This document shows, piece by piece, positions 1-64,000 of a stretch of DNA of 64,000 nt. The notes below the pieces were generated by a model. The model was not told the origin of the DNA. It made no database searches and saw nothing but the letters and a program-made list of their open reading frames with translations. The position numbers and the translations under genes are program-made. This DNA is from Tulanevirus 60ahydrpp. Lineage: Duplodnaviria > Heunggongvirae > Uroviricota > Caudoviricetes > Straboviridae. Position 1 is the stretch's first letter, and the number at the start of each line of letters is the position of its first letter. Location: positions 19,795 through 83,794 of the IMG/VR virus record IMGVR_UViG_2974724359_000001. One strand, given 5' to 3'.

Positions 1-384
1 CGTCCATCAAATTTTTGTCAAGATTACGAGGATTTGGTGAACCCTTTAACGTATCTCCCGAAGCAGCAACCAAAATTATGTTTTGGCTTGCCCATGTGCC
101 CCACACATCTCGCAATTTTATTGCTTTATTGTAGTCGGAAACAGATCCTTTAGGCAAATTGACAGTAATAGAACCAGCGGAGGTGTTTATTGCCCATGAA
201 TCTCCGAATAATGGAGAAAGAGCTCCTACCGAATGATTTTTCCACGCGCCTGCAGCGAATGGGCGATCTCCGTCGCCCAGTTGTGAATAGAGTTCGGTAA
301 AGTTGTTATTGACCTTTTGCCCACCACGGCGGAGATAATCGCCTTGGCCATCATCAACAACGTTTCCGATTTTGATTATTTCCA
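1..384 (-). CDS. gp10: baseplate wedge subunit gp10, N-terminal 128 codons (gene continues past window start)
   Basis: reverse-strand ATG at 384-382; translation MEIIKIGNVVDDGQGDYLRRGG... matches conserved N-terminus of T4 gp10 (IGNVVDDGTGDYLRKGG); follows gp9 on same strand. Confidence 0.6.
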
Positions 385-1242
385 TTATGATGTTGCCCCA
401 ATATTAATTGTGTCAATGGCTTTTATTGAAAAACGTATTTGCCCACTGAGAGATTTTACTTCAGCGTAGACGTTATCGCCCGCGCCAATAAAGAAACGAA
501 TTGTGTATAATTCGTTAGAGGTATTCTTAAGAACAGCATACTCAGTATTTAAAACCGCATTTGTAACCGTATCTACTGATATCAAGTATTCCGAATTTTT
601 AAAAACTGTGCCAGCAGTGTTTCGGGCAGCAACCATCAACTTTATCGCAGAATATTCGTTTTTACCAGCAATACGAATATTAGTTGCAGTAGTTGTGGCC
701 AAAATAGTTTTTTCAACTGGCATAATAGAATTTCCAAACATTGGGGTTATTCCGTATTCCCAATATTTTTCTGATCCTTCGTTCTTTGTGCACCAGACAA
801 AAACTCTGGCGTATGGAGACGTTATAATAAGAGAGCCAGATGTTCCTAAGATACTTTCGCCCGCTTGAGGGCGAATTATGAGAGGATTTGACGGAGAAAT
901 TGATCCATTACTATTTATAAAGATGCAACCTTCCCCAAACTTTGCATTTGGTAGAGTCATGGTCAACGCGCCGCCTGACGTGTCTGCGTCATGCATAGAA
1001 CCAATATCTAGCGCATTCCCGGCATAATATTGTCGCGATAATTTCTGGTAATATCCAGTGGCGTAAAGAATTTGAGAGTCAGCTCCTTCAGAAGCTGACG
1101 AATAAAGTCTATAATCACCAAATGTGTTATAAAGCGCATCAATAATTTGGTTGAGTTTGACACCACCATCATAGAGTATATCACCAGTTGAAGGATTACC
1201 TATAACGCCTACATCAATTCTCTTTTTGGTAGATTGTAACAT
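385..1242 (-). CDS. gp9: baseplate wedge / long-tail-fibre attachment protein gp9
   Basis: 285 aa; IGNPSTGDILYDGG ... ATGYYQK resembles T4 gp9 (288 aa); position between gp8 and gp10. Confidence 0.7.
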   Translation of the reverse strand: MLQSTKKRIDVGVIGNPSTGDILYDGGVKLNQIIDALYNTFGDYRLYSSASEGADSQILYATGYYQKLSRQYYAGNALDIGSMHDADTSGGALTMTLPNAKFGEGCIFINSNGSISPSNPLIIRPQAGESILGTSGSLIITSPYARVFVWCTKNEGSEKYWEYGITPMFGNSIMPVEKTILATTTATNIRIAGKNEYSAIKLMVAARNTAGTVFKNSEYLISVDTVTNAVLNTEYAVLKNTSNELYTIRFFIGAGDNVYAEVKSLSGQIRFSIKAIDTINIGATS

Positions 1243-1251
1243 TTGTATTCC

Positions 1252-2238
1252 TTAAAATGAGAAAATGATATTGATTTCTTCTGTCTGATCGAGAGCTCGA
1301 GTGATAGGCTGTCTATTTTCCATGTATATCATTTCTCCTGAATCTTTTTCCAATTCTTCAGGTTTACATGCTATCAGGGTCGCTTTAACATCTGGATCGG
1401 ACGGCAATGATTTTTTAACTAACGGGTTGATGATTACGCTCATCTGGCGAAAACCAGTGTTGCCTGGGAGTGATGCCTCAGGGAAGTATATTGAGTCCAT
1501 ATACGCTCTGAACCGGAGTGTGTCTACTTTAACCCGGTAAATGAGGTCTAACTTATCCGGATACCATAGAATAGCATTTTCATACCCCCATCTCGCAGGA
1601 TCGTCAGAAAGTTCATCCGGGAAAGGCACAACAATATGTTCATTTGTGCATCTGTTTATTGATACATCGGGCGGAATAGTGTACAGATATTCCCACACAT
1701 AGCCATCACTCATGTCGATTGCCATAGCAGTCCCGCGAGGTGGTTCAACTGATTCATGAGTTGCAGTCCATTTTCCACCTATAGTGATACACTCTATTTT
1801 GTCATCTATTCCCGAGATAGAACACGAACCAATAGAAGGAACATCAACACAGCGGTAAATCATCCAACCAACCGAACTGTCGGTACGATTGTAGGTAGCC
1901 GAGTTGACTACGACGATATCGTCGATAAAAAATGTCTTTGGATTGTCATATCTGATATCTCCCCAATCTTTACGCGGAATTATTGCGTCCAGTAGAGATT
2001 TATTAATTTTTACTGCACCTAGCATGTTTGTCCACATGTCAACAACGCCATCAACCGAATCATTTGGATATGGAGGTGCAAAGCCGACATCGGTTTCATT
2101 CGTTGACCACGGAGTATCACGTCCAAATGTGGCGTATATTGTGTTTTTGGTGGGCTCGTCGCCCTCCATGTCGTAAAAGTTTAGCAAATTTTTTGTTCTA
2201 AATTTACTAGTAACAATAGCACGATAGAAATTACTCAT
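1252..2238 (-). CDS. gp8: baseplate wedge subunit gp8
   Basis: 328 aa; near-collinear similarity to T4 gp8 (YRAIVTSKFRT, GFAPPYP, CTNEYIVVP, GEMIYMENR, DQTEEINI). Confidence 0.85.
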   Translation of the reverse strand: MSNFYRAIVTSKFRTKNLLNFYDMEGDEPTKNTIYATFGRDTPWSTNETDVGFAPPYPNDSVDGVVDMWTNMLGAVKINKSLLDAIIPRKDWGDIRYDNPKTFFIDDIVVVNSATYNRTDSSVGWMIYRCVDVPSIGSCSISGIDDKIECITIGGKWTATHESVEPPRGTAMAIDMSDGYVWEYLYTIPPDVSINRCTNEHIVVPFPDELSDDPARWGYENAILWYPDKLDLIYRVKVDTLRFRAYMDSIYFPEASLPGNTGFRQMSVIINPLVKKSLPSDPDVKATLIACKPEELEKDSGEMIYMENRQPITRALDQTEEINIIFSF

Positions 2239-5200
2239 CTATTTTCACCTGTGTTGGGTTTTGTGGATCACGAGGATTTCCAACGTCATCTTTCAGTCGT
2301 TTTTCAACTAGTCGTCTAAATTGTGAAAACGTCACAGCTGACTGATCAAACAAAGGACTCATTGCAAATCTTCGTTCTGATGGAAGTTTTCCTAACCATG
2401 ATTCTTCTTCAGTGTCATATTCAGGAGGAGGAACAAATGGTTCGCCAGCATTTGGCCCAACCAAGTATAAAGCTTCTCCGGTGGCAGAGTCATGCTCAAT
2501 ATTTCCGTCAACGTCTAATTTGGCTACACGATCGTATTGCTCAGTTGGGTAACCAGCATCCCATCGATACGTTTTCAAATTATCGATGATAGTTTCTACA
2601 TGTTTCATCGATAAACCAGAATTGATGAACATCGTGAGAAGTGTTATTCCAACAAATCCAAAACCAACTGGATGAACAAAACGGAGAACATCTTGCGCAT
2701 ATCTAGACGCCGGAAGAGTTGACTTTATAGTCATGGTGTAATATGATCTACCTCGATTGATATAGTCAATCGAATCGCTCATAAGCTCCTTTCCTCTAAC
2801 CCCTACCAATATTTCACCTACGAACGAACTAGTTTCGGATTTTATTTGCTGGCCTTCAAAGAATTTACCAATCATATTGTGAATGGTTATTCTCCATTTC
2901 AATTGGCCTTCAACATACTCACGATCCACGTATGTGACGTTTGCACGTCCTGTAGGAGTATATATGGTTCTTCCAACAATGTCTTGGCTTATGTTGGTTG
3001 AATAAACTACGATGTCATATTCTATTCCATGCTTTGACTCGATGTCGATTTCAACATCTTCGTTATAAAGCAATTTGAAAAGGAATTTATATGATTGTTC
3101 AACCCCTTTCGTGGAATAAAAATCGTAGGCCCGAGATTCAAAAAATCTTGCGACAGAATCTCGCTTAGCTTCATCCAAATAGATGTTTCTTTTTAAAACT
3201 TCTGACCAAAGATATTCATACGCATATTGCTCGCGAGGGTATTTGTTTTTTATCAAATTGAGCAATTTGTTGTAATACGTCCCGTTTCCGTCCGACAAGA
3301 ATTGCAGATAATATTTCGCAAATGCACCAAAATTGGTATCTTCGTCCAAATAACTTTCAGGCATCATTTTAGTAACAAGTGGCTGAAGGTCAGGATCCTT
3401 TAATCCAACAAATGGAGCAGGTGTCCACGGAACTTCACGCTCTTGATTGCGAAGCTCAGCTACCATCATGACGTTGGCCGGCTTCCAGAAAACGGATGTA
3501 GTATTTCTTACCCGATATGGGAATTCATAATACCCAATTATTTCGCCAGTATTTTTATGGAAAAGTACCCCATTGGCATATTGTTTGAAACCGGTAAAGT
3601 ATACGTTATTTGCATACAGTGTTACAACGCCTTTGTTGTAAGTTTCTCTGTTTACCCTTTTATCTCTTTCTGTTCCTTCGTCGTCGATAGAGAACGAATA
3701 TTCGATTTTTGGGTAAACAACAAGAGCTCTGTCGTTGTGTGTTATCCAACACCTTGTGCTAGAACGAGCCATCCATGTGAACGCTGCTTCGTTATAGTAT
3801 TGCTGAGGGCCAAGTTTCCACTCTGAATCATCGGCATTGATTCTGAATGTTCCCATATGAATTGGGATATCGGAATTATAACCTGGAGTCAATTCGTATT
3901 TTACTGCTTCAAATACGTTGTCATATTTGTTTGGTAAATCTAGATCTGGCAAAGTACCTGGATATTTGAAGTTTATCTGAGAAACAAATATCTCTTCTCC
4001 ATTTGTTGACATATTGCTATATTCATGCGATATCCAAGTATGGTCTTCGCCAATACCAAAAACTTTTCGCCAAGAAGTACCATCGAACTCATAAACTCCA
4101 GCAATTGGGTCATGGACAACATTTTTGGGGTTTGTTGGGTCTAGACCTGCCTGAGTAACTACGCCAGTAATCAAAGCATAAAGCTTGCCGTTGAATGTAT
4201 CAAGCTTTTTCGTAACAGCCCGTGCGTTTGCTGTTATATTGAAAGAGGTTGGGTCAAAAAGTTTCTCACCAAATGTCGGACTACCTGGATCAGTATCAAT
4301 CGGGGCATTAGATGTTTTGATTCTGCGCAACTTATTTCTAGCTGCTACATATACCCAATCGTCATCGGCAGCAATAGCTTCTCCCTTCCTAAAAATATCA
4401 CCAGGAAGCCGAGCGTATGAGTTGAATATTTCAACATCAAAACCAAGATTCAGTTCATCGCCAGTTTTTGAGAATGTCACACTATCTGAGCTAAATCTGA
4501 CGTCATCAGCTGACCATTTGACATCATTTGCCCGACGACCGTAATAGATGTTTTCATATCCAAGAAGATATGTAGTAGTGCTAGTTTGATATGTTACTGT
4601 TCTACTAACTGGGTTGCCGACACGCCCGTTGAAAGCTTTGTAATATTTCCAGTTTTGCCCTTTGTCATTCGACACTTTGGCCATTGGCTGAAAACGCTCA
4701 AACAGATACAACACGTCGTCAATTTCAGCTAGCATTGTTCTATTTTTGTCAACACACACTGGCTCAATAAAGCCTTGTATTTCGTGATAGTTTTCATTTG
4801 AAACTATTTTGTCATAAAGATTCGTCGCATCAGTAAATTGATTGCTGAAAACGAAATCTTCGCTCATTAGCGAAGCCATAATTACATCAGTATTGAAATT
4901 GACGTAATTTCTGTTGTTTTTAGAGAACTTTTCTCTCACAAAGGAAGCGGCAGGTGTGAATTCTTTCATGGCAGAAATGTAGTAGGCATTTTCCGAAAAG
5001 GTTTGAAACTCCTCAGTTTCTACCCAATCAGACATCTCAAATCCTTTTCCAGAAACGCGAACTCGCATTTTGTAATATGTGTCTGCTTGTATAGATGTGT
5101 CTTCAAACCATTCTTCGACCGATGTTACACCTAATTGACCCCAACTGGTTCCAGACCCTGCTCTAGTCTGAAGAAGTTCGACAATATAGTAAAAATTTGA

Positions 5201-5287
5201 ACCTACATCGTCCCAAGTCAAATATACTTGATTCGCCGATAAAATTTTGATTTTAAGGCTCGTTACGGCCGGTGCTTTTATGATCAT
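2231..5287 (-). CDS. gp7: baseplate wedge subunit gp7
   Basis: 1018 aa ORF (T4 gp7 is 1032 aa) between gp6 and gp8. Confidence 0.75.
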   Translation of the reverse strand: MIIKAPAVTSLKIKILSANQVYLTWDDVGSNFYYIVELLQTRAGSGTSWGQLGVTSVEEWFEDTSIQADTYYKMRVRVSGKGFEMSDWVETEEFQTFSENAYYISAMKEFTPAASFVREKFSKNNRNYVNFNTDVIMASLMSEDFVFSNQFTDATNLYDKIVSNENYHEIQGFIEPVCVDKNRTMLAEIDDVLYLFERFQPMAKVSNDKGQNWKYYKAFNGRVGNPVSRTVTYQTSTTTYLLGYENIYYGRRANDVKWSADDVRFSSDSVTFSKTGDELNLGFDVEIFNSYARLPGDIFRKGEAIAADDDWVYVAARNKLRRIKTSNAPIDTDPGSPTFGEKLFDPTSFNITANARAVTKKLDTFNGKLYALITGVVTQAGLDPTNPKNVVHDPIAGVYEFDGTSWRKVFGIGEDHTWISHEYSNMSTNGEEIFVSQINFKYPGTLPDLDLPNKYDNVFEAVKYELTPGYNSDIPIHMGTFRINADDSEWKLGPQQYYNEAAFTWMARSSTRCWITHNDRALVVYPKIEYSFSIDDEGTERDKRVNRETYNKGVVTLYANNVYFTGFKQYANGVLFHKNTGEIIGYYEFPYRVRNTTSVFWKPANVMMVAELRNQEREVPWTPAPFVGLKDPDLQPLVTKMMPESYLDEDTNFGAFAKYYLQFLSDGNGTYYNKLLNLIKNKYPREQYAYEYLWSEVLKRNIYLDEAKRDSVARFFESRAYDFYSTKGVEQSYKFLFKLLYNEDVEIDIESKHGIEYDIVVYSTNISQDIVGRTIYTPTGRANVTYVDREYVEGQLKWRITIHNMIGKFFEGQQIKSETSSFVGEILVGVRGKELMSDSIDYINRGRSYYTMTIKSTLPASRYAQDVLRFVHPVGFGFVGITLLTMFINSGLSMKHVETIIDNLKTYRWDAGYPTEQYDRVAKLDVDGNIEHDSATGEALYLVGPNAGEPFVPPPEYDTEEESWLGKLPSERRFAMSPLFDQSAVTFSQFRRLVEKRLKDDVGNPRDPQNPTQVKIDE

Positions 5288-5313
5288 AAAATCTCCAAAG
5301 GGCCGTTAGGCCC

Positions 5314-7197
5314 TTATTGTGAAATTGCTTCAAGAGTAATAGCAGTGTACTGTTGACGTAAATCATTCTCAAATACGATAAGAGTTCCATCTTTCGCAAA
5401 GATAGTGTCATCAACTGGTAATGCTTCTATTTCTATATATGCTCCAGCAAATGATTCTGCCGGTACAGGTAAAATACCAAGGTCAAAGTTTATAACACTG
5501 AGAGCATAGTCAACTGTTCCAACTTCATAGTACTTGTTTCTTCCACCCACTGTTGTTTTTGTGAAATCATTACCAGAGTACTCTGATGCAGGAATATCGC
5601 CATCAGCAAATGGCCCAATCAAAATTTTACCAGTTTGTGACGTAGAAACGTAATTAACTTCATACGTTACGTTATTCTTGGTGAAGTTGATTGTAGAACT
5701 ATTGACTGACCCCTTAGAAATAGCATTATGGAAAGATATTCCAGCCATCGGAGTTTTGAAGAAATTATCTGCTTCCCTGACAAGAGATATTTCAGCAGAA
5801 GAGCCGATAATAGAATCATCCGACGAATCTACACGTGTCAACATCTTTGATTTAGAGAAGTTTTTGTTGAAAATTTCAACTTCATCAGTGTAATAGCGGT
5901 CAATAGAATCAATTATTTGCCCGCGAAGCCATTCTTCAGAGTTATACAATTCTGAAAGGTTATATGTCACTTTGATTTTTGACTTGATGTACATGTAATT
6001 TGGGTCTATTACTGCAGGGGTAATAGGCGCGAGATTATATTGTGACAAATAATTTTCAATGTCTTCTTTTTGAACAGTTGTTAATCTAAGCCCTTGTTTT
6101 GGCTTAATAGCGATGAACGCGTATCCTCTTTTCTCACTGTCAGTGAAGCACTGAACGGCTTGAACAACTGAACCAAACTTGTGAGAGACAAATGACTCGT
6201 AGTCGGTTGCAGTAACACATCTGCGCTGAGATTCTCTCATAACCGGGGCAAGTTCGCGGATTCTTTCGATGTCTTCGGGATCACCACCACCCTGAGTACC
6301 CACATAATCGGCGTCATCAGTCGGATTCTCAATCAGATCAGTTATGACGATATTTTGAAGAGTATCGGTGTATGCGAAATCTCTTGACCCATTTGCTGGC
6401 TCACCACGAGTGCTCAAATATTCGATCACGATTGTTGACCCGATATTCGGTTTGAGCCCGCCAATGTAATTTGCTACAAGAGCCCCGCCAGCGATTTCGG
6501 TGCTAGCTTCACCTTCGCCAAAGAATATCTCAGTCGTCTGGTCAACGGTCTCACGCATATAAAATACGTTAGAAGCACCCGAAATATCAACCATCGAATT
6601 ATTGGTCCAATCGACCCAAGGTGAACCATCTACCCATACACGAACTTTAGATCTGTCGATATTGGGGTCACGAATCAAAATTTGACTAATTCCATCAAAT
6701 TTCAACTCAGTTCGAACTATTCGTCCTTGATACACGTTTACAAGGGATTCGTAAGTATTATTCTGACCACGAATTATTGTAACATCGTCAAGAGTAACGA
6801 ATGGGTAGTTATCAGTACGTTCCACCGTACCAACGAATTTAGTTCCTCTCGGAATACGAATGCTGGTAGGATTCAACGGGTTTGTCGCTTTGAGCAGTAA
6901 AGTCGTACTAGAAGCAGTACGAGAATCTGGCATATATCCCATGTCCTGAGCATGTTGAACAACTGAACTTCTTAATACAGCGGTTCGGATAAAACTCTCG
7001 AATAATGCTGAATTTGAAAATTGCTGAATATAGAGTGTGCAATATGCCAGCAAATCGGTTAAAACGTTTAATCTTGAACCAGTAAAGTCATAATCTTTAA
7101 ATTCATCCTGGTTACCTAACCAGTCAATTAAGTCGCTTTTGATTTCGTCAAAGGTAGCGCCTTTAAAAATATCTGGGATATTTGTTTTCAATTTCAT
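5314..7197 (-). CDS. gp6: baseplate wedge subunit gp6
   Basis: 627 aa ORF (T4 gp6 660 aa), upstream of gp7 on same strand. Confidence 0.75.
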   Translation of the reverse strand: MKLKTNIPDIFKGATFDEIKSDLIDWLGNQDEFKDYDFTGSRLNVLTDLLAYCTLYIQQFSNSALFESFIRTAVLRSSVVQHAQDMGYMPDSRTASSTTLLLKATNPLNPTSIRIPRGTKFVGTVERTDNYPFVTLDDVTIIRGQNNTYESLVNVYQGRIVRTELKFDGISQILIRDPNIDRSKVRVWVDGSPWVDWTNNSMVDISGASNVFYMRETVDQTTEIFFGEGEASTEIAGGALVANYIGGLKPNIGSTIVIEYLSTRGEPANGSRDFAYTDTLQNIVITDLIENPTDDADYVGTQGGGDPEDIERIRELAPVMRESQRRCVTATDYESFVSHKFGSVVQAVQCFTDSEKRGYAFIAIKPKQGLRLTTVQKEDIENYLSQYNLAPITPAVIDPNYMYIKSKIKVTYNLSELYNSEEWLRGQIIDSIDRYYTDEVEIFNKNFSKSKMLTRVDSSDDSIIGSSAEISLVREADNFFKTPMAGISFHNAISKGSVNSSTINFTKNNVTYEVNYVSTSQTGKILIGPFADGDIPASEYSGNDFTKTTVGGRNKYYEVGTVDYALSVINFDLGILPVPAESFAGAYIEIEALPVDDTIFAKDGTLIVFENDLRQQYTAITLEAISQ

Positions 7198-7487
7198 CGT
7201 ATAAACACCTTACTAGATGATTGCGCAATTGTGTCTCCGCAAGATATTGGATCACCAATTGATACTGCGGGTTTTCCACCAACAAAAACCTTCGCCGTAG
7301 TGGGAATAACGTAGCCGTCATGAACATCATAAGGCTCAACAGTGTTTCGATGAGGTATTATTCTGTCGCCTTCAACGACGACCTTTATACCGTCAACAAA
7401 AACTTTTCCCTGCGTGGCTTGTATTTGTGTAGGAGGATATGTGTCATGGCCAGTTGTCCAAGCCATATCGTATGTCAATCCAGGCAT
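7194..7487 (-). CDS. gp5.4: PAAR-repeat spike-tip protein (gp5.4-like)
   Basis: 97 aa, same length as T4 gp5.4; PAAR-like motifs (GDPISCGD, repeated V-rich beta strands); overlaps gp6 start by 4 nt. Confidence 0.6.
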   Translation of the reverse strand: MPGLTYDMAWTTGHDTYPPTQIQATQGKVFVDGIKVVVEGDRIIPHRNTVEPYDVHDGYVIPTTAKVFVGGKPAVSIGDPISCGDTIAQSSSKVFIR

Positions 7488-7561
7488 AAAAGGCCCTCCT
7501 ATGTGATTCTATTTAAGAGCTCCCGGGAGGCATTAAATAAAATAAACAGGAGTGTAACTAT

Positions 7562-8101
7562 ATGATTTTTTCATTTTTTGACCCAATAGATTATCAGGGT
7601 AAATCTACTACTGATATTTTTAAGAATTACAGAGCGTATTTTAATCGTGTTATCGTAAAATACAAGCCTGAAGTGTATTGGATAAATGGTTCAACAAGAC
7701 CTGAAATGTTGGCACATGAGCTTTATGGCAATCAACAGCTATATTGGGTTTTGCTAATGCTAAACGATGTATATGACCCATTTTACGGATGGATAACAAC
7801 ACAAGATGCTGCATATGATTACGCGCAGCAACAATATCCAGAAAATAAGGTCGTATATCATGTTGATGCCAATGGTGAAAAGTATTGGAATTTGGTAGAA
7901 GACCCAGATTTCCCGAGACATTGGTATGATGCTGGAGATACATCTAGATCACATATTCAATATGTTGGAGCACTTCGGGCCGTTGATTCCCTTGAAGCTC
8001 AATCTGCTGTCAATGAGCAGAAACGAAAAATTCTGATAATTAGCGAAGCTGATATCAACTCGTTCCTAAACGACATGATACGTGAAATGGAAAAGGTTTA
8101 A
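7562..8101 (+). CDS. gp53: baseplate wedge subunit gp53
   Basis: 179 aa; strong similarity to T4 gp53 (FFDPIEY, LYWVLLM, YDPFYGWIT, GALRAVD, DINSFLNDMIR). Confidence 0.85.
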   Translation: MIFSFFDPIDYQGKSTTDIFKNYRAYFNRVIVKYKPEVYWINGSTRPEMLAHELYGNQQLYWVLLMLNDVYDPFYGWITTQDAAYDYAQQQYPENKVVYHVDANGEKYWNLVEDPDFPRHWYDAGDTSRSHIQYVGALRAVDSLEAQSAVNEQKRKILIISEADINSFLNDMIREMEKV

Positions 8102-8109
8102 GGTGCATA

Positions 8110-9861
8110 ATGTTAAAAGGTATTGATAGATTTTTTACTGGCGTCGTAGAAGATCGTCAGGATCCGTACATGTTAGGAAGGGTGAGAGTGCGTGTCCACG
8201 GTATTCACCCAGAACAAAAGGTTAGAGCAGACAACTATGGTTTAGCAACCGAGGATTTGCTGTGGATGTCAGTAGGCATGCCTGTAACATCAGCGTCAGT
8301 TTCGGGTGTAGGCCAGGCTCCAGTAGGCATCGTGACCGGTACTCACGTATACGGAATTTTCTTGGATGAATTTTATCAAAATGGCCTAGTTCTCGGGACA
8401 TATCCAGGCATATATCCAATGATGCCTGATTTCAATAAAGGTTTTTCTGACCCATCAAGAGAATATCCTCGGTACGTCGGTTCAGATGTGAATATTTTGG
8501 CTAGAGGTGGAAAAGAAATAAAAATTTCACCAGGCCAAATTGTAAAAGAAAACCAAATTGTTCCAGTTGTCGTAGAAGATCAAAATCTCAACCGAGATGT
8601 TGCACAAGGTGCAGATAGAACACCAAATGACGAAATATACCCAAATCCAGATCCAGACGTAACAATAGAGGATATGCTACGTTATGACGAAGGTATTCGT
8701 GTATCGGTTTATTGGGACAGTGAAGGATATCCAACTGTTGGAATAGGTCATTTGATAGTTCACGAAAAAACTAGAAATATGACAAGAATAAACCAATTGC
8801 TCAGTCAACAAGTAGGCAGGCAGGTTAATGGGAGAATAACCGAAGAAGAATGCTCTATGCTGTTCGAACGCGATCTTTCCAGCGTCTATTCTAGCATATC
8901 AAGCAATTACAAGGTCGGCCCGGTATATTCGATGCTAGACGATACTCGTAAAATGGCTATTGTCAATATGACGTTCCAAATGGGTGTTGGTGGCGTAGCA
9001 AATTTCAATATGATGCTTGGATACTTGGCACTAGGCCAATACGATAATGCGGCTGATGCTGCTCTCGATTCTTTATGGGCTAGACAAACTCCATCACGAG
9101 CTCGTCGTGTGTCAGAAGTCATAAGAAATGGAAACTTGGTGCCATACGGTGGGTCACAAGGATCTGCGCCGTCATTGCGGACGATGAGAATGTTCAAAAC
9201 GGCAAGTGTATCATCAACCGCCCAAGCTCCCTCGTTCACCGAGCCTGAATCACCTTACTCGGCTGTATATCCATATAACAAAGTGTATGAAAGTGAGTCT
9301 GGTCACATCCAGGAATTTGATGATACACCCGGGCATGAACGCATAAGAACATATCATCGGACGGGTACGTTTGAAGAAATACATCCTGATGGAACAAAAG
9401 TCACGAAAATTATTGGCGATGATTTCTACATTGTCAAGAACGATGGGAATGTTCATATCGGCGGAAAACTCAAGATCGTTGTCGACGGGGATGCTGATAT
9501 TTTTGTTCAAGGCGATTCTAATAGCACAATATCTGGAAATGCTACCCAATTCGTTCGTGGTAATGTTGACGAGCGAGTAGAAGGTAATGTCAATCAGTAT
9601 GTCACTGGAAATTCATCGGCGTTAGTAAAAGGAAATCTAAATGCAGATGTTGATGGAAACGCCGATATTAAAGTTATGGGTGACTGTTTTAACACGATTG
9701 ATGGAAATTACACTCTAAAAATTGGAGGAAATTTTTCTACCGAAGTTGGAGGAAGTAGGACAGATGATGTTTCTGGTAATTGGAATAGACAATCGGCCCA
9801 AGTATCCGATGTTGCACAAGGAACATTCTCAATTGATGGTTCTAGAATAAACTTGGGGTAA
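8110..9861 (+). CDS. gp5: baseplate hub subunit and tail lysozyme gp5
   Basis: 583 aa; N-terminal VGVVEDRQDPYMLGRVRVRVHG OB-domain motif, central T4-lysozyme-like block (YWDSEGYPTVGIGHLI), C-terminal VxGNxxxxVxGN beta-helix repeats. Confidence 0.85.
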   Translation: MLKGIDRFFTGVVEDRQDPYMLGRVRVRVHGIHPEQKVRADNYGLATEDLLWMSVGMPVTSASVSGVGQAPVGIVTGTHVYGIFLDEFYQNGLVLGTYPGIYPMMPDFNKGFSDPSREYPRYVGSDVNILARGGKEIKISPGQIVKENQIVPVVVEDQNLNRDVAQGADRTPNDEIYPNPDPDVTIEDMLRYDEGIRVSVYWDSEGYPTVGIGHLIVHEKTRNMTRINQLLSQQVGRQVNGRITEEECSMLFERDLSSVYSSISSNYKVGPVYSMLDDTRKMAIVNMTFQMGVGGVANFNMMLGYLALGQYDNAADAALDSLWARQTPSRARRVSEVIRNGNLVPYGGSQGSAPSLRTMRMFKTASVSSTAQAPSFTEPESPYSAVYPYNKVYESESGHIQEFDDTPGHERIRTYHRTGTFEEIHPDGTKVTKIIGDDFYIVKNDGNVHIGGKLKIVVDGDADIFVQGDSNSTISGNATQFVRGNVDERVEGNVNQYVTGNSSALVKGNLNADVDGNADIKVMGDCFNTIDGNYTLKIGGNFSTEVGGSRTDDVSGNWNRQSAQVSDVAQGTFSIDGSRINLG

Positions 9862-9864
9862 TTC

Positions 9865-10359
9865 ATGTCAAATATATTACCAGCATCAGCCGTTTTGCCT
9901 GTTAAAAGGGAAAATGAAATAGTATCGCAGACATTTAGCGCAAACCTAACTGAACCAGGGGCAACCCTGGTTTCTTTGGAAATTAGTGCTATAGATCAAA
10001 ATGAAGGAATAGTTATTGTCAACAATGGATTTTCAGGACAATATACTGGAGTTTTTACCCTTAACGGTGGTTTATCATATCGTTTAAAAACCGGAGAACG
10101 TGAAACAGCAAATAGATGGGAAGATTTGCCTGATCCACAAACAACGGATTTGTATTCTTTTCTTGCGCCAAGAGTAATGGAAAAAGAATATTCATACCTT
10201 GTTGTTTTAACATACGACGTTGTTACGCCAACTGAGCCAGGTAATCCTCCAAGCGAACCAGTTAGATATGTGATAAGCAAGACGTATACACAAAAAGTAG
10301 TTGGTGAGTGGAACACATGGGCTAACAATTTGCGAGATTATGTAAATAGGGGTAGATAA
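9865..10359 (+). CDS. hypothetical protein (positional equivalent of T4 5.1)
   Basis: 164 aa ORF tightly packed between gp5 and gp4. Confidence 0.5.
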   Translation: MSNILPASAVLPVKRENEIVSQTFSANLTEPGATLVSLEISAIDQNEGIVIVNNGFSGQYTGVFTLNGGLSYRLKTGERETANRWEDLPDPQTTDLYSFLAPRVMEKEYSYLVVLTYDVVTPTEPGNPPSEPVRYVISKTYTQKVVGEWNTWANNLRDYVNRGR

Positions 10360-10811
10360 TGGCATATTCTGGAAAATTTAGGCCAAAAAACATCGAAAAA
10401 TACAAGGGCAATGCAGATAAAATCACGTATAGGTCCAGTTGGGAAGCGTGGGTCATGAAATTTTGCGATCAGTCGCCTTCAGTTTTAGCATGGAATTCTG
10501 AAGAAGTAATAATCCCGTACTTTTCGAATGCTGACGGAAAAAGACGAAGATATTTCATGGATTTTTGGGTCAAAATGTCAAACGGCCAAGTATTCCTGTT
10601 CGAAGTAAAACCCGAAAAGGAATGCAGACCTCCCCAGATGAAGTCTACGAATACTGCGAAAGCCAAAAAGCAATTTATGGCAGAAATGTACACATGGCAA
10701 GTGAATACAGATAAGTGGAAAGCTGCTAATGCCTTGTGTATGGAAAAAGGTTGGAATTTCAAGATAATAACTGAAAATTCTCTTAGAACTCATTTTGGAT
10801 GGAGAGGATAA
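10359..10811 (+). CDS. gp4: head completion protein gp4
   Basis: 150 aa; MAYSGK..KITYRSSWE..IPYF.NA.GK.RRYFMDFW..NTDKWKAA near-identical in pattern to T4 gp4. Confidence 0.85.
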   Translation: MAYSGKFRPKNIEKYKGNADKITYRSSWEAWVMKFCDQSPSVLAWNSEEVIIPYFSNADGKRRRYFMDFWVKMSNGQVFLFEVKPEKECRPPQMKSTNTAKAKKQFMAEMYTWQVNTDKWKAANALCMEKGWNFKIITENSLRTHFGWRG

Positions 10812-11617
10812 TGATTTTTGACTATATCAATGAAGCTCCACAGAAAAAGTCAAGAAACCAATGGGTAACATTGGGAATAGAATGGAGAGAAGCAAAATCC
10901 AAAGGTGTATCAGGAAAGGATTTTGCAAAATCAAAGGGTCTAAATTATGACACGTTTAGACGGACTATGCTTAAATTCGCAAAGCAAATTGATATTGCCA
11001 TAGAAGTCGAAAGTCTAAAAAATAAAGCAAAATTAAATGCACGCGAAAAAGCATTAGTCATGATAAATGACTTTAGAAGTCAATTACGTTCTAGAGCAGC
11101 TGACACTGGAGCAGCAAACAATAATAAATCTCAAAAATGGTTCAATGATACTGTCAAAAAATCAATTCGTGGTCACATGGTATCAAACCCGAAACCAGGG
11201 AGAATTTACACTTTTGCATATGATGCAAAGCACAAAGATACTCTCGAATATTGGGATAGATTCCCGCTAATTTTATTTTTGGGAATAGGCACATCTTCAT
11301 CAGGCCCCTTAATGTATGGCTTAAACTTGCATTATATTCCTCCAAAAGCTAGACAAAGCTTTTTAGAAGAATTGCTAAAAAATTATGCAAGCACCGAACG
11401 ACTCTCCAATAAAACGACTCTGAAAATAAATTGGTCAAATGTTAAAGGAATGAATGGTTCCGACGTCATGATAAAAGCATACCTACCAGCTCATTTAAAA
11501 GGTTCAATGCTAGAAGTGAAACCTAGCGACTGGGTGAACGTCATTTACATGCCGCTGCAGCAGTTTATGTCGAAAGGCAAACGATACTCTGCCAAAAAGG
11601 TATGGGCACGTGCTTAA
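10799..11617 (+). CDS. gp2: DNA end protector protein gp2 (by size and synteny)
   Basis: 272 aa (T4 gp2 274 aa), basic, between gp4 and gp3 as in T4. Confidence 0.55.
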   Translation: MERIMIFDYINEAPQKKSRNQWVTLGIEWREAKSKGVSGKDFAKSKGLNYDTFRRTMLKFAKQIDIAIEVESLKNKAKLNAREKALVMINDFRSQLRSRAADTGAANNNKSQKWFNDTVKKSIRGHMVSNPKPGRIYTFAYDAKHKDTLEYWDRFPLILFLGIGTSSSGPLMYGLNLHYIPPKARQSFLEELLKNYASTERLSNKTTLKINWSNVKGMNGSDVMIKAYLPAHLKGSMLEVKPSDWVNVIYMPLQQFMSKGKRYSAKKVWARA

Positions 11618-11753
11618 TGGTAATGGCCTGGACTTCGTCTGGGCCATTTTATTTTATAGATTAATAAACCATATATCTCGACGTAACGAGTTTAGCAGGG
11701 TGATTCCGGTTAAACCCTGTATGCATCCAGTTATATAAAGGTTACTGGCTTGC

Positions 11754-11863
11754 CAGATTCAAGCTTGCTTGAATCATTCATTTTTATCCTTTATGGCTTA
11801 ATAGATATTATAACTAAAAGGATAAAAAGATAAGTTTGAGCAAGCTCAAACCTGTAAACAGGT
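11754..11863. repeat. structured intergenic element copy A (hairpin, AT-rich palindromic core, hairpin); inverted-core copy at 55547-55645
   Basis: gattcaag-cttg-cttgaatc hairpin, core tttttatcctttatggcttaatagatattataactaaaaggataaaaa, then tttgagcaagctcaaa and cctgtaaacagg hairpins; reverse complement of the core occurs at 55573-55617. Confidence 0.7.
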
Positions 11864-11886
11864 TTTAATTTTTATGGAGTTTTACA

Positions 11887-12414
11887 ATGGCTTTAAACAA
11901 TCAATCGAATATTACTAACTTTACGCTTGATATACCGTCATCTGCTGGTATTAAGACCATGCTCATGAACGTGCAATCAGCATCAATACCAGGTTTTCGT
12001 ATACCTCCGACAGAAATGCCATTAAATTCTCAGGGAACTGCTAGACAAAACGTGCCCAGTACAACAACCGAATTTGATCCGTTGATTGTTCGAGTGTTGC
12101 TTGATGAGGATTTTGAAGCATATACCGAAATGTACAGATGGATGCTTTCATTGAATGACTATGCTCGGCAAACTCCCACTATGTGGGGAACGGTTAATCA
12201 ACCGCCAGCAATAACGCTTCATGTTCTTAATAACTCTAAGCGTGATATAATTGCCTCATTCAATTATCATGGTGCTTGGCCATCTGAAATCGGTGAAATA
12301 GAGTATTCTTACACTGAAGATGGTGATGTTTCTGTGACATTTACAATTACCTTTTTCTTCAAATATTTTGAAATTGAAAAAGATGGTGAATTAATACGAC
12401 CTTTGAGAGTATAA
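11887..12414 (+). CDS. gp3: tail completion / sheath stabiliser protein gp3 (by size and synteny)
   Basis: 175 aa (T4 gp3 176 aa) immediately upstream of gene 1. Confidence 0.5.
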   Translation: MALNNQSNITNFTLDIPSSAGIKTMLMNVQSASIPGFRIPPTEMPLNSQGTARQNVPSTTTEFDPLIVRVLLDEDFEAYTEMYRWMLSLNDYARQTPTMWGTVNQPPAITLHVLNNSKRDIIASFNYHGAWPSEIGEIEYSYTEDGDVSVTFTITFFFKYFEIEKDGELIRPLRV

Positions 12415-12416
12415 CA

Positions 12417-13100
12417 ATGATAATTGCGTTATCGGCGAAAAAGAGATGTGGAAAAGACACAGTAGGCGATCTATTGGAAAAAGAAGGTTTTCATAAGTAC
12501 GCTTTAGCAGAACCTATCAAGATTTTCCTGTACCGTGCAATCCGAGATGACAATCGGTTGCCAATGTTTGTCCAATATTTTGATATGAATGATTTTAACG
12601 GTCTTGGTTATGACCGTGAAGAATATTTGCCCATTTCTAATTCGGATGTTTTTAGAATTATGCGATCTGCATGGATGCTTGTGTGTGATGACCAACAAAT
12701 CGATTACACGTATGCGCATACTGGAATTATTTCAGAAGCAGTTCTTGGCAATAAGAAAGCATGGTCAATTCGTCGACTGATGCAAACATTTGGAACTGAT
12801 ATTGGTTGCGCAATAAATAAACGTATATGGTTGCAATATCTAGAAAATTTCCTATTGAATCACGAAAATGTCGTTGTTACTGACTGTCGGCAAGACCATG
12901 AAATGTCAGAAATGCGAGAATTGGGAGCAGTAGTTGCTCATATTATTCGTCGTACTGATTCAGTAGATACTCATTCCACCGAAGCAGGTCTTCCTATCCG
13001 GTCTGGTGATCATATAATTGATAATACTGGAACGCTTGAAGATTTGCATGAATCCGTTAACAATTTCGTAAAAACACTAAACCCTAAGGATATAAAATGA
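12417..13100 (+). CDS. gp1: deoxynucleoside monophosphate kinase gp1
   Basis: 227 aa; P-loop SAKKRCGKDT; C-terminal CRQDHEMSEMRELGAVVAHIIR...DTHSTEAGLPIRSGDHIIDNTGTLEDL matches T4 gp1. Confidence 0.85.
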   Translation: MIIALSAKKRCGKDTVGDLLEKEGFHKYALAEPIKIFLYRAIRDDNRLPMFVQYFDMNDFNGLGYDREEYLPISNSDVFRIMRSAWMLVCDDQQIDYTYAHTGIISEAVLGNKKAWSIRRLMQTFGTDIGCAINKRIWLQYLENFLLNHENVVVTDCRQDHEMSEMRELGAVVAHIIRRTDSVDTHSTEAGLPIRSGDHIIDNTGTLEDLHESVNNFVKTLNPKDIK

Positions 13101-13330
13101 ACGCAGAACAACAAACCATCGCTTCCCTGAAAATTCGAGTTTTTGATCTGAGCGAGCAACTTGTTGCTACTCAACAACAAGCAAAAGAATTTTCAGATGC
13201 CCTCACCAAAATCGTCCAACTTTTGGGTGTGACCCCGGCCGATGGTGAAGATAGCATTGCCCTTTCTTCTATTGTAGAAGCAGTAGAAGCTCTGGTTCCT
13301 TCTCAAGAAGTTGAAGTGGTAGAAGAATAA
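13097..13330 (+). CDS. 57A: tail-fibre assembly chaperone gp57A-like
   Basis: 77 aa coiled-coil, acidic C-terminus, adjacent to gene 1 and 57B as in T4. Confidence 0.55.
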   Translation: MNAEQQTIASLKIRVFDLSEQLVATQQQAKEFSDALTKIVQLLGVTPADGEDSIALSSIVEAVEALVPSQEVEVVEE

Positions 13331-13767
13331 TGTTTACAGACAGCTTCGTAGGAACATACGTTGCTTGTAAATTTAGTGATGAAACGCTGGATTTTATCCA
13401 GCGTATTCAAGAAGAACTTAGATTGCCAAATCCTGTTCCTCGAGACGAACTTCATTCTACTATCGTTTATAGCAGAGTATATGTTCCATTTATCCCAGAC
13501 GATTCGCCTGAACATTTGGCCGATAGTTGCTATCTGAGAATTTTTGAAACTCCAGAAAAGAATTTTCTTGTTCTGGCGTATGATTCTCCGTACATGCAAA
13601 AACGACATGCGTACGGCCAGATCCTTGGCTCGTCAGCTCATGATTTTGACGAATACATTCCTCACATCACGATTGCAAAAGACATTGGTCCTCTTAAGTA
13701 TGAAGGATCGTATGACTTCCCTATCGTAACAGCACATGAATATGTGGAAGAATTACGTCAAGATTAA
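13330..13767 (+). CDS. acb1: 2H phosphoesterase, Acb1-like (T4 gene 57B homologue; cyclic-oligonucleotide phosphodiesterase)
   Basis: 145 aa with two H-x-T/S-x motifs (HSTIV, HITIA) typical of 2H phosphoesterases; located next to 57A and gene 1 exactly as T4 57B (Acb1). Confidence 0.65.
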   Translation: MFTDSFVGTYVACKFSDETLDFIQRIQEELRLPNPVPRDELHSTIVYSRVYVPFIPDDSPEHLADSCYLRIFETPEKNFLVLAYDSPYMQKRHAYGQILGSSAHDFDEYIPHITIAKDIGPLKYEGSYDFPIVTAHEYVEELRQD

Positions 13768-13872
13768 AGCAAAAAGCAGTTAATGTTCAAAGCTACGAAA
13801 ATTGATGTACTATGAATTCATGAACAAAACGTTGTTCAGAAATGAAAACTAATCAAACTTAAGGAAAATAAA

Positions 13873-14079
13873 ATGCAAAAGCAAGTAATTCTGTCCACTG
13901 GTTCTACCCTGACTGTATCCGGCCGTGCTGTTTCTGTTGAAGTAGGCCCTGTTTTCACTGCTCTTGTCAAAGGTGAAGGCGAAAAACGCGTAGTAGTTGC
14001 TGAAGTTCGCAGTGAACTGGTTGATGTTGTTGTTCATGAACCTCGCCTTCTGGGTGAAGCTGTCGAAGCTGCTGAATAA
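13873..14079 (+). CDS. hypothetical small acidic protein
   Basis: 68 aa, AT-rich leader with aaggaaaataaaATG, followed by strong terminator. Confidence 0.55.
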   Translation: MQKQVILSTGSTLTVSGRAVSVEVGPVFTALVKGEGEKRVVVAEVRSELVDVVVHEPRLLGEAVEAAE

Positions 14080-14084
14080 TTTTC

Positions 14085-14110
14085 AAATGCCCTCTTCGGA
14101 GGGCATTTTT
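14085..14110 (+). terminator. rho-independent terminator
   Basis: aaatgccctcttcggagggcattttt. Confidence 0.8.
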
Positions 14111-14129
14111 GTAACTATACGGAGAAGTT

Positions 14130-14336
14130 ATGGAAATCTTTTTGTTTTATTTTGTGATCACGTATTTGGCAGCATGTACAGTTTTGGCTATTAACGTGAT
14201 AAAGTATACAACATCAACATTCAGATGGAATTTTGTCTGGACAACTGGCCAAAAATGCGGATTTGTATTGACAACTGCACTATGCAGCTACATTATTCCG
14301 TTTCGCGTTTATGCAGATACAATTGGAAAAAAATAA
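14130..14336 (+). CDS. small membrane protein
   Basis: 68 aa, two hydrophobic segments. Confidence 0.45.
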   Translation: MEIFLFYFVITYLAACTVLAINVIKYTTSTFRWNFVWTTGQKCGFVLTTALCSYIIPFRVYADTIGKK

Positions 14337-14603
14337 ATGACAGATCAGCAAGAAGAATTTTTACATACGAAAACATCCGAATTAGTTAAAGTCTGGTGTG
14401 AATATGACATAAATGGCAGTTTTGGAGGAAACAACAATGAAGAAGTTTGTCGTATCATGTTTCCATCAGATATGCCGCCAGATGATTATTCTGCTCATAT
14501 TAGCATCATGGTTATGAAACATATGAAAGAGCAAACTGGCTTAGATGAAGACGATCTTGATGGTCTTATTGGATGGGACTACTTTACGCCTTTGGAATTG
14601 TGA
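14337..14603 (+). CDS. hypothetical protein
   Basis: 88 aa ORF, start overlaps previous stop (ATGA). Confidence 0.45.
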   Translation: MTDQQEEFLHTKTSELVKVWCEYDINGSFGGNNNEEVCRIMFPSDMPPDDYSAHISIMVMKHMKEQTGLDEDDLDGLIGWDYFTPLEL

Positions 14604-14681
14604 TGGAAAACGTTGGCATTGCAAGAGTTGTCAGAACAATTGAGTTCGATTAACATAAAGCATAGACTTGAGGTATAGAAA

Positions 14682-15173
14682 ATGAAATTTGCACCCGGAA
14701 CTGTAATTCCAGAAGGATACGTCATTAAAATCACTTCCTGGGAAAATGATGGTGATGATTACGATGATGTCATTCATACCGGCAGGCCAATGAAAGATAT
14801 CGAATTCTTTGAGAAAATCAAACCGATTTTCAGTTCATACCATGACGAAACAAATAAAGGCTATGGCAACAAAGATTATAATCCTGGGATGGCCGCCGAT
14901 TTGTTTGAGATTTTTGTAGAAAATATGCATTTGTCTTTGCAATTCAAACACTATCTAGGGTTGACACCAGATATGTATGATCCACTTGATGGCGATTATA
15001 CAAATTCATTCAGCCATGACAATTTCTGCAAAATGGTGAAAGAAAACATCACCGGTTATGCCAAACAGTATGACTTCGATTTTATTCGTGTGGTCGAGTC
15101 TATTGAAATCGAGTATAACGCGTCTGAATACGTTGTTCCAGAATTACATCTCGTTAAAATTAAGGTTATCTAA
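14682..15173 (+). CDS. hypothetical protein
   Basis: 163 aa, RBS gaggtatagaaaATG. Confidence 0.55.
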   Translation: MKFAPGTVIPEGYVIKITSWENDGDDYDDVIHTGRPMKDIEFFEKIKPIFSSYHDETNKGYGNKDYNPGMAADLFEIFVENMHLSLQFKHYLGLTPDMYDPLDGDYTNSFSHDNFCKMVKENITGYAKQYDFDFIRVVESIEIEYNASEYVVPELHLVKIKVI

Positions 15174-15439
15174 TGCAATTTTTATTTGAATTATTTGCAG
15201 TTAGCGTTCAATACACGGCTGTTGCACTGATTGTATATGTTTTGCTGCATGGTTATGCATTCTTTGACGAATGGCGGCGAGGAAAGCCTGACTCAAAGTT
15301 TCCAGCAAAAAGCCTATCAACCATGCAGATTTATGGAACCATTGCAGCAGCATGGCTACCTGTAGCTCTTTTCTTGCTATGGAAGCTAATTGAATTCATT
15401 TACGTCAAAGTAGTAGTCGATAAAATTTACAAAAAGTAG
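15173..15439 (+). CDS. small membrane protein
   Basis: 88 aa, two TM segments, ATG overlaps previous stop. Confidence 0.5.
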   Translation: MQFLFELFAVSVQYTAVALIVYVLLHGYAFFDEWRRGKPDSKFPAKSLSTMQIYGTIAAAWLPVALFLLWKLIEFIYVKVVVDKIYKK

Positions 15440-15479
15440 TTTACATTGATGGGACTATGTTTTATGATAGTCCCATCAA
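15439..15479 (+). promoter_or_regulatory. early-type promoter with palindrome (PeSL-like cassette 1)
   Basis: GTTTACA -35, 17 bp spacer, TATGAT -10; inverted repeat TTGATGGGACTAT / ATAGTCCCATCAA brackets the -10. Confidence 0.6.
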
Positions 15480-15499
15480 ATCAATACGGAGTAATTTAA

Positions 15500-15712
15500 A
15501 TGAAAATCTATCACCCGCAACATATCGCGAAAGTTAACGGTATTACAAAGGTTGACATGATTCGCGGCCATAAAACTCAAGGATTTCATTGCTATATCAT
15601 GTTTAAAGATGGCAAGGTCATTGATTGCACCTTCAAAAATGACACGGCACAATTCCGCAATATGGAAAAGATTGCTCGTGAAGTAGCAGCAGAACATCAA
15701 TACACTCTGTGA
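15500..15712 (+). CDS. hypothetical protein
   Basis: 70 aa, RBS ggagtaatttaaATG. Confidence 0.5.
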   Translation: MKIYHPQHIAKVNGITKVDMIRGHKTQGFHCYIMFKDGKVIDCTFKNDTAQFRNMEKIAREVAAEHQYTL

Positions 15713-15816
15713 GAAACAACACAGTTCTGACAATGGGTTGACTATAATACCCATCGAAATTGGCCGTGGAGGGAATCAATAACGCGTGCTGAAATACTAA
15801 TACCGAAGGAGGTAAA

Positions 15817-16272
15817 ATGAAAAAAATTGTTTTGGTTTTGGCTCTTGCTTTTGCATCTTCTTATGCGATCGCAGATTCAACCAATTTGATAATTGGTGGT
15901 TTTTCAAAACATTACGAAAATGATGAAATGAATGAAAAACATCCGGCGATAGGGGTCGAAATTGACAACTTTTCAATAGTATATACGTCGAAAAACTCGA
16001 TTAATAAACCTTCGGTTCAGTTGGCTTATTCTGACACATTTTACACTTATGGAATTTTTGATATTGGTTATCGCGTTGGTTTTATGACCGGTTATCGATA
16101 TGGAACAAAATATGCCAATAACCGATGGTATAATGGTGTTGATTTGGGTGCCGGGATAGCCCCGCTCGCCGCCATTGATATTTCGGTAGATACCCCTATT
16201 CCGAGCGTCAAATTTGTTACAAGCGTAACACCAGTTGTTACGATGTTCGGATTAAAGATTGAACTTTGGTAA
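15817..16272 (+). CDS. secreted protein, possible small outer-membrane beta-barrel
   Basis: 151 aa, signal peptide MKKIVLVLALAFASSYA, alternating hydrophobic pattern, C-terminal aromatic (…GLKIELW). Confidence 0.5.
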   Translation: MKKIVLVLALAFASSYAIADSTNLIIGGFSKHYENDEMNEKHPAIGVEIDNFSIVYTSKNSINKPSVQLAYSDTFYTYGIFDIGYRVGFMTGYRYGTKYANNRWYNGVDLGAGIAPLAAIDISVDTPIPSVKFVTSVTPVVTMFGLKIELW

Positions 16273-16287
16273 ATTTGAGAACGCAAA

Positions 16288-16533
16288 ATGAAAACTATTT
16301 CACCGACTGGTAAAGAAAAAACGTTCAAATCGTGGAAAAGCCTGAAAGAGTGGCTGTACGCTAATTTTGATTCGTGGGATGCTGATATATTAGATATTCC
16401 ATTTAACTCGACTGTACATTGGGGTCTGTGCCCATTTGATCAAGATATCTACAATGGAAAAGAAACGTTTGTTTGGAATTTCTGCAAAACCCTTTTAGAA
16501 AAAGAGCTCGAGAGTCGAGCTGAGGAGATTTGA
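16288..16533 (+). CDS. hypothetical protein
   Basis: 81 aa ORF. Confidence 0.45.
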   Translation: MKTISPTGKEKTFKSWKSLKEWLYANFDSWDADILDIPFNSTVHWGLCPFDQDIYNGKETFVWNFCKTLLEKELESRAEEI

Positions 16534-16534
16534 A

Positions 16535-16744
16535 TTGGAAACCGTCGTTGTAAAACTGCCCGCTCATCTAAAAGAATGGTTCATTTCTTATATGTGCAAT
16601 TCGGGTGAACAGCATCTCATGGAAGCATGGCATGATGAAGGCATCGAAGGCGATGGCGTCGATTTCAGATATCCATATTATTCTCGAAAGCGTGGCGAAG
16701 AAGTTGACGAGACCGCTGATATCGTAGTTACTGAGTATAAGTGA
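16535..16744 (+). CDS. hypothetical protein
   Basis: 69 aa ORF. Confidence 0.4.
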   Translation: METVVVKLPAHLKEWFISYMCNSGEQHLMEAWHDEGIEGDGVDFRYPYYSRKRGEEVDETADIVVTEYK

Positions 16745-16805
16745 TTTATTGTGAAACGTTTTTAAGTTATCGCTGAAATCGAGCGATCCGATATTCCGGT
16801 ATACG

Positions 16806-17030
16806 TTGGCAGGAAAATGGAATAGGTTAGTCATGAAAAAAGAAAACCACGACATCGATCGATATTCGGAACGTCTTCGTGACATTGAAAACATTTGTTG
16901 GGGCTGTGGAAAACCCTGGACAATCAGGGATTGCTCATGGCAGAAAGTGAAAGGATTATTGCATAGACAGCCTGGTTGTCCTGGGTGTGGTTCTAGGTCA
17001 ATAATTCACATACCGGGCACCCATAAATAG
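16806..17030 (+). CDS. zinc-ribbon protein
   Basis: 74 aa with CWGCG...CPGCG. Confidence 0.45.
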   Translation: MAGKWNRLVMKKENHDIDRYSERLRDIENICWGCGKPWTIRDCSWQKVKGLLHRQPGCPGCGSRSIIHIPGTHK

Positions 17031-17175
17031 ATATACCAAATAACAAAAGGTCGAGCGCAGCGCGGTAAGGAAGCGAAGCGGTTACATCCTTAATACTGAA
17101 CCGATTAAGTTACGGCGGATGGACTGGGCTATCGGTAAACGGGGAAGCATAGACCCGAGCACCTGGCGTTATTAT

Positions 17176-17260
17176 GCAAGTATGGTGGAATTGGTATACA
17201 CTGGAGGCTTAAAACCTCCCGCCTTCGGGATTGTGGGTTCGAGTCCCACTACTTGCACCA
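17176..17260 (+). tRNA. tRNA-Leu(TAA)
   Basis: acceptor gcaagta/tacttgc + A + CCA; anticodon arm ggagg-cTTAAaa-cctcc; long variable arm; T-loop GGTTCGAGTCC. Confidence 0.8.
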
Positions 17261-17271
17261 AATTCAAATTT

Positions 17272-17312
17272 CTAAAGCATATTGTTTACACGCTTTGGAA
17301 ATAAGATATTAT
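17272..17312 (+). promoter_or_regulatory. tRNA-cluster promoter copy 1
   Basis: ctaaagcatattGTTTACA-16-TATTAT; near-identical copies at 17642 and 20788. Confidence 0.55.
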
Positions 17313-17451
17313 TAACTTATCGAATCAAAACACGCATTCAGTCTTGAATGGGATAAATGGTGAAAAGCCATGGTTTTCCTGGAGCAAGCCTTAAGTGGAC
17401 AGAACTCTCATCCTAGTGACGCAGGAAGTGTTTAGATTCGAAAAGAATTCT

Positions 17452-17545
17452 GGAAGATTGGCCCGAGTTGGTTTAAGGCACCGGTCTTGAAAACCGGCAG
17501 TCGTAGGAATACGGCTCATCCGTTCGAATCGGATATCTTCCTCCA
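17452..17545 (+). tRNA. tRNA-Ser(TGA)
   Basis: acceptor ggaagat/atcttcc + CCA; ccggt-cTTGAaa-accgg; long variable arm; T-loop CGTTCGAATCG. Confidence 0.75.
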
Positions 17546-17551
17546 AATTGA

Positions 17552-17634
17552 GGTGCTGTGAGCCGAGCGGCTTAAGGCGGTCCTAATGCAGGACATACGA
17601 AAGCGTATCGTAGGTTCGAATCCTACCAGCACCC
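17552..17634 (+). ncRNA. type II tRNA-like gene with non-canonical anticodon loop (taatgca); anticodon unassignable
   Basis: perfect acceptor ggtgctg/cagcacc, D-arm, long variable hairpin catacgaaagcgtatcg, T-arm taggttcgaatccta, but 4 bp anticodon stem and loop lacking U33. Confidence 0.45.
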
Positions 17635-17641
17635 ATTAATT

Positions 17642-17682
17642 CTGAAGCATATTGTTCAGAGTTGCTGGAAATGAGATATTAT
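17642..17682 (+). promoter_or_regulatory. tRNA-cluster promoter copy 2
   Basis: ctgaagcatattGTTCAGA-16-TATTAT. Confidence 0.5.
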
Positions 17683-17713
17683 TATCTCATCGATTAAAAT
17701 AAGTTGATTTTGG

Positions 17714-17796
17714 GGTGATGTAGCATAACGGTCATGCGGCCGGCTGTTACCCGGCGAGGAAACTCTACGTTGGTTCGACTCCAACCATCACCGCCA
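17714..17796 (+). tRNA. tRNA-Asn(GTT) with unusually long variable region
   Basis: acceptor ggtgatg/catcacc + G + CCA; gccgg-cTGTTac-ccggc; 13 nt between anticodon stem and T-stem. Confidence 0.6.
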
Positions 17797-17809
17797 AAAT
17801 CAATTTCAT

Positions 17810-17893
17810 GGAGTATTTGGGTAACTGGTAGCCCAGCAGATTGTAAACCTGCCGCCTCTGGCATTCCTGGTTCGAATCCAGGATACTCCACCA
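17810..17893 (+). tRNA. tRNA-Tyr(GTA)
   Basis: acceptor ggagtat/atactcc + A + CCA; loop ttGTAaa; long variable arm; GGTTCGAATCC. Confidence 0.65.
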
Positions 17894-17914
17894 TTTCATT
17901 GCGAGAAATATATT

Positions 17915-18439
17915 ATGAAGCCTGACTTAATGACCGCATATTCCAATCAGCGTGGAAGAGCAAAGAATCGTGGAATAGATTGGGAATTTACATTCGACAC
18001 TTGGATATCTTGGTGGGAATCCACTGGTAAACTGAGTCAGCGCGGCATACATGTCGGTGGTTATATTATGTGTCGAGTAAATGATACCGGTCCTTATTCA
18101 CCATCAAATGTGTATTGCGGAACGTATTCCGATAACATGAAAGATATGTTATCATTGGGAACCCGCAAGGGATGGCAAATGAGCGATGACCATAGAGCCA
18201 GAATAGCCAAATTGGCCGGAAAAGCCGGTGGAAAACGTTTTGCTGAACTTTACTCATTAAGTCAAGATACAATCAAAACTCGTTTATCTTTAATATCAGA
18301 TATCGATTTGACGAAATTTGGTTGGGTTGTCAAGGTTGCTAAGGTTTTAAACATATCGCATACACAAGCGCGACGATTTGTTGACGAATGGTATGATGGT
18401 GAAGTTTACAAGAGAAATACGCCGGTAGCTAAGCGGTAA
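17915..18439 (+). CDS. putative homing-endonuclease-like DNA-binding protein (N-terminal YSNQRGRAKNRGIDWEFTFDTW motif, C-terminal helix-turn-helix)
   Basis: 174 aa ORF inside tRNA cluster; last 21 nt overlap tRNA-Lys; C-terminal AKVLNISHTQARRFV resembles NUMOD/IENR-type HTH. Confidence 0.45.
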   Translation: MKPDLMTAYSNQRGRAKNRGIDWEFTFDTWISWWESTGKLSQRGIHVGGYIMCRVNDTGPYSPSNVYCGTYSDNMKDMLSLGTRKGWQMSDDHRARIAKLAGKAGGKRFAELYSLSQDTIKTRLSLISDIDLTKFGWVVKVAKVLNISHTQARRFVDEWYDGEVYKRNTPVAKR

Positions 18440-18494
18440 AGCACCTGACTTTTAATCAGGATACTCGATGGTTCGAATCCATCCCGGCGTACCA
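18419..18494 (+). tRNA. tRNA-Lys(TTT)
   Basis: acceptor acgccgg/ccggcgt + A + CCA; cctga-cTTTTaa-tcagg; GGTTCGAATCC. Confidence 0.75.
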
Positions 18495-18500
18495 AACAAT

Positions 18501-18587
18501 GGAGAGGTAAGATGTAAAGATCATCAGCCCCTCGTAATGGGCCCGCCTTACAAGTCTTGTTGGAATCGAAGCCAACCCTCTCCACCA
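18501..18587 (+). ncRNA. tRNA-like RNA with CCA end and irregular anticodon and T arms
   Basis: acceptor ggagagg/cctctcc + A + CCA, D-arm gatg/catc, but anticodon arm gccc-ctcgtaat-gggc (8 nt loop) and 8 nt T-loop aatcgaag. Confidence 0.4.
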
Positions 18588-18684
18588 GATTTCGCAGTAA
18601 AGAAGTTGTAATGAACTGTCATCTTACGACCACACCGAGTAACGTTCGACGTATGATTACGAAGATTCCAGGGTGCTACAATTT

Positions 18685-18756
18685 GAATGACGAGTGTACG
18701 GCCAAGCACGCCACCTTTTAGGCGCCGGAGGACAGGTTCGAGTCCTGTATCATTCA
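18685..18756 (+). ncRNA. tRNA-like gene with 4 bp anticodon stem and 8 nt loop (ACCTTTTA)
   Basis: acceptor gaatgac/atcattc, D-arm gtgt/gcac, perfect T-arm acagg-ttcgagt-cctgt; anticodon region cgcc-acctttta-ggcg. Confidence 0.4.
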
Positions 18757-18785
18757 CTGCAAATTAGTTTCAAGTAATCATTGGT

Positions 18786-18860
18786 GTGACCTTAGTAGTA
18801 ATGGTAGCTATCCTGGATGTGACCCAGGGAGTACGGGTTCGAACCCCGTAGGTCACCCCA
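18786..18860 (+). tRNA. tRNA-His(GTG)
   Basis: acceptor gtgacct/aggtcac + C + CCA; cctgg-atGTGac-ccagg; GGGTTCGAACCCC. Confidence 0.75.
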
Positions 18861-18872
18861 ATGATTATTTTC

Positions 18873-18948
18873 GCGATATTAGCTCAGTTGGTAGAGCTTC
18901 TGATTTCCAATCAGAATGTCATCGGTTCGAGACCGATATATCGCTCCA
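18873..18948 (+). tRNA. tRNA-Gly(TCC)
   Basis: acceptor gcgatat/atatcgc + T + CCA; tctga-ttTCCaa-tcaga; D-arm agctcagttggtagagc. Confidence 0.8.
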
Positions 18949-19193
18949 AACACAAGTCACAGGGCTCTAGATTCCTAGTCAGTTTCGCACCCCTGGTTGA
19001 TGCACTGTCCATTATTGCGCCGTGACTGGAGCCCGCGAGTTGGACAACCGTATTGTCTCCGGCACTTAGATGACCGGCTTTAACAAGAGAAATCGGGAGA
19101 CGTCCCGTAAAATCCTCGGACAGAACTTTAGTAGTCACTCCCGTCATTTTGCGCGGTGAAACGAGGAAGTATAGACGGGGTAACGAATTCAAT

Positions 19194-19271
19194 CCGTGTG
19201 TAGGCTAGTCAGGTTAGGTCGTCTGGTTTGGGGCCAGAAAGTCGAAGGTTCGAATCCTTCCACACGGACCA
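19194..19271 (+). tRNA. tRNA-Pro(TGG)
   Basis: acceptor ccgtgtg/cacacgg + A + CCA; tctgg-ttTGGgg-ccaga; GGTTCGAATCC. Confidence 0.7.
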
Positions 19272-19547
19272 AATTACGTAAGCGGATACTTGGTTGCAAA
19301 CAAGTCCGTAAAGTCGTCGAATGTGGTAACATCCTCTCCTGGCACTATCCCAGTGATGCGGTTATCCAGAACGGCGCAAACTGAAGAATTGAGTCACATC
19401 CGTAAGGCCCTGACTCCAATTCTTCAAACACTCTTGTTTATGTGGCGGTCGAGACATCCCCACGTTAAAAACTGAAATCTCGATGTCCCGAGCTGCAGCG
19501 TTAGGGAAGAGTGTTTGAAGAATTGAACTAATGAGAAGAAATATATT

Positions 19548-20099
19548 ATGCAGATGACATTAACAAGACAGCATCACGCAGGCGAAATGCAATCATTCAT
19601 CGACGGTTCAATGACTGAAATCGATGCGATTTATGGATATGCGGATTTTTTATTCGAACGTAAGAAGAAAAAGCGAGCATCGCCATATATCAGTAATACA
19701 ATTCCAGCAATTCAAGCTTTTGCAGAATCTTTTGAGCAATCGATTGCTAGTTACTGCAAATACGCTTTTGCTAATAATATACGCTGCAAATGTGGTTACT
19801 TTTATATTATTTCAAATCCATCTTTTCCCGAAATGTATAAACTAGGCTTTTCGTTGGATTGCGTTGACAGACTTAAACAATATCAAACATATTGTCCGGC
19901 ACGCGATTTTAAGTTGGAATTCTATCTTGCTGTATCTAACGCTCGTCAAGTTGAACGACTTGTTATGCATATTCTAGGAGAACGAATGCAAAATGAGTGG
20001 TTTAAATCCACTGATATACGCGGCGACTGGAAAATGTTAACAAAAGAAATTGCACTTAATACCCGTGAGAACAATCGTTTTTATTATAAGCCAATTTAG
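19548..20099 (+). CDS. T5orf172 / GIY-YIG-like domain protein
   Basis: 183 aa; GYFYIISNPSFPEMYKLGFSLDCVDRLKQY matches the T5orf172 signature (GyvYvlsNp...KIG.T); embedded in tRNA cluster; 3' end overlaps tRNA-Thr by 10 nt. Confidence 0.55.
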   Translation: MQMTLTRQHHAGEMQSFIDGSMTEIDAIYGYADFLFERKKKKRASPYISNTIPAIQAFAESFEQSIASYCKYAFANNIRCKCGYFYIISNPSFPEMYKLGFSLDCVDRLKQYQTYCPARDFKLEFYLAVSNARQVERLVMHILGERMQNEWFKSTDIRGDWKMLTKEIALNTRENNRFYYKPI

Positions 20100-20164
20100 C
20101 ACAGCGGTAGTGCAACGTACCTGTAATACGTAGGTCGTCAGTTCGAATCTGACAATTGGCTCCA
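20090..20164 (+). tRNA. tRNA-Thr(TGT) with C33
   Basis: acceptor gccaatt/aattggc + T + CCA; acgta-ccTGTaa-tacgt; GTTCGAATC. Confidence 0.6.
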
Positions 20165-20187
20165 AATTTTTAAATGAGGAAAATATT

Positions 20188-20373
20188 ATGTTATTTGCTT
20201 ATCAAGTTATTGCTGTTATCTTCTTTATTTGCTCTTTCTTGGGCGATTACAAGCGATATTCAGACTCCCCTTCCGAAATTGCGGGTAATTTGATTGGCTC
20301 TGTTTTTGCCGGTGCTTTGTGGCCATTGACGGTACTTATCCATATTTTTTGTATCTCAAAACTCAATCGCTAA
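20188..20373 (+). CDS. small membrane protein
   Basis: 61 aa, two hydrophobic helices, RBS gaggaaaatattATG. Confidence 0.5.
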   Translation: MLFAYQVIAVIFFICSFLGDYKRYSDSPSEIAGNLIGSVFAGALWPLTVLIHIFCISKLNR

Positions 20374-20530
20374 ATAAATACAAAGGAACGGACTTCTTCG
20401 GACCCGTTCGTTAAGTAAAAAAGGGAAGACCATCTAGATATGACGAGGACGTCGGTCTGTATCATATCTAGCTGGCCCTTGGCCTCCGACGAGGTTTTGT
20501 CTGGAAGTGGTGCGCCCAGATCGTTTCAAT

Positions 20531-20606
20531 ATGACATTGGTGTTAGCGGTAGCATGCCGGTCTCCAAAACCGTGCGGCCAGGGTTCGAATCCTTGATGTC
20601 ATGCCA
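20531..20606 (+). tRNA. tRNA-Trp(CCA)
   Basis: acceptor atgacat/atgtcat (A1-U72 as in E. coli tRNA-Trp) + G + CCA; loop ctCCAaa; GGTTCGAATCC. Confidence 0.7.
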
Positions 20607-20608
20607 AT

Positions 20609-20684
20609 AGTGGATTAGCTCAGTAGGTAGAGCACTCGACCGATAATCGAGAGTGCATTGGTTCGATCCCAATATCCACTACCA
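20609..20684 (+). tRNA. tRNA-Ile(GAT) with C33
   Basis: acceptor agtggat/atccact + A + CCA; ctcga-ccGATaa-tcgag; D-arm agctcagtaggtagagc. Confidence 0.7.
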
Positions 20685-20691
20685 AATTCTA

Positions 20692-20779
20692 GGAGAAGTG
20701 GATGAGCGGCTGAAATCGCTTCCCTGCTAAGGAAGTAAACCGAAAGGTTTCGAGAGTTCGAATCTCTCCTTCTCCGCCA
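20692..20779 (+). tRNA. tRNA-Ser(GCT)
   Basis: acceptor ggagaag/cttctcc + G + CCA; cttcc-ctGCTaa-ggaag; long variable arm; GTTCGAATC. Confidence 0.8.
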
Positions 20780-20787
20780 AATGCATC

Positions 20788-20829
20788 CTGAAGCATATTG
20801 TTTAAAACTTCCCAACAAGTGATATTATT
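20788..20829 (+). promoter_or_regulatory. tRNA-cluster promoter copy 3
   Basis: ctgaagcatattGTTTAAA-17-TATTAT. Confidence 0.5.
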
Positions 20830-20856
20830 AACTCATACCAAAACAGAGTTTAGAGC

Positions 20857-20929
20857 GGAGCCATAGTTTATTTGGTTAAAATAGTCCCCTGTCACGGGTC
20901 AGCACCGAGTTCGATCCTCGGTGGCTCCG
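20857..20929 (+). tRNA. tRNA-Asp(GTC), CCA not encoded
   Basis: acceptor ggagcca/tggctcc + G; gtccc-ctGTCac-gggtc (one mismatch); GAGTTCGATCCTC. Confidence 0.65.
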
Positions 20930-20942
20930 CTCTAAATTTTGA

Positions 20943-21016
20943 TGTTACGTAACTCAGTCGGTTAGAGTCTGGGCCATAACGCCCCGGAGACGTAGGTTCG
21001 AGTCCTACCGTAACAA
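20943..21016 (+). ncRNA. tRNA-like gene, anticodon arm irregular (loop cataacg, possibly CAT-derived)
   Basis: acceptor tgttacg/cgtaaca, D-arm actc/gagt, T-arm gtagg-ttcgagt-cctac; anticodon stem tgggc/gcccc with C-C mismatch. Confidence 0.4.
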
Positions 21017-21025
21017 CCTAATTGA

Positions 21026-21102
21026 TGCGATGTAGAGGAGAGGTCGTCCTCGTCGGGCTCATATCCCGAAAATCGGTGGTTCGAATCCACCCATCGCTTC
21101 CA
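21026..21102 (+). tRNA. tRNA-Met(CAT), initiator-like (unpaired 1-72, three G-C pairs in anticodon stem)
   Basis: acceptor tgcgatg/catcgct (T1-T72 mismatch) + T + CCA; tcggg-ctCATat-cccga; GGTTCGAATCC. Confidence 0.65.
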
Positions 21103-21304
21103 ATTTCAATCGCTTGTTGAACGTGGGAAAATAGCAAAATATGGGAAAGGGTCGCGAACCGGAACCTTAAAGTAGCTTTCTAAGTACTTGTTGTCTGGCA
21201 GTTCACACATACGTATATTTGTGATGGGTTCGAGACCCTAACAAGCGCCCGAATAACAACGCCAGTGACTAATCGAATGATCGTTACCGGCTTTTTCATC
21301 TGAC

Positions 21305-21379
21305 GGCCCTGTAGCTAGACGGTTCAAGCAGGCGGCTCATAACCGCTCGTAGTAGGTTCGATTCCTACCAGGGTCACCA
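21305..21379 (+). tRNA. tRNA-Met/Ile2(CAT), elongator type
   Basis: acceptor ggccctg/cagggtc + A + CCA; ggcgg-ctCATaa-ccgct; GGTTCGATTCC. Confidence 0.7.
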
Positions 21380-21383
21380 ATTT

Positions 21384-21461
21384 GGGTTCTTCGTTTAATG
21401 GGAAGACCGTAGGTTGCTTTGCATCCTGATGATGCTATTTCGATACTAGCAGAACCCACCA
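21384..21461 (+). ncRNA. degenerate tRNA-like element with CCA end
   Basis: acceptor gggttct/agaaccc + A + CCA and TTCGATA T-loop, but no convincing D-arm; anticodon arm aggtt-gcTTTgc-atcct. Confidence 0.3.
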
Positions 21462-21477
21462 ATTTGAGGAAAATACT

Positions 21478-21927
21478 ATGGATATCGGATCCGGCGCGTC
21501 TTGGCCATCATGTGCATTGAGTAATTTTGCTCCACATGAATTCGTTATCGATGGGATTAGATGTTCCTCAATGGAAGGATTCCTTCAGTCTCTCAAATTC
21601 AAATCGCCTGAAATGCAAGAATACGTTTGCACTCTGGTTGGTAAAGCCGCCAAATTTAAAGGCAAAAAGAAAAACTGGTGGAGAGATCAAACTCTGTACT
21701 GGAAAGGTAAACCGATGCGGCGGCAAAGCGATGCTTATTCTGATTTAATCTGCCGAGCATATGACGAAATTGCGAAGAATTCCGGATTTCAACGGGCAAT
21801 CCTAGCCACCCGGAATTCTTCGTTAACTCATTCAATGGGTAAAAGCAAAAAGAATGAAACAGTGTTAACTGAACAAGAATTTTGTTCAAATCTGTATCGT
21901 ATCCGAGATAAACTTCAAGCCGCTTAA
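21478..21927 (+). CDS. NADAR (YbiA-like) domain protein
   Basis: 149 aa; SNFAPHEF..DGIRCSSMEGFLQSLKF matches the NADAR/YbiA signature (SNF...DG...S.EH.fQA.KF). Confidence 0.6.
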   Translation: MDIGSGASWPSCALSNFAPHEFVIDGIRCSSMEGFLQSLKFKSPEMQEYVCTLVGKAAKFKGKKKNWWRDQTLYWKGKPMRRQSDAYSDLICRAYDEIAKNSGFQRAILATRNSSLTHSMGKSKKNETVLTEQEFCSNLYRIRDKLQAA

Positions 21928-21940
21928 TTGCGGCTTTTTA
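21917..21940 (+). terminator. rho-independent terminator
   Basis: aagccgcttaattgcggcttttta. Confidence 0.7.
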
Positions 21941-21947
21941 GTCAAAT

Positions 21948-22024
21948 GGTCTCTTAGCTCAGCTGGATAGAGCAGCGGCCTTCTAAGCCGCGGGTCATTG
22001 GTTCGAATCCAATAGGGACTGCCA
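21948..22024 (+). tRNA. tRNA-Arg(TCT)
   Basis: acceptor ggtctct/agggact (two G-U) + G + CCA; gcggc-ctTCTaa-gccgc; D-arm agctcagctggatagagc. Confidence 0.75.
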
Positions 22025-22041
22025 AAATTAAAGGTGATGTC

Positions 22042-22251
22042 ATGGCAATGATGCATGAAAAATCTCATGCTCGAGAGGGAAGGGGCAGCGGAAATGCCCG
22101 AAGCGAGAATTGGTATAATTCTCCATTGTGGAAAAACACCGGCCCAAATAAAAAACCCGGAGTAGTAAAAGAACAAATTCCCGAAGATCAATTAACTGAT
22201 GAACAGAAGCTTCGCAGGCGTCAACAGGAATTGCTCAGATCAATTTATTAA
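22042..22251 (+). CDS. hypothetical basic protein
   Basis: 69 aa ORF. Confidence 0.4.
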   Translation: MAMMHEKSHAREGRGSGNARSENWYNSPLWKNTGPNKKPGVVKEQIPEDQLTDEQKLRRRQQELLRSIY

Positions 22252-22261
22252 GGTAATTAAT

Positions 22262-22456
22262 ATGTCTCATTTACAACGCATGAAAGATGAGCTGAGTGAA
22301 TTGGGTGAACGATTGAATAAGCTCAACGATTTCATTAACATGTCTGATATTTACAAGACTCTTGATCCTGATGAGAAGTTTCTCATGGAACAACAGTATA
22401 TCGCGATGGACAGGTATTACGATATGCTAAAACGGCGAATTAAGCGTCAATCATAA
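22262..22456 (+). CDS. hypothetical coiled-coil protein
   Basis: 64 aa from ATG 22262 (in frame with longer ORF-track call 22199). Confidence 0.45.
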   Translation: MSHLQRMKDELSELGERLNKLNDFINMSDIYKTLDPDEKFLMEQQYIAMDRYYDMLKRRIKRQS

Positions 22457-22458
22457 TT

Positions 22459-22482
22459 AGGGCTCCTTCGGGAGCCCTTTTC
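22459..22482 (+). terminator. rho-independent terminator
   Basis: agggctccttcgggagcccttttcg. Confidence 0.8.
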
Positions 22483-22506
22483 GTATTCTCTCGATGAGGT
22501 TTCAAT

Positions 22507-22950
22507 ATGAACAAATATTTCGATTATAACTCTTTCTTCGTAAATGCAATGCGTGTTGTTTCGACCAATTACCCGCCGGGATGTGAGATGGAGGTATTGA
22601 AAGATCGATCAGATTTTTTAAAATCAAATAGAACAATATCTATAAACGTTGGCCGGCAAACTGGTAAAACAACTTCATTTATCAGGCTTGGTAACGAATT
22701 AAGCAATCATGCCAAAGTCGCAATGATAGTCATGAACACCGAAAATAAGAAAATGACCAAAAGTATGGGAGCTAAATTCGATATTCTGACTTTTGGTGAT
22801 ATTAAGAGACGATTGCAGATTCTAGATTTAGAAAAAATCCAATTTATCATAATTGACGAGAGCGAATTTATTCTCTTTGATGAGAACAGGGTGCATGATT
22901 TTTACAAATGGGCAAAATTAGTAAATGCCGAATTTATCCTAAAAACTTGA
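22507..22950 (+). CDS. P-loop NTPase, function unknown
   Basis: 147 aa; Walker A GRQTGKTT and hhhhDE Walker B (IIIDESE). Confidence 0.5.
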   Translation: MNKYFDYNSFFVNAMRVVSTNYPPGCEMEVLKDRSDFLKSNRTISINVGRQTGKTTSFIRLGNELSNHAKVAMIVMNTENKKMTKSMGAKFDILTFGDIKRRLQILDLEKIQFIIIDESEFILFDENRVHDFYKWAKLVNAEFILKT

Positions 22951-23024
22951 TGCAGCCTGTTAAATTGTTCAAGCTTGATGTTATTATTGCCATATCAAAT
23001 AAACACATGTTACAAGGATTAAAA

Positions 23025-23195
23025 ATGTCTAAAGCTACTCATACTATCGATTTCGGTTTTGGTAAAATCGTTGCACAGAAATCTGGCCATTATTTCAATG
23101 TCATTGAGAGTCATGACCCAATGATTCCCGCAAATACCAAATTTCCAGTGAATGATACTTTGACCCTGGAAGCAAAAGTAATCGAATTGGAATAA
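23025..23195 (+). CDS. hypothetical protein
   Basis: 56 aa from ATG 23025 with RBS aaggattaaaa. Confidence 0.4.
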   Translation: MSKATHTIDFGFGKIVAQKSGHYFNVIESHDPMIPANTKFPVNDTLTLEAKVIELE

Positions 23196-23216
23196 GCGAC
23201 AAAGTCGCTTATTTTC
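23194..23216 (+). terminator. rho-independent terminator
   Basis: aagcgacaaagtcgcttattttcg. Confidence 0.7.
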
Positions 23217-23219
23217 GCC

Positions 23220-23633
23220 ATGCTAAAAGACATAATGACTGAGCACTTCAATCGCGATAGTGCAGATGACCCAATCAAAGTTATTAAAACATCAGGCGTA
23301 ATTTATACGGCCAGTTTGATGCATAAATTATCTTACGATCAACTACCTGGAGGAGCGCTGATCGTAGCAGACAGAGATATTGCACTTGACATACGGTATG
23401 CATGCAATAAACCGAAAATGTTAGATACTTTGTCATTTTGTAAAGATAAAATGCATTTTGAACTTTTGCATAGGCCTCCAGTAATCATATTTGTAACTTC
23501 TACCAGTGTCGAGAGCATACGTGCAGCTTTATTTTCAAAGACTGGGTTTTCTAAATCTACTGAATTTACAGCGTATTATCTCGAACAATGTGACGGTTAT
23601 GTCCAAAAATTGAGAAATCTTATAGGATTTTAA
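23220..23633 (+). CDS. hypothetical protein
   Basis: 137 aa ORF. Confidence 0.5.
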   Translation: MLKDIMTEHFNRDSADDPIKVIKTSGVIYTASLMHKLSYDQLPGGALIVADRDIALDIRYACNKPKMLDTLSFCKDKMHFELLHRPPVIIFVTSTSVESIRAALFSKTGFSKSTEFTAYYLEQCDGYVQKLRNLIGF

Positions 23634-24632
23634 ATGTACGAACTTTACAAAACCCTTCCGATGTATCAAAGCCAAGAAGGTTGGATTATCAAATACCCTG
23701 AGTTTGCCAAATTGGCAGATGAGCAAATGCATGCTTTTTGGCCATGGGATGAACCAGTTGTTGATAATGATGCTCAAGATCTGCGCACCAAATTGACACC
23801 TGGTGAGTTGAATGGTATTACAACCGTTCTTAAACTGTTTACAATTTACGAACGCAAAGTCGGTGAAGATTATTGGTCAGCACGAATCGCTCGAACATTT
23901 GATCGCCCTGAAATCAATCGCATGGCAACTCTATTTGCTGCCGTAGAAGGTAACTCACATGCACCTTTTTACAATAAAGTTAATGAAGTTCTTTATCTGG
24001 ATGACGAAGCTTTCTACACTTCTTGGAAAGAAAGCGAAGAGTTATCTCGTCGCATTCAGTTTGTCGGTAAATCGGTATCCGACCCCGATGATGCCAAATC
24101 CTTTGCAGCTTTCACTTTCATTGAAGGCGCCGTACTTTATTCCAGCTTTGCATTCCTCAAACACTTCCAAGCCCAGGAATGTGGCAAAGACTTGATGCGA
24201 AATATTTGCCGCGGTGTTGACCTTTCAGTTGCAGATGAACATCACCACTCAATTGGTGGAGCAATGTTGTTCCAAACGCTTTGTCGCGAAATGAAAGAAA
24301 AATATGGCGAAGATGTTCGGGCAAAACTGAAAAATGACATTATCAACATGGCATATCAAGTGTTTGATCACGAGTCTGGCATCATTGATCTCGTTTTCGC
24401 CGAACCGATTGATGGTATAACTGCTGACGAGTTACGAGTTTTTGTTCAATCTCGCATTAATTTGTGTCTCGAAAACCTTGGCTATGAGCCCATTTTCGAA
24501 ATCGAAAATAACCCTATTGCAGATTGGTTCTATCGCACCATTAATGCCAAGAAATTCCACGATTTCTTCACTGGCTCAGGTTCGGAATACAACATCAATT
24601 GGAACCGTGAAGGTTTCTCTGATTGCTGGTAA
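23634..24632 (+). CDS. nrdB: ribonucleotide reductase class Ia beta subunit NrdB
   Basis: 332 aa; iron-ligand motifs (VADEHHHSIGGAMLFQ), FIEGAVLYSSFAFLKHF. Confidence 0.8.
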   Translation: MYELYKTLPMYQSQEGWIIKYPEFAKLADEQMHAFWPWDEPVVDNDAQDLRTKLTPGELNGITTVLKLFTIYERKVGEDYWSARIARTFDRPEINRMATLFAAVEGNSHAPFYNKVNEVLYLDDEAFYTSWKESEELSRRIQFVGKSVSDPDDAKSFAAFTFIEGAVLYSSFAFLKHFQAQECGKDLMRNICRGVDLSVADEHHHSIGGAMLFQTLCREMKEKYGEDVRAKLKNDIINMAYQVFDHESGIIDLVFAEPIDGITADELRVFVQSRINLCLENLGYEPIFEIENNPIADWFYRTINAKKFHDFFTGSGSEYNINWNREGFSDCW

Positions 24633-24684
24633 TACAATTCTGCCCTGGCAAACCAGGGCAATCTTTTCACATCAAGGTGCTTTA

Positions 24685-26397
24685 ATGTCTAAAATTTCTA
24701 AATTCGAATCTTTGTCAGCCGAACGCAAACATCTGCAATCAATTGGCGAAATGCCAGAGTGGTTCACTACTCAAGGCTATGCGATGTTCCTGAAAAATTA
24801 TCAGTACAAAGGAGAAACCGTTCGTGGTGCATTCCGACGAGTCGCTTCAACACTTGCAAAGCATGATATCCGGCCAGAAGCTGAAGAGCGCTATTTCGAC
24901 CTTCTCTGGTCCGGTAAGCTGGCGATGGCTACCCCAGTTTTCTGTAACACCGGCACAGATCGTGGAATGCCTGTTTCCTGCGCAGGAAGTTATGTTGGGG
25001 ACAGTGTCCTTGACTTCTACGAAGGCCAAACGGAAGTCGCAATGCTCGCTAAAAATGGTTTCGGAACTGCGTCATATCTTGGAGACATCCGGCCTCGTGG
25101 ATCCGATATCTCGACCAGTCACAACAAAGCAGACGGGCTCGTTCCTGTATTTGACAACTTCGTTAACACCAAAACAAAGGTTGCAGCTGCTGGCCGACGT
25201 GGTGAATGGGCCGGTTACGTTGACTTCTCGCATGGTGATTTCTGGGAACTTCAGGGGTATGTGCTGAAAAACCCAGCTTCTGCACACGTTGGTTGGGTAT
25301 TTGAGAAAGAAGATTACGAAAAGCTTCTGGCTCGCGATCCTGAATATATGGCACGCTGGAATGAACTGCTTTATATGCGTGCCCGCACTGGTAAGGGTTA
25401 TATGTGGAAGAACTGGATTGCTAACGATCTTGCTCCACAAGCAATCAAAAATTCAGGTATCCGTATTCGTTCAAGCCAGCTGTGCACCGAAATCGCATTG
25501 CCATCTGACGATATGCATACTTTTACCTGTATCCTGAGCTCATTGAATCTGGCTCGTTGGGATGAAATTAGTGCTGAAGATATCAAATGGGCTGTTCGTT
25601 TCCTTGATTCGGTATGCTCAGAATTCTTGGAAAAAGCGAAAAAACTCCCGTATGACACTCTTCATAAAGCTATCAGATTTACCGAAAAAGCACGTGCGCT
25701 AGGTCTTGGTACTTTGGGTTTCCATACCTATCTCCAAATGAACGACACCGCGTTCGAATCTGGCGCCGCCCACATTCTGAACAATAGCATTTATTCGCAA
25801 ATCAAGGTTTACGCAGAAGCTGCTTCTCGAGAATTAGCAGAAGAGCATGGTGAACCAGAATGGTGTGTTGGAACAGGTATGCGTAATGCTACTTTGATCA
25901 CTATTGCTCCAAATATGAGTTCTGCTCTATTGGCTGGCGGTGTATCTCAAGGTGTTGAGCCTCTCGTATGCAACAGCTTCATCCAACAGTCAAATGCCGG
26001 TGATTTTGTTCGCTCAAACCCAGTATTGGCTAAAGTATTGTCCGACCGTCTTTCTGATAAAGAAATCAAAGACCTCATGGAAAATATTGCCACCTATCAC
26101 AACGGTTCTGTTCAACATCTGGATATTTTGACAGACCATGAGAAAATGGTGTTCAAAACCGCTTACGAGATTGACCAACATGCAATCATACGTCTTGCTT
26201 CAGCTCGTCAACGACACATTGACCAAGCGCAATCAATCAATTTGTTCTTCGCTGCCGATGAAAAAGAATCAGTCGTTGCGTCTGTTCATAGAGCGTTTAT
26301 GGATGACCCTCGTTTGAAATCTCTGTACTATCTGCGTTCTGAGCGCGGTGTTAAGGCTTCAACTGGTGAATCAACCTGTTTGGCGTGCGAAGGATAA
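24685..26397 (+). CDS. nrdA: ribonucleotide reductase class I alpha subunit NrdA (compact, no ATP cone)
   Basis: 570 aa from ATG 24685 (ORF-track start 24442 would overlap nrdB); active-site SSQLCTEIALPS, C-terminal CLACEG. Confidence 0.8.
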   Translation: MSKISKFESLSAERKHLQSIGEMPEWFTTQGYAMFLKNYQYKGETVRGAFRRVASTLAKHDIRPEAEERYFDLLWSGKLAMATPVFCNTGTDRGMPVSCAGSYVGDSVLDFYEGQTEVAMLAKNGFGTASYLGDIRPRGSDISTSHNKADGLVPVFDNFVNTKTKVAAAGRRGEWAGYVDFSHGDFWELQGYVLKNPASAHVGWVFEKEDYEKLLARDPEYMARWNELLYMRARTGKGYMWKNWIANDLAPQAIKNSGIRIRSSQLCTEIALPSDDMHTFTCILSSLNLARWDEISAEDIKWAVRFLDSVCSEFLEKAKKLPYDTLHKAIRFTEKARALGLGTLGFHTYLQMNDTAFESGAAHILNNSIYSQIKVYAEAASRELAEEHGEPEWCVGTGMRNATLITIAPNMSSALLAGGVSQGVEPLVCNSFIQQSNAGDFVRSNPVLAKVLSDRLSDKEIKDLMENIATYHNGSVQHLDILTDHEKMVFKTAYEIDQHAIIRLASARQRHIDQAQSINLFFAADEKESVVASVHRAFMDDPRLKSLYYLRSERGVKASTGESTCLACEG

Positions 26398-26450
26398 TCC
26401 GTTTAAATCAATGACTTATGGGCCTTTCGAGGCCCAATAAGGAATCGACT

Positions 26451-26637
26451 TGATACAACTTCTAGTTTTATGCGCAATTTTTGTCTATGTCAATCCGCTT
26501 TTTGGATTTGGGTATATAATTGACGTATTACTTTCAACTGTGATTTCTTTCTTTGTTTTGGAAGGAATTGCTGCAATAGCTTATTATACAGGAAAAATAA
26601 ATGATCTATCTTTTCGGCGCTGACTGGTGTGCAAACT
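26451..26637 (+). CDS. possible small membrane peptide with TTG start
   Basis: AAGGA 7 nt upstream of TTG; 61 hydrophobic codons; overlaps start of glutaredoxin gene. Confidence 0.25.
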
Positions 26638-26828
26638 GCAAACTCGTAAAACCTATGCTTGCCAACGTTGACTATAAATATATTGATGTCGATTCTGATG
26701 AAGGCATAGCTCTAACAGCAAAATACGCAATTCGGGGTTTGCCTACAATGATTAATGTAGAAACAACCGATCGTTTTACGGGAGTTCCGAAAAACGTTGC
26801 GGAATTGAAGCAAAAAATGGGAATTTAA
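26601..26828 (+). CDS. glutaredoxin/thioredoxin-fold protein (NrdC-like)
   Basis: 75 aa, WCANC CxxC motif near N-terminus, adjacent to nrdA. Confidence 0.65.
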   Translation: MIYLFGADWCANCKLVKPMLANVDYKYIDVDSDEGIALTAKYAIRGLPTMINVETTDRFTGVPKNVAELKQKMGI

Positions 26829-26830
26829 CA

Positions 26831-26858
26831 ATGGGCTCTTCGGAGCCCATTTTCATTT
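26831..26858 (+). terminator. rho-independent terminator
   Basis: atgggctcttcggagcccattttcatttt. Confidence 0.8.
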
Positions 26859-26924
26859 TATGGTGTACATCACGAAAAATCCATGTTAGAATAAGTTTGA
26901 ATCAATAACATATGGAGTATTATC

Positions 26925-27374
26925 ATGAATCGCTACAAACTTCGGAGAATCCTCGAAGCAGAGTTTAAAGAAATCAACAGAAAAATCGAAGAAGCTCGGT
27001 TGGCTTCTGGTCATGGCCACCGTTTTCATCTGGAATACACCTATCATTTCATAGATGACCTTTTGCTTCGCAATATCAATGTCGATGATACGCTGAGCTT
27101 GATCAAAGGCTTGAAGGAAAAAATACATGAAGTTGACGCATACATGTCTCTTCCGTATCCTCCGCATCTTGACGAAAAACGGGTCGAAGGTGTAGAATAT
27201 CGACCAATTCGCTTAGAAATCACTAATGGATCACTTTGGATTGGAATTACTCCTTCCAAAATTCCGCCATCATCAGAATACAGTTCTTCTTTGACATGCC
27301 GAATGGCAATAGTCAATTCGCGACGTTTAACTTCAAACGTAACTACGAAAGTCATTAAAATGGAGGGGTTATGA
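26925..27374 (+). CDS. hypothetical protein
   Basis: 149 aa ORF. Confidence 0.5.
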   Translation: MNRYKLRRILEAEFKEINRKIEEARLASGHGHRFHLEYTYHFIDDLLLRNINVDDTLSLIKGLKEKIHEVDAYMSLPYPPHLDEKRVEGVEYRPIRLEITNGSLWIGITPSKIPPSSEYSSSLTCRMAIVNSRRLTSNVTTKVIKMEGL

Positions 27375-27922
27375 GGCTATTGATGATTCTCATGATCGTA
27401 TTTGCCACACATGTTTATGCCGGTCCGTCGGTAACAGATTTTACGGACACTCAAAAGTACAATTTGTCGTATGCTTACAACTATGGAAAAGCTTATGACT
27501 TGATGGGAGAATTGCGAGATGTCAATAATCCGAATTTCTGGAACGATCGTCATCTTGGCACATTATTCGCTGCTATCGCATGGGAAGAATCCTCAGCTGG
27601 AATAAACACTGGTAGAAATAAAAAGGGTCATCACGCGTATGGGATGTTTCAAAATCTTTACACAACGGTTACATCTAAACTCGACAATAGAGGAATTCCG
27701 TACAGACATTGGTATCTGAAAAGGGATTTGGAGCGTAAAAGTTCTTCTGCCGAATGGGCTATGGATGAACTCTCATACTGGCTCAAGGTTCGAAAAGGTA
27801 ACATTCGAATTGCTCTGGCTTCATACAACGCAGGTTGGAATTACCATGCTGGATTGAAGTACGCTGATCGAGTTTTAGCTAAGAACCAAAACCTCAAGAA
27901 AATGGAATTTATTTCAAAATAA
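27371..27922 (+). CDS. lytic transglycosylase (SLT domain) with N-terminal signal or anchor
   Basis: 183 aa; hydrophobic N-terminus MRLLMILMIVFATHVYA; SLT motifs AWEESSAG, AYGMFQ, ASYNAG. Confidence 0.6.
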   Translation: MRLLMILMIVFATHVYAGPSVTDFTDTQKYNLSYAYNYGKAYDLMGELRDVNNPNFWNDRHLGTLFAAIAWEESSAGINTGRNKKGHHAYGMFQNLYTTVTSKLDNRGIPYRHWYLKRDLERKSSSAEWAMDELSYWLKVRKGNIRIALASYNAGWNYHAGLKYADRVLAKNQNLKKMEFISK

Positions 27923-27924
27923 AA

Positions 27925-27964
27925 GTGTAAATTTGATGAGACTATGATACGATAGTCTCATCAA
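27925..27964 (+). promoter_or_regulatory. promoter with palindrome (PeSL-like variant)
   Basis: GTGTAAA -35, TACGAT -10, inverted repeat TTGATGAGACTAT / ATAGTCTCATCAA. Confidence 0.45.
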
Positions 27965-27986
27965 ATAAACCATCCAAGGAAATCCA

Positions 27987-28214
27987 ATGAAAGTACGATT
28001 CAAATCCAAAGAAGATCGTAGCGAATTCATGCAACGTGGTCCAGCAAATAGGATGATTGCGACACTTATCGGCATGAATTGGTGGCTTGCTGAGAATCGT
28101 CTGAATGATGGCACAATCGAACTCGTGACTCCTCAAAAAGAATGCATCGAAATCGACGGATATTACGCTCTCATTTTCATGAATGAGCGCAAATATTTCC
28201 ACATTATTGTCTAA
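27987..28214 (+). CDS. small protein, RFKS-family paralogue 1
   Basis: 75 aa; N-terminus MKVRFKSKEDRSEF shared with ORFs at 37141 and 40338. Confidence 0.5.
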   Translation: MKVRFKSKEDRSEFMQRGPANRMIATLIGMNWWLAENRLNDGTIELVTPQKECIEIDGYYALIFMNERKYFHIIV

Positions 28215-28219
28215 ATCAT

Positions 28220-28251
28220 GTTGATGAGACCTTGGTATAATTGTCTCATCA
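28220..28251 (+). promoter_or_regulatory. extended -10 promoter inside palindrome
   Basis: TTGATGAGAC-cttgGTATAATt-GTCTCATCAA. Confidence 0.4.
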
Positions 28252-28528
28252 AATGAAAACACGCGGAGTATTAATTATGCATTACATCATCAACAAAAAC
28301 GGTATCGCCTTTGTTGTTTCGCTGGAAGGTTTTGATATTTCCAAAATCGATGGGAAAACCTTTTCCAGCCTATATGATATGAACCTTGAAATGCACGAGG
28401 AGTGTATCGGTTTCGAATATCTCGTAACACGAGAAGCTCCTGATTCACCGGTCATGATGTACACACAATACAGTGGCGAAATCGTGAAAATCGAACCTGA
28501 GCGTTTCATCAACGAATTTGTTTTGTGA
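28241..28528 (+). CDS. hypothetical protein
   Basis: 95 aa ORF. Confidence 0.45.
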   Translation: MSHQMKTRGVLIMHYIINKNGIAFVVSLEGFDISKIDGKTFSSLYDMNLEMHEECIGFEYLVTREAPDSPVMMYTQYSGEIVKIEPERFINEFVL

Positions 28529-28535
28529 GGGATAT

Positions 28536-28763
28536 ATGGAACATATTTTCGCTATAGAAGATGTAAATCCGAATGTTGTCATCGTTTGGCAAACTATTGG
28601 CAACTGGAAAGTAGGTTTTTCTAATGGAAAGACTTATGACTTTACGATTCATTGGGATGTAGATCTTCAAATGACTATTTATGCTCTAACGGACGAAAAT
28701 GGTCTCGGATTTCAAAGTTGTGATTTCGTTGACATTTTGGCATTTGACGGAGATGTATCGTGA
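28536..28763 (+). CDS. hypothetical protein
   Basis: 75 aa from ATG 28536 with RBS gagggatat. Confidence 0.45.
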   Translation: MEHIFAIEDVNPNVVIVWQTIGNWKVGFSNGKTYDFTIHWDVDLQMTIYALTDENGLGFQSCDFVDILAFDGDVS

Positions 28764-29182
28764 AAAAACTTGTGTTAGCTAGTATTCTTTCCATATCATT
28801 TTCTGCATTTGCGAATGTCGGAGAAATGTTCTGGTTTCCTGAAAAATCGGGAGCACTGCAGGAATTTTCAGATGACTCTGGAACTTACGAATCTGCTTTG
28901 TCCATTGAATGCGATAGTCAAAAATTGAAAACCTATGATGACTGTCTCGGCATTGTGTTCAATGGCGATTCCTGGATGATCGACGCCGCGCGCGACGACA
29001 GCAACATCCTCGTTGGTAATGCACCCGTGATGATTACGATCAACGGAGTTGTTCAGCGTCTTCACTATATTCGCACTGATACCGCTATCGTCATCAATCG
29101 TTCTGAAAACCCTGGATTTCAGCCAATTGGCAAAGTCCTCAAAGTAGTAACGGCAAAAGGTAAAGGAGAGTTCACATTATGA
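28760..29182 (+). CDS. secreted protein
   Basis: 140 aa, signal peptide MKKLVLASILSISFSAFA. Confidence 0.55.
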   Translation: MKKLVLASILSISFSAFANVGEMFWFPEKSGALQEFSDDSGTYESALSIECDSQKLKTYDDCLGIVFNGDSWMIDAARDDSNILVGNAPVMITINGVVQRLHYIRTDTAIVINRSENPGFQPIGKVLKVVTAKGKGEFTL

Positions 29183-29661
29183 TCGTTAACACAGTCAAAG
29201 GTAATGCAATCAGTCTGTTTCTGAACGGCGAATATGACATGTTTGCGCATGGTTGTAACATTTTTAACCGAATGGGTTCTGGCATTGCTAAAGAAGTTCG
29301 TGAACGCCTCCCTGAGCTTTGGGAACTCGATCAAAAGACAGTTGAAGGTGATCGTTCCAAGCTTGGAACGATCTCGGCCACAAGTTACCCTTATGCTGGC
29401 CTTGCCTTCAACTTCTATACTCAGGCGACTTACTGGGACCCTAGCGATATGTTGTCCTATGATGCGGCCCGTTCATGCTTTGAAACCTTGAACACTATGT
29501 GTCAAGAAACTGTCGATTTTGGCCTCGGTAAGCCGACTATGTGCATTCCTATGATCGGCGCAGGTCTTGCCCGGGGCGATTGGGACAAGATTTCTGCAAT
29601 CATCAACGAAGTAACTCCAAATATTGATATTACAGTGGTGGAATTCGATGGCAGTCGGTAA
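29179..29661 (+). CDS. macro domain protein (ADP-ribose binding or processing)
   Basis: 160 aa; GNAISLFLNGEYDMFAHGCNIFNRMGSGIAKEV and IPMIGAGLARGDW resemble macro-domain Gly-rich loops. Confidence 0.5.
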   Translation: MIVNTVKGNAISLFLNGEYDMFAHGCNIFNRMGSGIAKEVRERLPELWELDQKTVEGDRSKLGTISATSYPYAGLAFNFYTQATYWDPSDMLSYDAARSCFETLNTMCQETVDFGLGKPTMCIPMIGAGLARGDWDKISAIINEVTPNIDITVVEFDGSR

Positions 29662-29845
29662 ATGGCAACAGTGTGGTCCGGTGATGAACCGTATCTTCGA
29701 ATGTGCAATAGTCGAATTGCTTGGCGAAGAATGTAAAGGTATTATAATCCACTCATATCGTGACGCCGGCGATGTAGTTCTCGTGAATTACGAGTTGATG
29801 TACCGCGGCCGAGTGTTTATTGGTCAAACCTCAATGGTGCCGTAA
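29648..29845 (+). CDS. hypothetical protein
   Basis: 65 aa from ATG 29648. Confidence 0.35.
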   Translation: MAVGKWQQCGPVMNRIFECAIVELLGEECKGIIIHSYRDAGDVVLVNYELMYRGRVFIGQTSMVP

Positions 29846-30174
29846 TGAAATTTCCAAAAGAATTTTTGATTGAACTCATTGGCGAATCGCTGGAAATCAT
29901 CCCAGGAGAAGGTCTTCCATCAGAACTGTGTGGCAAATATGAAACTTTAGTAAATGAAGTTGTCGACCGTGGCCGCTGGACTGTTTATTACGACTTTGTT
30001 TTCTCCTTTGAAAAGGATGGAGTAAAGCGTTATTTCCGCGAGCCGTATGAAGTCGGCGCAACAGAAGAGCAGGACAGCCCGATTTGGGAAAATGAACCCG
30101 ATCTGATGGATGTCAGTGAAGTTGAACCGTATGAAGTGACTACAATTGTATATAAGTGGAAGAACAATGGCTAA
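29845..30174 (+). CDS. hypothetical acidic protein
   Basis: 109 aa ORF. Confidence 0.5.
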   Translation: MKFPKEFLIELIGESLEIIPGEGLPSELCGKYETLVNEVVDRGRWTVYYDFVFSFEKDGVKRYFREPYEVGATEEQDSPIWENEPDLMDVSEVEPYEVTTIVYKWKNNG

Positions 30175-30631
30175 AGAAATAGAACGTAAATGGCTTGTTA
30201 AATTTGTTCCATACAAGAATTTGGAGCAGTTTCCTCATAAGCAAATTGCGCAATTCTACTTTGACGGCAAACGCTATCGAAGTGTGATGGAAACTGGCGT
30301 TCGTGAAAAATTCATTGAAACTGTAAAAACTGGCTCCGGTTTGGTTCGTGAAGAGGTCGAACATGAAATCGACAAAAATGCTGCATGGGAAGCCCATGAT
30401 GCTGCAGGTTTACCAACTTGCGTCGTTAAGACCAGATACGAAATACCGCATGGCCATGGACTAACGGCCGAACTCGATATGTTTGCTAGCGGTGAACAAT
30501 ATATCGAGATCGAATTTGATAACGTCGAAGATGCCAATGCATTCATTCCACCGTGCTGGTTCGGCGAAGAAGTTACCAATGATGAATATCACACCAACTA
30601 TGCGCTTTTCAAGCGGCTCAACGAGGTCTAA
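30167..30631 (+). CDS. CYTH (triphosphate tunnel metalloenzyme) domain protein
   Basis: 154 aa from ATG 30167 (ATGGCTAA overlap with previous stop); begins KEIERKWLV, the ExExK CYTH signature. Confidence 0.55.
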   Translation: MAKEIERKWLVKFVPYKNLEQFPHKQIAQFYFDGKRYRSVMETGVREKFIETVKTGSGLVREEVEHEIDKNAAWEAHDAAGLPTCVVKTRYEIPHGHGLTAELDMFASGEQYIEIEFDNVEDANAFIPPCWFGEEVTNDEYHTNYALFKRLNEV

Positions 30632-31207
30632 ATGGCAAGTCTTCATTTTCACTATGCTGCAATGAATTCCGGTAAAAGCACTCATTTACTTCAAGTAGCC
30701 CACAATTACGAAGAACGTGGTATGCGTGCTATTATCATAAAGCCTGCAATTGACACACGTGATGGCGCAACAGTATCCTCGCGAATTGGTCTATCACGGC
30801 CTGCTATTATGGTGAGGCAAAGCGACAGTTTGACAGCCTTGATCGACAAAGAGCATAGCAGGCAGCGCATTAGTTGTGTGTTAGTAGATGAAGCGCAATT
30901 TCTGCTTCCAGAACAAGTCAGTCAGCTCGCATCGGTCGTAGATGAATTAGACATTCCAGTAATGTGCTATGGGCTGTTGTCTGATTCAAACGGTAACATG
31001 TTTCCTGCAGCAGAACGACTGGTAGTTTTAGCAGAAGAAAAGGTTGAACACAAAACCATATGTTGGTGTGGCACCAAAGCTACAATGAACATGAGAATCG
31101 ACGAAAATGGCAAGAAGGTGTGGGGCCCAAGTGTTTCGATAGGTGGCAATGATCGCTATATTTCAGTGTGTCGTAAACACTGGAACATGGGAAAATCTTC
31201 AAAATAA
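30632..31207 (+). CDS. tk: thymidine kinase
   Basis: 191 aa; MASLHFHYAAMNSGKST, LVDEAQFL, VMCYGL, CWCG...VCRKHW align with T4 Tk. Confidence 0.9.
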   Translation: MASLHFHYAAMNSGKSTHLLQVAHNYEERGMRAIIIKPAIDTRDGATVSSRIGLSRPAIMVRQSDSLTALIDKEHSRQRISCVLVDEAQFLLPEQVSQLASVVDELDIPVMCYGLLSDSNGNMFPAAERLVVLAEEKVEHKTICWCGTKATMNMRIDENGKKVWGPSVSIGGNDRYISVCRKHWNMGKSSK

Positions 31208-31281
31208 TTTCAAAAAGTTGTTTACAACGAGGCCTTTTCATATAAAATGGCCTCAAGTTAAACAAAAATGAGAAACACACT

Positions 31282-31545
31282 ATGAAAAGTTCTGATGTTT
31301 TTGCCCAAGTTCAACTTGCCCAAGCTTTTGCCACTGAAGAGTTGAAACGCAAATTAGCTCCTGTTGGAAAATTCGTTGCCGACGAAATGATTTCCAAACG
31401 AGTTTTTACAATCACCTTCGCAGGCGATAAATTCCCTGGAATTTACACCAGAGATATCGTCGACTATCTAAGAACTCTTGGATATGAGACTCGCACCGAA
31501 TCTCACCGTAATGAAAGCTATATCACCGTAACTGCAAAACCCTAA
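31282..31545 (+). CDS. hypothetical protein
   Basis: 87 aa ORF, preceded by GTTTACA / TATAAAAT promoter-like sequence with GAGGCC/GGCCTC inverted repeat. Confidence 0.5.
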   Translation: MKSSDVFAQVQLAQAFATEELKRKLAPVGKFVADEMISKRVFTITFAGDKFPGIYTRDIVDYLRTLGYETRTESHRNESYITVTAKP

Positions 31546-31565
31546 TTCAATCAAAAGGAAATATA

Positions 31566-32489
31566 ATGCGTACTATGTCCAAAACTCCGAAAATTACCAA
31601 GAAAATGGGCCTTTCTATCGCAGCCGGTCTGCTGGCCGCAATTACTGCCCTGAATATCTTTACTGTGGTCGATGATGGCTCTGTTGCAACTGCCACTTTC
31701 CTTGGTAAAGTTAGCCCAAATATCATGCAGCCCGGCCTGAACATCATCAATCCGTTGGCATCAGTTGATACCTATTCAACTCGTGATCTGAAGATGGAAT
31801 TCTCAAACGTACAAGTTCCTTCTCAAGATAAACTGAAAACTTCTGTCGATATCACTCTGATGCTGCGATTCGACGGTGATAAAGCCCAAATGGTTCGTAT
31901 CAATGGCGGTACCGAACGCCAAGCCATTGACAAGTACGTCGCGAAGAAATTCGAGAGTACCGTTCGCGAATCTGGTAAAAACATCAAGAAAGCACAAGAT
32001 CTGTTTGGCGATGCAAAGACCCAATCCATGCTGCAAGACATGATCAAAACTGAAGTCAATGACTATTCCAAGCCGTTTGGTTATGAAGTAACTGAAGTAT
32101 TCCTGCAAGAAATTACTCTGCCGAAGCTGATTCAAGACCAGGTTGAGCAAACCAAAATTCGCGAAGAAGCCGTAAACCAGGCCCAAGCGGATCTGGATAA
32201 AGCTGAAAAAGTGGCACAACAGCAGGTTAAGACAGCCGAAGCTGCGCGTGAAGCTCGTGAACAAAACGCTGTTGCCAACGAACGTGACGCTGATGCTAAA
32301 CTGTATGCCGCCGGTAAAGAAGCTGAAGCTAACGTTCTGCTGCAGAAAACCATTACTCCTGAAATGATCAAATGGCGCCAGCTGGAAGTCGAAATGATTC
32401 GTGCCAACAAATATCAAGGCGGTGTACCACAGACTGTGGTCGGCGCTGGTTATGACGGCCAAATGCTGATGGACATGCGTTCCAAGTAA
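31566..32489 (+). CDS. SPFH/band-7 (prohibitin/stomatin-like) membrane protein
   Basis: 307 aa; N-terminal TM segment, SPFH core (IINPLASVDTYSTRDLKMEFSNVQVPSQDKLKTSVDITLMLRFD), C-terminal Ala/Glu-rich coiled coil. Confidence 0.65.
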   Translation: MRTMSKTPKITKKMGLSIAAGLLAAITALNIFTVVDDGSVATATFLGKVSPNIMQPGLNIINPLASVDTYSTRDLKMEFSNVQVPSQDKLKTSVDITLMLRFDGDKAQMVRINGGTERQAIDKYVAKKFESTVRESGKNIKKAQDLFGDAKTQSMLQDMIKTEVNDYSKPFGYEVTEVFLQEITLPKLIQDQVEQTKIREEAVNQAQADLDKAEKVAQQQVKTAEAAREAREQNAVANERDADAKLYAAGKEAEANVLLQKTITPEMIKWRQLEVEMIRANKYQGGVPQTVVGAGYDGQMLMDMRSK

Positions 32490-32496
32490 TTTAACT

Positions 32497-32521
32497 CGGG
32501 CTCCTTCGGGAGCCCATTTTG
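32497..32521 (+). terminator. rho-independent terminator
   Basis: cgggctccttcgggagcccattttg. Confidence 0.8.
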
Positions 32522-32539
32522 ATAAGATAACTTGTTAAA

Positions 32540-32779
32540 TTGGAATATATTATGTTTAGCCGTGGTTTTACTTTAATCGAATTGATGGTATTAGTGGCGA
32601 TTGTTATTATTCTGTTAGCCATAGCAATACCGGCTTTTTCGGATAACGAAATTTATAATCCGATCGATTCAGCATGCCCTCATGGGTTAACAACCGCAAT
32701 TACGCCAAATGGCGAAGAAATTCTTGTTTGCCGAAAAAATCAAGTGATCAATAAACAAACACTAACAATCGGAGAATAA
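32540..32779 (+). CDS. type IV pilin / pseudopilin-like protein (prepilin-type N-terminal domain)
   Basis: 79 aa; leader ...MFSRG then FTLIELMVLVAIVIILLAIAIPAF (class III signal, Glu5), two Cys downstream. Confidence 0.65.
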   Translation: MEYIMFSRGFTLIELMVLVAIVIILLAIAIPAFSDNEIYNPIDSACPHGLTTAITPNGEEILVCRKNQVINKQTLTIGE

Positions 32780-33388
32780 ATGCAAAAGCAACTCAAAATG
32801 GGCATCATGGCGGCATTCGTAGCAGCAGCACTTTCTGGTTGTGGCGAGCAACAGTCTGATACATTTTCTTATAATGGTCTCGGTGGAGAACCTATGCCTA
32901 CCGTCACCGCGACTTCGGCAGAGCAATGTCAAGAACTGGGTGGTGGTTCGACGGAACAATGCCAACTAGCGTTTAAGCAAGCAAAGGATGAACATATTTC
33001 AGCTGCACCAAAATTCAATGACCAAACATCATGTGAATCTGGCACAGGTGCTGTATGCACCCAAACACAAATTCAGAATTCCGATGGCAGTTTCAGCGAC
33101 GTGTTCGTTCCAGCTATGGTTGGTATGATTGTTGGCCAACTGATGTCAAGCAATGCTCGCCCGATGCCAGTATATGCGCCAAGCCGACCCGAAGATCGTC
33201 GAAATGGCTTCGTCACTGCGAATGGTTCCTACGTTCCTCCTGGAAAAGGTTCTATCGGTGCAAACACTTTCAAAACTTCCTTCGGCAAGGGAAGTTTTGC
33301 CAAACCGGTAGCATCTTCTAAACCTGTGGTGAGAATGTCATCTGGCGGTTTCGGAAAATCCGGTGGCTTCGGCTCTTCCGGTGGTTAA
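32780..33388 (+). CDS. lipoprotein with Gly-rich C-terminus
   Basis: 202 aa; lipobox AALSGC; Cys-rich middle; C-terminal SSGGFGKSGGFGSSGG; ATG abuts pilin-like stop (taaATG). Confidence 0.6.
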   Translation: MQKQLKMGIMAAFVAAALSGCGEQQSDTFSYNGLGGEPMPTVTATSAEQCQELGGGSTEQCQLAFKQAKDEHISAAPKFNDQTSCESGTGAVCTQTQIQNSDGSFSDVFVPAMVGMIVGQLMSSNARPMPVYAPSRPEDRRNGFVTANGSYVPPGKGSIGANTFKTSFGKGSFAKPVASSKPVVRMSSGGFGKSGGFGSSGG

Positions 33389-33400
33389 TTTCAAAAAGCG

Positions 33401-33442
33401 GTTTACAGCGATGGGACTATGATTTACTATAGTCCCATCAAA
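33401..33442 (+). promoter_or_regulatory. PeSL-like promoter/palindrome cassette 2
   Basis: GTTTACA-17-TACTAT with CGATGGGACTAT / ATAGTCCCATCAAA inverted repeat; downstream leader aaggagtacatcATG identical to copy at 40623. Confidence 0.6.
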
Positions 33443-33459
33443 TCAGCAAGGAGTACATC

Positions 33460-33690
33460 ATGATTTATGTTGGTCAAAAATATCGAATTACCACCCCTGT
33501 GAATTCTTGCCACATCGTTGGGGTTGGTGACATTATTGAAATCACTGAATTATCTTGGTATGGTGTGCGTTCAATGGATATTTCGGTTGATATCGAAGGA
33601 AATTCATATAACGGCATCCTGATGTTTGAAGGACCGTACACTGTCGCGGAATATTGGGAAAAGGTCGAAATGTGCTTGGAGGCTGTTTAA
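33460..33690 (+). CDS. small protein, paralogue A of pair upstream of ATP-grasp gene
   Basis: 76 aa; MIYVGQKYRIT...HIVGVGDIIEITE. Confidence 0.5.
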   Translation: MIYVGQKYRITTPVNSCHIVGVGDIIEITELSWYGVRSMDISVDIEGNSYNGILMFEGPYTVAEYWEKVEMCLEAV

Positions 33691-33939
33691 ATGATTGACG
33701 GAATTTATCGGATTGTTGGTGAAATCTCTACGAACCATCGCCGCATTAGTCAAGGCGACGAGATTTATTTGAAAGAAGATGAATACGGAAATATTCGCGG
33801 TCCAGCAGTTGACTGGGAAGGGCGTGAAACTGAAATTGGTTACATTTTGTGCCCAGACACATTGGAAAAAATTCCCGGCAAAACTGACCAAGAAGCTTAC
33901 CGAATTTGGATTGACACCGTTTTGGAGAAAGTAGAATGA
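33691..33939 (+). CDS. small protein, paralogue B
   Basis: 82 aa; MIDGIYRIVGE...HRRISQGDEIYLKE, same YRI...H...GD(I/E)I pattern. Confidence 0.5.
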   Translation: MIDGIYRIVGEISTNHRRISQGDEIYLKEDEYGNIRGPAVDWEGRETEIGYILCPDTLEKIPGKTDQEAYRIWIDTVLEKVE

Positions 33940-35132
33940 AACGCGTATCTATTGAAGCTCGTAAAGATTGGTTGCCACAGTTGACTTCCGAAGGTGTTTT
34001 GTGGACCACTACTGAAGAAGGTCCTTATTGGGCCGAAGCGATGGTTCAGCCTAAATATTACTCTTTCACTCGTGCAGAACAAGAGCAACTCGAGAAAGCT
34101 GCAAACGAAATCCATGAAATGTGTCTTGAGACAATGGAATGGCTGTTCACCCGCGACGCCAAAAAGCAAAACGAAATTTTCAACATGTTCAATATCCCAT
34201 ATGATTCTCGCGATCAAATCATGCGCAGTTGGGAAGATGATGAATGGGGCCTTTATGGGCGGTTTGATTTCATCATGACCGAAAACGGACCCAAGCTTCT
34301 CGAATATAATGCTGATACCCCCACCATTCTCATCGAATCTGCAATTTCTCAATGGAATTGGTTCAACGATCAACGTGAAAAATTCCATCAAGAAGCTTTT
34401 CAATTTAACGAAATTCATGAAGCGTTGGTTAATCACTGGCGTGATATGAGCACTTATAACGCAATTGGTGATAAAATCAGCTTTGTAGCTACTACGCAAG
34501 TTGATGATTTTGCTACAATCGCATATATGGCTGAAACTGCTTCTGAAGCAGGACTGAATGTCAAAATGTTTGATATCGCTGAAATTCAGCTTGGTGATGA
34601 CAGTAATTTTTATGACATTGAAGGCCAACATATCGACACTTGCTTCAAATTGTATCCATGGGAATGGCTGTATGAAGACGATTTTGGCAAAGCCATTGGT
34701 TGGAGCAACACTCGATTTATTGAACCAACTTGGAAAATGATGCTTTCCAACAAAGCACTTTTGGTTCTTCTTTATGAGCGTTATCCTAACTGTGAATGGT
34801 TGGTTCCAGCGTATATGGAAGATGATTTTGATCGATTGAATCTGTTCACTTATGAAAATCCGAAATGGGTGTCAAAGCCTCTTCTTTCTCGCGAAGGTTG
34901 CAATGTTCATATTTTTGAATATGGTGGAGAAAGTGAATTCACCGATGGCAATTACGCAGAAGAACCGCGTATCGTCCAGAAATATATCGAATGGAAAGAT
35001 TTCGATGGTTGCTACCCAATGCTTGGCGTATGGATGGTAGGTAGCGATGCCGTGGGTTTGGGTATCAGAGAAGATGATAGCCGAATTACCGGTAATAACA
35101 GTCGATTTATTCCACATGTAGTAGAAAATTGA
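33936..35132 (+). CDS. glutathionylspermidine synthetase-like ATP-grasp ligase
   Basis: 398 aa; YGRFDFIMTENGPKLLEYNADTPTILIE matches the GSP-synthetase family core. Confidence 0.65.
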   Translation: MKRVSIEARKDWLPQLTSEGVLWTTTEEGPYWAEAMVQPKYYSFTRAEQEQLEKAANEIHEMCLETMEWLFTRDAKKQNEIFNMFNIPYDSRDQIMRSWEDDEWGLYGRFDFIMTENGPKLLEYNADTPTILIESAISQWNWFNDQREKFHQEAFQFNEIHEALVNHWRDMSTYNAIGDKISFVATTQVDDFATIAYMAETASEAGLNVKMFDIAEIQLGDDSNFYDIEGQHIDTCFKLYPWEWLYEDDFGKAIGWSNTRFIEPTWKMMLSNKALLVLLYERYPNCEWLVPAYMEDDFDRLNLFTYENPKWVSKPLLSREGCNVHIFEYGGESEFTDGNYAEEPRIVQKYIEWKDFDGCYPMLGVWMVGSDAVGLGIREDDSRITGNNSRFIPHVVEN

Positions 35133-35312
35133 CAAACTGCAGATGATTTAAACCCTCCATAATGCGTTAAATATGATAGGAGATAAAGCCACGGATTGGC
35201 CAGATGCCTTGTCATATTGGTTAAACCAGTATGCGGTAACGACAAAGGCATCAAATAGGCTTTTTGCCTTTGTTTAATACCATCAAGGAGGGGCCAATGG
35301 CCCATTTGTCGT

Positions 35313-35591
35313 ATGTTAAAAACATTTTCAATAATCGCATTGGTTTTAGCTTCAATGCACTTTGTAGAGGCGGACCCTGAAAGTGGGTCTTATGATGAGT
35401 ACATGCGTGGCGCTTTAATAGTGTATAGCAACGAAATAGTGCCATCTCTAGATAATTCGGTTGAATTTCTTGAGCATTTGAACGATAAATGGAAATCTGC
35501 TAAATGCTCTTCGAGTTGTTATCAAACTGGATATCTTGAAGCAAAGACATTCATAGCAAAGAGAGAAGGTCATGGAAGTAAGATTCGGTGA
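35313..35591 (+). CDS. small secreted protein
   Basis: 92 aa, signal-like MLKTFSIIALVLASMHFVEA. Confidence 0.45.
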   Translation: MLKTFSIIALVLASMHFVEADPESGSYDEYMRGALIVYSNEIVPSLDNSVEFLEHLNDKWKSAKCSSSCYQTGYLEAKTFIAKREGHGSKIR

Positions 35592-35952
35592 TGTTGTAAC
35601 CGAGAAAACAAGCATTTTTGATGAGTTTATTGGTGCGTGTTTAATGTCAAGCACATATGCGCATTCCGCGCACTTTATGACAAAGTCGTATGAAAAGCAT
35701 ATAGCATACGAATATTTCTATGACAATATGCCAGGGTTGATTGATATTTTCGCTGAATCATATATGGGTTCAGGATTTACGTATCGACCTCGACTGACCA
35801 TTTACAGCGGAACCTTTGAGTCATTTGTCAACGAACTTGCCCAGATGGCGGAAAAGGTATCTGCCAGTGCACCTAATACGGTTCTCAAAAACACCTCAGA
35901 TGATATCCAAGAGCTTTGTCGTATGACAATGTATAAACTATCATTGCACTAA
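35572..35952 (+). CDS. hypothetical protein
   Basis: 126 aa ORF. Confidence 0.5.
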   Translation: MEVRFGDVVTEKTSIFDEFIGACLMSSTYAHSAHFMTKSYEKHIAYEYFYDNMPGLIDIFAESYMGSGFTYRPRLTIYSGTFESFVNELAQMAEKVSASAPNTVLKNTSDDIQELCRMTMYKLSLH

Positions 35953-35956
35953 TTCG

Positions 35957-35986
35957 AATGCCCTGGTTCACACCAGGGCATTTTTG
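35957..35986 (+). terminator. rho-independent terminator
   Basis: aatgccctggttcacaccagggcattttt. Confidence 0.8.
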
Positions 35987-36075
35987 TATCCCTTTAAAAA
36001 TAAAATTCAAAATGATTGTACTCTTACGTTAAACGAGTTTAGAATGTTATCATAATCAACCAACGGAGACAACCA

Positions 36076-36282
36076 ATGAAACGTGTTAATGAAATGCCTA
36101 AAAATGGTCAGTTTGTAGTTATCTGGGTATATGACGGCAAACTCTGGTCTGAAACCTGGCGCTGGAACAACGGGGTGGTTGAAATCCTCATAGATGATGC
36201 CACTACTGAAGAATGGCGTACAAACGACTGTTATTACGATGACGGTTATGAAGATCTCGAACTCAACTATATTGTGATTTAA
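36076..36282 (+). CDS. hypothetical protein
   Basis: 68 aa, RBS acggagacaaccaATG. Confidence 0.45.
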   Translation: MKRVNEMPKNGQFVVIWVYDGKLWSETWRWNNGVVEILIDDATTEEWRTNDCYYDDGYEDLELNYIVI

Positions 36283-36284
36283 AA

Positions 36285-36596
36285 ATGTCTATACATCAGG
36301 AAATCGACAAGCTGTCAAAACAAATAGGCATGGAAGCATCAGAATTCAAGGTTCCGCCTATTTGGAAAATTGTGCGCAAACCTGAGTGGTCCTATGGGCT
36401 TTCATTTGAGCGCGAATTCACTGTTTACGAACATAAAGAAATGGGCTATACTATCGCAGTTCATTCTGAGCGGCATAGAGCTCAATTCGTCAACGAAAAC
36501 AACGAAGAGGTTATGGGTTTCGCTGAAATGATCGTTTCGGTGAGCGAAGTAGAACCTCACAAAAGCAAACATGGCACTCGTTGGCAGTTTGTGTAA
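36285..36596 (+). CDS. hypothetical protein
   Basis: 103 aa ORF. Confidence 0.5.
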   Translation: MSIHQEIDKLSKQIGMEASEFKVPPIWKIVRKPEWSYGLSFEREFTVYEHKEMGYTIAVHSERHRAQFVNENNEEVMGFAEMIVSVSEVEPHKSKHGTRWQFV

Positions 36597-36707
36597 CGCT
36601 TTAGTCATTTTGGTGTATATTACCAGTACAATGGTTTAGAATAAAAAGACTGGAAATAGAAACTCGAGCGAAGCTCGATCGCGAAGCGATAACTAATTGG
36701 AGATAAT

Positions 36708-37100
36708 ATGCAAATTATCCTTAAGCCTGCAGGCGAAGGTAAACCCGCCGAAGCAATCAAATCTGCCTATATGGCAGCAATGAATCACCCTGTTCTTATC
36801 GTTTGTTCTGAAGAGCATCCAGCTGTACTGGAGCATCGAGTTAACATGTTCAGTATTCAGAATCCTGCTATCAAAAACCGCTATGACATCGTTACTTGTT
36901 TGGAACCTGCAACTCCCGAAATGTTCAAAGATCTTGGCTATTTCGACCGTTTTGGCACCATTATTCTGGATGTCAACTTCGCAATGAGTCGCGGCCCTTG
37001 GATTACAGTATGTGCCGAACTCGAAGCATATGGTTATGAAGTAATTGCTACTCAAGAACTTGTTAAACCTGCACAAAAATCGCACAAAGTGTATCACTGA
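36708..37100 (+). CDS. hypothetical protein
   Basis: 130 aa, RBS ggagataatATG. Confidence 0.5.
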   Translation: MQIILKPAGEGKPAEAIKSAYMAAMNHPVLIVCSEEHPAVLEHRVNMFSIQNPAIKNRYDIVTCLEPATPEMFKDLGYFDRFGTIILDVNFAMSRGPWITVCAELEAYGYEVIATQELVKPAQKSHKVYH

Positions 37101-37140
37101 TATGATCGTGGCCCCTTTCAAGGGGCCACTTGGAGGAATT

Positions 37141-37509
37141 ATGAAAAGATATCGTTTCAAATCTGATGAAGCTCGACATGAATTTGCTGCCATAAGCGAC
37201 ATCAATGCTGCTATTGCTAATAGCGTATGCGATCATGTGTTTTACGTAGCTATGCCACGAAATACTATCGATGAGATTTTTTTCGAAATCAACGGTATTA
37301 CTTTGTTTCCCGAGTATTTTCCTGTTTTCTTAGCTAACGAAGTAAAAGAATATTTGGAAGAAGTAAGCGCTGAAGATGTTGCTCATGAGATATCTCAGAA
37401 GATATTGGAAAATAATGATGTTGAGCAATTGCTCGCCGAAAACGCGGCCTTGCGGGAACGCATGTCTAAACTTGAAAATCGTCTTGAACGTCTTGAACGG
37501 TTGGTATAA
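37141..37509 (+). CDS. small protein, RFKS-family paralogue 2
   Basis: 123 aa from ATG 37141 (RBS ggagga); MKRYRFKSDEARHEF; C-terminal leucine-zipper-like repeat. Confidence 0.5.
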   Translation: MKRYRFKSDEARHEFAAISDINAAIANSVCDHVFYVAMPRNTIDEIFFEINGITLFPEYFPVFLANEVKEYLEEVSAEDVAHEISQKILENNDVEQLLAENAALRERMSKLENRLERLERLV

Positions 37510-37743
37510 ATGAAATCTACAGCTTTAGCGTATGTTCTTTGGTTTTTTCTGGGTGTTTTTGGTATTCACCGTTTCTACACCAGAAATTACGTCACCGGAG
37601 TTATTTGGTTTTTTACTTGCGGTTTGTTTGGTCTTGGCTGGTTTGTCGACTTGTTTATCACGGCAGGATTAGTTCGACGCGCCAACATTGAATGGCGCCA
37701 AAATCAGATAGAAATTAATACAATGATTCGTCGAGGTTATTGA
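37510..37743 (+). CDS. TM2 domain membrane protein
   Basis: 77 aa; WFFLGVFGIHRFY...GLGWFVDL. Confidence 0.55.
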   Translation: MKSTALAYVLWFFLGVFGIHRFYTRNYVTGVIWFFTCGLFGLGWFVDLFITAGLVRRANIEWRQNQIEINTMIRRGY

Positions 37744-37744
37744 C

Positions 37745-38803
37745 ATGGTTTATAATTATGATCGTGCTGTTGTTATTGGCCGCTTTTCCAGCTTTTTCCA
37801 CCGTGGACATGAAATGCTGATTTACAAAGCGCTTCAAACTGCTGAAACTGTTGCTGTTGTCTTCGGGTCATCCCATTGTTATCCAAACACAGTCAACCCG
37901 CTTCCGACGCCGATTCGAATCAGGATGTTCAAAGAATGGATGAGTAACAATCTCACTCCTAGCGAACAAGCCAGAATTGTTTTCGGCAATGTTCCTGACT
38001 ACCGTTATAATGAAGATCGCTGGCAAACAGAAGTTCGTGAGGCCGCGCAAGAGCAACCGGGCGAGCGTGTTGCGATGATTGCATACGATAAGGATGAAGA
38101 TTCTTATTGGATCAAAACCTTTGGATGGGACCATATTCAATGCATGGGCGTTCAGAATCACGGAAAAGACATCTCAAATACCCCAATGCGCGATGAATTT
38201 CTTCGAACCGGTTCTATCCACGACGATTTCCCTATCAATCCGTCAGTGCGGTCATTTCTTTTGAAATTTTGGAATACTGAAGGTTCCGAAATACGCAGCC
38301 GGTTGATGGAAGAACGTGCGATGTGGGACAATGAACTTGCAAAGTTTAAAGATTACCCATACGCTGATGCTCTCAACTGCAATACTGCTGATGCCGTAGT
38401 AACGTGCAACAACCATATTCTGGTTATTAGCCGCAAACATGCACCAGGCAAAGGTGCTCTTGCTCTTCCAGGTGGTCACAAGAATTCCAATGAGACCTTC
38501 CGCGATTGTGCAATTCGCGAATTGTATGAAGAAGTTCGGATTGATGTCGATCGTCAAAAAATCATTGGGTCTATAAAAGCACACGAAGTATTTGATCACC
38601 CAAAGAGAACAGCAGAGTTCTGCAAACCAACGGTTGCTTATTATATCGTACTTCAACCCAATGACGATGGTAGTTTGCCTGAAGTCCGTGCTGATGATGA
38701 TGCAAAAGCAGCATTTTGGATGCCAATGCATGAATACAAGAGAAATCGGGCACGTATGTTTGACGATCATGCTGAAATCATTTCACGCTTCACCGGTATC
38801 TAG
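37745..38803 (+). CDS. natV: bifunctional NMN adenylyltransferase / Nudix hydrolase (NatV-like)
   Basis: 352 aa; N-terminal (H/T)xGH nucleotidyltransferase motif GRFSSFFHRGHEML; C-terminal Nudix box GGHKNSNETFRDCAIRELYEEVRI. Confidence 0.75.
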   Translation: MVYNYDRAVVIGRFSSFFHRGHEMLIYKALQTAETVAVVFGSSHCYPNTVNPLPTPIRIRMFKEWMSNNLTPSEQARIVFGNVPDYRYNEDRWQTEVREAAQEQPGERVAMIAYDKDEDSYWIKTFGWDHIQCMGVQNHGKDISNTPMRDEFLRTGSIHDDFPINPSVRSFLLKFWNTEGSEIRSRLMEERAMWDNELAKFKDYPYADALNCNTADAVVTCNNHILVISRKHAPGKGALALPGGHKNSNETFRDCAIRELYEEVRIDVDRQKIIGSIKAHEVFDHPKRTAEFCKPTVAYYIVLQPNDDGSLPEVRADDDAKAAFWMPMHEYKRNRARMFDDHAEIISRFTGI

Positions 38804-38849
38804 GATACAATTACGGAAAATGTTGTAACATCACCAAAGGAGAATAAAA

Positions 38850-39353
38850 ATGAAAGCAATCTGCATTCGCAAGAAAATCAAAAAGCAAAAATTTGAGCGC
38901 CTTACGCCTGGTGATGACGTGCGATACAAAAATGCCCGTTGGGAAGTTGCAACAGTTTGTTGCATCACTGAAAATCCAACGATTATTTTACGCAAAAAGA
39001 TGAGCCGAATTCATGTTATTATCGAACTTGTCACTGACTGTGGTGAAATGTCTTTCCGGTTTAAAGAAATTTCTCCCGAAGGTATTACCATCTGGGGTGA
39101 AACGTCTGAAACTTCCGAAATCAAATTCGTCAGTGGTCATTTCGGTGTGATGAAAGAAAACGAAGAAACTGTTTACACCCCGATTCAAGTCGGCGACGAA
39201 TTCATCCATCGTAATCATGATAAACGATACGTGGTTAAATTCATCGCAGAAGACGGTTCTCTAATTGCTTGGGATGCTGATTATCATAAGTCAGTTTTCG
39301 TTAACCGCAACGATCGTGATCAACTTAAAGCATATGACATGAAATTATCTTAA
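38850..39353 (+). CDS. hypothetical protein
   Basis: 167 aa ORF. Confidence 0.5.
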   Translation: MKAICIRKKIKKQKFERLTPGDDVRYKNARWEVATVCCITENPTIILRKKMSRIHVIIELVTDCGEMSFRFKEISPEGITIWGETSETSEIKFVSGHFGVMKENEETVYTPIQVGDEFIHRNHDKRYVVKFIAEDGSLIAWDADYHKSVFVNRNDRDQLKAYDMKLS

Positions 39354-39354
39354 G

Positions 39355-40338
39355 GTGGAAATTATGCAAAAAGTAGTTTTTGAGGGCCTTCATGGCTCTC
39401 ATCTTTACGGACTCAATACTCCCGAATCTGACCTGGATATGAAAGGCATTTTCATCCCCGATCCCAAAGATATTCTGCTTGGCCGAGCCAAAAGAAGCTA
39501 TTCCATCACAACTGGCAACGACAAGTCCAAGAACAGCAAGGATGATATCGATATCGAAATGTTTTCGCTCCAGCAATTCATCCTGGATGCGGCCAAGGGT
39601 GAAACCTATGCGCTGGATATGCTGCATTCTCCAAAAGACAAAATCATCACCGACTCGTCTGTTTGGCAATATATCCATCAAAACCGGTCTGCTTTCTACA
39701 CGACCAATATGACTTCCTATATGGGTTATGTTATGAAGCAAGCGGCAAAATACGGTGTTAAAGGTTCTCGTTTAGCCGCATTACGAGAAGTAAAAGAGTT
39801 CATGGATGCTCTTCAGATTCACGAAAACCCAAGACTGCGAGACCTAAAAGTTCCTCTGCCACAAAACGAGTTCTGCTTCTGGACTCACGTTGAAGAAAAT
39901 CCCGACACCATGTCGTATTACACCATGATGGGCCGTAAGTACATGGCTGGTGTTAAGATCGCTGAATTCTGCGGGGCAGTTGACAAGCTCTGGGCCGAAT
40001 ATGGCGATCGAGCTCGCAAAGCCGAAGCAAATGAAGGTATCGACTGGAAAGCTCTAAGTCATGCGATGCGAGGCGGTCTTCAATTGCTTGAAATTTACAA
40101 AACTGGCGATTTGAAGTATCCATTGGCTGATGCTGAAGAAATCAAACTGGTTAAAGCCGGTAAACTGCCTTTCGCTGTTGTTCAAGAACGCCTCGAAGAA
40201 ATCGTTGGAAATGTTGATACGGCCGCAAAAGAGGCATCTAAGAACGGAATGCCCGATAAAGTGGACATTGGACCATGGGAAGCGTTTGTCGAACAGGTTT
40301 ACGCTGAAGCAATGAAAGAATATCTGGAGAGCAAATAA
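39355..40338 (+). CDS. predicted nucleotidyltransferase (pol-beta superfamily, RlaP-like)
   Basis: 327 aa; N-terminal GLHGSHLYGLNTPESDLDMKGIF matches GS/hG[GS]x9-13Dh[DE]h nucleotidyltransferase signature. Confidence 0.5.
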   Translation: MEIMQKVVFEGLHGSHLYGLNTPESDLDMKGIFIPDPKDILLGRAKRSYSITTGNDKSKNSKDDIDIEMFSLQQFILDAAKGETYALDMLHSPKDKIITDSSVWQYIHQNRSAFYTTNMTSYMGYVMKQAAKYGVKGSRLAALREVKEFMDALQIHENPRLRDLKVPLPQNEFCFWTHVEENPDTMSYYTMMGRKYMAGVKIAEFCGAVDKLWAEYGDRARKAEANEGIDWKALSHAMRGGLQLLEIYKTGDLKYPLADAEEIKLVKAGKLPFAVVQERLEEIVGNVDTAAKEASKNGMPDKVDIGPWEAFVEQVYAEAMKEYLESK

Positions 40339-40583
40339 TGAAATTGATTCGCTTTAAATTCAAAAGTAAGGAAATGCTGACCGAGTATACTACTCGGTTC
40401 AGACGCCATATTTGGGCAGTAGGTTTCAGCGCAAACACAGTTTTTATTGCCAGAATCAACAAACGTGGCCAAGTCAAAAGTATTTTTGATGGTAAAACTC
40501 TTAAAGAACTTGTTTCTTCGAAAGAAGGTTGGCTTCCTTTTGCCTCCTTTGAGTTTGAAAAGTTTTGTGAAAAAGTAGACTAA
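40338..40583 (+). CDS. small protein, RFKS-family paralogue 3
   Basis: 81 aa; MKLIRFKFKSKEMLTEY. Confidence 0.5.
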   Translation: MKLIRFKFKSKEMLTEYTTRFRRHIWAVGFSANTVFIARINKRGQVKSIFDGKTLKELVSSKEGWLPFASFEFEKFCEKVD

Positions 40584-40586
40584 ACA

Positions 40587-40628
40587 GTTTACATCGATGG
40601 GACTATGATTTACTATAGTCCCATCAAA
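40587..40628 (+). promoter_or_regulatory. PeSL-like promoter/palindrome cassette 3
   Basis: GTTTACA-17-TACTAT with CGATGGGACTAT / ATAGTCCCATCAAA; 40 of 42 nt identical to 33401-33442. Confidence 0.6.
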
Positions 40629-40646
40629 TCAACTAAGGAGTACATC

Positions 40647-40898
40647 ATGAAAATCACTAAATCAACTAACCTGCAATCCATGGATTTCGTTGGCCGTGTC
40701 GTTAAGGCAGCGACAGAAACCAAAGAGGTTAAAATTACCCGATTCGAAACCATTGCTGCCGGTATTACCGTAGGAATCGTTGGCGCAGGGGCTGCAATGT
40801 GCTTTATTGGCGATATCGATATGGCTCGTAAAATCTTCATTGCTGGTATTATCGCTGGCGCAACTTTCCTCGTTATGAAAAAGGGACTGATGAAATGA
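40647..40898 (+). CDS. small membrane protein
   Basis: 83 aa from ATG 40647 (RBS aaggagtacatc); two Gly/Ala-rich TM helices. Confidence 0.5.
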   Translation: MKITKSTNLQSMDFVGRVVKAATETKEVKITRFETIAAGITVGIVGAGAAMCFIGDIDMARKIFIAGIIAGATFLVMKKGLMK

Positions 40899-41209
40899 TT
40901 AAAGCTGCTGAAATGGCAAAAATGGTTGCACAGAACTCCACAGAAATCGTCAATTCCGTATCTGTGCATTTTGATGATTTCTTCAATGATAATATGAAAG
41001 ACACAATGATTGTCAAAGGCGGCTATATGTCTGTTGACACGGGCCAATTCTTGCGTTACCTACGTGAAAAGCAGCCTTTTACTCATTTGCATAATGATGA
41101 CATTATCAAACGTTTTATTGCAGAACTGCGGGGATTGGGCTATAAAGCAGAACTTGTTTGTCCACCTATGAGCCCTGATTACATTTCAGTAGCGTTGGTA
41201 ACAAAATGA
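40895..41209 (+). CDS. hypothetical protein
   Basis: 104 aa ORF. Confidence 0.5.
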   Translation: MIKAAEMAKMVAQNSTEIVNSVSVHFDDFFNDNMKDTMIVKGGYMSVDTGQFLRYLREKQPFTHLHNDDIIKRFIAELRGLGYKAELVCPPMSPDYISVALVTK

Positions 41210-41226
41210 TCGTTTTGGGGCATTAA

Positions 41227-41520
41227 ATGGAGCTGAACATCGTTAAAGTATACTTGGAAAGCAAACTCCAAGTTGAATCGCTCATCGGTAATAAAGTCGG
41301 TGAACTTGAGATTTTCGCTAAAGAATATTGGCTGGTGAAAGACGGATTTATATTTCTGCATGACGGGCCAGGTATTTCCGAAAATGATTGTTCGCTCTGT
41401 TATGAAATTCTCCGGAAATGTCACGTTTCTGATGAAATCACGGTGTTTATGGTAGACGACTATGTTTCCGAAAGCGCCAAGGCTATTGTAGTTATTACTG
41501 ATAAGGAAGACAAATCATGA
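41227..41520 (+). CDS. hypothetical protein
   Basis: 97 aa ORF. Confidence 0.45.
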   Translation: MELNIVKVYLESKLQVESLIGNKVGELEIFAKEYWLVKDGFIFLHDGPGISENDCSLCYEILRKCHVSDEITVFMVDDYVSESAKAIVVITDKEDKS

Positions 41521-42188
41521 GTGGAAAATCTACCCTTCGTTCTCAACGTAAACACCAGCGCCGACGTCACAACGACATTGCTCATGTTCGCAATTTTTTG
41601 AACACCTTACAATCCGAGCAGCATGATCGCGATTGGCTCAATCTGGTTTGCAAAATGTTCAATGTTAAAACAATGGTGAAATGGGATAATACGTATCAAA
41701 AAACAGCCAGGATTCCGGCGTGGTTTTGGTACAAAATTGACCGAATTATGAGAGAAAACCATATTCCATGGTGTAAAGCCAACACTGGTATAGCCATATA
41801 CATGCATGAGAGAGGCGTCTCGCGAGTTGGCGAGTTGGCGTTTTCTACCGACAAAGGCGTATTGATGCTCGCACGGCTTCTTGAAATTGAAGTTCATTCC
41901 TCTGGTATGAATTTAGTTTTGCCGGTGTTGAATCGCTATCGGAACCGTCGGAATACCGAACTTCGCACGAAAATGGTTCATCCTAAGCCTGAAAACATTC
42001 ATTATGCGACTACCGAAGAGATTGATAGCATGAGAGATGCTATTAGCATTGATAAAATGTTAAAAGAAATCCCAGCACTCGAGTCACGAATCAGCGCTCT
42101 TTCTCGCGAACTTGCCCAATTGCAAGATAAACTCCAAAATACACGACAAGATGTCCGCGATTATCTTTCGAAAAAGTATGGTATTTGA
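41517..42188 (+). CDS. hypothetical protein with C-terminal coiled coil
   Basis: 223 aa ORF. Confidence 0.5.
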   Translation: MSGKSTLRSQRKHQRRRHNDIAHVRNFLNTLQSEQHDRDWLNLVCKMFNVKTMVKWDNTYQKTARIPAWFWYKIDRIMRENHIPWCKANTGIAIYMHERGVSRVGELAFSTDKGVLMLARLLEIEVHSSGMNLVLPVLNRYRNRRNTELRTKMVHPKPENIHYATTEEIDSMRDAISIDKMLKEIPALESRISALSRELAQLQDKLQNTRQDVRDYLSKKYGI

Positions 42189-42199
42189 TTGAAAAGTTA

Positions 42200-42240
42200 G
42201 TGTACAGTGATGGGAACATTGGTTATAATGTTCCCATCAA
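42200..42240 (+). promoter_or_regulatory. PeSL-like promoter/palindrome cassette 4 (variant arms)
   Basis: GTGTACA-17-TATAAT with GTGATGGGAACAT / ATGTTCCCATCAA; leader acggagtaatttaaATG identical to 15484-15502. Confidence 0.55.
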
Positions 42241-42261
42241 TAAACGAACGGAGTAATTTAA

Positions 42262-42408
42262 ATGTCCATCAAAACTGCTGCAATCAACATTGGGTACATA
42301 GCGTCATTTGCATTGTTTTATTCGATGTATATCGGAAATGCTTATGCCGTTCTCGGATGTGCAATGGCAGTTATCGGTTCAACCATTATTGCGAGAATTT
42401 GCGAATGA
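42262..42408 (+). CDS. small membrane peptide
   Basis: 48 aa hydrophobic ORF starting 14 nt after RBS-bearing leader; stop overlaps next start (ATGA). Confidence 0.4.
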   Translation: MSIKTAAINIGYIASFALFYSMYIGNAYAVLGCAMAVIGSTIIARICE

Positions 42409-43061
42409 ATTATTATGCGACAGTTAAGAACTTTTTGGAAAATCGTCGGGATACTTCCAATAATCACTTTAAAACCTATAAGCCTGTAGCTGAACGGTTG
42501 GCAAATTATCACCACTTCATGAAGTTGGTAAATGATATTTTGCCGAATCTGATGCCCGCATCGCCTCTCGGTAAACACAATGGCATCTCCAAAATCAAGC
42601 CAAACTACTTTAATGTTGATGCCGAAAACAACGTCACGGTTAAAGGAATTATTTGGCTCAACACAGTGTTTGAAGCAGATTGTTTTGCAGCGAGACTGGA
42701 ACTGCTTAGGCATTATGGGGCTGCCGTAAAAATTGATATTTCTGAAAATGGCAGAAATCAAATAGTTAGATTTAGCATCATCTTGAGCGAAATTAAACGT
42801 GTCAAGCCTGTTGCTGAAGATGCAAACATTGTCGAAGAGGCACGATCGGCAGAACCTGTTAATCTCGAAACTGAAAAAGAAATTTGCGAAAGCATCTTCT
42901 TTTCTGAAGCGATCGGAAAAGCTATCAACACTGTTCGAGGTGCACTCCACTTTGGCTCTAAACGGTTGAACGAAATTGACAGTGAAATCGCCAAGTTGCA
43001 AGCACTACGTAAAGAAATCGAAGACAACATGAAAATCATCAAAAACTCAATTGGGGCTTAA
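42405..43061 (+). CDS. hypothetical protein with C-terminal coiled coil
   Basis: 218 aa from ATG 42405 (in frame with ORF-track 42207 start, which runs through the promoter). Confidence 0.5.
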   Translation: MNYYATVKNFLENRRDTSNNHFKTYKPVAERLANYHHFMKLVNDILPNLMPASPLGKHNGISKIKPNYFNVDAENNVTVKGIIWLNTVFEADCFAARLELLRHYGAAVKIDISENGRNQIVRFSIILSEIKRVKPVAEDANIVEEARSAEPVNLETEKEICESIFFSEAIGKAINTVRGALHFGSKRLNEIDSEIAKLQALRKEIEDNMKIIKNSIGA

Positions 43062-43063
43062 TT

Positions 43064-44542
43064 ATGAATATGATCCGTCCACACATCGGCGTGAAAGGTA
43101 TCCCTCTGATCGCAATGACTGATTCTTACAAAATCACCCATTGGAACCAGATGCCTGAAGGTACCGAAGAAGCAGTTTTCTACGTCGAAGCTCGTGGTGG
43201 CAAATTCGATGAAATCGTTATCGGTGGCGTGGAATATCTGCTGACCAAGTTTGCAGAAATCATCACCAAAGATGATATTGACGAAATGGATGCCATGAGC
43301 AAGGCTCACTTTGGCCAAGACGTATTCAACCGTGAAGGTTGGGAAGCAGTCCGCCAATATCAAGAACAGCATGGCTGTCTGCCCATCCAAATCGATGCTG
43401 TTCCGGAAGGTACTGTTGTCCCAGTCAAGAATGTTGTGCTGACTGTTCGTGTCAAAGCACCATTCGTTTGGCTGGCGGGCTGGTTTGAGCCAATCATTTT
43501 GAGAGCTGTCTGGTACACTTCTACTGTTGCCACGCTGAGCCGCGAATGTATCAAATCTATTCGCCGCCACCTGATTGAAACTTCTGACCTGGAAGTAGGC
43601 AGTCCTGAGTTCAACTTTGTGCTGATGACCCGACTACATGATTTTGGTTCTCGCGGCGTTAGTTCTGGTGAATCTGCTGCAATCGGCGGTTGTGCTCATC
43701 TGTACAACTCCATGGGGACTGACACTTTCGAGTCGCTGTATTTCGCAAAACAACTGTTTGGCGCCGAAATGGCAGGCATCTCTGTACCAGCCCGTGAGCA
43801 CTCCACCGTAACCTCTTGGGGTGCCGACCGTGAAAAAGACGCCTACCTCAACTCGGTTGAACTCTTTGGTGCTGGTGCATATTCCATTGTGTACGACTCT
43901 ACCGATTTCAAGAAGGCAATCCGCGAAATTGAGAGCTATAAGGACGAAGTTATCGCCAAGGGTGGTACTCTGATCGCTCGGCCTGACAGTGGTGATATGA
44001 TCGACAATATCAGTTTTGCCCTGGAAACTCTGGGTGAAATCTTCGGTTATGAAACCAACAGCAAGGGCTACAAGGTTCTGAATAAGCATTGCCGCATTAT
44101 TCAAGGTGATGGCATCGACGGCCCCGAAGTTATCGACCGTGTTCTGACTGTTATGAAAGCTCGCGGTTGGGCTGCAGAGAATATTGCGTTCGGCATGGGT
44201 GGCGGTCTTCTGCAAATGGTCAACCGCGACACTTGCAAGTGGGCCATGAAAATGTCTGCTATCAAAATCAATGGTGTATGGAAAGACGTATTCAAATGCC
44301 CGAAAGGTGCTGAATGGAAAGCTTCCAAGAAAGGCCAGCTCAAACTGCGAATCATGGATGACGGCCGCTATTATACCGAAGGAACTATTGAAGGTGGTCA
44401 AATTCTGTACGGTGTAAGCATCAAAGACGGTTTTGTTGAACTTATGTCGAAAGATGCATTCGTCCGTTATTATGACGCTGAAAAAGGTCAAAAATTCAAG
44501 AGCAATCTGGCTCAAATCCGCCAACGAACTGCAATTAAGTAA
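43064..44542 (+). CDS. nadV: nicotinamide phosphoribosyltransferase (NadV/NAMPT)
   Basis: 492 aa; IAMTDSYKITHWNQ and overall NAMPT length and pattern. Confidence 0.75.
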   Translation: MNMIRPHIGVKGIPLIAMTDSYKITHWNQMPEGTEEAVFYVEARGGKFDEIVIGGVEYLLTKFAEIITKDDIDEMDAMSKAHFGQDVFNREGWEAVRQYQEQHGCLPIQIDAVPEGTVVPVKNVVLTVRVKAPFVWLAGWFEPIILRAVWYTSTVATLSRECIKSIRRHLIETSDLEVGSPEFNFVLMTRLHDFGSRGVSSGESAAIGGCAHLYNSMGTDTFESLYFAKQLFGAEMAGISVPAREHSTVTSWGADREKDAYLNSVELFGAGAYSIVYDSTDFKKAIREIESYKDEVIAKGGTLIARPDSGDMIDNISFALETLGEIFGYETNSKGYKVLNKHCRIIQGDGIDGPEVIDRVLTVMKARGWAAENIAFGMGGGLLQMVNRDTCKWAMKMSAIKINGVWKDVFKCPKGAEWKASKKGQLKLRIMDDGRYYTEGTIEGGQILYGVSIKDGFVELMSKDAFVRYYDAEKGQKFKSNLAQIRQRTAIK

Positions 44543-44547
44543 TCATC

Positions 44548-44572
44548 AAATGCCCTCCGAAGAGGGCATTTG
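44548..44572 (+). terminator. terminator-like hairpin
   Basis: aaatgccctccgaagagggcattt. Confidence 0.6.
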
Positions 44573-44586
44573 ACATTGGAGAAATC

Positions 44587-44847
44587 ATGATCAACAAAAT
44601 TATCAAGTGGTATGAACAAGAATGGCTGTATAAAAAGAAAATAATCTATGAATGGAAAAATTCATATCTGGTAAAATATTTTTCAATTGATGGAGAATTC
44701 GGACATCTTCCATCATATTGGGGCCAAATGTACGACGGGTATAAGTTAAATCGTTTACGACTCTTTATTGTTTCTATTGAATGGGGTCATATCGTTATGT
44801 CAAAAGCGGAGTGGGAAAGTAATGCAAATCAAACTGACAAGAAATGA
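44587..44847 (+). CDS. hypothetical protein
   Basis: 86 aa ORF. Confidence 0.45.
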   Translation: MINKIIKWYEQEWLYKKKIIYEWKNSYLVKYFSIDGEFGHLPSYWGQMYDGYKLNRLRLFIVSIEWGHIVMSKAEWESNANQTDKK

Positions 44848-45028
44848 ATTCAAAAAGGCTCTAGAAAATAATGACCAATACGAATATCCACTAAACAATG
44901 AAACAATCAACCAATTGCGTTCAGTTTTTTCTGTCCCGCAAGTTGAATATGTTTATTTGTCATTTCAAGAATATCAATCCATTTTACCCATAATCCCTCA
45001 TGATACGAGTGTGTATGCGCATACATAA
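44822..45028 (+). CDS. hypothetical protein
   Basis: 68 aa from ATG 44822. Confidence 0.35.
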   Translation: MQIKLTRNEFKKALENNDQYEYPLNNETINQLRSVFSVPQVEYVYLSFQEYQSILPIIPHDTSVYAHT

Positions 45029-45242
45029 TCATGCCAAAGAATTCACCAGGGTGATCGGTGGCAATATCAGAGTTAATCTTTTGTCGACAGATCATGAACA
45101 AATCAAAAACACGATATATTGGGCATTTCCTGATATAGAAGAAGTTGAAATTGGAAATTCGAAATATTTTGCCCAAGACGGTAAAATACATAACGCAACA
45201 ATAGACTACAACACCAAACAGGTTATAATGGTGGCAAAATGA
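45000..45242 (+). CDS. hypothetical protein
   Basis: 80 aa ORF. Confidence 0.4.
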   Translation: MIRVCMRIHNHAKEFTRVIGGNIRVNLLSTDHEQIKNTIYWAFPDIEEVEIGNSKYFAQDGKIHNATIDYNTKQVIMVAK

Positions 45243-45637
45243 CCCTCAAGTTTAGAAAATTCAAAGCAAAAGACGAACGTAATATGTTTAAAGTTACCAT
45301 CAACTTCAGCGACAAGTTTGATGATAAAACGATTCATTGGGAACTGCCAGCTGTTAATTTAAACGAAGCTTCTATTGAAATTGAGCGTCTTGCCATTTTC
45401 CTGGAAAAATGCAAAAATCGATACCCAAACGGTAAAGGTGGTCTGGACGATTTCACCGACATTCCCGACTACTATCGCTATTTCTGCGAAGAGGAAGAAA
45501 GCATAGAAATATGGGAAAAATATGGTGTTGAAACACTATGGTGGCCACGCCATGAGGGTGAATATCCAAAAAACCTTGCCAGCTATGAAATCGTATATAC
45601 TGATAACGATAATGTGAAGTACAGTGTAACCATGTAA
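45239..45637 (+). CDS. hypothetical protein
   Basis: 132 aa ORF. Confidence 0.5.
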   Translation: MTLKFRKFKAKDERNMFKVTINFSDKFDDKTIHWELPAVNLNEASIEIERLAIFLEKCKNRYPNGKGGLDDFTDIPDYYRYFCEEEESIEIWEKYGVETLWWPRHEGEYPKNLASYEIVYTDNDNVKYSVTM

Positions 45638-45665
45638 TTAAATAAGAGCATATGGAGGAATCTTT

Positions 45666-46139
45666 ATGCTCTTAAATTCCAAGTCTGCTGATGAATTAAA
45701 ACAGAAATTGTTTGAAGAACAAAATAAGTGTTGTAAATTGTGTGGAAACGAGTTTGACGGTCCATACAATAAACAGCATTTGGATCACGATCACGTATTG
45801 CAAGGCCCGAATGCCGGAAAGATTCGAGGTCTACTTTGCAGTAGATGCAATCTACTTGAAGGCATAATGAAGCACAAGTTTATACGGTCAGGATTAAAGG
45901 CAAAGGATGTTGATTACATCCAATGGATGAGATCACTATTAGAATATGTAGATTCAGATCATTCAAAAAATCCAATACACCCGAATTACGTTTCCGACAT
46001 GACCAAAAATTTCTCACGGAAAAACTTGAGTGAAATGAAGGCTGAACTACGTGAACGAGGATTTGAATTTGATGAAAAAGATCAAAAAGCTGTTTTAGTC
46101 AAAAAATTCAGAAAGCAATTTAAGAAGGCCATTCAATGA
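45666..46139 (+). CDS. gp49: endonuclease VII (Holliday junction resolvase gp49)
   Basis: 157 aa, same length as T4 EndoVII; HLDHDHVLQGPNAGKIRGLLCSRCN, MKHKF.RSGLK, VDYIQW, IHPN, RGFEF collinear with T4 gp49. Confidence 0.9.
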   Translation: MLLNSKSADELKQKLFEEQNKCCKLCGNEFDGPYNKQHLDHDHVLQGPNAGKIRGLLCSRCNLLEGIMKHKFIRSGLKAKDVDYIQWMRSLLEYVDSDHSKNPIHPNYVSDMTKNFSRKNLSEMKAELRERGFEFDEKDQKAVLVKKFRKQFKKAIQ

Positions 46140-47962
46140 CTACCCGATCACTTGTAAAGCAATTAGTAGAAGGCCAATCTGGCCTGCATCACGAAAATGC
46201 GAATAAAAACGCTGACGTTATCCCGACTATGCGAGATATGATGGCATCTATCTCCTCAAAGGATTACGCTAAAAGCATTCTGCCATCTCATTTAATCGAA
46301 GCACATGATAGTGGAGATATTCACATTCATGATTTGGATTACGCTTTTACTCTTCCAATGACAAATTGTTGCTTGGTTAATCTCAAAGAAATGTTCAAAA
46401 ACGGCTTCAAAATGGGTGATGCTCAAATTGAAGAGCCTAAATCCTTTGGCGTAGCTTCAGCTATCATGGCTCAAATTACCGCACAAGTTTCTTCCCACCA
46501 ATACGGCGGGACTACTCTTTCCCACGTTGACCAAGTCCTTGCGCCATACGCCATAATGTCATGGAATAAGCATTTTTCTGTCGGCTGTAGTTTCATCAGT
46601 GACAACGAGAAAATTGAAAAATACGCATATGAGATGACTGCTAAAGAAATCTATGACGGTATGCAAGCTTTCGAATACGAAGTCAACACGATGTTTACCA
46701 CAAATGGCCAAACACCGTTCGTGACAATTACATTTGGGATGGGAACCAACTGGTTCGAAAAAGAAATTCAAAAAGCTATTTTGAAAGTACGAATCAAGGG
46801 TCTTGGAAAGAATGGCATCACACCAGTATTTCCAAAACTCGTTATGTTCATGGAAGCTGGTATAAACTTAAATCCTGGAGATCCAAACTATGAAATTAAA
46901 CACCTTGCTCTGGAATGTTCAGCCAAGCGAATGTACCCTGACATTATCAGCGCGAAAAACAACCGATCCATCACTGGTAGTAAGACTCCTGTTAGTCCAA
47001 TGGGTTGCCGGTCTTTCCTGGCTGGTATAAAGTCTGGCGAACTAGATGGCAGAAACAATTTAGGTGTTGTCTCTGTCAATATTCCCCGGATTGCTATCGA
47101 AGCAAACGGATCACAAGAATCATTCTTTAAACTGCTACAAGAACGTTTTGAATTGTCAGTTGAAGCATCTCTTGAACGAATTAAACACCTAGAAGGTGCT
47201 AAGGCAAAAGCCGCCCCAATTCTCTACACTGAAGGGGCCTTTGGTCTATATCTTAATCCGGAAGAAGAGTTTTTGCCGCATTTGAAAGAACGAGCTTCGA
47301 TTTCAATTGGTTATATTGGCCTTTACGAAGCTGCTTTGATTATGACTGGCAAATCGACTGCTAATGATCTAGAAGCGCGCAATTTTGCGCTTTCGATTGC
47401 AACATATCTCGATTTTTCATGTGCAAAAGCAAAACTCAATACCGGATGGAACTTTAGCCTTTATTCTACTCCGTCTGAATCGCTGTGCGACAGATTCTGC
47501 CAGTTGGATCGCAAGAAATATGGCGTTATCGAAGGAATTACAGACAAGGATTGGTACACCAATAGCTTCCATATTCCTGTTGATGCCGAGTTGAACCCGT
47601 ATGACAAAATAGATGCCGAAAAAGAATTCCATTGGATTGCATCAGGCGGGCATATCAGCTATGTCGAACTACCCAATATGCGAAACAATCTCGAGGCCCT
47701 TGAGCAAATTTGGGATTACGCGATGGAAAATCTTTCCTATTTTGGAACAAACACACCTGTCGATAAATGCTATGAATGCGGTTTTGACGGTGAATTCAAA
47801 TGCACCTCGAAAGGATTTAGTTGTCCGAGCTGTGGTAACCACGACTCGGCAAAGATGTCAGTTATACGAAGAGTTTGTGGGTATCTTGGTGCTCCGCTGG
47901 CGAGAGGATTCAATAAAGGCAAACAAGCCGAGGTTTCATCACGCGTCAAGCATGTGAAATAA
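46136..47962 (+). CDS. nrdD: anaerobic ribonucleotide reductase NrdD
   Basis: 608 aa (T4 NrdD 605); C-terminal glycyl-radical motif RVCGYLG and Zn-Cys cluster CYECGF...CPSCG. Confidence 0.85.
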   Translation: MTTRSLVKQLVEGQSGLHHENANKNADVIPTMRDMMASISSKDYAKSILPSHLIEAHDSGDIHIHDLDYAFTLPMTNCCLVNLKEMFKNGFKMGDAQIEEPKSFGVASAIMAQITAQVSSHQYGGTTLSHVDQVLAPYAIMSWNKHFSVGCSFISDNEKIEKYAYEMTAKEIYDGMQAFEYEVNTMFTTNGQTPFVTITFGMGTNWFEKEIQKAILKVRIKGLGKNGITPVFPKLVMFMEAGINLNPGDPNYEIKHLALECSAKRMYPDIISAKNNRSITGSKTPVSPMGCRSFLAGIKSGELDGRNNLGVVSVNIPRIAIEANGSQESFFKLLQERFELSVEASLERIKHLEGAKAKAAPILYTEGAFGLYLNPEEEFLPHLKERASISIGYIGLYEAALIMTGKSTANDLEARNFALSIATYLDFSCAKAKLNTGWNFSLYSTPSESLCDRFCQLDRKKYGVIEGITDKDWYTNSFHIPVDAELNPYDKIDAEKEFHWIASGGHISYVELPNMRNNLEALEQIWDYAMENLSYFGTNTPVDKCYECGFDGEFKCTSKGFSCPSCGNHDSAKMSVIRRVCGYLGAPLARGFNKGKQAEVSSRVKHVK

Positions 47963-48042
47963 TTTTTTAAAACTTGTTTACGTTTGTGCGGATGTGTGTT
48001 AATATACATTTGCACAAACTAAACAGTCCAAATGAGGTTATT

Positions 48043-48354
48043 ATGTCTGATATTAAGCAAAGTATTGAAACCTTTGAAAAGAAATTCCAGGATATTAAGT
48101 CCATTCTGGAAATCCCAATGGATAAAGCCGAAGCTCAACAAGCAATCCACAAACTGAATTCTATGTCTGAGGAATTTGAATCAATCGCTCAAGCTGTTGC
48201 TGATCGATTCTGCATTTCCTTCTCAACTGGTGATTATGGGTATGGCCGTACCTATTATCCTAAAGGTCACGGCTTTTGGACAGAAAGCAATGCCGAAGAA
48301 TATGGCCAAGGAACCGAGAATGGCTACTGGCTCAGTTCCTCTGATATGTGTTAA
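48043..48354 (+). CDS. hypothetical protein
   Basis: 103 aa from ATG 48043 (RBS gaggttatt); ORF-track start 47974 runs through promoter-like region. Confidence 0.45.
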   Translation: MSDIKQSIETFEKKFQDIKSILEIPMDKAEAQQAIHKLNSMSEEFESIAQAVADRFCISFSTGDYGYGRTYYPKGHGFWTESNAEEYGQGTENGYWLSSSDMC

Positions 48355-48365
48355 GGAGAAAAGAA

Positions 48366-48581
48366 ATGGCTCGTTCTAATGAATTGGTAGAAAAGGCAGT
48401 TCAACTTCAAAAACTTCTTGTTGAAGTTGAAGCGCTGGCAACAGAACACGATTACGGCATGGAAATCAATGGTAACGAAGTTGATTTCAGTGACTGGCTG
48501 TCAAGCAGTTGCTACGGCGAAGGTTCTGAAGCATTCGGTGTCAACGCGGATGGCTCCGTTTGGATGGAAAGTAATTGCTAG
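48366..48581 (+). CDS. hypothetical protein
   Basis: 71 aa from ATG 48366, RBS aaggagaaaagaa. Confidence 0.45.
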   Translation: MARSNELVEKAVQLQKLLVEVEALATEHDYGMEINGNEVDFSDWLSSSCYGEGSEAFGVNADGSVWMESNC

Positions 48582-48585
48582 TCAA

Positions 48586-48608
48586 AGGGCTCTCCGGAGC
48601 CCTAATTT
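48586..48608 (+). terminator. rho-independent terminator
   Basis: agggctctccggagccctaattt. Confidence 0.7.
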
Positions 48609-48620
48609 GAGGATTTTGTT

Positions 48621-49526
48621 ATGATTATTGTTGGCTCTCGTGCTTTTCAAGCTAGGCTAATTCCATTTGTTGCTCCTACAGTAAATATGGACCATGACTT
48701 CATTGCATACGAAGAAGAATGGAACGAATATCAAGCCAGAATGCAAGGTCGGACTATTGAAGTAAAAAGCTCGAATGTTCGAGCTTTCGTCGTCGGTGAT
48801 GGTAAATCTCGTTGCTGTTATCATGAAGCATATATCGTTCAGCCTGGCTCGTCCGATGAAATGATTTACAAACTCATGGATACTGTTCCAGGTAAAGACG
48901 TATATGCCACTCCCGAAATTCTTCTAGCCATGAAAATGGCTCATCGGTTCAAAAAGAACACTCGCAATTTCATCAAAACCATGATGCACATTCATGAATT
49001 GCGTGAATTTGGTATAGTCATGGGGCCTGAACATGTGGAAATTTTCAAAAAGCGTGAACAAGAATCTCTGAATTATGGCCATCCGAAGCTTAACGTCGGC
49101 AAAGGCGCATTTTTCAAAGACGACATCTACACCTATGATCATGATACAATTCACGAAGCTGTGGCGGTTGACGGGATTCCAGCGTATCGATCATATATGG
49201 TTGATGGCGCTGAAGTAATGACGTCAAAAGAAAAATTCTTTAATTGCTCTCGTCACAATCAGTTGATGGGTGTTTATGAAGAATCTTGCGTTTTGGCCCT
49301 GGAACGCTGTCTTATTCCTTTCCCAGGAAAAGTTCAACCCTATAAAGCTTTTCAAATGGCCCTTGAGAAAGTATGCACTTCTATTACATCTGGTTGGTTC
49401 CGTGAATTTGCATGGGAAAATTATTGTGACGTTATGAAAATTTACGCCGATCAAGTCAGGGCTGGCGACTCATACGACGAATTGTTCAAACGAAACCAGC
49501 ATCTCCTGAAAATTCACAGTAAATAA
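48621..49526 (+). CDS. hypothetical protein (301 aa)
   Basis: long ORF, RBS gaggattttgtt. Confidence 0.55.
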   Translation: MIIVGSRAFQARLIPFVAPTVNMDHDFIAYEEEWNEYQARMQGRTIEVKSSNVRAFVVGDGKSRCCYHEAYIVQPGSSDEMIYKLMDTVPGKDVYATPEILLAMKMAHRFKKNTRNFIKTMMHIHELREFGIVMGPEHVEIFKKREQESLNYGHPKLNVGKGAFFKDDIYTYDHDTIHEAVAVDGIPAYRSYMVDGAEVMTSKEKFFNCSRHNQLMGVYEESCVLALERCLIPFPGKVQPYKAFQMALEKVCTSITSGWFREFAWENYCDVMKIYADQVRAGDSYDELFKRNQHLLKIHSK

Positions 49527-49675
49527 ATATGGATTTTCACATAGGAGGAGGTATACTGTGGAAGGATACATAGTCCAACAAAAGTTCGTCAGAACTGACA
49601 TCCCGGCACCAGAACCGGAAAAAGAGGATGAATCCGAAAATCCTAAAACAGACGAATAGAAGCTGTTAATAGTTT

Positions 49676-49710
49676 ATGCCCAGGTGTTATAATGACCCTG
49701 GGCATTTTTG
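49676..49710 (+). promoter_or_regulatory. hairpin with TATAAT in loop (terminator or promoter cassette)
   Basis: aGTTTATgcccaggtgtTATAATgaccctgggcattttt. Confidence 0.45.
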
Positions 49711-49737
49711 TAATTGGAGAATGTAGTGGATATTGAA

Positions 49738-50085
49738 ATGCATATTGAAGCACAAAAACAGATTCGCGAAGCTGAATGGTCTGCCCGTACGGCAAAACAC
49801 ACTCGAATGCGGGAATTGCGAAATGCATATGTAGAAGAAAAAGAAGCTGGCCGAGTCGAATCGGAACTTATTTCAGAAGATCATGTTGCTAAAGCTATTT
49901 CGAGTTATTTGAGGTCGAATGAATACGACGTAATGCTTGACCGTAGAAAAGAAGTCGCAAAACAAAAATTTCGTTGTCCATGCTGCGATACTGATCAAAT
50001 TCAACTTGTTTCATGGGTTAATAAAGTAGTTGATCTTCGATGCCGCAAATGCAACCGGAAATTTATTTGGGAGTCTCCGATATGA
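49738..50085 (+). CDS. C4 zinc-ribbon protein
   Basis: 115 aa from ATG 49738 (start uncertain; alternative GTG 49726); CPCCD...CRKCNRKF. Confidence 0.45.
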   Translation: MHIEAQKQIREAEWSARTAKHTRMRELRNAYVEEKEAGRVESELISEDHVAKAISSYLRSNEYDVMLDRRKEVAKQKFRCPCCDTDQIQLVSWVNKVVDLRCRKCNRKFIWESPI

Positions 50086-50393
50086 TGTTTGAAGAAGCTA
50101 AAGAGTTAGTAAACCGCCCTCCTAAACTATTCTTTGGTAAAGAATATGATGGGACTCATGTAGGCAGTATTTTGGAAAAAATACAGAAATACAATGGCCC
50201 AGGAGATGCTTATCGAGTGGAGTATCGAGTACTGCTAGACGGCGGCGATGTCGTAACTGGAGTAGGAATAGCCAATTATAACTGGATAACAAAAGTTGGC
50301 TACAGACCCGATGTTGAAATAACAAGAATCAAACCCACGGAGGCGACGTTAGACCGATGGAGCTGTATCTACTCGGAGAAATGGCATGATTGA
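50082..50393 (+). CDS. hypothetical protein
   Basis: 103 aa from ATG 50082 (ATGA overlap). Confidence 0.45.
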   Translation: MMFEEAKELVNRPPKLFFGKEYDGTHVGSILEKIQKYNGPGDAYRVEYRVLLDGGDVVTGVGIANYNWITKVGYRPDVEITRIKPTEATLDRWSCIYSEKWHD

Positions 50394-50661
50394 AATATAT
50401 GGAATTGTTTCAGAATCGCACAAATGCCCAGCATGCGACTTTATTGTCAAACGTCTCGAAGAAGATGGCATAGAATATTCCATAAAAACTGTTTTGCGGG
50501 ATGCTAAAACTGATCTCGGGTTTGAGTACCAGCGAGATGTTATCGATGAGCTCAGGCGTCGTATAGGGCAACCCAAAGGTTCTCTGGAGCTTCCCAAGGT
50601 TTTTGTTAATGGGATATACATCGGCGGTGCCAAAGCTCTCCTGGATTATCTGGATTCATAG
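50386..50661 (+). CDS. glutaredoxin (NrdH-like)
   Basis: 91 aa; CPAC near N-terminus; C-terminal FVNGIYIGGAKAL typical of glutaredoxin fold. Confidence 0.65.
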   Translation: MIEIYGIVSESHKCPACDFIVKRLEEDGIEYSIKTVLRDAKTDLGFEYQRDVIDELRRRIGQPKGSLELPKVFVNGIYIGGAKALLDYLDS

Positions 50662-50682
50662 GCCTCTTCGGAGGCCTTTTTC
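50660..50682 (+). terminator. rho-independent terminator
   Basis: aggcctcttcggaggcctttttcg. Confidence 0.8.
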
Positions 50683-50753
50683 GTAAAAGTAGTGTACAAG
50701 GTGTTTTTGCGATGATAAGATAAGTCACAAGTCAAGTGAATGAGATTTACATT

Positions 50754-51104
50754 ATGATCGATATACCGAATATTATTGAAAATATGAACAAAATGTTTGC
50801 GATTCTTGGGTATAAGCCCAATAACGGCAAAGCGTGGACAGGCTATGTTGACGCAGAAGGTAAAGGTCGCCAACCAATCAATTGGCAAACTGCTAAAATG
50901 GTAGGCTTGAACATCTGGTCGCCGCTGTGCCAGCACGAGAAACTGTTTGGAATTACTGCAACTCCTCAGCAACTTGACGAAGTTCGCAAGTTTGCAAAAG
51001 ACAACCAGCGAACAATTGGTTGGTCAAATATGCTGGTGTATGACAAAAAGAACAAACAAATTAGAGCAATGCGTTTGATTGCTAATCCTATGTCAACTAT
51101 GTGA
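50754..51104 (+). CDS. hypothetical protein
   Basis: 116 aa from ATG 50754. Confidence 0.45.
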   Translation: MIDIPNIIENMNKMFAILGYKPNNGKAWTGYVDAEGKGRQPINWQTAKMVGLNIWSPLCQHEKLFGITATPQQLDEVRKFAKDNQRTIGWSNMLVYDKKNKQIRAMRLIANPMSTM

Positions 51105-51113
51105 GAAAATACT

Positions 51114-51701
51114 ATGTCTATGAAAAATATTGCCGAATTTATTCGCACAAAAATCAACTCGTTTGTCAAGAAAAATACTTCTGTCGAAGACCAATATGCG
51201 AAAGCAGCAGAACAAGTGATTGGCCAAATCACCAGGCTGGAAACGGCACATGTGAAATCCGTTTCAGAAGAAAAACGGTTGCGTCAATATGCAAAAGATA
51301 AGCAAGTTGAGGCGCAGCGAAAAGATAATGAAATTCGTATGCTCATGAATCAAAATGTTCCCGTCGAAACTCATGTTAAACTTGCTATTCTGTACCGTCG
51401 TACGGCAGATGCGCTGAATGCCAAAGCTGATGAGTTGGAAAAAATGCGGGACGAGATTAAGCTGGCGGTTGTTGAACTCGACAATTCTCGTTTAGACTTG
51501 GCTGCCAAACTTGAGTTTATCCGCGAAACTCGCAATGCAGAAGCGCTTGGTATTTCTTGTTCCGAAGATGTCATCGAATTGGCTGGTCTCACCAAAGTCG
51601 ATGTCAACGATGTTATGATGCGTATCGAAACCTTCAACGGCGATAAACAAACAGCTGTAACAATTAGCGAAATTGAAAATTATATCAATGGTCTGAAGTA
51701 A
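51114..51701 (+). CDS. coiled-coil protein
   Basis: 195 aa ORF. Confidence 0.5.
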   Translation: MSMKNIAEFIRTKINSFVKKNTSVEDQYAKAAEQVIGQITRLETAHVKSVSEEKRLRQYAKDKQVEAQRKDNEIRMLMNQNVPVETHVKLAILYRRTADALNAKADELEKMRDEIKLAVVELDNSRLDLAAKLEFIRETRNAEALGISCSEDVIELAGLTKVDVNDVMMRIETFNGDKQTAVTISEIENYINGLK

Positions 51702-51705
51702 TTAA

Positions 51706-51730
51706 AAAGGGCCTCCTTGGAGGCCCTTTG
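51706..51730 (+). terminator. rho-independent terminator
   Basis: aagggcctccttggaggccctttg. Confidence 0.7.
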
Positions 51731-51740
51731 AAAATGGAGT

Positions 51741-52613
51741 ATGTTAATGATTTGCTCAACATTAGTAACTCTAGTCGATCCAAATGGAATTCGAACTAAC
51801 TATTGGTATAATCAAGCGACAATGACATATACCAATGCGAAAGGCGAATCTATCGACGCATACACTGCTGGTTCTATGGGATATACTATCTGTCGAACCG
51901 AAGAAGTCAAAGAAACGATCGATTCGTTTCTCGAACTGTCTAATTCTGAAATGAAAAAGAATTATCGCGAAATGATAGGTAAAGATCGTCAGATTGAACG
52001 CGAAGAGCATGATGGGATTGCTAAAATGGATTATGAAACTTTGGTCAAAGCGGTTGAAACTGCTGACAATCTTAGGCTTAATAAGGTTAAAACAAGCGAA
52101 CTTTCGAATTTGAATGCACAGTATCTTTCGACCATTTCCGGTATGGAAAATGCTGCGGCTGCCCTTGAACAAATCTCTGGCGGTATTCAAATTGGAGCAG
52201 AACGGCGGTGGAAGCGGACGTCGGAAGCCCGGCCTGGCGAAAAGTATATAGCGCATTATAACATTTTGCCTGTGGCAGATTTTAAAAATGTGGGCGACGC
52301 AATCAAATTTGTCAAACTCCTGCGTTCCGCACATCCTCAGCTGTCGCACATCGGTTATACAAAATTGGCTTACACTAAACTGGCGTTAAACAACCGCGAA
52401 AATGAAGTGAAAATTGTCAAAGAATGGAATAATCCATTTAATGAGGATGTACTTATTAATATCAGTCTCGGAAAAGGCTATCACATGTCGATCAGCTGCC
52501 CAAATCAAATATTGCTATTGAATGAGTTGTCAAATTATTCTGACATTCCTGAAATCGCACGGGTCGAAATGTTTGTAGACTACTGTCGTCGAACTGCTCC
52601 GAAGAGAGAATGA
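51741..52613 (+). CDS. hypothetical protein (290 aa)
   Basis: long ORF, RBS aaatggagtatgttaATG. Confidence 0.55.
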   Translation: MLMICSTLVTLVDPNGIRTNYWYNQATMTYTNAKGESIDAYTAGSMGYTICRTEEVKETIDSFLELSNSEMKKNYREMIGKDRQIEREEHDGIAKMDYETLVKAVETADNLRLNKVKTSELSNLNAQYLSTISGMENAAAALEQISGGIQIGAERRWKRTSEARPGEKYIAHYNILPVADFKNVGDAIKFVKLLRSAHPQLSHIGYTKLAYTKLALNNRENEVKIVKEWNNPFNEDVLINISLGKGYHMSISCPNQILLLNELSNYSDIPEIARVEMFVDYCRRTAPKRE

Positions 52614-52692
52614 AACAGTTTACAATGTCTGTCAACTGTGATAAGATAATATAGCCGAAACAAGCATTCAAATTTTCGAGAGGAATTCAAAC

Positions 52693-53031
52693 ATGTCTAA
52701 TGCATTCATTGCTGTTCGTAACTTCGCTGTACACACCGCTGCCGCCGAATTCACCGCCGATAATATTCTCGGCCGTGAAATCACTGAGCAAATGATCGAC
52801 AAAGTCGAAAACAAGGTGTGGGATGCTATGATGGAAGCGGGTGTTACTGGCATTGGACGGCGCGCCATTCGCAGCGTTATCGTGCAATATATTGCGGATG
52901 AATTCGGCACTCAACCACTTGGTCACACTCCTACACACGCAGGTTACAAGCAAGTCGCCGAAGATGCGTACAAGAAATATCAAGGAAAAGCTCGCAAAAT
53001 CCGCCAAGAAATGTACGGCAGCAAGCGATAA
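52693..53031 (+). CDS. hypothetical protein
   Basis: 112 aa, RBS gagaggaattcaaacATG, preceded by GTTTACA promoter-like sequence. Confidence 0.5.
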   Translation: MSNAFIAVRNFAVHTAAAEFTADNILGREITEQMIDKVENKVWDAMMEAGVTGIGRRAIRSVIVQYIADEFGTQPLGHTPTHAGYKQVAEDAYKKYQGKARKIRQEMYGSKR

Positions 53032-53094
53032 TTTTCTTAGCTCCAAATAAAGTATCTGAAGGCTTTTGCTGTCTTCCGAAAGAGGAATATCACA

Positions 53095-53349
53095 ATGGAA
53101 TTTAAAATTATTGTTTCAAGCCGCCACGCTGGTCCGATTGATCGCTACATTATGGATTTGAAAAATATCGACCGTGTTTCTCCGGGTGGTTGCGAAATGC
53201 ATATTTTACGCACTACTTCTGGTGCTGATATCATTTTCCATGCTGACGGTTATGACCCCGAATTGTACAACGAAGTTCACCGGCACGTTCATTACATTCT
53301 GAATGCCATTCGAGTGCCGGCTGGTGCACACGTTGTCGGAGTTATATAA
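53095..53349 (+). CDS. hypothetical protein
   Basis: 84 aa, RBS agaggaatatcacaATG. Confidence 0.45.
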   Translation: MEFKIIVSSRHAGPIDRYIMDLKNIDRVSPGGCEMHILRTTSGADIIFHADGYDPELYNEVHRHVHYILNAIRVPAGAHVVGVI

Positions 53350-53414
53350 CGAGAAATTATAGCTGTCAGGCCGAGAAAGCTGTTAGCGAATTTATCTATG
53401 TTGGAATAATTAAA

Positions 53415-53990
53415 ATGAATTTCAAGGGCTTTTATACCGGTGTAGGGAGTCGCGAGACTCCTGAACATATTTGTCGTTTGATGAAAGATATCGCGGCTGT
53501 TGCTGCGATCAGAGGATATACTGGACGTTCTGGCGGTGCCGATAAAGCAGATGACGCATTTGAAACTGGATTTTTGGCAGTTGCTGATAGTTTAGCCATC
53601 GACAATATGGCTGAATTTGATGTTTATCTGCCATGGAAACGATTCAATGGCCGTTTTGCACCAAAACATGCTCGCCACAACCTCATTTTACCAAGCGCCA
53701 ACGAGTGGGACGCCGAGCAAATCATGAAAACGGTCCACCCAATTTACTCCAAAGGAGGTAAATTAACGGGTGGTGCTCTTGCACTTCATACTCGAAATGT
53801 GTATCAAGTTCTAGGTTATAATCTGAAAACACCTTCAGAATTCTTGGTGTGCTATTCGGTTCCAACGGATAACGGAGTTTCTGGAGGAACAAATACTGCT
53901 TGGCAGCTTGCAATGCGTCATGGTGTGGAGTGTTATAATCTTTACAATCAGTTTGACATTGAGCGGCTTAAGGAATTTTTGGATCTGTGA
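53415..53990 (+). CDS. DprA/Smf-like Rossmann-fold protein
   Basis: 191 aa; YTGVGSRETP...GRSGGADKADDAFETG resembles DprA core (VGSR...SGxAxGxD). Confidence 0.45.
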   Translation: MNFKGFYTGVGSRETPEHICRLMKDIAAVAAIRGYTGRSGGADKADDAFETGFLAVADSLAIDNMAEFDVYLPWKRFNGRFAPKHARHNLILPSANEWDAEQIMKTVHPIYSKGGKLTGGALALHTRNVYQVLGYNLKTPSEFLVCYSVPTDNGVSGGTNTAWQLAMRHGVECYNLYNQFDIERLKEFLDL

Positions 53991-55426
53991 AACTTTACAC
54001 TCTCTCCGCTATACCAGCTGCAGGAAAAACTGCAGCTATTCTAAATCATATTGTTGAAAACAATGAAAAGGCAATTATAGCCAGCATATCTAGACAATTA
54101 TCGAAACAATCTTTCGAATACTATGTCGGCCTGGGCGGAGAAGGCGAGTTAGTTGACACCGATAACCGCCAAGGTCAAAAGTCAGTGCATGAAGCAGTTA
54201 TCAAAGCATCCGAAGAATTTGACGTGATTTTTATAACGCATGCGGCTTTAATGGGCCTTCGAGATATTGACGCTTTAAAAGATTTTAATCTTTATATCGA
54301 CGAGGTTCCAGAATTAACAAGCTTCGAGCGCTTTACTTTCACAACATCAGTCGAAAGCCACATACTCGAATTGTGCAAAATAGATGAAACTGGACTATTA
54401 GAGCTGCGTGATGAGCATCGAAAATCAGTCCAAAAAATGGCAATAGATGGCTTTAGAGGAAATGATGACATTTATTCAACACTTTTTCCGTTGTATAAAG
54501 CACTGCTGACGGGTGTCCCTGTCAGGCTGTCAGTAGAGGGAGGTGTGACGCAATGTTATTACGTGAATGATGCGTCAAATGATGATTGGGCAAAATTCAA
54601 GTCAATAACTGTCTGTTCTGCAAATTTCGAGCAGACTTTTACTGGCATGATTATGAAGCATTTTAACGGATGGGAATTTGAAGAGTCTCCGCTAGTTGAG
54701 CGGTTGGCTTTCCGAGTTTATCCTAAAACTGCTCGTGTAAAAATTCACGTAATGTTTGATGATGATTGGTCGCGTTACAAAGCCGACAAGGAAGTAGATG
54801 GGATTTCGAATTACACTCGCATCGAAAATACTCTCGACACAATCATAAATGGTGATTTCATTTACACCCGAAATTCGTATCGGCCAAGAATGCCAAAGGG
54901 GACGGAAGTTCCTTATAACCCACACGGTCTAAACAACTATTCGGATTATACCAATGTGGTTGTGATGTTTTCGTATAATCCGGCACCTTGGCAAGTTCCA
55001 ATTTTGAAAGAACTCGCAAAGTCGGTAGGCTTAGATGAAAGTGCAATGGTTGACGCGTACATAGTTTCAAAGTATCTTGAACCCGCATTTCAACTTTGCG
55101 CAAGATGTGATATCCGAAATGAACATTCGCTAAAACCCATCAACCTGTATGTTCCTGATATGAAATTAGCTCAATATATGTTGAGATATTTGCCGCACGC
55201 TGAGATATGTGACGGTAATTCAATCGAAAATCACAAACAGGTAAAAAGAAATCGAGAATCGTATCAAGCGTTATACCAAATGACCGAGAAAGAAAGGTTC
55301 AAATACAAGTATCTGCTGAGAAAACTTGGGCGAATACTCGATATCAATTCTGCGGAAGACCAGGAAATTGTCCAGGACTGGATAATCAAAACACGAGAAA
55401 AAGCCAAAAAGAAGGCCTCTACATGA
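53987..55426 (+). CDS. P-loop NTPase, possible helicase/ATPase
   Basis: 479 aa; Walker A AIPAAGKTAAI, Walker B LYIDEVPE. Confidence 0.5.
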   Translation: MKLYTLSAIPAAGKTAAILNHIVENNEKAIIASISRQLSKQSFEYYVGLGGEGELVDTDNRQGQKSVHEAVIKASEEFDVIFITHAALMGLRDIDALKDFNLYIDEVPELTSFERFTFTTSVESHILELCKIDETGLLELRDEHRKSVQKMAIDGFRGNDDIYSTLFPLYKALLTGVPVRLSVEGGVTQCYYVNDASNDDWAKFKSITVCSANFEQTFTGMIMKHFNGWEFEESPLVERLAFRVYPKTARVKIHVMFDDDWSRYKADKEVDGISNYTRIENTLDTIINGDFIYTRNSYRPRMPKGTEVPYNPHGLNNYSDYTNVVVMFSYNPAPWQVPILKELAKSVGLDESAMVDAYIVSKYLEPAFQLCARCDIRNEHSLKPINLYVPDMKLAQYMLRYLPHAEICDGNSIENHKQVKRNRESYQALYQMTEKERFKYKYLLRKLGRILDINSAEDQEIVQDWIIKTREKAKKKAST

Positions 55427-55546
55427 GGCCTTTGTTGTATGCGTATGATAACACAGGGATCACTCTGGGGTTATCAGGAATTTTTGATGATAGGTTATTA
55501 GTCTAATGACCTTGTTTAAACCTGATTGATTATAGAAATCCTGGCT

Positions 55547-55645
55547 CCAGGTTCAAGCTTGCTTGAACTTATCTTTTTATCCTTTTAGTTATAATATCTA
55601 TTAAGCCATAAAGGATAAGTTTTGGCAGGGCCAAAACCTGCAGGC
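55547..55645. repeat. structured intergenic element copy B (core inverted relative to copy A at 11754-11863)
   Basis: gttcaagc-ttg-cttgaac hairpin, core tttttatccttttagttataatatctattaagccataaaggataa (reverse complement of copy A core), ttttggcagggccaaaa hairpin, cctgcagg. Confidence 0.7.
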
Positions 55646-55711
55646 AGTAAAGTTAAATAAGTTTAGCAAGCTTATTAGTATGATATAATCAATCATAGGA
55701 GGAATTGCCCT

Positions 55712-56230
55712 ATGAAATATGTTGACAATGAAGTTCTATACCAGAATATTTGCAAATGGAAACAAGATATGCGTGATGCGGGGCATCACATCAAGATGCC
55801 AGATGCAATTGGTATAGACATTATGAAGATTGCAAAAGGTTTTACCGGATATTACAAATTTGCTGGATATACGCAAAATTGGAAAGACGGAATGATATCT
55901 GATGCAGTCGAAGCTGTTGTAAAGGGTTTGATAAATTTCGATGAAGATAATTACAAAAACCCTCATGCTTATATCACACAGGCTTGTTACCGTGCCTTTA
56001 TTGGACGCATCAAGTACGAAAAACACGAAATGGCAATCAAATATCGCTATTTTTTGACAAACGTGTATGACGAACATGATGAGGATATGTCGCGATTGGT
56101 TGATGAGAATTTCATCCAAGACATCCATGGCAAACTAGTAGCCTATGAATCATCCCTTAAATCTAAAAAGAAAGATAAAGAGGATGTTCCTAATTTGGAT
56201 TCATTCTATGAAGACGACCCTGAAGATTAA
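55712..56230 (+). CDS. gp55: late-transcription sigma factor gp55
   Basis: 172 aa; FAGYTQNWKDGMISDAVEAVVKGLINFDEDNYKNPHAYITQACYRAF nearly identical in pattern to T4 gp55. Confidence 0.9.
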   Translation: MKYVDNEVLYQNICKWKQDMRDAGHHIKMPDAIGIDIMKIAKGFTGYYKFAGYTQNWKDGMISDAVEAVVKGLINFDEDNYKNPHAYITQACYRAFIGRIKYEKHEMAIKYRYFLTNVYDEHDEDMSRLVDENFIQDIHGKLVAYESSLKSKKKDKEDVPNLDSFYEDDPED

Positions 56231-56432
56231 TCTTTTACCCATCATTGATTCAACATGCGGAGAAATAGAATTATTAGCGTATTTCGTAAAACTCCAATTA
56301 TTGGATTATAATATTCCTGTAGTTTTAAATCCTGCCAATATTTCATGGCAGCCGTTCGAAGTAGAAACTGGCCAACTCGATTGGCATATTGATGTAGACA
56401 CAATGACAATGGAGATTTCATATGTCGCCTGA
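56208..56432 (+). CDS. hypothetical protein
   Basis: 74 aa from ATG 56208, overlapping gp55 end. Confidence 0.35.
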   Translation: MKTTLKINLLPIIDSTCGEIELLAYFVKLQLLDYNIPVVLNPANISWQPFEVETGQLDWHIDVDTMTMEISYVA

Positions 56433-56766
56433 TTACGATGTTGACCTTAGCACTGGTGCAGAAGCTCTGAGTGAAGTTTATGACCAAAATCTCATGGATT
56501 TACAAGAACATCTTGAAAAACAAGCTGAGAAAAAAGCCGCAAAGCATCTTAAAACTCATGGGAGAGAAATTAAGCGGCTGAAGAAACATGCTGAACGAGC
56601 TTTATTCGCAAACAATAAAGAACAGTATGCATATGCTATCAGTAAACTTCGTACCCTTTACAAGCAAAAGCAACTTCCTTATTCTGCAATGACCACTATG
56701 TTTGAAACTAGTCGTCAACAAATTGTTGACATGGCTAAAGCCTTTAATGCTGGTGTGAATAATTAG
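56422..56766 (+). CDS. hypothetical protein
   Basis: 114 aa ORF. Confidence 0.5.
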   Translation: MSPDYDVDLSTGAEALSEVYDQNLMDLQEHLEKQAEKKAAKHLKTHGREIKRLKKHAERALFANNKEQYAYAISKLRTLYKQKQLPYSAMTTMFETSRQQIVDMAKAFNAGVNN

Positions 56767-56774
56767 TGATATAA

Positions 56775-56798
56775 TAGGCTCCACGGAGCCTATTTTTG
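56775..56798 (+). terminator. rho-independent terminator
   Basis: ataggctccacggagcctatttttg. Confidence 0.8.
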
Positions 56799-56906
56799 TA
56801 TCTATTGAGATGTTTGTTACTTATTTGGCTTACCATTCGTATGATCATCTTCGGAAAAGCGAATAAGGCACTGATTGTAAAGGCTCAATCAAAAATTTAA
56901 AGAAGG

Positions 56907-57980
56907 GTGATTATGAAAACTCTATTTCTAGGTGATTTGCATATTGGGGTAAAGGAAGATGACCCATGGCATGAAAATATAATTCTTTCTTCCATCGAGC
57001 AAGCCATTGCTTATTCAAAAGCTAATGGGATAACCCAATGGCTTCAATCGGGAGATTTCTTTGATGTTCGCAAAGCCGTAACACAACGAACAATGCGGTT
57101 TGTTAGAACTAAAATAACGACACTGCTTAGAGAAGCAGGGATAACATGCTATGTTATTGTGGGTAACCATGACTTAATGCTGAAGGACAAAATTCACCCT
57201 AATAGCGTGACAGAGATTTTAGGCAAAGACGATGTTTATGTTGTTATCGATTCTCCAACCACCGTTAAATTCGAACACATAGACATTGACCTTATTCCGT
57301 GGTTGTGTAAAGAAAATGCGTCGGACATTTTTGAGTTTGTCAAAAAGTCAGAATCCCCGTGGTGTCTTGGCCATTGGGAACTAAGCGGATTCTATTTCTA
57401 CAAAAATATTCCGAGTTCGGGATACAGTGGAGATTTTTTGAAAAAGTATGAAAAAGTTGTCTCTGGACATTTTCATACTCAATCAGGAGGTGAAAATATT
57501 CACTACATCGGCACTCCTTATACGATTACAGCCGGTGATGAAGATGACCCTCGCGGTTTCTGGGTTCTTGACACAGAAACCCGTGAATTTGAATTTATTC
57601 CGAATTCCAAAACATGGCACAGACGACTGACTTATCCTGGTGTTACATTAGAAGAAATTCGAGAGTGCTCTGGCTGTTCAGTTCGTTTGATTGCTAATGA
57701 AGTTGATGAAGGCTTGACAAAAGTTGAATTTCTTCTGTCTAAAATTGTTCATGATTTGAGAACCATCAACAAATCTGCTAAAATTGAAGTTGATTCTTCA
57801 TCTGATATAACCGATGATGGTGAAACTCTTACTGTTTCATCTATGGATACTTCTGGTAGTTCGATGACCATAATGGGTTTATTCGCCGAAAGTGTCGCAA
57901 ATTCCAGTATCGGTGCAGAACATAAAGAAGCAATCGTAATTATGGCAAATGAACTTTATGCTGAGGCTATTGCGTCATGA
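56907..57980 (+). CDS. gp47: recombination endonuclease subunit gp47 (Mre11-like)
   Basis: 357 aa; calcineurin-like phosphoesterase motifs LFLGDLHIG, GNHD, GHFH; followed by gp46. Confidence 0.85.
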   Translation: MIMKTLFLGDLHIGVKEDDPWHENIILSSIEQAIAYSKANGITQWLQSGDFFDVRKAVTQRTMRFVRTKITTLLREAGITCYVIVGNHDLMLKDKIHPNSVTEILGKDDVYVVIDSPTTVKFEHIDIDLIPWLCKENASDIFEFVKKSESPWCLGHWELSGFYFYKNIPSSGYSGDFLKKYEKVVSGHFHTQSGGENIHYIGTPYTITAGDEDDPRGFWVLDTETREFEFIPNSKTWHRRLTYPGVTLEEIRECSGCSVRLIANEVDEGLTKVEFLLSKIVHDLRTINKSAKIEVDSSSDITDDGETLTVSSMDTSGSSMTIMGLFAESVANSSIGAEHKEAIVIMANELYAEAIAS

Positions 57981-59689
57981 TTGAAATTAAAAAGAAGCAG
58001 CTTGGATTTATTCGAGTTCGCTATAAAAACATCATGTCTGTGGGCGATGATCCTATCGATATGTCGCTTAACAAATATGCTAAAACACTGTGTACCGGTA
58101 AAAATGGTGCCGGAAAATCGACAATGCTGGAGGCAATTTATTTTGCGTTATTCGGTAAACCTTTTCGAGATATTACAAAAAACCAACTGCTGAATGAAAA
58201 CACTGGCAAAAATTTGTTAGTGGAACTTTGGCTGGAATACGAAGAAAAGGTTTATCACATTACACGTGGAATTAAGCCTAATAAGTTTTCGATAACTTGT
58301 GACGGTGTGGCTATAGATGCTGCAGCATCAGTTAAAGATTTTCAGTCATATTTCGAAGAAATGATTGGAATGAATTCTACCAGTTTTAAACAGATAGTTG
58401 TTTTGGGCACTGCTGGATATACGCCGTTTATGCAACTAAAAGCGCCAGAAAGGCGCAAACTTGTGGAAGATTTGCTGGAAGTATCCGTCTTAGCTCAAAT
58501 GGATAAAATCAATAAAGCCAGGATTAAAGAGTTAAACCAGGATATCACTTCAGTTGATATGGAAATAAACCATATCAACTCACAGTTGAAAACATACCAG
58601 GATCACCAGAATAACTCTAATGCATCCAATGCTGCTGCTATATCCGACCATCAGGCAGTATATGACACTGCTCGAGAAAAAGCAAAAGAAATCAAGTCGG
58701 CTATTGATTTGCTCACAACGCAAATTACAGAATTCGTGATGCCTGATTCCCCTGCATCCGATCTTGGCAAGTTTACAATGGCTAGAGCAAAAGCCGCAGC
58801 GCAACATGAACAATTTTCCGGTATTGCTCATATGCATGAAGGCGGTGGAACGTGTCCAACATGCATGCAACAATTTGACGATCCTGAACTGCTAGTGAAA
58901 TTGCGTGATAAAATGTCGCAGATCCAAGGTCAACTTGATAAAGCCGATATTCGCATAAATGAACTCAACCAAAAAATGATAGAGTTCAATGAAGCAGCTG
59001 TTAATTTCCGCGATCTTCAGAATAAGTTAAACAACGAAAAACAGTCTATTGCTCTTTATGTTAACCAAGCAAAAGCTGCAAAAGCTGCAATCGAGCGTCT
59101 GCAAGATGAAAGAACAGATTACACATCGGAAATCGACCAACTCGGGAATAACCTACGTCTAAAAATTAGTGCTAAGTCTGATTTAGAAAAAGAGAAGCAC
59201 CGTAGGTCTTTGATAGCTGATCTTTTGAAGGATTCGGGAATTAAAGCCGTCATCATGGCCCGCTATATTCCGTATTTCAATAATCGCATCTCTCATTATC
59301 TTGATATAATGGATGCAGATTTTGGATTTACTCTTGATTCCGAATTTAAAGAAGTAATAAAATCTTCAGGAAGAAGCACATTCAGTTATAACAGTTTTTC
59401 TCAAGGCGAAAAAGCTCGTATTGACATGGCTGTCATGTTTGCTTGGCGTGATTTAGCATCTGAAGTTTCTGGTGTAGATGTTAATGCGCTGTTTATGGAT
59501 GAAGTATTTGACGGTCCTTCTGATGATGATGCACAACGTTCAGTGTTTTCAATCATAGAAAACATGAAAGCCAACGTGTTTATCATTTCGCATGGAGAAC
59601 ACGATCCTCAGAAATTTGACAGACACATTGTAATGTCAAAGCTAGGGAGAACTAGCGTAATGAATGAGGTAATTTTTGATGTTTTATAA
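57977..59689 (+). CDS. gp46: recombination endonuclease subunit gp46 (Rad50/SbcC-like ATPase)
   Basis: 570 aa; Walker A GKNGAGKST, long coiled coil with CPTC zinc hook, C-terminal signature and D-loop. Confidence 0.85.
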   Translation: MIEIKKKQLGFIRVRYKNIMSVGDDPIDMSLNKYAKTLCTGKNGAGKSTMLEAIYFALFGKPFRDITKNQLLNENTGKNLLVELWLEYEEKVYHITRGIKPNKFSITCDGVAIDAAASVKDFQSYFEEMIGMNSTSFKQIVVLGTAGYTPFMQLKAPERRKLVEDLLEVSVLAQMDKINKARIKELNQDITSVDMEINHINSQLKTYQDHQNNSNASNAAAISDHQAVYDTAREKAKEIKSAIDLLTTQITEFVMPDSPASDLGKFTMARAKAAAQHEQFSGIAHMHEGGGTCPTCMQQFDDPELLVKLRDKMSQIQGQLDKADIRINELNQKMIEFNEAAVNFRDLQNKLNNEKQSIALYVNQAKAAKAAIERLQDERTDYTSEIDQLGNNLRLKISAKSDLEKEKHRRSLIADLLKDSGIKAVIMARYIPYFNNRISHYLDIMDADFGFTLDSEFKEVIKSSGRSTFSYNSFSQGEKARIDMAVMFAWRDLASEVSGVDVNALFMDEVFDGPSDDDAQRSVFSIIENMKANVFIISHGEHDPQKFDRHIVMSKLGRTSVMNEVIFDVL

Positions 59690-59861
59690 TCTTCCAACAA
59701 CTGCTCCTGAAATAAGGAGTTATAATTTGACCGATGAATATGGTCACGTTAATTTGGTCGTCACGGATGACGACCTGAAACAGGTCTTCAGTGAAGAAGA
59801 TATCCGCAAGTTGAAATCAAATCGCCATGCTTATTACAATTTAGTTGAAATTTTCGACTAA
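59676..59861 (+). CDS. hypothetical protein
   Basis: 61 aa ORF overlapping gp46 stop. Confidence 0.4.
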   Translation: MMFYNLPTTAPEIRSYNLTDEYGHVNLVVTDDDLKQVFSEEDIRKLKSNRHAYYNLVEIFD

Positions 59862-59921
59862 TGATTTGCGTGAATAGAAATTATATTAGAATGTTCGTTA
59901 TAAACACACTGAGGAATATGT

Positions 59922-60275
59922 ATGCGTAATCAAGCCGTTGTTTTCGTACCAGCCGATATCCGCCCGATGAGCGATAACGTGTTTGAAAATTCTGTTAAAA
60001 TCCGAAAAGCTTGGGTATCATTTATCAGTGATATTCGTGCAAACCAATTGCAAGCTCTTGAGCAGAAAATTCGGTTCGAACTATATGCCGAAATTGATAA
60101 AATGGTTCGAGACATGTATATCGATTTGCTCGTACGTCGTCGAGAAAGCATTCTGGCCAATGGCGGATATCATGTTAAAGGAATGAACGACAAAAAAGTA
60201 CTGGCCAAACAATTCCAATACGACACTGACGAACTGATTATTCAAGCTGCTCAGACTGTCATGGCAGATTACTAA
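59922..60275 (+). CDS. hypothetical protein (position of T4 rpbA/45.x)
   Basis: 117 aa ORF upstream of gp45. Confidence 0.5.
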   Translation: MRNQAVVFVPADIRPMSDNVFENSVKIRKAWVSFISDIRANQLQALEQKIRFELYAEIDKMVRDMYIDLLVRRRESILANGGYHVKGMNDKKVLAKQFQYDTDELIIQAAQTVMADY

Positions 60276-60328
60276 TAAGCTATATCGTAGTTGTGTTATA
60301 ATATTTCAAATACTGAAAGGAATATGAA

Positions 60329-61000
60329 ATGAAACTTACAAAAGAAACACTGTCCGTAATGAAGAATTTTGCAGCTATCAATCCATCTCTGCGACTTACC
60401 CCTGGCAATTTCATCATGACCAAGTCGGTAAATGGTGTTGCATACGCTGAAGCTACAATCGCTGATGAAATTGATTCCGAGCTGAACATTTATGACCTTC
60501 CTAACTTCCTGTCAATTCTTGGTCAATTGGGCGAAGGTTCTGACATCAATCTCTCAAACGGGGAAATTGTCATCCAGAATGGTCGTGCAAAAGTAAATCT
60601 GCCTGATGCTGAATCTTCAGTCATTGTGGTTCCGAAGCAACGGCTGCGTATGCCACCGGCTGATGTAGAGTTTGACCTGAAAGCCGAAGATTTAGCAGAA
60701 ATTCTCAAAATCTCTCGAGCCGTTGGTGCAGACCGCATCGCGATTACTAATCGCAATGACCATATCGTTATTGATGCATTTGCAGTCGAAGACGGCGATA
60801 ATGCACGAACCCGATATTCTTTGACAGTCTGTCCGTATGAAGGCACCAACAACTTCAGCTTCGTTATCAACCTTGAAAACGTCAGTGTCGTTATTGCCGA
60901 TTACAAAATCAATATTTCTTCTAAGGGCGCTGCTCAATTCCAAGGAATCAATACTGCATACGTATTTGTCCTTGAAACATCTTCAAAGCACGACTTCTAA
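60329..61000 (+). CDS. gp45: sliding clamp gp45
   Basis: 223 aa; MKLTKETLSVMKNFAAIN...FIMTKSVNG..YAEA, C-terminal ETSSKHDF match T4 gp45. Confidence 0.9.
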   Translation: MKLTKETLSVMKNFAAINPSLRLTPGNFIMTKSVNGVAYAEATIADEIDSELNIYDLPNFLSILGQLGEGSDINLSNGEIVIQNGRAKVNLPDAESSVIVVPKQRLRMPPADVEFDLKAEDLAEILKISRAVGADRIAITNRNDHIVIDAFAVEDGDNARTRYSLTVCPYEGTNNFSFVINLENVSVVIADYKINISSKGAAQFQGINTAYVFVLETSSKHDF

Positions 61001-61021
61001 TAAATCCTGGTGTGATATAAT

Positions 61022-61048
61022 GCGGGTGTAAAAGCCCGCTTTCTTTTG
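61022..61048 (+). terminator. rho-independent terminator
   Basis: gcgggtgtaaaagcccgctttcttttg. Confidence 0.7.
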
Positions 61049-61062
61049 AGAGGAATTTTAAT

Positions 61063-62028
61063 ATGTTGACAGTTAATGCCGGCGAATTCATGTTTGAAAA
61101 CAAATATCGTCCAGGAACAATCGATGAATGCATTTTGCCAGAATATGACAAAAAGATTTTCAAATCTATTGTCAAATCTGGTCGTATCCCCAACATTATT
61201 CTTCATTCTCCTTCCCCAGGCACAGGTAAAACTACCGTCGCCAAAGCTCTGGTATCAGAAGTTGAAGCCGAGTTTCTGTTCGTTAACGGCGCAGACGCAA
61301 AAATTGATTTTGTTCGCGATGTTATGACCCCATTTGCAAGCTCTAAAACTATGGCAGCAGGTGGAAAAGTAATTATCATCGATGAATTCGATCGAGCAGG
61401 TCTTGCAGATTCTCAGCGTCATCTTCGCTCATTCATGGAAGCTCATTCCAAAAATTGCACATTTATCATTACTGCGAATGATTTGGGTGGAATTATTCCA
61501 GCACTTCAATCACGGTGTCGTGTTATTCAATTTGGTAAAGCCGATCAATCTGATAAAGTCAATATGATGAAACAGATGATTGTTCGTGCCGAAGCAATTT
61601 GTGATGCTGAAAATATCGAAGTTGAAGATCGCAAAGTTATTGCCGCTTTGGTTAAAAAGAACTTCCCTGATTTCCGTAAAACTGTCAACGAGATGGATTT
61701 CTATGCATCCGAAGGTAAAATTGACAGCGGTATTCTGAGTCTGGTTCTCAATACCCGCAACGATATCGAACAAGTCATTGATGCACTTAAAGCTAAAGAT
61801 TTGAAATCGCTTCGTGCAATGGCTGGTCAATACACGACTGATTACGCTGGTTTTGTTGAACGTCTATGTAATGCATTGTACCCGCTCGTTAATGGTCCGG
61901 CAAAAATTCGCATGTACGAAATTATCGGTGAAAACAACCAACTGTTTGGCCAAGCCGCAAATATCGAGATTCATGTTCAATATATGTTCGTTCAGCTTGC
62001 CGTAGAATTCCATGGTAACTGGCTGTAA
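61063..62028 (+). CDS. gp44: clamp loader large subunit gp44
   Basis: 321 aa; KYRPGTIDECILP, ILHSPSPGTGKTTVAKAL, IIDEFDR, QSRCRVIQFG collinear with T4 gp44. Confidence 0.9.
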   Translation: MLTVNAGEFMFENKYRPGTIDECILPEYDKKIFKSIVKSGRIPNIILHSPSPGTGKTTVAKALVSEVEAEFLFVNGADAKIDFVRDVMTPFASSKTMAAGGKVIIIDEFDRAGLADSQRHLRSFMEAHSKNCTFIITANDLGGIIPALQSRCRVIQFGKADQSDKVNMMKQMIVRAEAICDAENIEVEDRKVIAALVKKNFPDFRKTVNEMDFYASEGKIDSGILSLVLNTRNDIEQVIDALKAKDLKSLRAMAGQYTTDYAGFVERLCNALYPLVNGPAKIRMYEIIGENNQLFGQAANIEIHVQYMFVQLAVEFHGNWL

Positions 62029-62038
62029 GGAGTTCGAT

Positions 62039-62611
62039 ATGAATTTGAATTTCCTTATGGGTGATGATGAGCAACTCAATGAGCACGAAATTGCTTGGAA
62101 ATCGAAAGATTGGGATGCCGTATCAGCATTAGCTGATTCGTTCAAAGAACCTGCCGAAAACAATGCATTCGCATTGTTGGATGATATCACTTACACCAAA
62201 ACGGAAAGATGTGTATCAAATAGTGATTATCCGGCATGGTTTATCAATAATGCTCTTTCGATGCATGCCGAAACACTGTATTCGGCATACGTCATGAATC
62301 TTCTGTCAGCATTGCCGGCCCAAGCGCAATACAATTACCTGGTGTCATCTGTAAGAAAAGGCAAGATTTACGGCAAATGGCCTAAACTAGATGAATCAAT
62401 CAACGAAAAGCTTTATATTGCCGTTATACAAGCAGCGAATAACGTTGATTTGCATACCGCAAAGATGTATATGCAAATCATGCAAAGGCGAAACACTTTG
62501 AATGATTTTCTGAAAAATCACAAATTTATTGTAACTCCAGCATTTGTTAAAACTGTTGCGAAAACAGCAAAAGATCAAACGCAGATGCTTAAGTTGGCTA
62601 AAAAATTCTAA
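62039..62611 (+). CDS. gp62: clamp loader small subunit gp62
   Basis: 190 aa from ATG 62039; LNEHEIAWKSKDWDAVSALADSFKEPAEN matches T4 gp62. Confidence 0.85.
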   Translation: MNLNFLMGDDEQLNEHEIAWKSKDWDAVSALADSFKEPAENNAFALLDDITYTKTERCVSNSDYPAWFINNALSMHAETLYSAYVMNLLSALPAQAQYNYLVSSVRKGKIYGKWPKLDESINEKLYIAVIQAANNVDLHTAKMYMQIMQRRNTLNDFLKNHKFIVTPAFVKTVAKTAKDQTQMLKLAKKF

Positions 62612-62620
62612 GGTTTTCTT

Positions 62621-62977
62621 ATGATCCAAATCGATATCAATCATCCTGATGATTTTCTGAAAATTGCTGAAACACTTACACGAATTGGCATTGCTTCTAA
62701 TAAAGAAAAGAAACTTTATCAAAGCTGCCATATTCTTCAAAAGCAAGGCAAATATTTCATTGTTCATTTCAAGGAAATGCTGAAACTAGATGGTCTACCA
62801 GTATCAATTTCCGAAGAAGATATTTCTAGACGAAATAATATTGCTTCGTTGCTTCAGTCATGGAATTTGTGTAAAATACTAACTCCTATTGAATTGTCAA
62901 CTCACAATAATTTTAGAGTTATTAGCCACAAGCAAAAGTGTGAATGGCAGCTTATCGCGAAGTATAAATTTGGTTAA
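62621..62977 (+). CDS. regA: translational repressor RegA
   Basis: 118 aa; DFLKIAETLTRIGIASNKEKKLYQSCHILQKQGKYFIVHFKEML and NNFRVISHKQK match T4 RegA. Confidence 0.9.
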   Translation: MIQIDINHPDDFLKIAETLTRIGIASNKEKKLYQSCHILQKQGKYFIVHFKEMLKLDGLPVSISEEDISRRNNIASLLQSWNLCKILTPIELSTHNNFRVISHKQKCEWQLIAKYKFG

Positions 62978-63016
62978 TGAAATGGCCTCTGTTGAGGCCA
63001 TTTAGAAGGATATATT

Positions 63017-64000
63017 ATGCAGCATTACACGAACATCGAAGTTATTGGAAATACCGTTTTTGAGCGTTACGTTAAAGACGGTGTAAGACTATCGCGAAAA
63101 ACGAACTATCAGCCGACACTCTTTCATCATGCCGCTCCAGGTGTAGAGACAAAGCACAAAGACATCTATGGACGTTTTTGCGTACCGAAGAAGCATGAAA
63201 ACATTTGGGAAGCAAAGCAATGGCAGAAACGAATGGCCGAAATTGGCCAAGACGCCATGGGTATGGACGACTATTGCATTTCCTACATCTCCGATAATTA
63301 TCGCGGAGTTATTGATTTTGATCGTGACAATGTCATTATCGATGTAGTCGATATCGAAGTAACAGCTCCAGAATTCCCTGATCCCAAATTTGCAAAATAT
63401 GAAATTGATATGATTTCCCATGTGCGTTTGCACGAGGGCAAAAAGACATATTACATTTTTGACCTTGTTAAAGATGTAGGCCATTGGGACCCATCTAAGT
63501 CTGTTCTGGACAAATATATTCTTGACAATGTCGTTTACATGCCATTCGACACTGAAATTGATCTTCTTCTCAACTATATTCAACTATGGAAATCATCTAC
63601 CCCTGATTTGGTGTTTGGTTGGAACAGTGAAGGTTTCGATATTCCTTACATTATCACTCGAATTATCAATATTTTGGGTGAAAGTGCAGCTAACCAATTA
63701 AGCCCATATGGCAAGATCAGCTCAAAAACAATTACAAACATGTACGGTGAAAAAACGATCTATCGTATCCATGGCGTTGCACTAATGGATTATATGGATG
63801 TTTTCAAAAAGTTCAGTTTCACTGTTATGCCTGACTATAAATTGGGCAATGTCGGATACCGCGAAGTTAAAGCAGACAAATTGGAATATGATGGTCCAAT
63901 TAATAAGTTCCGAGCAGCAGATCACCAACGATATGTCGATTACTGTGTGCGAGATACGGATATTATTCTGTTGATTGATGGTCGTCGGTGCTTTATTGAT
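63017..64000 (+). CDS. gp43: DNA polymerase gp43, N-terminal 328 codons (continues past window end)
   Basis: IEVIGNTVFERY, KDIYGRFC, DIEVTAPEFPDP, YMPFDTEIDLL, GWNSEGFDIPYI, DGPINKFR, HQRYVDYCVRD match T4 gp43 exonuclease domain. Confidence 0.9.
   Translation, partial: MQHYTNIEVIGNTVFERYVKDGVRLSRKTNYQPTLFHHAAPGVETKHKDIYGRFCVPKKHENIWEAKQWQKRMAEIGQDAMGMDDYCISYISDNYRGVIDFDRDNVIIDVVDIEVTAPEFPDPKFAKYEIDMISHVRLHEGKKTYYIFDLVKDVGHWDPSKSVLDKYILDNVVYMPFDTEIDLLLNYIQLWKSSTPDLVFGWNSEGFDIPYIITRIINILGESAANQLSPYGKISSKTITNMYGEKTIYRIHGVALMDYMDVFKKFSFTVMPDYKLGNVGYREVKADKLEYDGPINKFRAADHQRYVDYCVRDTDIILLIDGRRCFID

What the first reader, a model, noticed from the sequence alone, without database searches (positions are those of the whole stretch)
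15439..42240. Recurrent promoter + palindrome cassettes (PeSL-like) in front of unrelated genes
At least four nearly identical ~40 bp cassettes occur at 15439, 33401, 40587 and 42200. Each has GTTTACA, a 17 bp spacer and a TAtgAT/TACTAT/TATAAT -10, with a perfect inverted repeat (T)GATGGGACTAT / ATAGTCCCATC(AA) whose arms bracket the -10. Two variants at 27925 and 28220 use GATGAGAC arms. Some also share the downstream leader and RBS (acggagtaatttaaATG at 15484 and 42241; aaggagtacatcATG at 33446 and 40623). This matches the promoter-early-stem-loop (PeSL) cassettes described for Aeromonas T4-type phages, which are thought to drive modular gene shuffling. Because the 3' arm overlaps the predicted transcription start, the hairpin is a DNA-level feature. 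It could equally be an operator for a dimeric regulator.
Basis: partly seen in the sequence, partly recalled or inferred. Interest (0 to 1): 0.55.

Follow-up and report, generated by a model that had tools for sequence, protein, structure and literature searches.

The report
Phage early promoters with built-in hairpins
A T4-like Aeromonas phage repeats a ~70-bp promoter cassette, with a hairpin wrapped round its -10 box, in front of unrelated small genes; this is a real member of the already described PeSL class, so it is useful but not surprising.

Summary
The window is Aeromonas phage 60AhydR15PP (Tulanevirus). Exact GATGGGACTAT-N8-ATAGTCCCATC occurs three times (0 expected). The wider family has 8 copies in the genome, 6 of them in the window. 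All are intergenic and lie just 5' of a gene start on the gene strand.

Each cassette has an A-rich tract, GTTTACA, a 16-17 bp spacer, TAnnnT, an invariant A at the predicted start, a Shine-Dalgarno site and ATG. A 10-15 bp inverted repeat has its axis at the upstream edge of the -10. At least 14 predicted early promoters in this genome share this architecture, with different stem sequences.

Across 8 related phages the pairing is kept by compensatory changes, while the stem sequence can change completely at one orthologous site. This argues against a sequence-specific operator.

Mismatches in stems are mostly G·T on the sense strand (about 15 events against 3 A·C), and there is no matching mutational bias. 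This points to pairing in read-through RNA, not to a purely DNA-level feature. The hairpins lack T-runs, so they are not classical terminators.

Some cassettes flank gene-module gain or loss, most clearly downstream of vs.1. Enrichment over other junctions in this plastic region is not significant.

The cassettes fit the published PeSL definition, and phage 31's GenBank record already annotates the same element as "repeatB".

The parts
15430..15502 (+). Cassette 1. A-rich tract; -35 GTTTACA 15439-15445; left arm 15446-15458; -10 TATGAT 15463-15468; right arm 15467-15479; predicted +1 A 15475; GGAG 15488-15491; ATG 15500 (70-aa ORF).
   Evidence: hairpin -20.6 kcal/mol, z -4.5
27915..27989 (+). 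Cassette 2, GATGAGAC variant, downstream of vs.1. -35 GTGTAAA 27925-27931; arms 27931-27945 / 27952-27966 (15 bp); -10 TACGAT 27948-27953; predicted +1 A 27960; ATG 27987 (gene A, MKVRFKSK...).
   Evidence: z -5.9. Homology with ph25, 50Ahyd, avDM4 and IME13 stops at 27972, inside the cassette.
28205..28279 (+). Cassette 3, variant. Arms 28221-28230 / 28243-28252; extended -10 TGGTATAAT 28233-28241; no clear -35; predicted +1 A 28248; GGAG 28265-28268; ATG 28277 (gene B, MHYIINKNG...).
   Evidence: z -2.6
33390..33462 (+). Cassette 4. -35 33401-33407; arms 33410-33420 / 33429-33439; -10 TACTAT 33425-33430; predicted +1 A 33437; GGAG 33450-33453; ATG 33460.
   Evidence: The orthologue is annotated 'repeatB' in phage 31. 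Gene indels lie immediately downstream in ph25 and AS4.
40570..40649 (+). Cassette 5. -35 40587-40593; arms 40596-40606 / 40615-40625; -10 TACTAT 40611-40616; predicted +1 A 40623; GGAG 40637-40640; ATG 40647.
   Evidence: Orthologues carry G·T wobbles.
42190..42264 (+). Cassette 6. -35 GTGTACA 42200-42206; arms 42208-42220 / 42227-42239; -10 TATAAT 42224-42229; predicted +1 A 42236; GGAG 42250-42253; ATG 42262.
   Evidence: The inner stem differs in a compensated way from the 44RR orthologue.
31210..31284 (+). Same architecture with an unrelated stem, downstream of tk. GTTTACA 31220-31226; GAGGCC 31229-31234 / GGCCTC 31249-31254 bracket TAAAAT 31243-31248; leader AAGTTAAAC; ATG 31282.
   Evidence: z -3.8
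47966..48045 (+). Same architecture with an unrelated stem. GTTTACG 47976-47982; arms 47982-47995 / 48006-48019 (two G·T wobbles in this phage, perfect in ph25); -10 TAATAT 48000-48005.
   Evidence: -26.9 kcal/mol, z -5.3

Best explanation
These are composite early-gene expression cassettes of the PeSL type.

(1) Promoter (inferred from sequence). Each cassette is a T4-type early promoter read by host sigma-70 RNA polymerase. It has an A-rich upstream tract, GTTTACA, a 16-17 bp spacer, TAnnnT and C-1/A+1. It drives the small gene that follows through a short conserved leader and a GGAG-type ribosome site.

(2) Pairing (shown by comparison). The inverted repeat around the -10 is kept for base pairing, not for its sequence.

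(3) Level of action (inferred). The pairing acts in single-stranded sense RNA. The predicted start lies 4-5 nt from the end of the 3' arm. So only transcripts that read through from upstream promoters contain the whole hairpin, and the cassette's own mRNA does not. The hairpin therefore marks or insulates read-through RNA, by attenuation, pausing, processing, or 3'/5' end protection. Which of these applies is not resolved. The hairpin is not a classical terminator, because no U-run follows it.

(4) Recombination (partly shown). The near-identical 40-65 bp copies give short homology through which promoter-plus-gene modules are gained or lost between related phages.
For: Promoter:
- Motif, spacing and position 5' of ORFs.
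- Invariant A at predicted +1 and C at -1 in 27 cassette variants.
- Agrees with the 44RR early-promoter logo, which prefers C at -3 to -1.

Pairing under selection:
- 92.9% of cells paired, against 33-44% when the partner is slid.
- 6 of 12 pairs change on both sides.
- Covariation 0.354 against 0.164 in shuffles, 0 of 500 reaching it.
- At the vs.1 site the stem is GATGAGACTAT, GATGAGGCTAT, TGAGGTTAT or CTTGGGGTTATAG in different phages.
- At least 14 promoters in this genome have such repeats with unrelated stems. The dyad axis lies within +-1 nt of the -10 edge in 41 of 57 distinct cassettes.

RNA level:
- Non-Watson-Crick pairs in stems are G·T/T·G 21 against A·C/C·A 3 over distinct arm pairs, about 15 against 3 independent events.
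- Sense-strand transitions in flanking coding DNA are 155 (G·U-making) against 175 (A·C-making).
- P = 0.0017.
- Ordinary terminator hairpins show the same bias.
- Hairpins fold at -16 to -21.5 kcal/mol, z -2.6 to -5.9.

Recombination:
- 60Ahyd has vs.1-[cassette]-geneA-[cassette]-geneB. Relatives have only A or only B behind a single cassette.
- Homology breaks at 27972 inside cassette 2, and at 33455/33465 at the ribosome site of cassette 4.
- An insert at 38823 in four relatives carries its own hairpin promoter.
Against: - No transcript data exist here. Start sites, read-through and any effect of the hairpin are untested.
- No U-run follows the hairpins and the terminator scan does not call them. 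The terminator role shown for one RB49 PeSL cannot simply be transferred.
- In phage 25 the copy that lost its downstream gene has a decayed -10 and a decayed hairpin, although the upstream gene remains. This hints that the hairpin serves the promoter or downstream gene rather than the upstream transcript (n = 1).
- The G·U test rests on about 18 events tallied by hand.
- Breakpoints are not enriched at cassettes relative to other junctions (Fisher P 0.22-0.48; Poisson P 0.13).
- The outer arm GATGrGA is conserved from Tulanevirus to Biquartavirus, so some sequence-specific constraint remains possible. It may simply be the discriminator/start region and its complement.
Confidence: 0.6

Rival explanations
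1. Operator. The palindrome is the binding site of a dimeric phage or host DNA-binding regulator that occludes the -10, for example to shut off early promoters.
For: The dyad is perfect and centred on the -10. The outer half-site GATGrGA is conserved in 8 copies here and in 44RR2.8t and AS4. The mechanism of early-promoter shut-off in T4 is still not explained by AsiA or ModA.
Against: Inner stem positions covary instead of being conserved. At the vs.1 site the whole stem is replaced in other phages but stays palindromic. Other early promoters carry unrelated stems in the same register. Single mismatches are G·T on one strand, which duplex recognition does not predict. Half-site centres are about 23 bp apart.
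Confidence: 0.07
2. DNA-level structure. The repeat extrudes as a cruciform or single-strand DNA hairpin in supercoiled or replicating phage DNA. It then modulates promoter opening or acts as a target for recombination enzymes such as endonuclease VII, as the PeSL authors speculated.
For: The dyad axis is fixed relative to the -10. The phage-25 relic suggests coupling to the promoter. Breakpoints fall inside or next to cassettes. The phage encodes endonuclease VII. G·T is also the least destabilising DNA mismatch, so a non-template-strand hairpin would fit the bias.
Against: A cruciform needs both strands to pair, and a G·T on one strand is an A·C on the other, so no strand bias is expected. 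In the hairpin -8 and -7 of the -10 are paired, which would hinder recognition rather than help it. Stems of 10-13 bp with 6-8 nt loops extrude poorly (general knowledge).
Confidence: 0.15
3. Plain rho-independent terminators that happen to overlap promoters, which is the original PeSL reading.
For: One RB49 PeSL stem-loop lowered lacZ expression as much as rrnB T1. The hairpins are stable. They sit at the end of each upstream gene with no other terminator.
Against: The hairpins are followed by CAAAUCAA or AGUUAAAC, not by a U-run. The consensus scan does not call them. The same phage uses classical GC-rich UUCG hairpins plus T-runs elsewhere, at 14085, 22459, 26830, 35957 and 44546.
Confidence: 0.12
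4. No function for the palindrome. The copies are recent duplicates of one promoter that was palindromic by accident.
For: Copies are 85-95% identical over about 65 nt and share leaders.
Against: Pairing persists through compensatory changes across two genera and at unrelated stems. The chance expectation is 0.
Confidence: 0.03

Closest known systems
PeSLs (promoter-early stem-loops) of coliphages RB49/phi1 (Arbiol et al. 2010, PMC2839356)
   Same: Both are intergenic multi-copy cassettes in hyperplastic regions. Both have the upstream stop codon in an A/T-rich tract, a strong sigma-70-type early promoter, a stem-loop that most often lies between -35 and -10 or overlaps the -10, then SD and start codon. 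Both are linked to ORF insertion, deletion or replacement between close relatives.
   Different: RB49 promoters are TTGACA-N17-TATAAT with G-run/C-run stems in variable positions. Here the promoter is T4-type GTTTACA, the stems are A/U-richer, and the dyad axis is almost fixed at the -10 edge. One stem family (GATGrGA) is conserved. No promoter, terminator or mini-circle experiments exist for this phage.
PeSLs of PST/T4 and nt-1/KVP40 (Comeau et al. 2014, PMC4122927), and the T-even internal-protein-locus elements (Repoila 1994, as cited in PMC2839356)
   Same: T4-type early promoter consensus (TTTACW-N17-TAYWAT), weaker A/T-richer stems, and association with small variable ORFs.
   Different: In those phages the stem-loop lies just upstream of the promoter. 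Here it straddles the -10 and the start site.
'repeatB' repeat_region features in the GenBank records of Aeromonas phages 31 and 44RR2.8t
   Same: It is the same element. The 56-bp feature 31repeatB_3 covers the orthologue of cassette 33401. There are 5-6 copies per Biquartavirus genome.
   Different: It is annotated only as a repeat. No promoter, hairpin or function is stated, and no publication describing it was found.
Hairpin promoters of phage N4 virion RNA polymerase (general knowledge)
   Same: A promoter whose key element is an inverted repeat.
   Different: N4 hairpins have a 5-7 bp stem and 3-nt loop on the template strand, and are read by a phage RNA polymerase with SSB. Here the promoter is a normal sigma-70 type and the mismatch bias is on the sense strand.

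Membership tests
PeSL (Arbiol 2010 / Comeau 2014) | Sigma-70-like or T4-early-like promoter: -35, about 17 bp spacer, -10 | tested here: met
   GTTTACA/GTGTACA-N17-TATGAT/TACTAT/TATAAT in 4 of 6 copies. 27925 is weaker (GTGTAAA-N16-TACGAT). 28220 has only an extended -10.
PeSL (Arbiol 2010 / Comeau 2014) | A/T-rich tract upstream of -35 that holds the stop codon of the upstream gene | tested here: met
   caaaaagTAGtttaca (15439), ggtTAAtttcaaaaagcg (33401), gaaaaagtagacTAAaca (40587), ttTGAttgaaaagtta (42200).
PeSL (Arbiol 2010 / Comeau 2014) | Stable stem-loop in one of the five described positions, including overlapping the -10 | tested here: met
   10-15 bp stems bracket the -10, at -16 to -21.5 kcal/mol with z down to -5.9. 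Definition.
PeSL (Arbiol 2010 / Comeau 2014) | Shine-Dalgarno site and start codon of the downstream gene at the 3' end | tested here: met
   GGAG or AAGG 8-10 nt before the ATG in all six copies.
PeSL (Arbiol 2010 / Comeau 2014) | Multi-copy, intergenic, concentrated in hyperplastic regions | tested here: met
   8 family copies, 6 of them between gp57B and nrdD among small hypothetical ORFs. At least 14 hairpin-promoters genome-wide.
PeSL (Arbiol 2010 / Comeau 2014) | Located at insertions, deletions or replacements between close relatives | tested here: inconclusive
   There are clear cases at 27925/28220 and 33401, and an inserted module at 38823. But 3-4 of 7 cassette junctions vary against about 19 of 55 others (Fisher P 0.22-0.48).
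PeSL (Arbiol 2010 / Comeau 2014) | Demonstrated promoter and terminator/attenuator activity; mini-circle formation between copies | not testable with these tools
   Needs reporter assays and inverse PCR on infected cells.
Rho-independent terminator | G+C-rich hairpin immediately followed by a U-run | tested here: not met
   The tails are CAAATCAA, CAATAAAC or CAAATGAA. None of the six is called by the scan.
Operator of a sequence-specific dimeric regulator | Half-site sequence conserved between sites and orthologues, with no requirement for arm-to-arm complementarity | tested here: not met
   Stems differ between sites and are replaced at the orthologous vs.1 site. Changes are compensatory or G·T.
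Rfam RNA families | Match above the gathering score | tested here: not met
   Only tRNAs were found in 13000-45000.

The most novel reading that the evidence does not exclude
The repeat is more than a passive hairpin. It could be the recognition element, structure-specific or reading the conserved GATGrGA/TCyCATC arms, of a still unknown factor that switches this subset of early promoters off. That would bear on the unexplained early-promoter shut-off of T4-type phages. Alternatively, because it straddles the start site, it could be a purpose-built device that lets the phage treat read-through and locally initiated transcripts of the same gene differently.
Probability: 0.1. Interest if true: 0.65.

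Novelty: new member of a known kind. Interest (0 to 1): 0.3.

Why it matters
The cassettes give a ready map of probable early transcription units in a therapeutic-candidate Aeromonas phage group. They also extend the PeSL concept to Tulanevirus and Biquartavirus with explicit sequences.

Two points go beyond the literature and can be tested. First, the stem mismatch spectrum says the pairing is selected in sense-strand RNA. Second, the dyad axis is locked to the -10, so only read-through RNA carries the hairpin.

If confirmed, this would clarify what PeSL stem-loops do. Only one has been assayed so far. The near-identical copies are also practical sites to watch for deletions when engineering or propagating these phages.

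Tried and rejected
- Rfam scan of 13-45 kb found only tRNAs.
- The search for related loci with vs.1 in IMG/VR gave only 3 loci (phage 25, 44RR and one UViG), too few for covariation. I used GenBank relatives instead.
- The exact-motif scan of IMG/VR returned the same phages.
- The exact-motif scan of 185,579 prokaryote genomes gave 3 hits in unrelated MAGs and none in Aeromonas. They are terminator-like, without promoter context, so judged coincidental.
- Literature searches found no description of 'repeatB' or of palindromes in 44RR early promoters.
- I tested whether homology breakpoints concentrate at cassettes. They do not significantly, so I do not claim enrichment.
- I considered that the G·U excess reflects mutational bias and rejected it from polarised substitutions in flanking genes (155 against 175).
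- I considered RNase III sites, but stems of 10-15 bp are short for that enzyme. This remains only a sub-option.
- The downstream proteins were compared with each other only. I did not pursue their functions.


Full report
Identity of the window. The window is 100% identical to Aeromonas phage 60AhydR15PP (MH179477; Straboviridae, Tulanevirus). Window position 1 is record position 19795, plus strand. The flagged stretch lies in the long co-oriented block of early and middle genes between gp57B and nrdD. This block is full of small hypothetical ORFs, a tRNA cluster and auxiliary metabolic genes.

The observation. Exact GATGGGACTAT-N8-ATAGTCCCATC occurs at 15448, 33410 and 40596, against 0 in 100 dinucleotide shuffles. 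A variant with compensated inner stem (TGATGGGAACATT/AATGTTCCCATCA) is at 42208-42239. GATGAGAC-armed variants are at 27931-27966 (15 bp perfect) and 28221-28252.

Four copies have GTTTACA or GTGTACA, a 17-bp spacer, and TATGAT, TACTAT or TATAAT. 27925 is weaker (GTGTAAA-N16-TACGAT). 28220 has no -35 but has TGGTATAAT.

All six start in or just after the stop codon of the upstream gene. All end in a Shine-Dalgarno site and the ATG of a small ORF. The downstream proteins are unrelated to each other.

In the whole 165.8-kb genome the family has 8 members. The other two are at record 118154 and at 144650, upstream of the gp31-like chaperone.

A general architecture, not one motif. A scan for T4-type early promoters followed by an SD and ATG shows at least 14 promoters in this genome with an inverted repeat bracketing the -10. 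Their stem sequences are unrelated. Examples are GAGGCC at window 31229, GTTTGTGCGGATGT at 47982, GTGACTATTCTA, TGATGTGGC and CTTGTGGTTATAG.

Across 57 distinct cassettes from eight phages, the dyad axis lies exactly between -13 and -12 in 26, and within +-1 nt in 41.

In an ungapped alignment of 27 variants, the A seven nucleotides after the -10 is invariant and is preceded by C. This matches the preference for C at -3 to -1 reported for 44RR early promoters. The predicted start therefore lies inside the 3' arm, 4-5 nt from its end.

Pairing or sequence? I fetched the homologous 40-50 kb from phages 25, 50AhydR13PP, avDM4, Aes508, IME13 and AS4, plus 44RR2.8t, which belongs to another genus, Biquartavirus.

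On the 27-sequence alignment, 92.9% of cells form standard pairs, against 33-44% when the partner is slid. Six of 12 pairs change on both sides. The covariation score is 0.354 against 0.164 in shuffles, with 0 of 500 reaching it.

At the orthologous site downstream of vs.1 the stem differs by phage:
- GATGAGACTAT in this phage.
- GATGAGGCTAT/ATAGCCTCATC in Aes508, a compensated change.
- TGAGGCTAT in 44RR.
- TGAGGTTAT/ATAACCTCA in 50Ahyd, avDM4 and IME13, also compensated.
- CTTGGGGTTATAG/CTATAGCCTCAAG in AS4, with two G·T pairs.

So palindromy and register are conserved while sequence is not. A sequence-reading dimeric regulator does not predict this.

RNA or DNA? Among non-Watson-Crick pairs inside stems of distinct arm pairs I count 21 G·T/T·G, 3 A·C/C·A and 7 others. 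By parsimony this is about 15 independent G·U-type events against 3 A·C-type events.

Polarised sense-strand transitions in about 14 kb of flanking coding DNA give 155 changes that would create G·U in a stem, against 175 that would create A·C. There is therefore no mutational bias in that direction. The binomial P is 0.0017 for 15 of 18, and 0.0096 for a stricter 12 of 15.

The phage's ordinary terminator hairpins show the same spectrum: 7 G·T/T·G against 1 C·A, and that one comes from a dubious hit.

A G·T on the sense strand is an A·C on the other strand. So the bias points to pairing in a single sense strand. This is most simply RNA made by read-through from upstream promoters, which is an established route of T4 prereplicative expression.

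The geometry instead means that only read-through RNA contains the hairpin, and the cassette's own mRNA does not.

What the hairpin does is not settled. The hairpins fold at -16 to -21.5 kcal/mol, with z from -2.6 to -5.9. They are followed by CAAAUCAA or AGUUAAAC, not by U-runs, and the terminator scan does not call them.

The phage uses classical GC-rich UUCG-loop hairpins plus T-runs elsewhere, for example at 14085, 22459, 26830, 35957 and 44546. So a classical terminator role is unlikely. Attenuation or pausing, processing, or end protection of read-through RNA all remain open.

One observation cuts the other way. In phage 25 the gene after cassette 33401 is deleted. That copy has lost both a good -10 and good pairing, although the upstream gene is intact. 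This is a single case.

Gene shuffling. At the vs.1 locus this phage has vs.1-[cassette]-geneA-[cassette]-geneB-geneC. 44RR and Aes508 have only geneA behind one cassette. Phages 25, 50Ahyd, avDM4, IME13 and AS4 have only geneB (with or without C) behind one cassette. Homology with four relatives ends at 27972, just 3' of the hairpin. This is the arrangement the PeSL model predicts.

Three further observations fit the model:
- AS4 lacks exactly the ORF after cassette 33401, and phage 25 lacks 33456-33789.
- Four relatives have an insert at 38823 that brings its own hairpin promoter.
- Cassettes 33401 and 40587 share 95% identity over 64 nt.

However, most of the roughly 34 distinct homology edges in 12-46 kb are not at cassettes. 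Cassette junctions are not significantly more variable than other junctions (Fisher P 0.22-0.48; Poisson P 0.13). I therefore regard a recombination role as plausible and illustrated, not demonstrated.

Comparison with what is known. The PeSL definition lists the following: stop codon in an A/T-rich tract, early promoter, a stem-loop most often between -35 and -10 or overlapping the -10, SD and start codon, multi-copy, and in hyperplastic regions near indels. All sequence-level criteria are met.

PeSLs were described in RB49/phi1, then in PST/T4 and nt-1/KVP40, where the stem-loop lies upstream of the promoter. For Aeromonas phages 25 and 44RR2.8t the 2010 paper mentions only PeSL-like sequences in the g43 locus, as data not shown. 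Such a hairpin around a -10-like GATAAT is indeed present after g43A here.

The cassette matches 41 phage records at 150 places. All are Aeromonas T4-like phages, plus IME13. In phage 31's GenBank record the orthologue is annotated as repeat_region '31repeatB_3 similar to ... 44RRrepeatB'. The element had therefore been seen but not interpreted, and I found no paper describing it.

Verdict. This is a real, non-chance, functionally constrained regulatory repeat. It is a new member of a known kind (PeSL). The operator reading is unlikely, and the DNA-only reading is not supported. The modest new content is the fixed register and the sense-strand G·U signature.

Noticed in passing
window 11756-11828 and 55560-55640: An inverted pair of a ~90-110 bp intergenic repeat with its own hairpins (TTATCCTTT...AAAGGATAA). 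It sits at the gp2/gp3 junction, where the 44RR2.8t record annotates a 112-bp '6 copies of repeated sequence detected in intergenic regions'. This is a second repeat family, and its function is unknown.
   Followed up: partly
window 31249-31265, and many promoters elsewhere in the genome (record 101906, 107845, 111722, 113078): There is a second conserved leader family. After the -10 many early promoters read AGCC(T/A)CAAGTTAAAC(A/G), instead of AGTCCCATCAAATCAA. Both have an invariant A at the predicted +1.
   Followed up: partly
window 26925-27374, and the SD sites at 15488, 28265, 33450, 40637 and 42250: The phage encodes a RegB endoribonuclease homologue. Five of the six window cassettes (six of the eight family copies) use GGAG as Shine-Dalgarno, the motif RegB cuts in T4 early mRNAs. 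These early messages may be RegB targets.
   Followed up: no
window 17176-22021: A cluster of 19 tRNA genes. A separate repeated promoter box (CTGAAGCATATTGTT.A.A) occurs at about 17272, 17650 and 20788, each with a short hairpin round TATTAT. tRNA content and spacing differ between relatives.
   Followed up: partly
window 49676-49705: ATGCCCAGG-tgtTATAATgac-CCTGGGCAT followed by TTTTTG. This is a classical terminator hairpin with a perfect TATAAT in its loop but only a poor -35. It is conserved in five relatives.
   Followed up: partly
window 38823-38827: avDM4, Aes508, IME13 and AS4 carry a ~750-bp two-gene insert here. The insert contains its own hairpin promoter (ATGGGATTAACTTGA...TCATGTTAATCCCAT). 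This phage and phage 25 lack it.
   Followed up: partly
L006 (phage 25) 20368-20430, orthologue of window 33401-33462: A relic cassette. The downstream gene is deleted, there is no ATG, the -10 has degraded to TACTTA and the hairpin is broken. This resembles the 'degraded PeSLs' described near indels.
   Followed up: yes
L023, L024, L025 (MAGs of Thermodesulfovibrionales, Halobacteriales, Saprospiraceae): The exact arms GATGGGACTAT/ATAGTCCCATC occur in three unrelated metagenome-assembled genomes. There they form A-run/hairpin/T terminator-like sites without promoter context. This is probably coincidence.
   Followed up: partly

Follow-up and report, generated by a model that had tools for sequence, protein, structure and literature searches.

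In the tRNA cluster of phage T4, two stable RNA genes, rnaC and rnaD, lie directly 3′ of tRNA-Arg, and the function of their products is still unknown (PMC3014915, PMC9697503). Anticodon-loop changes in phage tRNAs have been predicted to evade anticodon nucleases (PMC10264068), and the retron PtuAB and PrrC are countered by phage tRNA-Tyr and tRNA-Lys (PMC11555353). Here, five tRNA-like genes with aberrant anticodon arms were compared across related phages, starting from a window of 64,000 nt (the whole stretch of DNA that was analyzed). The window matches, at 100% identity, Aeromonas phage 60AhydR15PP (Straboviridae, Tulanevirus), whose record annotates none of these genes.

Layout of the tRNA cluster

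The cluster occupies positions 17176–22024 on the + strand. An earlier note, made from the sequence alone, had described it as large, and ARAGORN and Rfam RF00005 both recovered the 16 canonical tRNAs that were named there; the count of "about 17" given in the same note exceeds its own list of 16, all of which were found. The features are as follows, each canonical tRNA being supported by both ARAGORN and Rfam.

17176–17260, + strand: tRNA-Leu(UAA), canonical
17285–17312, + strand: promoter-like repeat TTTACA-16-TATTAT, upstream of tRNA-Ser(UGA) and element A (scan, sequence reading)
17452–17545, + strand: tRNA-Ser(UGA), canonical, 6 nt upstream of element A
17552–17634, + strand: element A, 83-nt type II tRNA-like gene (Rfam, 35.9 bits)
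17714–17796, + strand: tRNA-Asn(GUU), unusual stem-loop variable arm
17810–17893, + strand: tRNA-Tyr(GUA), canonical type II
18419–18494, + strand: tRNA-Lys(UUU), canonical, 6 nt upstream of element B
18501–18587, + strand: element B, 87-nt tRNA-shaped gene, ACCA encoded (covariation, RNAalifold)
18685–18756, + strand: element C, 72-nt tRNA-like gene (alignment; ARAGORN "Lys(ttt)")
18786–18860, + strand: tRNA-His(GUG)
18873–18948, + strand: tRNA-Gly(UCC)
19194–19271, + strand: tRNA-Pro(UGG)
20090–20164, + strand: tRNA-Thr(UGU), C32 and C33
20531–20606, + strand: tRNA-Trp(CCA)
20609–20684, + strand: tRNA-Ile(GAU), C33
20692–20779, + strand: tRNA-Ser(GCU)
20857–20930, + strand: tRNA-Asp(GUC), CCA not encoded, 12 nt upstream of element D
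20943–21016, + strand: element D, 74-nt tRNA-like gene (Rfam, 48.8 bits)
21026–21102, + strand: tRNA(CAU), initiator-like
21111–21247, + strand: sixth tRNA-related RNA, ~137 nt (MFE fold, 12-variant alignment)
21262–21296, + strand: hairpin followed by a U run, probable terminator (sequence reading, alignment with compensatory changes)
21305–21379, + strand: tRNA(CAU), lysidine Ile2 type, 4 nt upstream of element E
21384–21461, + strand: element E, 78-nt tRNA-like gene, ACCA encoded (Rfam, 31.5 bits)
21948–22024, + strand: tRNA-Arg(UCU)

In the CAT tRNA at 21026–21102, a mismatch at 1:72 and the three G-C pairs beside the loop bear out the initiator-like character ascribed to one of the pair, while the second (21305–21379) is a lysidine-type Ile2. 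The reported C33 of tRNA-Ile(GAU) and tRNA-Thr(UGU) is present in both, and the over-long variable region of tRNA-Asn forms a stem-loop variable arm. Among the canonical tRNAs of these phages C33 is recurrent: it is kept in the Ile(GAU) gene of 16 related phages and found in Lys of 3, in Asn of the Ahp1 type and in Thr of this phage, the Thr allele with C32 and C33 occurring in 60AhydR15PP alone among the phages compared. Copies similar to the promoter-like repeat lie at 17655–17682 and 20801–20828, and a mobile ORF (T5orf172/GIY-YIG-like) interrupts the cluster at 19548–20099. The hairpin at 21262–21296, which a consensus terminator scan did not list, probably ends an Asp-D-Met-long-RNA transcription unit.

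Structure and covariation of the five non-canonical elements

All five elements described earlier are present, at the coordinates given for them and with good acceptor and T arms, and realignment with covariance models gives no normal anticodons; they are non-canonical tRNA-like genes and not folding artefacts. Encoded CCA, said to be frequent among them, is found in B and E only. Each element retains the acceptor-stem/T-arm half of a tRNA, shares a promoter-to-terminator unit with a canonical tRNA 4–28 nt away, and is absent from some related phages; the numbers of Aeromonas- or Stenotrophomonas-phage records containing them are 39 (A), 37 (B), 31 (C), 15 (D) and 41 (E). Databases miss or mislabel all five. 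A, B and E were undetected by ARAGORN, and B and C gave no Rfam tRNA match even at E ≤ 5. As the intergenic spacers of the cluster are 90–95% identical among the related phages, which are close relatives, sequence conservation alone proves little. Compensatory base changes were found in 12/21 pairs of B, 9/25 of A, five of E, four of C and one of D.

In the alignment of 11 variants of element B, 99.1% of cells are paired; none of 500 shuffles reached the observed value on four of five measures (16/500 on the fifth, further pair types), partner-slide controls fell to 33–51% paired, and RNAalifold independently predicted the same cloverleaf. Covariation includes the D stem (3/4 pairs) and the anticodon stem (4/5 pairs). 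The D arm has a 4-bp stem and a loop, UAAAGAU (18515–18521; UAAAGAG in all other variants), without GG, the variable region of 15 nt is unpaired, and the 8-nt T-loop AAUCGAAG (18564–18571) seen earlier is confirmed. The anticodon loop had also been read as 8 nt because of a C·C mismatch in the 5-bp stem of the 60AhydR15PP copy (arm at 18527–18543), but it is the 7-nt UCGUAAU, with C33 and anticodon GUA, and 7 nt long in 13/13 variants. B spans four lineages with differing neighbouring tRNAs: Tulanevirus, Biquartavirus, Cinqassovirus (Aeh1) and the Ahp1 lineage, which is unclassified. Besides Aeh1, Ahp1_CNU-2021 and three metagenome contigs carry it, and a search of 185,579 bacterial genomes gave no match. 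Y33-G34-U35 is kept in the loop and positions 32, 33, 36 and 38 vary, U33 being found in AhMtk13a and Asfd_1. Since the anticodon alternates between GUA and GUG (the latter in Aeh1, AhFM11 and Asfd_1) on an unchanged body, a fixed decoding role for B is unlikely.

Element A combines a 7-bp acceptor stem with a D arm that is Ser/Leu-like and has GG, a 5-bp variable stem-loop (17595–17608) and a canonical T arm; it has C as discriminator and no encoded CCA. Among its 8 variants 99.5% of cells are paired. The 5-bp anticodon stem (17580–17584 with 17590–17594) closes a 5-nt loop, AAUGC, shorter than the 7-nt taatgca proposed before because a U-A pair that had been left open covaries to C-G. In the 44RR group the loop is UGGAAAC with G33, and orthologues are annotated as His, Arg or Phe, or are unannotated. 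Five of the seven variable columns fall within the eight columns of the loop and its closing pair (P = 4e−5). In element D the acceptor (U1-A72), D and T arms are canonical, the anticodon arm (20971–20984) has a 4-bp stem and the 6-nt loop CAUAAC, and the CCA is incomplete (3′ end A-CC-U). The ARAGORN label, "Leu(taa)", entails A33 and a C·C pair; annotations elsewhere read Leu, Gln or Cys. In relatives the loop is CGUUGUA (7 nt, G33, U37) or CACAAC, and 5/6 loop columns vary versus 5/62 columns outside the anticodon arm (P = 1.3e−4). With its single compensatory pair (104/500 shuffles reach the observed value), the case for D against pseudogene decay is weaker than for B, A, E and C. Loop diversity is 0.38 in A and 0.42 in D, versus 0–0.07 in 14/16 canonical tRNAs, the exceptions being Leu (0.22) and Thr (0.29). 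As the anticodon stems of several canonical tRNAs in the cluster are also strongly variable, allele exchange through recombination close to mobile endonuclease genes may account for part of this pattern.

Element E, with GG in its D arm, has an anticodon arm (21410–21428) of 4 bp with the 11-nt loop UUGCUUUGCAU, which can alternatively extend into a long helix with a UUU cap, and a T arm (21434–21450) with a U53·C61 mismatch. Within the 44RR group, the 44 nt of its D and anticodon arms show no difference, while its acceptor and T stems have diverged there, with five compensatory pairs. None of the 41 phage records annotates an RNA gene at E, four of them have a protein-coding gene across it, and it lies 16 nt upstream of gene 30.3. 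Element C has a D arm with GG, a canonical T arm, a conserved C7·A66 mismatch in the acceptor stem, discriminator A and no encoded CCA. The four compensatory pairs in its nine-variant alignment are all in the acceptor and T stems, and its central segment CCACCUUUUAGGCGCCGGA, including the core at 18710–18723, is nearly invariant. ARAGORN forces C into "Lys(ttt)" with two mismatches among five stem pairs. The central fold is ambiguous: the 4-bp stem suggested previously is reduced to 2–3 bp at most, its first pair belonging also to the D stem, and one possible fold has the 8-nt loop ACCUUUUA (ACCUUUAC in phage 31, ACCUUUUG in Asfd_1), while RNAalifold prefers another.

Proposed mimicry of tRNAs and competing explanations

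On these folds and compensatory changes, we favour the explanation that the five are real tRNA-shaped RNA genes under selection that do not act as ordinary decoders, a reading to which, with the mimicry proposed for it below, we give a probability of roughly 0.4. Judging by their anticodon arms, A, C, D and E presumably cannot pair normally with codons. The elements would be co-transcribed with the neighbouring tRNAs and excised as stable RNAs of 72–87 nt by RNase P and by the enzymes of 3′ trimming and CCA addition, whose recognition is confined to the acceptor/T half.

A working decoder role for some elements, with unusual anticodon loops (B as a second tRNA-Tyr, the 7-nt variant of D as a tRNA-Gln, the 44RR type of A as a tRNA-Phe), seems unlikely; resistance to host anticodon nucleases would then come from their unusual positions 32, 33 and 37 and unusual elbows, with translation kept, a concept already published for phage tRNAs (PMC10264068). 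B does resemble a bacterial tRNA-Tyr in its 5-bp stem, 7-nt loop, A37, G1-C72, A73, CCA and long variable region, U33 is present in its AhMtk13a and Asfd_1 copies, clearly canonical tRNAs of these phages also have C33, and annotators call the 44RR orthologue of A tRNA-Phe and an orthologue of D tRNA-Gln. However, the GUG form of B is carried by the same A73 body without G-1, so B charged with Tyr would misread codons for His, and B lacks G18G19 and has the 8-nt T-loop. Moreover, the 60AhydR15PP loops of A (5 nt), D (6 nt) and E (11 nt) present no normal anticodon, the 7-nt forms of A and D have G33 (D also U37), and canonical Tyr, Lys and His genes lie alongside. A role as RNA-processing punctuation, where the acceptor/T half alone would matter by recruiting RNase P and 3′ processing enzymes, and the cuts would determine where nearby tRNAs and mRNAs end or how stable they are (e.g., gene 30.3 after E), is quite improbable. 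The elements do adjoin tRNAs or ORFs, the compensatory changes of C and E concentrate in the acceptor and T stems, and change in the A and D loops seems unconstrained; yet the covariation of B extends to its D and anticodon stems, the D and anticodon arms of E and the central segment of C are their most invariant parts, which would be unexpected if a minihelix sufficed, and the loops of A and D outpace the flanking spacers instead of drifting equally.

Very unlikely, and for A, B, C and E already disfavoured, is that they are tRNA pseudogenes, anticodon-arm mutants not yet eroded and conserved only through close kinship. Conservation of the spacers equals that of the genes, tRNAscan marks some tRNAs of these phages as "pseudo", and D, in 15 records with one compensatory pair, would suit such decay, but the compensatory pairs of B, A, E and C show selection on pairing, B persists in four lineages including Aeh1, and substitutions are non-random, concentrating in the loops of A and D. 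Homing endonucleases populate T4-type tRNA clusters, and a highly improbable alternative is that they caused the hypervariable patches of A and D at the DNA level, as immunity substitutions or co-conversion tracts, with no selection on the RNA. The T5orf172/GIY-YIG-like ORF in the cluster, the unique Thr allele adjoining it, Seg-like or homing endonucleases in relatives and segB within the tRNA cluster of T4 itself are in line with this; A and D, however, adjoin no mobile ORF in 60AhydR15PP, and neither the non-canonical loops in every variant nor the retained pairing in the rest of each gene would be explained. Engineered and sufD/sufG-type suppressors have 8-nt anticodon loops, and the earlier note had hinted at natural +1 frameshift-suppressor (quadruplet-decoding) tRNAs, for which B and C would be the candidates. 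This idea, to which the 8-nt loop of one possible C fold lends itself, is extremely unlikely: it fails for B with its constant 7-nt loop, and is weak for C, whose stem has 2–3 bp, whose acceptor has the conserved 7:66 mismatch, and which lacks an encoded CCA and an Rfam tRNA score, RNAalifold preferring another central fold; as its loop differs among phages, no quadruplet is conserved.

The proposed mechanism, tRNA mimicry, would place the elements in a conflict over the tRNA pool, where they would bind host factors that recognize the tRNA body or anticodon arm. The likeliest targets would be the anticodon-loop nucleases of anti-phage defence systems, for which the mimics could be poor or uncleavable competitors and B a nuclease-proof stand-in. 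Taken on its own, this mechanism is speculative and somewhat doubtful. It would fit the conserved bodies with loops of A and D changing faster than their flanks, the repeated replacement of U33 in the cluster, and the dispensability of each single element among related phages. Loops that stay conserved without diversifying, as in C and E, point to a sequence-specific partner more readily than to an arms race.

Comparison with the stable RNAs of T4

The earlier note had likened the elements to the two stable RNAs of the T4 tRNA cluster, which also contains segB; the parallel is apt, but the five elements show no sequence similarity to rnaC or rnaD beyond the T-loop. The sixth tRNA-related RNA (21111–21247) was missing from the list in that note. 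Within its acceptor-like closing stem of 8 bp (21111–21118 with 21240–21247) lie internal hairpins and a canonical T arm (21226–21238), and among 12 variants the closing stem has a U-A to C-G compensation and one internal hairpin is fully replaced. Compared with T4 rnaC, it likewise has no sequence similarity beyond the T-loop; in architecture it resembles T4 RNA C (species 1) and is, by this measure, a closer counterpart of that RNA than the five elements are.

The tRNA cluster and its annotation

Between positions 17100 and 22100, the window is 100% identical to record MH179477 of Aeromonas phage 60AhydR15PP (Straboviridae, Tulanevirus), where this stretch is annotated exclusively with 'hypothetical proteins' and with zero RNA genes. 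Parts of the cluster are common to 77 phage records, mainly from Aeromonas T4-like phages, and 21 related loci were retrieved for comparison. In the window, ARAGORN predicted 18 tRNA genes and the Rfam tRNA model 19. The earlier note, a reading of the sequence alone, had named 16 canonical tRNAs and five tRNA-shaped genes with odd anticodon arms (here elements A–E); ARAGORN and Rfam recovered 16/16 of the former, and the latter sit where it had placed them. Its initiator-like CAT tRNA is borne out at 21026–21102 by a 1:72 mismatch and three G-C pairs adjoining the loop, and the second CAT tRNA (21305–21379) is a lysidine-type Ile2. The main features are as follows.

17267–17320, 17640–17690 and 20789–20835: promoter-like repeat of about 50 nt in three copies (YCTRAAGCATATTGTTYA...GATATTATTA; TTTACA-16-TATTAT)
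17552–17634, + strand: element A, tRNA-shaped gene, 5-nt anticodon loop
17915–18439: ORF without a Pfam match, inside the cluster, its 3' end overlapping tRNA-Lys
18501–18587, + strand: element B, tRNA-shaped gene, 7-nt anticodon loop with C33
18685–18756, + strand: element C, tRNA-shaped gene, 8-nt loop on a 2–3 bp stem
19548–20099: ORF with a T5orf172/GIY-YIG-like domain (Pfam), inside the cluster
20943–21016, + strand: element D, tRNA-shaped gene, 6-nt anticodon loop
21111–21247: sixth element, tRNA-related RNA of about 137 nt with an 8-bp acceptor-like stem around internal hairpins and a canonical T arm
21262–21296: terminator-like hairpin downstream of the sixth element
21384–21461, + strand: element E, tRNA-shaped gene, 11-nt anticodon loop
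21478–21927: gp30.3, listed with the mobile-type ORFs that interrupt the cluster

The three repeats (17285, 17655 and 20801), probably early promoters dividing the cluster into transcription units, partition it together with the hairpin and its U run (21262–96). Elements A–E lie 4–28 nt from canonical tRNAs, as these do from each other. None of 17 related loci has an equivalent of the ORFs at 17915–18439 and 19548–20099 in the same place, and the second, because of its T5orf172/GIY-YIG-like domain, probably encodes a mobile endonuclease. Homing-endonuclease effects could thus be invoked for the variable patches in A and D, an explanation that we regard as very improbable.

Several canonical tRNAs are themselves unusual. 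The C33 that had been noticed in Ile-GAU and Thr-UGU of this phage is present in both; among the 22 phage loci compared, it is kept in 16 phages in Ile-GAU (20609–20684), the C32-C33 allele of Thr-UGU (20090–20164) is restricted to this phage, and C33 also occurs in Lys-UUU of three phages and in Asn of Ahp1-type phages. The over-long variable region read in the Asn tRNA is a stem-loop arm. In the Leu, Lys, Arg and Asn tRNAs, the anticodon stems are more variable than the remainder of the molecule.

Detection of the five elements depended on the tool. Against Rfam RF00005 (curated gathering threshold 29 bits), A, D and E scored 35.9, 48.8 and 31.5 bits, respectively, and a 5.4-kb search over the cluster gave no match for B or C even at E ≤ 5. 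ARAGORN missed A, B and E and called C 'Lys' with 2 mismatches in 5 stem pairs; D was picked up by both tools, though with A33 and a C·C pair. No gathering-level Rfam match to tmRNA, YrlA/Y RNA or other curated tRNA-like families was obtained in the cluster, where the sole sub-threshold match was YrlA at 19.1 bits (cutoff 69), over His-Gly and off every element, and permissive thresholds retrieved no other family. Public labels are inconsistent: orthologues of A are called His, Arg or Phe, those of D Leu, Gln or Cys, and those of C Lys or nothing, B is labelled Tyr in 1/37 records, and E nowhere figures as an RNA gene. In NC_055746 (50AhydR13PP), NC_029000 (IME13) and OP967013 (GomatiRiver_11), E or C is covered by annotated protein-coding genes ('endonuclease', 'hypothetical protein'), which probably overrun RNA genes.

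Each of the five is missing from some relatives: A and E are absent from AhFM11, B from avDM4, IME13 and phage 25, and C from phage 25 and most of the 44RR group, while D was found in 15 records only. Pattern scans of IMG/VR brought up no genomes beyond the references 44RR, phage 25 and Aeh1. No paper describing elements A–E was found in the literature. In the Ahp1_CNU-2021 lineage, four further 'pseudo' or 'OTHER' tRNAs are present in its own cluster (4137–4212 in locus L014; 1907–1977, 2772–2860 and 4980–5054 in locus L016), so aberrant tRNA-like genes may be a general trait of Aeromonas T4-like phages.

The sixth element, absent from the earlier note's list, is retained in 17 related loci, where paired bases have changed in compensation and one hairpin has been exchanged completely. 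Other stretches of the cluster also show conserved structure. Alifold predicts a high degree of structure (–58 kcal/mol, 3 compensatory pairs) for the 245-nt Gly-Pro spacer (18949–19193; about 94% identity over 15 loci, no Rfam match), which may be another non-coding RNA. The stretch 19272–19530 forms a long hairpin (GAAGAAUUG...CAAUUCUUCAAACACUC...GAGUGUUUGAAGAAUUG) that is conserved and has 6 compensatory pairs; one of its internal hairpins is replaced in avDM7, AhFM11 and Asfd_1. Two conserved hairpins 5' of tRNA-Trp (20425–20520; 4 compensatory pairs) hardly differ in the 44RR group, although it is more distant.

Structural selection and departure from the decoding design

Elements A–E are tRNA-shaped genes under structural selection whose anticodon arms depart from the decoding design. 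A canonical anticodon arm (5-bp stem, 7-nt loop, U33, purine 37) was found in none of them, and the 7-bp acceptor and 5-bp T stems were kept paired in all five, with compensatory changes in A, B, C and E. Of the two elbow components (G18G19 and a 7-nt UUCRANY T-loop), both are present in A, C and D and neither in B; E has the GG and a T-loop UUCGAUA. A terminal CCA, said to be often encoded among the odd elements, is encoded in B and E only. Sequence identity was rejected as a sign of selection, because the cluster spacers are as conserved among related phages (90–95% identical) as the tRNAs are.

The most extensive covariation was recorded for B. In an alignment of 11 distinct variants (two more, from Aeh1 and metagenome contigs, bring the total to 13), its cloverleaf is 99.1% paired, with both sides changed in 12/21 pairs (acceptor 2, D 3, anticodon 4, T 3). 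In 500 column shuffles, the observed value was never matched on four of five measures and was reached 16 times on the fifth (further pair types), and sliding the partners lowered pairing to 33–51%; RNAalifold, run independently, yielded an identical cloverleaf. The 8-nt anticodon loop read earlier in B had to be abandoned, the loop being 7 nt in all 13 variants (consensus W-Y-G-U-R-A-W) and the misreading due to a C·C mismatch at 28:42 in this phage's copy, but the 8-nt T-loop (AAUCGAAG) read with it stands. The D-loop lacks GG (UAAAGAG; UAAAGAU in the copy of this phage). Its AAGA could be paired with UCUU at the end of the 15-nt, unpaired variable region, a contact that we do not claim because it shows no covariation. 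Position 33 is C in most variants and U in AhMtk13a and Asfd_1, and the anticodon is GUA in most phages and GUG in Aeh1, AhFM11 and Asfd_1. B occurs in Tulanevirus, Biquartavirus, Cinqassovirus (Aeh1) and the unclassified Ahp1 lineage, beside differing neighbouring tRNAs; it was not found in 185,579 bacterial genomes scanned, and a metagenome scan returned three Ahp1-like contigs, all with the same B sequence.

In A (8 variants), 9/25 pairs show compensatory change, including 4/5 pairs of the long variable stem. Its loop in Tulanevirus-type phages is AAUGC, AACGC or AGAAC, closed by a U-A or C-G pair, and in the 44RR group UGGAAAC with G33. Between this phage and the 44RR group, the acceptor and T stems of E have diverged (5 compensatory pairs; a U53·C61 mismatch in this phage), whereas the 44 nt of its D and anticodon arms are identical; the 4-bp anticodon stem may extend through the loop into a helix capped by UUU. 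All 4 compensatory pairs of C lie within the acceptor and T stems, and a C7·A66 mismatch is conserved; its central segment (CCACCUUUUAGGCGCCGGA) is almost invariant and cannot form a 5-bp stem, a non-cloverleaf fold is preferred there by RNAalifold, and the 8-nt loop varies among phages. D has canonical acceptor, D and T arms and a 4-bp anticodon stem with the loop CAUAAC or CACAAC, replaced in four relatives by CGUUGUA (7 nt, G33 and U37).

Could these genes simply be decaying? The substitutions are not random: in A, 5/7 variable columns fall within the 8 columns of the loop and its closing pair (P = 4e-5), and in D 5/6 loop columns vary (P = 1.3e-4), giving loop diversities of 0.38 (A) and 0.42 (D) vs. 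0–0.07 in 14/16 canonical tRNAs (the exceptions being Leu, 0.22, and Thr, 0.29). Because of this clustering, the compensatory pairs (12 in B, 9 in A, 5 in E and 4 in C) and the wide lineage range of B, the five were rejected as tRNA pseudogenes. Decay is most arguable for D, the least secure of the five, which has a single, statistically weak compensatory pair; overall we consider decay improbable. Nor are they recent tRNA duplicates, as their identity to each canonical tRNA of this phage and of T4 is ≤ 0.71, the level between unrelated tRNAs. We therefore take A–E to be real, selected, non-canonical tRNA-like RNAs, with a probability of about 0.85.

Possible roles of the five elements

While the structural case is solid, any functional reading of A–E draws on sequence and structure. 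Since RNase P and the CCA-adding enzyme read the acceptor/T half of a tRNA and the genes lie within tRNA units, all five would be expected to be excised as stable small RNAs. A role as RNA-processing punctuation is an unlikely alternative. From their anticodon arms, we infer that A, C, D and E would be unable to decode normally. That some are odd but working decoders is a rather doubtful proposition, strongest for B with its 7-nt loop, and even there the alternation of GUA and GUG while the A73 body stays unchanged speaks against one set amino acid and codon. As for +1 frameshift suppression, hinted at in the earlier note on the strength of 8-nt loops, the 7-nt loop of B and the short stem and non-conserved loop of C make it extremely unlikely.

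A tentative possibility is tRNA mimicry: host factors that bind tRNAs would take A–E for their usual ligands, the most plausible such factors being defence nucleases directed at the anticodon loop. Such mimicry would agree with bodies that stay constant while the loops of A and D change quickly, and with a U33 that has been lost repeatedly within the cluster; the conserved loops of C and E would point instead to a sequence-specific partner. A search for antisense seeds was negative, as the reverse complements of the C and E loops match the 64-kb window no more than shuffled sequence does. In its fuller form, which we think rather unlikely, the mimicry reading makes A–E a family of decoys with tRNA-like processing and re-shaped anticodon arms that would tie up or block the host's tRNA-targeting defence nucleases, or some other sensor that binds tRNA, and themselves escape inactivation, with B as an ancient, Aeromonas-phage-wide member showing the YGU motif common to Tyr and His tRNAs. 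The retention of Y33-G34-U35 in B is only a lead. YGUN is the determinant of colicin E5-type cleavage. The tRNA-guanine transglycosylase requires UGU (PMC1635277), which B with C33 lacks.

Phage tRNA genes are now viewed as weapons against tRNA-cutting host defences, and this cluster holds five compact, comparably conserved tRNA look-alikes with defined decoding-arm defects, found in many culturable Aeromonas phages, some of which naturally lack one or another, so that the role of non-decoding phage tRNA mimics is directly testable. They also expose an annotation problem, with orthologues assigned to eight amino acids (His, Arg, Phe, Leu, Gln, Cys, Lys, Tyr) or unlabelled, and B and E escaping standard tRNA finders (E missed by ARAGORN, B by ARAGORN and Rfam).

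Comparison with known systems

The published systems closest in kind differ from A–E in several respects. The tRNA cluster of T4 encodes two small, stable non-coding RNAs, RNA C (species 1) and RNA D (species 2), which are made with the tRNAs, and these tRNA-like neighbours of phage tRNAs have had no known role for fifty years (PMC3014915, PMC9697503). The parallel drawn in the earlier note holds in that A–E also lie in a phage tRNA cluster, on the tRNA strand. However, the T4 RNAs, encoded directly after tRNA-Arg (rnaC, rnaD), are 139 and 119 nt long and not cloverleaves, although RNA C has a tRNA-type T arm, whereas A–E are 72–87 nt, cloverleaf-like and defective in the anticodon arm; blastn of rnaC and rnaD against the window gave T-loop-sized matches only (E about 1). 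The sixth element, with the architecture of RNA C, is a closer match than A–E, the likeness being architectural and without sequence similarity.

The tRNAscan-SE 'pseudo' tRNAs reported from T4-like phages, one in 44RR and three in Aeh1, were counted but not analysed for structure, conservation or covariation (Nolan et al. 2006, PMC1524935); they come from the same phage group, and B and E are not among them. For phage tRNAs whose anticodon loops carry substitutions, escape from anticodon nucleases has been proposed (van den Berg et al. 2023, PMC10264068), and the retron PtuAB and PrrC are countered by tRNA-Tyr and tRNA-Lys of phages (Azam et al. 2024, PMC11555353). Such tRNAs share with A–E their phage origin, their position in tRNA clusters and a non-canonical anticodon loop, and C33 in Ile, Thr and B fits the evasion picture. 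They retain 7-nt loops of canonical size and still decode, however, whereas A, D, C and E, with loops of 5, 6, 8 and 11 nt, respectively, would not be simple tRNA replacements.

In suppressors of the sufD/sufG type, a 5-bp stem carries a loop with one base inserted, and the rest is canonical. C has a possible fold with an 8-nt loop like theirs, but its stem and variable loop differ, as does the loop of B. TRNA-shaped RNAs with roles beside or other than ribosomal decoding include tRNA-Other of Bacillus cereus and the non-proteinogenic tRNA-Gly of Staphylococcus, which are cellular and aminoacylated, the staphylococcal ones with normal anticodon loops, whereas A–E are phage-encoded. Judged by their sequences, A–E would belong with the phage tRNA-like stable RNAs, a known but unexplained kind.

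What the first reader, a model, noticed from the sequence alone, without database searches (positions are those of the whole stretch)
21478..21927. NADAR-domain gene embedded in the tRNA cluster
The 149-aa protein carries the YbiA/NADAR signature. NADAR enzymes were shown to remove guanine ADP-ribosylation installed on DNA by DarT toxins. A phage copy is a plausible counter-defense against DarTG-type systems. It has its own terminator and sits among mobile-looking genes.
Basis: partly seen in the sequence, partly recalled or inferred. Interest (0 to 1): 0.55.

Follow-up and report, generated by a model that had tools for sequence, protein, structure and literature searches.

The report
Phage AdfN-type NADAR gene, already known

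Summary
The window is Aeromonas phage 60AhydR15PP (Tulanevirus, Straboviridae). The ORF at 21478-21927 (+, 149 aa) is real and is annotated only as a hypothetical protein (KNT91_gp047).

- **Family:** it matches Pfam PF08010 (phage protein gp30.3) at E = 2.3e-56 and is 43% identical to T4 gp30.3.
- **Active site:** the catalytic Glu and Lys (E33, K40; E36 and K43 in T4) and the His that defines phage NADARs (H118) are present. All three are nearly invariant across the family.

T4 gp30.3 was renamed AdfN in 2025. It was shown by genetics and in vitro to remove guanine-linked ADP-ribose from DNA and to neutralise DarTG1.

It should be narrowed to DarTG1 (guanine), not DarTG2 (thymidine). The proposed co-expression rescue test would mislead, because T4 AdfN fails that test in uninfected cells.

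The gene does sit inside the tRNA cluster. Among 80 relatives, 22 also have tRNAs on both sides within 3 kb. The "terminator" is a short hairpin that is conserved in close relatives. Interest is low.

The parts
21478..21927 (+). adfN / gene 30.3 orthologue: 149-aa phage-type NADAR (core domain only, no N-terminal extension)
21574..21576 (+). Codon for E33, the catalytic glutamate (T4 E36; E. coli C7 NADAR E88; P. nicotianae E43)
   Evidence: Aligned with T4 E36. Invariant in A1 and A2. Glu in 148 of 158 aligned representative domains. Its role is described in PMC11825919 and PMC11543638.
21595..21597 (+). Codon for K40, the phosphate-coordinating lysine (T4 K43; C7 K95; P. nicotianae K50)
   Evidence: Lies 7 residues after the Glu, as in all compared NADARs. 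Lys in 149 of 158 aligned representative domains.
21829..21831 (+). Codon for H118, the histidine in the last beta-strand that defines the phage (gp30.3) NADAR subfamily. It is Glu in the YbiA family and Asp in DarG1/BC4488.
   Evidence: Invariant in A1 and A2. His in 139 of 158 aligned representative domains, 14 of the rest being gaps. Lies in strand 117-118 of the model. The subfamily definition is given in PMC11125620 and PMC11543638.
21466..21469 (+). Shine-Dalgarno-like GAGG, 8 nt upstream of the ATG
   Evidence: Read directly from the sequence.
21917..21939 (+). Hairpin AAGCCGC-TTAATT-GCGGCTT plus T run. The stop codon lies in the loop. It is a terminator-like or 3'-stabilising element.
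   Evidence: Free energy -13 kcal/mol, z = -3.1. Retained in L006 and L008, and in altered form in L007. Not called by the consensus scan.
21384..21461 (+). tRNA-like element with an enlarged anticodon loop and an encoded CCA, directly upstream of the gene
   Evidence: Rfam RF00005 at 31.5 bits, gathering score 29. Missed by ARAGORN. 100% conserved in 50AhydR13PP.
21305..21379 (+). tRNA-Met(cat), upstream flank
21948..22024 (+). tRNA-Arg(tct), starting 20 nt downstream of the stop codon

Best explanation
The gene encodes a phage-type NADAR enzyme, the orthologue of T4 gp30.3/AdfN. During infection it hydrolyses the N-glycosidic bond between ADP-ribose and guanine in phage DNA. This erases the marks that a host DarT1-type ADP-ribosyltransferase writes to block phage replication. 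It therefore acts as an orphan antitoxin that neutralises DarTG1-type defence.

Shown here: family membership, the NADAR fold, the intact E33/K40/H118 active site, the full-length C-terminal helix, and the absence of an adjacent toxin gene.

Taken from work on the T4 orthologue: guanine-ADPr hydrolase activity and the anti-DarTG1 role.

Inferred from position only: the gene is on the same strand as the tRNAs and has no recognisable promoter of its own. It is probably transcribed with the tRNA cluster and excised from that precursor. The hairpin over the stop codon would then act as a weak terminator or 3' stabiliser.
For: - **Family:** PF08010 at E = 2.3e-56; 43% identity over the full length to T4 gp30.3.
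- **Family size:** 4600 clusters at 90% identity, all listed ones carrying PF08010; 1147 representatives at 50% identity.
- **Active site:** E33, K40 and H118 align with T4 E36, K43 and the subfamily His, and are nearly invariant.
- **C-terminal helix:** residues 132-148 are present. This helix is truncated in the DarTG1-sensitive phage RB69.
- **Bridge to NADAR by sequence:** some family members also match Pfam NADAR PF08719 below its cut-off, for example P0187 at E = 4.9e-6.
- **Published function of the orthologue:** PMC11825919, PMC11125620, PMC11833690, PMC12945103 and the HIDEN-SEQ preprint.
- **No toxin partner:** none of the seven cluster and flanking ORFs scanned matches an ADP-ribosyltransferase.
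Against: - No experiment exists for this protein or for any Aeromonas phage orthologue.
- It is only 43% identical to the tested T4 enzyme.
- I found no evidence either way that Aeromonas hosts carry DarT1. A literature search gave nothing specific, and I had no DarT1 sequence with which to search genomes.
- T4 AdfN needs an unidentified T-even factor for full activity. The T4 neighbours of 30.3 are absent from this window, so whether this orthologue depends on such a factor is unknown.
- The PADLOC library gives no DarG match.
Confidence: 0.8

Rival explanations
1. The enzyme's main substrate is RNA rather than DNA. It would remove guanine-ADPr from tRNA or mRNA written by RNA-targeting host ADP-ribosyltransferases. 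Its conserved placement in tRNA clusters would then reflect a shared role in protecting translation.
For: - T4 NADAR removes guanosine-ADPr from RNA in vitro (PMC11833690).
- ScARP and Scabin modify G in tRNA, and NADARs reverse this (table in PMC12945103).
- The gene has tRNAs on both sides within 3 kb in 22 of 80 relatives, although the order of the tRNAs differs between them.
Against: - In T4, RB43 and Vibrio phage D490 the orthologue is nowhere near tRNAs.
- The T4 phenotype is fully explained by de-modification of DNA.
- T4 NADAR is less active on RNA than E. coli C7 NADAR.
- tRNA regions of T4-like phages collect accessory and homing-endonuclease genes anyway, so linkage may be neutral and inherited within a few lineages.
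Confidence: 0.08
2. It degrades soluble ADP-ribose derivatives, such as immune signals or toxic by-products, rather than ADP-ribose attached to macromolecules. This was proposed for most phage NADARs by comparative genomics.
For: Iyer et al. [quoted passage not shown]
Against: That prediction predates the experiments. The T4 orthologue acts on ADP-ribosylated DNA both in vitro and in vivo. The same catalytic residues are conserved here.
Confidence: 0.05
3. It is a YbiA-like N-glycosidase of riboflavin-pathway intermediates, that is, a metabolic housekeeping enzyme.
For: YbiA is the best PDB match by sequence profile and by fold.
Against: - The Glu that defines the YbiA family is replaced by His118.
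- The match to YbiA is only 15-17% identical.
- PF08719 is not matched.
- The family is overwhelmingly found in phages.
Confidence: 0.02
4. It reverses ADP-ribosylation written by the phage's own Alt/ModA/ModB-type transferases. It would be a regulator of the phage's own modifications, not a counter-defence.
For: In T4 the gene lies about 3 kb from alt. Iyer et al. note co-expression with phage ADP-ribosyltransferases.
Against: - Alt and Mod modify protein arginines, whereas NADARs are base-specific N-glycosidases.
- None of the T4 genes beside 30.3 (alt.1 through cd; alt itself was not queried) has a homologue in this window, so the T4 neighbourhood that places 30.3 near alt is not kept here.
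Confidence: 0.03

Closest known systems
T4 gp30.3 = AdfN (anti-DarT factor NADAR; Pfam PF08010; Johannesman et al. 2025, PMC11825919)
   Same: - Same Pfam family, same length, core NADAR domain only.
- 43% identical over the whole protein.
- Catalytic Glu and Lys, the subfamily His and the C-terminal helix are all conserved.
- Orphan gene with no toxin partner.
   Different: - Genomic position: inside the tRNA cluster rather than beside DNA ligase, 30.2 and alt.
- The loop at residues 55-71 is much more basic, net +6 against +2 in T4. The family median is +4, so T4 is the outlier.
- Host is Aeromonas, not E. coli.
- Untested experimentally.
DarG1 antitoxin (BC4488-family NADAR of DarTG1; structure 8bat; Schuller et al. 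2023, PMC11543638)
   Different: - DarG1 has Asp where this protein has His118.
- DarG1 carries an N-terminal extension.
- DarG1 is encoded next to DarT1.
- There is no significant sequence match.
E. coli YbiA (PF08719, structure 2b3w)
   Different: - YbiA has Glu at the position of H118.
- Only 15-17% identical.
- YbiA is a chromosomal gene in a LexA-controlled operon and is linked to riboflavin metabolism.
AdfN-Bas32 and AdfN-Bas60 (NADARs of T5-like and Vequintavirinae phages)
   Same: Phage-encoded orphan NADARs with anti-DarTG1 activity.
   Different: They belong to other NADAR clades, acquired independently, and act without other phage factors. This protein belongs to the gp30.3 clade.
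AdfM (T4 Tk.4 macrodomain) and DarG2-like phage macrodomains
   Same: The same strategy: a phage-encoded antitoxin-like hydrolase that erases DNA ADP-ribosylation.
   Different: Unrelated fold (macrodomain) and a different target, thymidine-ADPr written by DarT2.

Membership tests
Phage NADAR / gp30.3 / AdfN family (Pfam PF08010) | Scores above the curated cut-off of the PF08010 model over its full length | tested here: met
   189.9 bits against a cut-off of 36, E = 2.3e-56, profile positions 2-138 of 138.
Phage NADAR / gp30.3 / AdfN family (Pfam PF08010) | Histidine in the last beta-strand, in place of the Glu of YbiA or the Asp of DarG1 | tested here: met
   H118 is invariant in A1 and A2 and is His in 139 of 158 aligned representative domains. 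It lies in strand 117-118 of the model. The definition comes from PMC11125620 and PMC11543638.
Phage NADAR / gp30.3 / AdfN family (Pfam PF08010) | Core NADAR domain only, with an intact C-terminal helix that T4 AdfN needs for full activity | tested here: met
   149 aa. Helix 132-148 in the model. The alignment with T4 runs to the last residue of T4 gp30.3.
Phage NADAR / gp30.3 / AdfN family (Pfam PF08010) | Hydrolyses guanine-linked ADP-ribose on DNA | not testable with these tools
   Known only for the T4 orthologue.
Phage NADAR / gp30.3 / AdfN family (Pfam PF08010) | Confers resistance to DarTG1 during infection | not testable with these tools
   Shown for T4 and T2 by deletion, complementation and a transposon screen. 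No data exist for Aeromonas phages.
NADAR superfamily | NADAR alpha+beta fold | tested here: met
NADAR superfamily | Catalytic Glu and Lys seven residues apart in the N-terminal E-x6-K motif | tested here: met
   E33 and K40 align with T4 E36/K43 and with YbiA E48/K55. The spacing equals E88/K95 of C7 NADAR and E43/K50 of P. nicotianae NADAR.
NADAR superfamily | Matches the Pfam NADAR model PF08719 | tested here: not met
   No PF08719 hit at E <= 1. Related family members reach E = 4.9e-6 and 1.6e-4, below the cut-off. The gp30.3 clade is modelled separately by Pfam, so this does not argue against superfamily membership.
DarG1 antitoxin (BC4488 NADAR family) | Asp at the last-strand catalytic position, an N-terminal extension, and a gene adjacent to darT1 | tested here: not met
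   His in place of Asp. No extension (149 aa). The immediate neighbours are tRNAs, and the seven cluster and flanking ORFs scanned are small ORFs without ART domains. No DarG model is matched in PADLOC.
YbiA family | Conserved Glu in the last strand | tested here: not met
   H118 occupies that position.

The most novel reading that the evidence does not exclude
The long-standing linkage of this gp30.3 clade to tRNA clusters may be functional. The linkage is seen in 22 of 80 relatives and across several different tRNA orders.

Under this reading the NADAR mRNA is matured out of the tRNA precursor. Processing of the upstream tRNA-like element would set its 5' end. RNase P cleavage at tRNA-Arg would set its 3' end. 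The stop-codon hairpin would act as a 3' stabiliser.

The enzyme would then also protect phage tRNAs or other RNAs from guanine ADP-ribosylation. The tRNA cluster plus NADAR would form a module that protects translation.
Probability: 0.06. Interest if true: 0.55.

Novelty: already known. Interest (0 to 1): 0.14.

Why it matters
It matters little beyond annotation. KNT91_gp047 and its many 'hypothetical protein' orthologues in Aeromonas, Klebsiella and other T4-like phages can be named as AdfN-type NADAR anti-DarTG1 factors.

For phage therapy in aquaculture, it predicts that these Aeromonas phages resist DarTG1-type defence.

Two small points may be worth a follow-up:
- This clade keeps a strongly basic loop that T4 AdfN lacks. 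It could be checked whether the clade works without the unknown T-even helper factor.
- This clade stays linked to tRNA clusters.

Tried and rejected
- **Other libraries.** NCBIfam gave no hit. PADLOC gave only a weak match to PDC-M42C (E = 0.0044) and no DarG model. The single sequence against PDB gave only chance-level hits.
- **Own promoter.** Sigma-70-like sites are no more frequent than in shuffled sequence (2 against 3.4 expected, and 16 against 17.0). Regular expressions for the T4 late promoter (TATAAATA), the MotA box and a strict early promoter found nothing in 16500-22600. So there is no evidence that the gene is an independent transcription unit.
- **Terminator.** The consensus scan did not call the hairpin after the gene. 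Only folding shows it.
- **T4 neighbourhood.** A tblastn search with T4 alt.1, 30, 30.1, 30.2, 30.4-30.9, rIII, 31 and cd found none of them in the window. The candidate helper gene 30.2 is therefore not linked here.
- **Domain fusions as functional clues.** The partners are LRR_5, Lgt, GDSL lipase and an FtsW-like protein, and one protein has tandem repeats of the domain. These are uninformative for ADP-ribose biology and may include gene-call fusions.
- **Basic loop.** I tried to equate a loop lysine with the DNA-recognition Lys of DarG1 (K115 in C7). The profile alignment to YbiA is too uncertain to fix the register, and T4 may keep an Arg at that position. I report only the charge difference.
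- **Foreign origin.** Composition does not suggest it. The gene's GC is about 0.44, against 0.34-0.50 for its neighbours.
- **Literature.** Searches for DarTG in Aeromonas, and for gp30.3 together with tRNA in Aeromonas phages, returned nothing specific.

Full report
**Where the window comes from.** The region 20800-22600 is 100% identical to Aeromonas phage 60AhydR15PP (NC_055747.1, Tulanevirus, Straboviridae, host A. hydrophila). It is 92-98% identical to a set of Aeromonas T4-like phages, including 50AhydR13PP, phiAS4, avDM4, AS-gz and Aes012. Window position equals record position minus 19794. The ORF in question is KNT91_gp047, annotated 'hypothetical protein'.

**Check of the observation.**
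- The ORF runs from 21478 to 21927 on the + strand and encodes 149 aa, exactly as stated. It has a GAGG ribosome-binding site 8 nt upstream of the ATG.
- ARAGORN finds 18 tRNA genes between 17176 and 22024, all on the + strand. Rfam adds two weaker tRNA-like matches at 17552-17634 and 21384-21458.
- The gene lies between tRNA-Met (21305-21379) plus the tRNA-like element, and tRNA-Arg (21948-22024), which starts 20 nt downstream of the stop codon. 'Embedded in the tRNA cluster' is therefore literally true.

**What the protein is.**
- It matches Pfam PF08010 (Phage_30_3, 'Bacteriophage protein GP30.3') at E = 2.3e-56 over the whole model. It also matches phrog_652.
- It does not match the Pfam NADAR model PF08719 at E <= 1, any NCBIfam model, or any PDB chain as a single sequence.
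- It is 43% identical, end to end, to T4 gp30.3 (T4 locus).
- The family is very large. There are 4600 clusters at 90% identity, and all listed ones carry PF08010. There are 1147 representatives at 50% identity and 1510 phage records with a tblastn match.
- One orthologue, from Aeromonas phage 31, is 89% identical and already carries the name gp30.3 in NCBI.

**The link to NADAR.**
- Profiles built from the family find E. coli YbiA (2b3w) as their best PDB hit, at E = 0.13 and E = 0.012. The hits align the N-terminal motif LSNF..h.F..DG....S.EG.LQ..KF.
- Some family members also touch PF08719 below its cut-off, at E = 4.9e-6 and 1.6e-4.
- An AlphaFold2 model built on 29 homologues has mean pLDDT 87.9 and pTM 0.85.
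- Foldseek against the PDB ranks YbiA, Geobacter lovleyi NADAR (8bat) and Phytophthora NADAR with ADP-ribose (8bau) as its top three.
- The fold is therefore NADAR.

**Active site.**
- E33 and K40 align with T4 E36 and K43, the two residues whose mutation impairs AdfN. They also align with YbiA E48 and K55.
- The 7-residue spacing equals that of E88/K95 in E. coli C7 NADAR and E43/K50 in the Phytophthora enzyme.
[quoted passage not shown] Here it is H118, which lies in the short strand 117-118 of the model.
- Across the aligned domains of 150 representatives at 50% identity, these positions are Glu in 148, Lys in 149 and His in 139 of 158 aligned domains. Most of the rest are gaps from fragments.
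- The C-terminal helix, whose loss weakens the RB69 allele, is present at 132-148.

**What is known about the family.**
- Johannesman et al. (Nat Commun 2025, PMC11825919) mapped DarTG1 resistance of T-even phages to gene 30.3 and renamed it adfN. It is necessary and sufficient for resistance. Purified AdfN removes ADP-ribose from DarT1-modified DNA. E36A and K43A mutants are impaired.
- A 2024 study showed that T4 NADAR hydrolyses guanine-ADPr but not thymidine-ADPr in vitro (PMC11125620).
- Later work added guanosine-ADPr on RNA as a substrate and excluded cytidine-ADPr.
- A transposon screen independently found that 30.3/adfN becomes essential only on DarTG1 hosts.

**Two refinements to the interpretation.**
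- The counter-defence is specific to DarTG1 (guanine). It does not act on DarTG2.
- T4 AdfN does not rescue DarT1 toxicity in uninfected E. coli and seems to need an unidentified T-even factor.

**Gene context.**
- *No toxin partner.* None of the seven cluster and flanking ORFs scanned has an ADP-ribosyltransferase domain, so the gene is an orphan, as in T4.
- *T4 neighbours are absent.* None of the T4 genes next to 30.3 (alt.1, 30, 30.1, 30.2, 30.4-30.9, rIII, 31, cd) has a homologue in this 64-kb window.
- *Linkage to tRNAs is shared by part of the family.* Among 80 IMG/VR loci encoding relatives that are 56-99% identical:
  - 29 have a tRNA within 3 kb and 22 have tRNAs on both sides;
  - 13 show the same tRNA-Met(cat) / NADAR / tRNA-Arg(tct) order;
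  - others show Arg/NADAR/Lys, Trp/NADAR/Gly or Cys/NADAR/SeC-like arrangements.
- *Other phages.* Klebsiella phage F48, at 77% identity, has the Met...Arg arrangement. RB43, Vibrio phage D490 and T4 have no tRNAs nearby.
- *Most economical reading.* The linkage is inherited in one or a few T4-like lineages, within a region that tolerates accessory genes. A functional link cannot be excluded. I give it as the novel case, with low probability.

**'Mobile-looking genes' and 'own terminator'.**
- Inside the cluster there is a T5orf172/MUG113 (GIY-YIG-like) ORF at 19548-20099 with low GC (0.36). There is also an ORF at 17915-18439 with weak HNH-endonuclease PHROG hits.
- In the sibling phage 50AhydR13PP, a 250-aa ORF annotated 'endonuclease' is inserted between tRNA-Met and the tRNA-like element. 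This places it just upstream of a 100%-identical NADAR gene. Its Pfam hits, a zinc finger and endonuclease I, are below the cut-offs.
- The neighbourhood is therefore a site of endonuclease gene traffic. The NADAR gene itself has ordinary composition.
- After the gene there is a 7-bp GC-rich hairpin (21917-21936) with the TAA stop codon in its loop, followed by a T run. Its free energy is -13 kcal/mol, z = -3.1.
- The hairpin is kept in L006 and L008 and is altered but still present in L007. The consensus terminator scan did not call it.
- No promoter signal stands out.
- I infer that the gene is co-transcribed with the tRNAs. The hairpin would be at best a leaky terminator or a 3' stabiliser after RNase P cuts at tRNA-Arg. 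This is inference from position only.

**One difference from T4.** The loop at residues 55-71 reads GKAAKFKGKKKNWWRDQ, with net charge +6. In T4 it reads GLAAQQAGRSYARAQDR, with net charge +2. The family median is +4, so T4 is the atypical member. I could not fix the alignment register to the DNA-recognition lysine described for DarG1. I therefore offer this only as something to test: whether this clade acts without a helper factor.

**Verdict.**
- The gene is a straightforward member of an experimentally characterised family, so its novelty class is 'already known'.
- Not established for this phage: enzymatic activity, dependence on a helper factor, and whether its Aeromonas hosts carry DarT1. 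I could not test the last point.
- Interest is low, about 0.14.

Noticed in passing
window 21384-21461 (+): A tRNA-like element (Rfam tRNA 31.5 bits, gathering score 29) with an enlarged anticodon loop and an encoded CCA. ARAGORN missed it. It ends 16 nt before the NADAR start codon and is 100% conserved in phage 50AhydR13PP. It could be a degenerate tRNA or a small stable RNA or processing element.
   Followed up: partly
window 17552-17634 (+): A second tRNA match found only by Rfam (35.9 bits) and not reported by ARAGORN, between tRNA-Ser and tRNA-Asn.
   Followed up: no
L086 891-1643 (Aeromonas phage 50AhydR13PP), equivalent to window about 21380: The sibling phage carries a 250-aa ORF annotated 'endonuclease' (zinc finger plus endonuclease-I-like; Pfam hits below cut-off). 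It is inserted between tRNA-Met and the tRNA-like element, directly upstream of an identical NADAR gene. The flanking tRNA-Met is diverged there, as expected for a homing-type insertion.
   Followed up: partly
window 19548-20099 (+) and 17915-18439 (+): Two protein ORFs inside the tRNA cluster. One has a T5orf172/MUG113 (GIY-YIG-like) domain (E = 7e-8, GC 0.36). The other has only weak HNH-endonuclease PHROG hits. They are probably free-standing homing endonuclease relatives.
   Followed up: partly
L006-L085 (IMG/VR relatives): The gp30.3-type NADAR gene has tRNAs on both sides within 3 kb in 22 of 80 relatives, and a tRNA within 3 kb in 29 of 80. The tRNA order differs between them: Met|NADAR|Arg in 13, and also Arg|NADAR|Lys/Tyr, Trp|NADAR|Gly and Cys|NADAR|SeC-like. 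Every relative at 70.5% identity or above is in a tRNA cluster, as are most at 66-70%; L076 (70.4%) has a tRNA only on one side, 2.3 kb away.
   Followed up: yes
window 21640-21690 (protein residues 55-71): A strongly basic loop, GKAAKFKGKKKNWWRDQ (net +6), with low model confidence. T4 AdfN has a much less basic loop (net +2), and the family median is +4. It is possibly a nucleic-acid-binding element, and it may bear on the helper-factor dependence of T4 AdfN.
   Followed up: partly
proteins P0127, P0165, P0172, P0195, P0235 (50%-identity representatives): PF08010 domains occur fused to LRR_5, Lgt, GDSL lipase and an FtsW-like region, and repeated in tandem within one 480-aa protein (three matched stretches). 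It is unclear whether these are real architectures or merged gene calls.
   Followed up: no
window 17176-21102: The tRNA cluster holds duplicated specificities: two tRNA-Lys(ttt), two tRNA-Leu(taa), two tRNA-Met(cat) and two tRNA-Ser isoacceptors.
   Followed up: no
window 15817-16272 (+) and 22199-22456 (+): A PagP-like 'moron' (phrog_3600, lipid A acylation and antimicrobial-peptide resistance) lies just upstream of the tRNA cluster. A crAss001_48-related small protein (PF21825, E = 8.6e-20) lies just downstream of tRNA-Arg.
   Followed up: no
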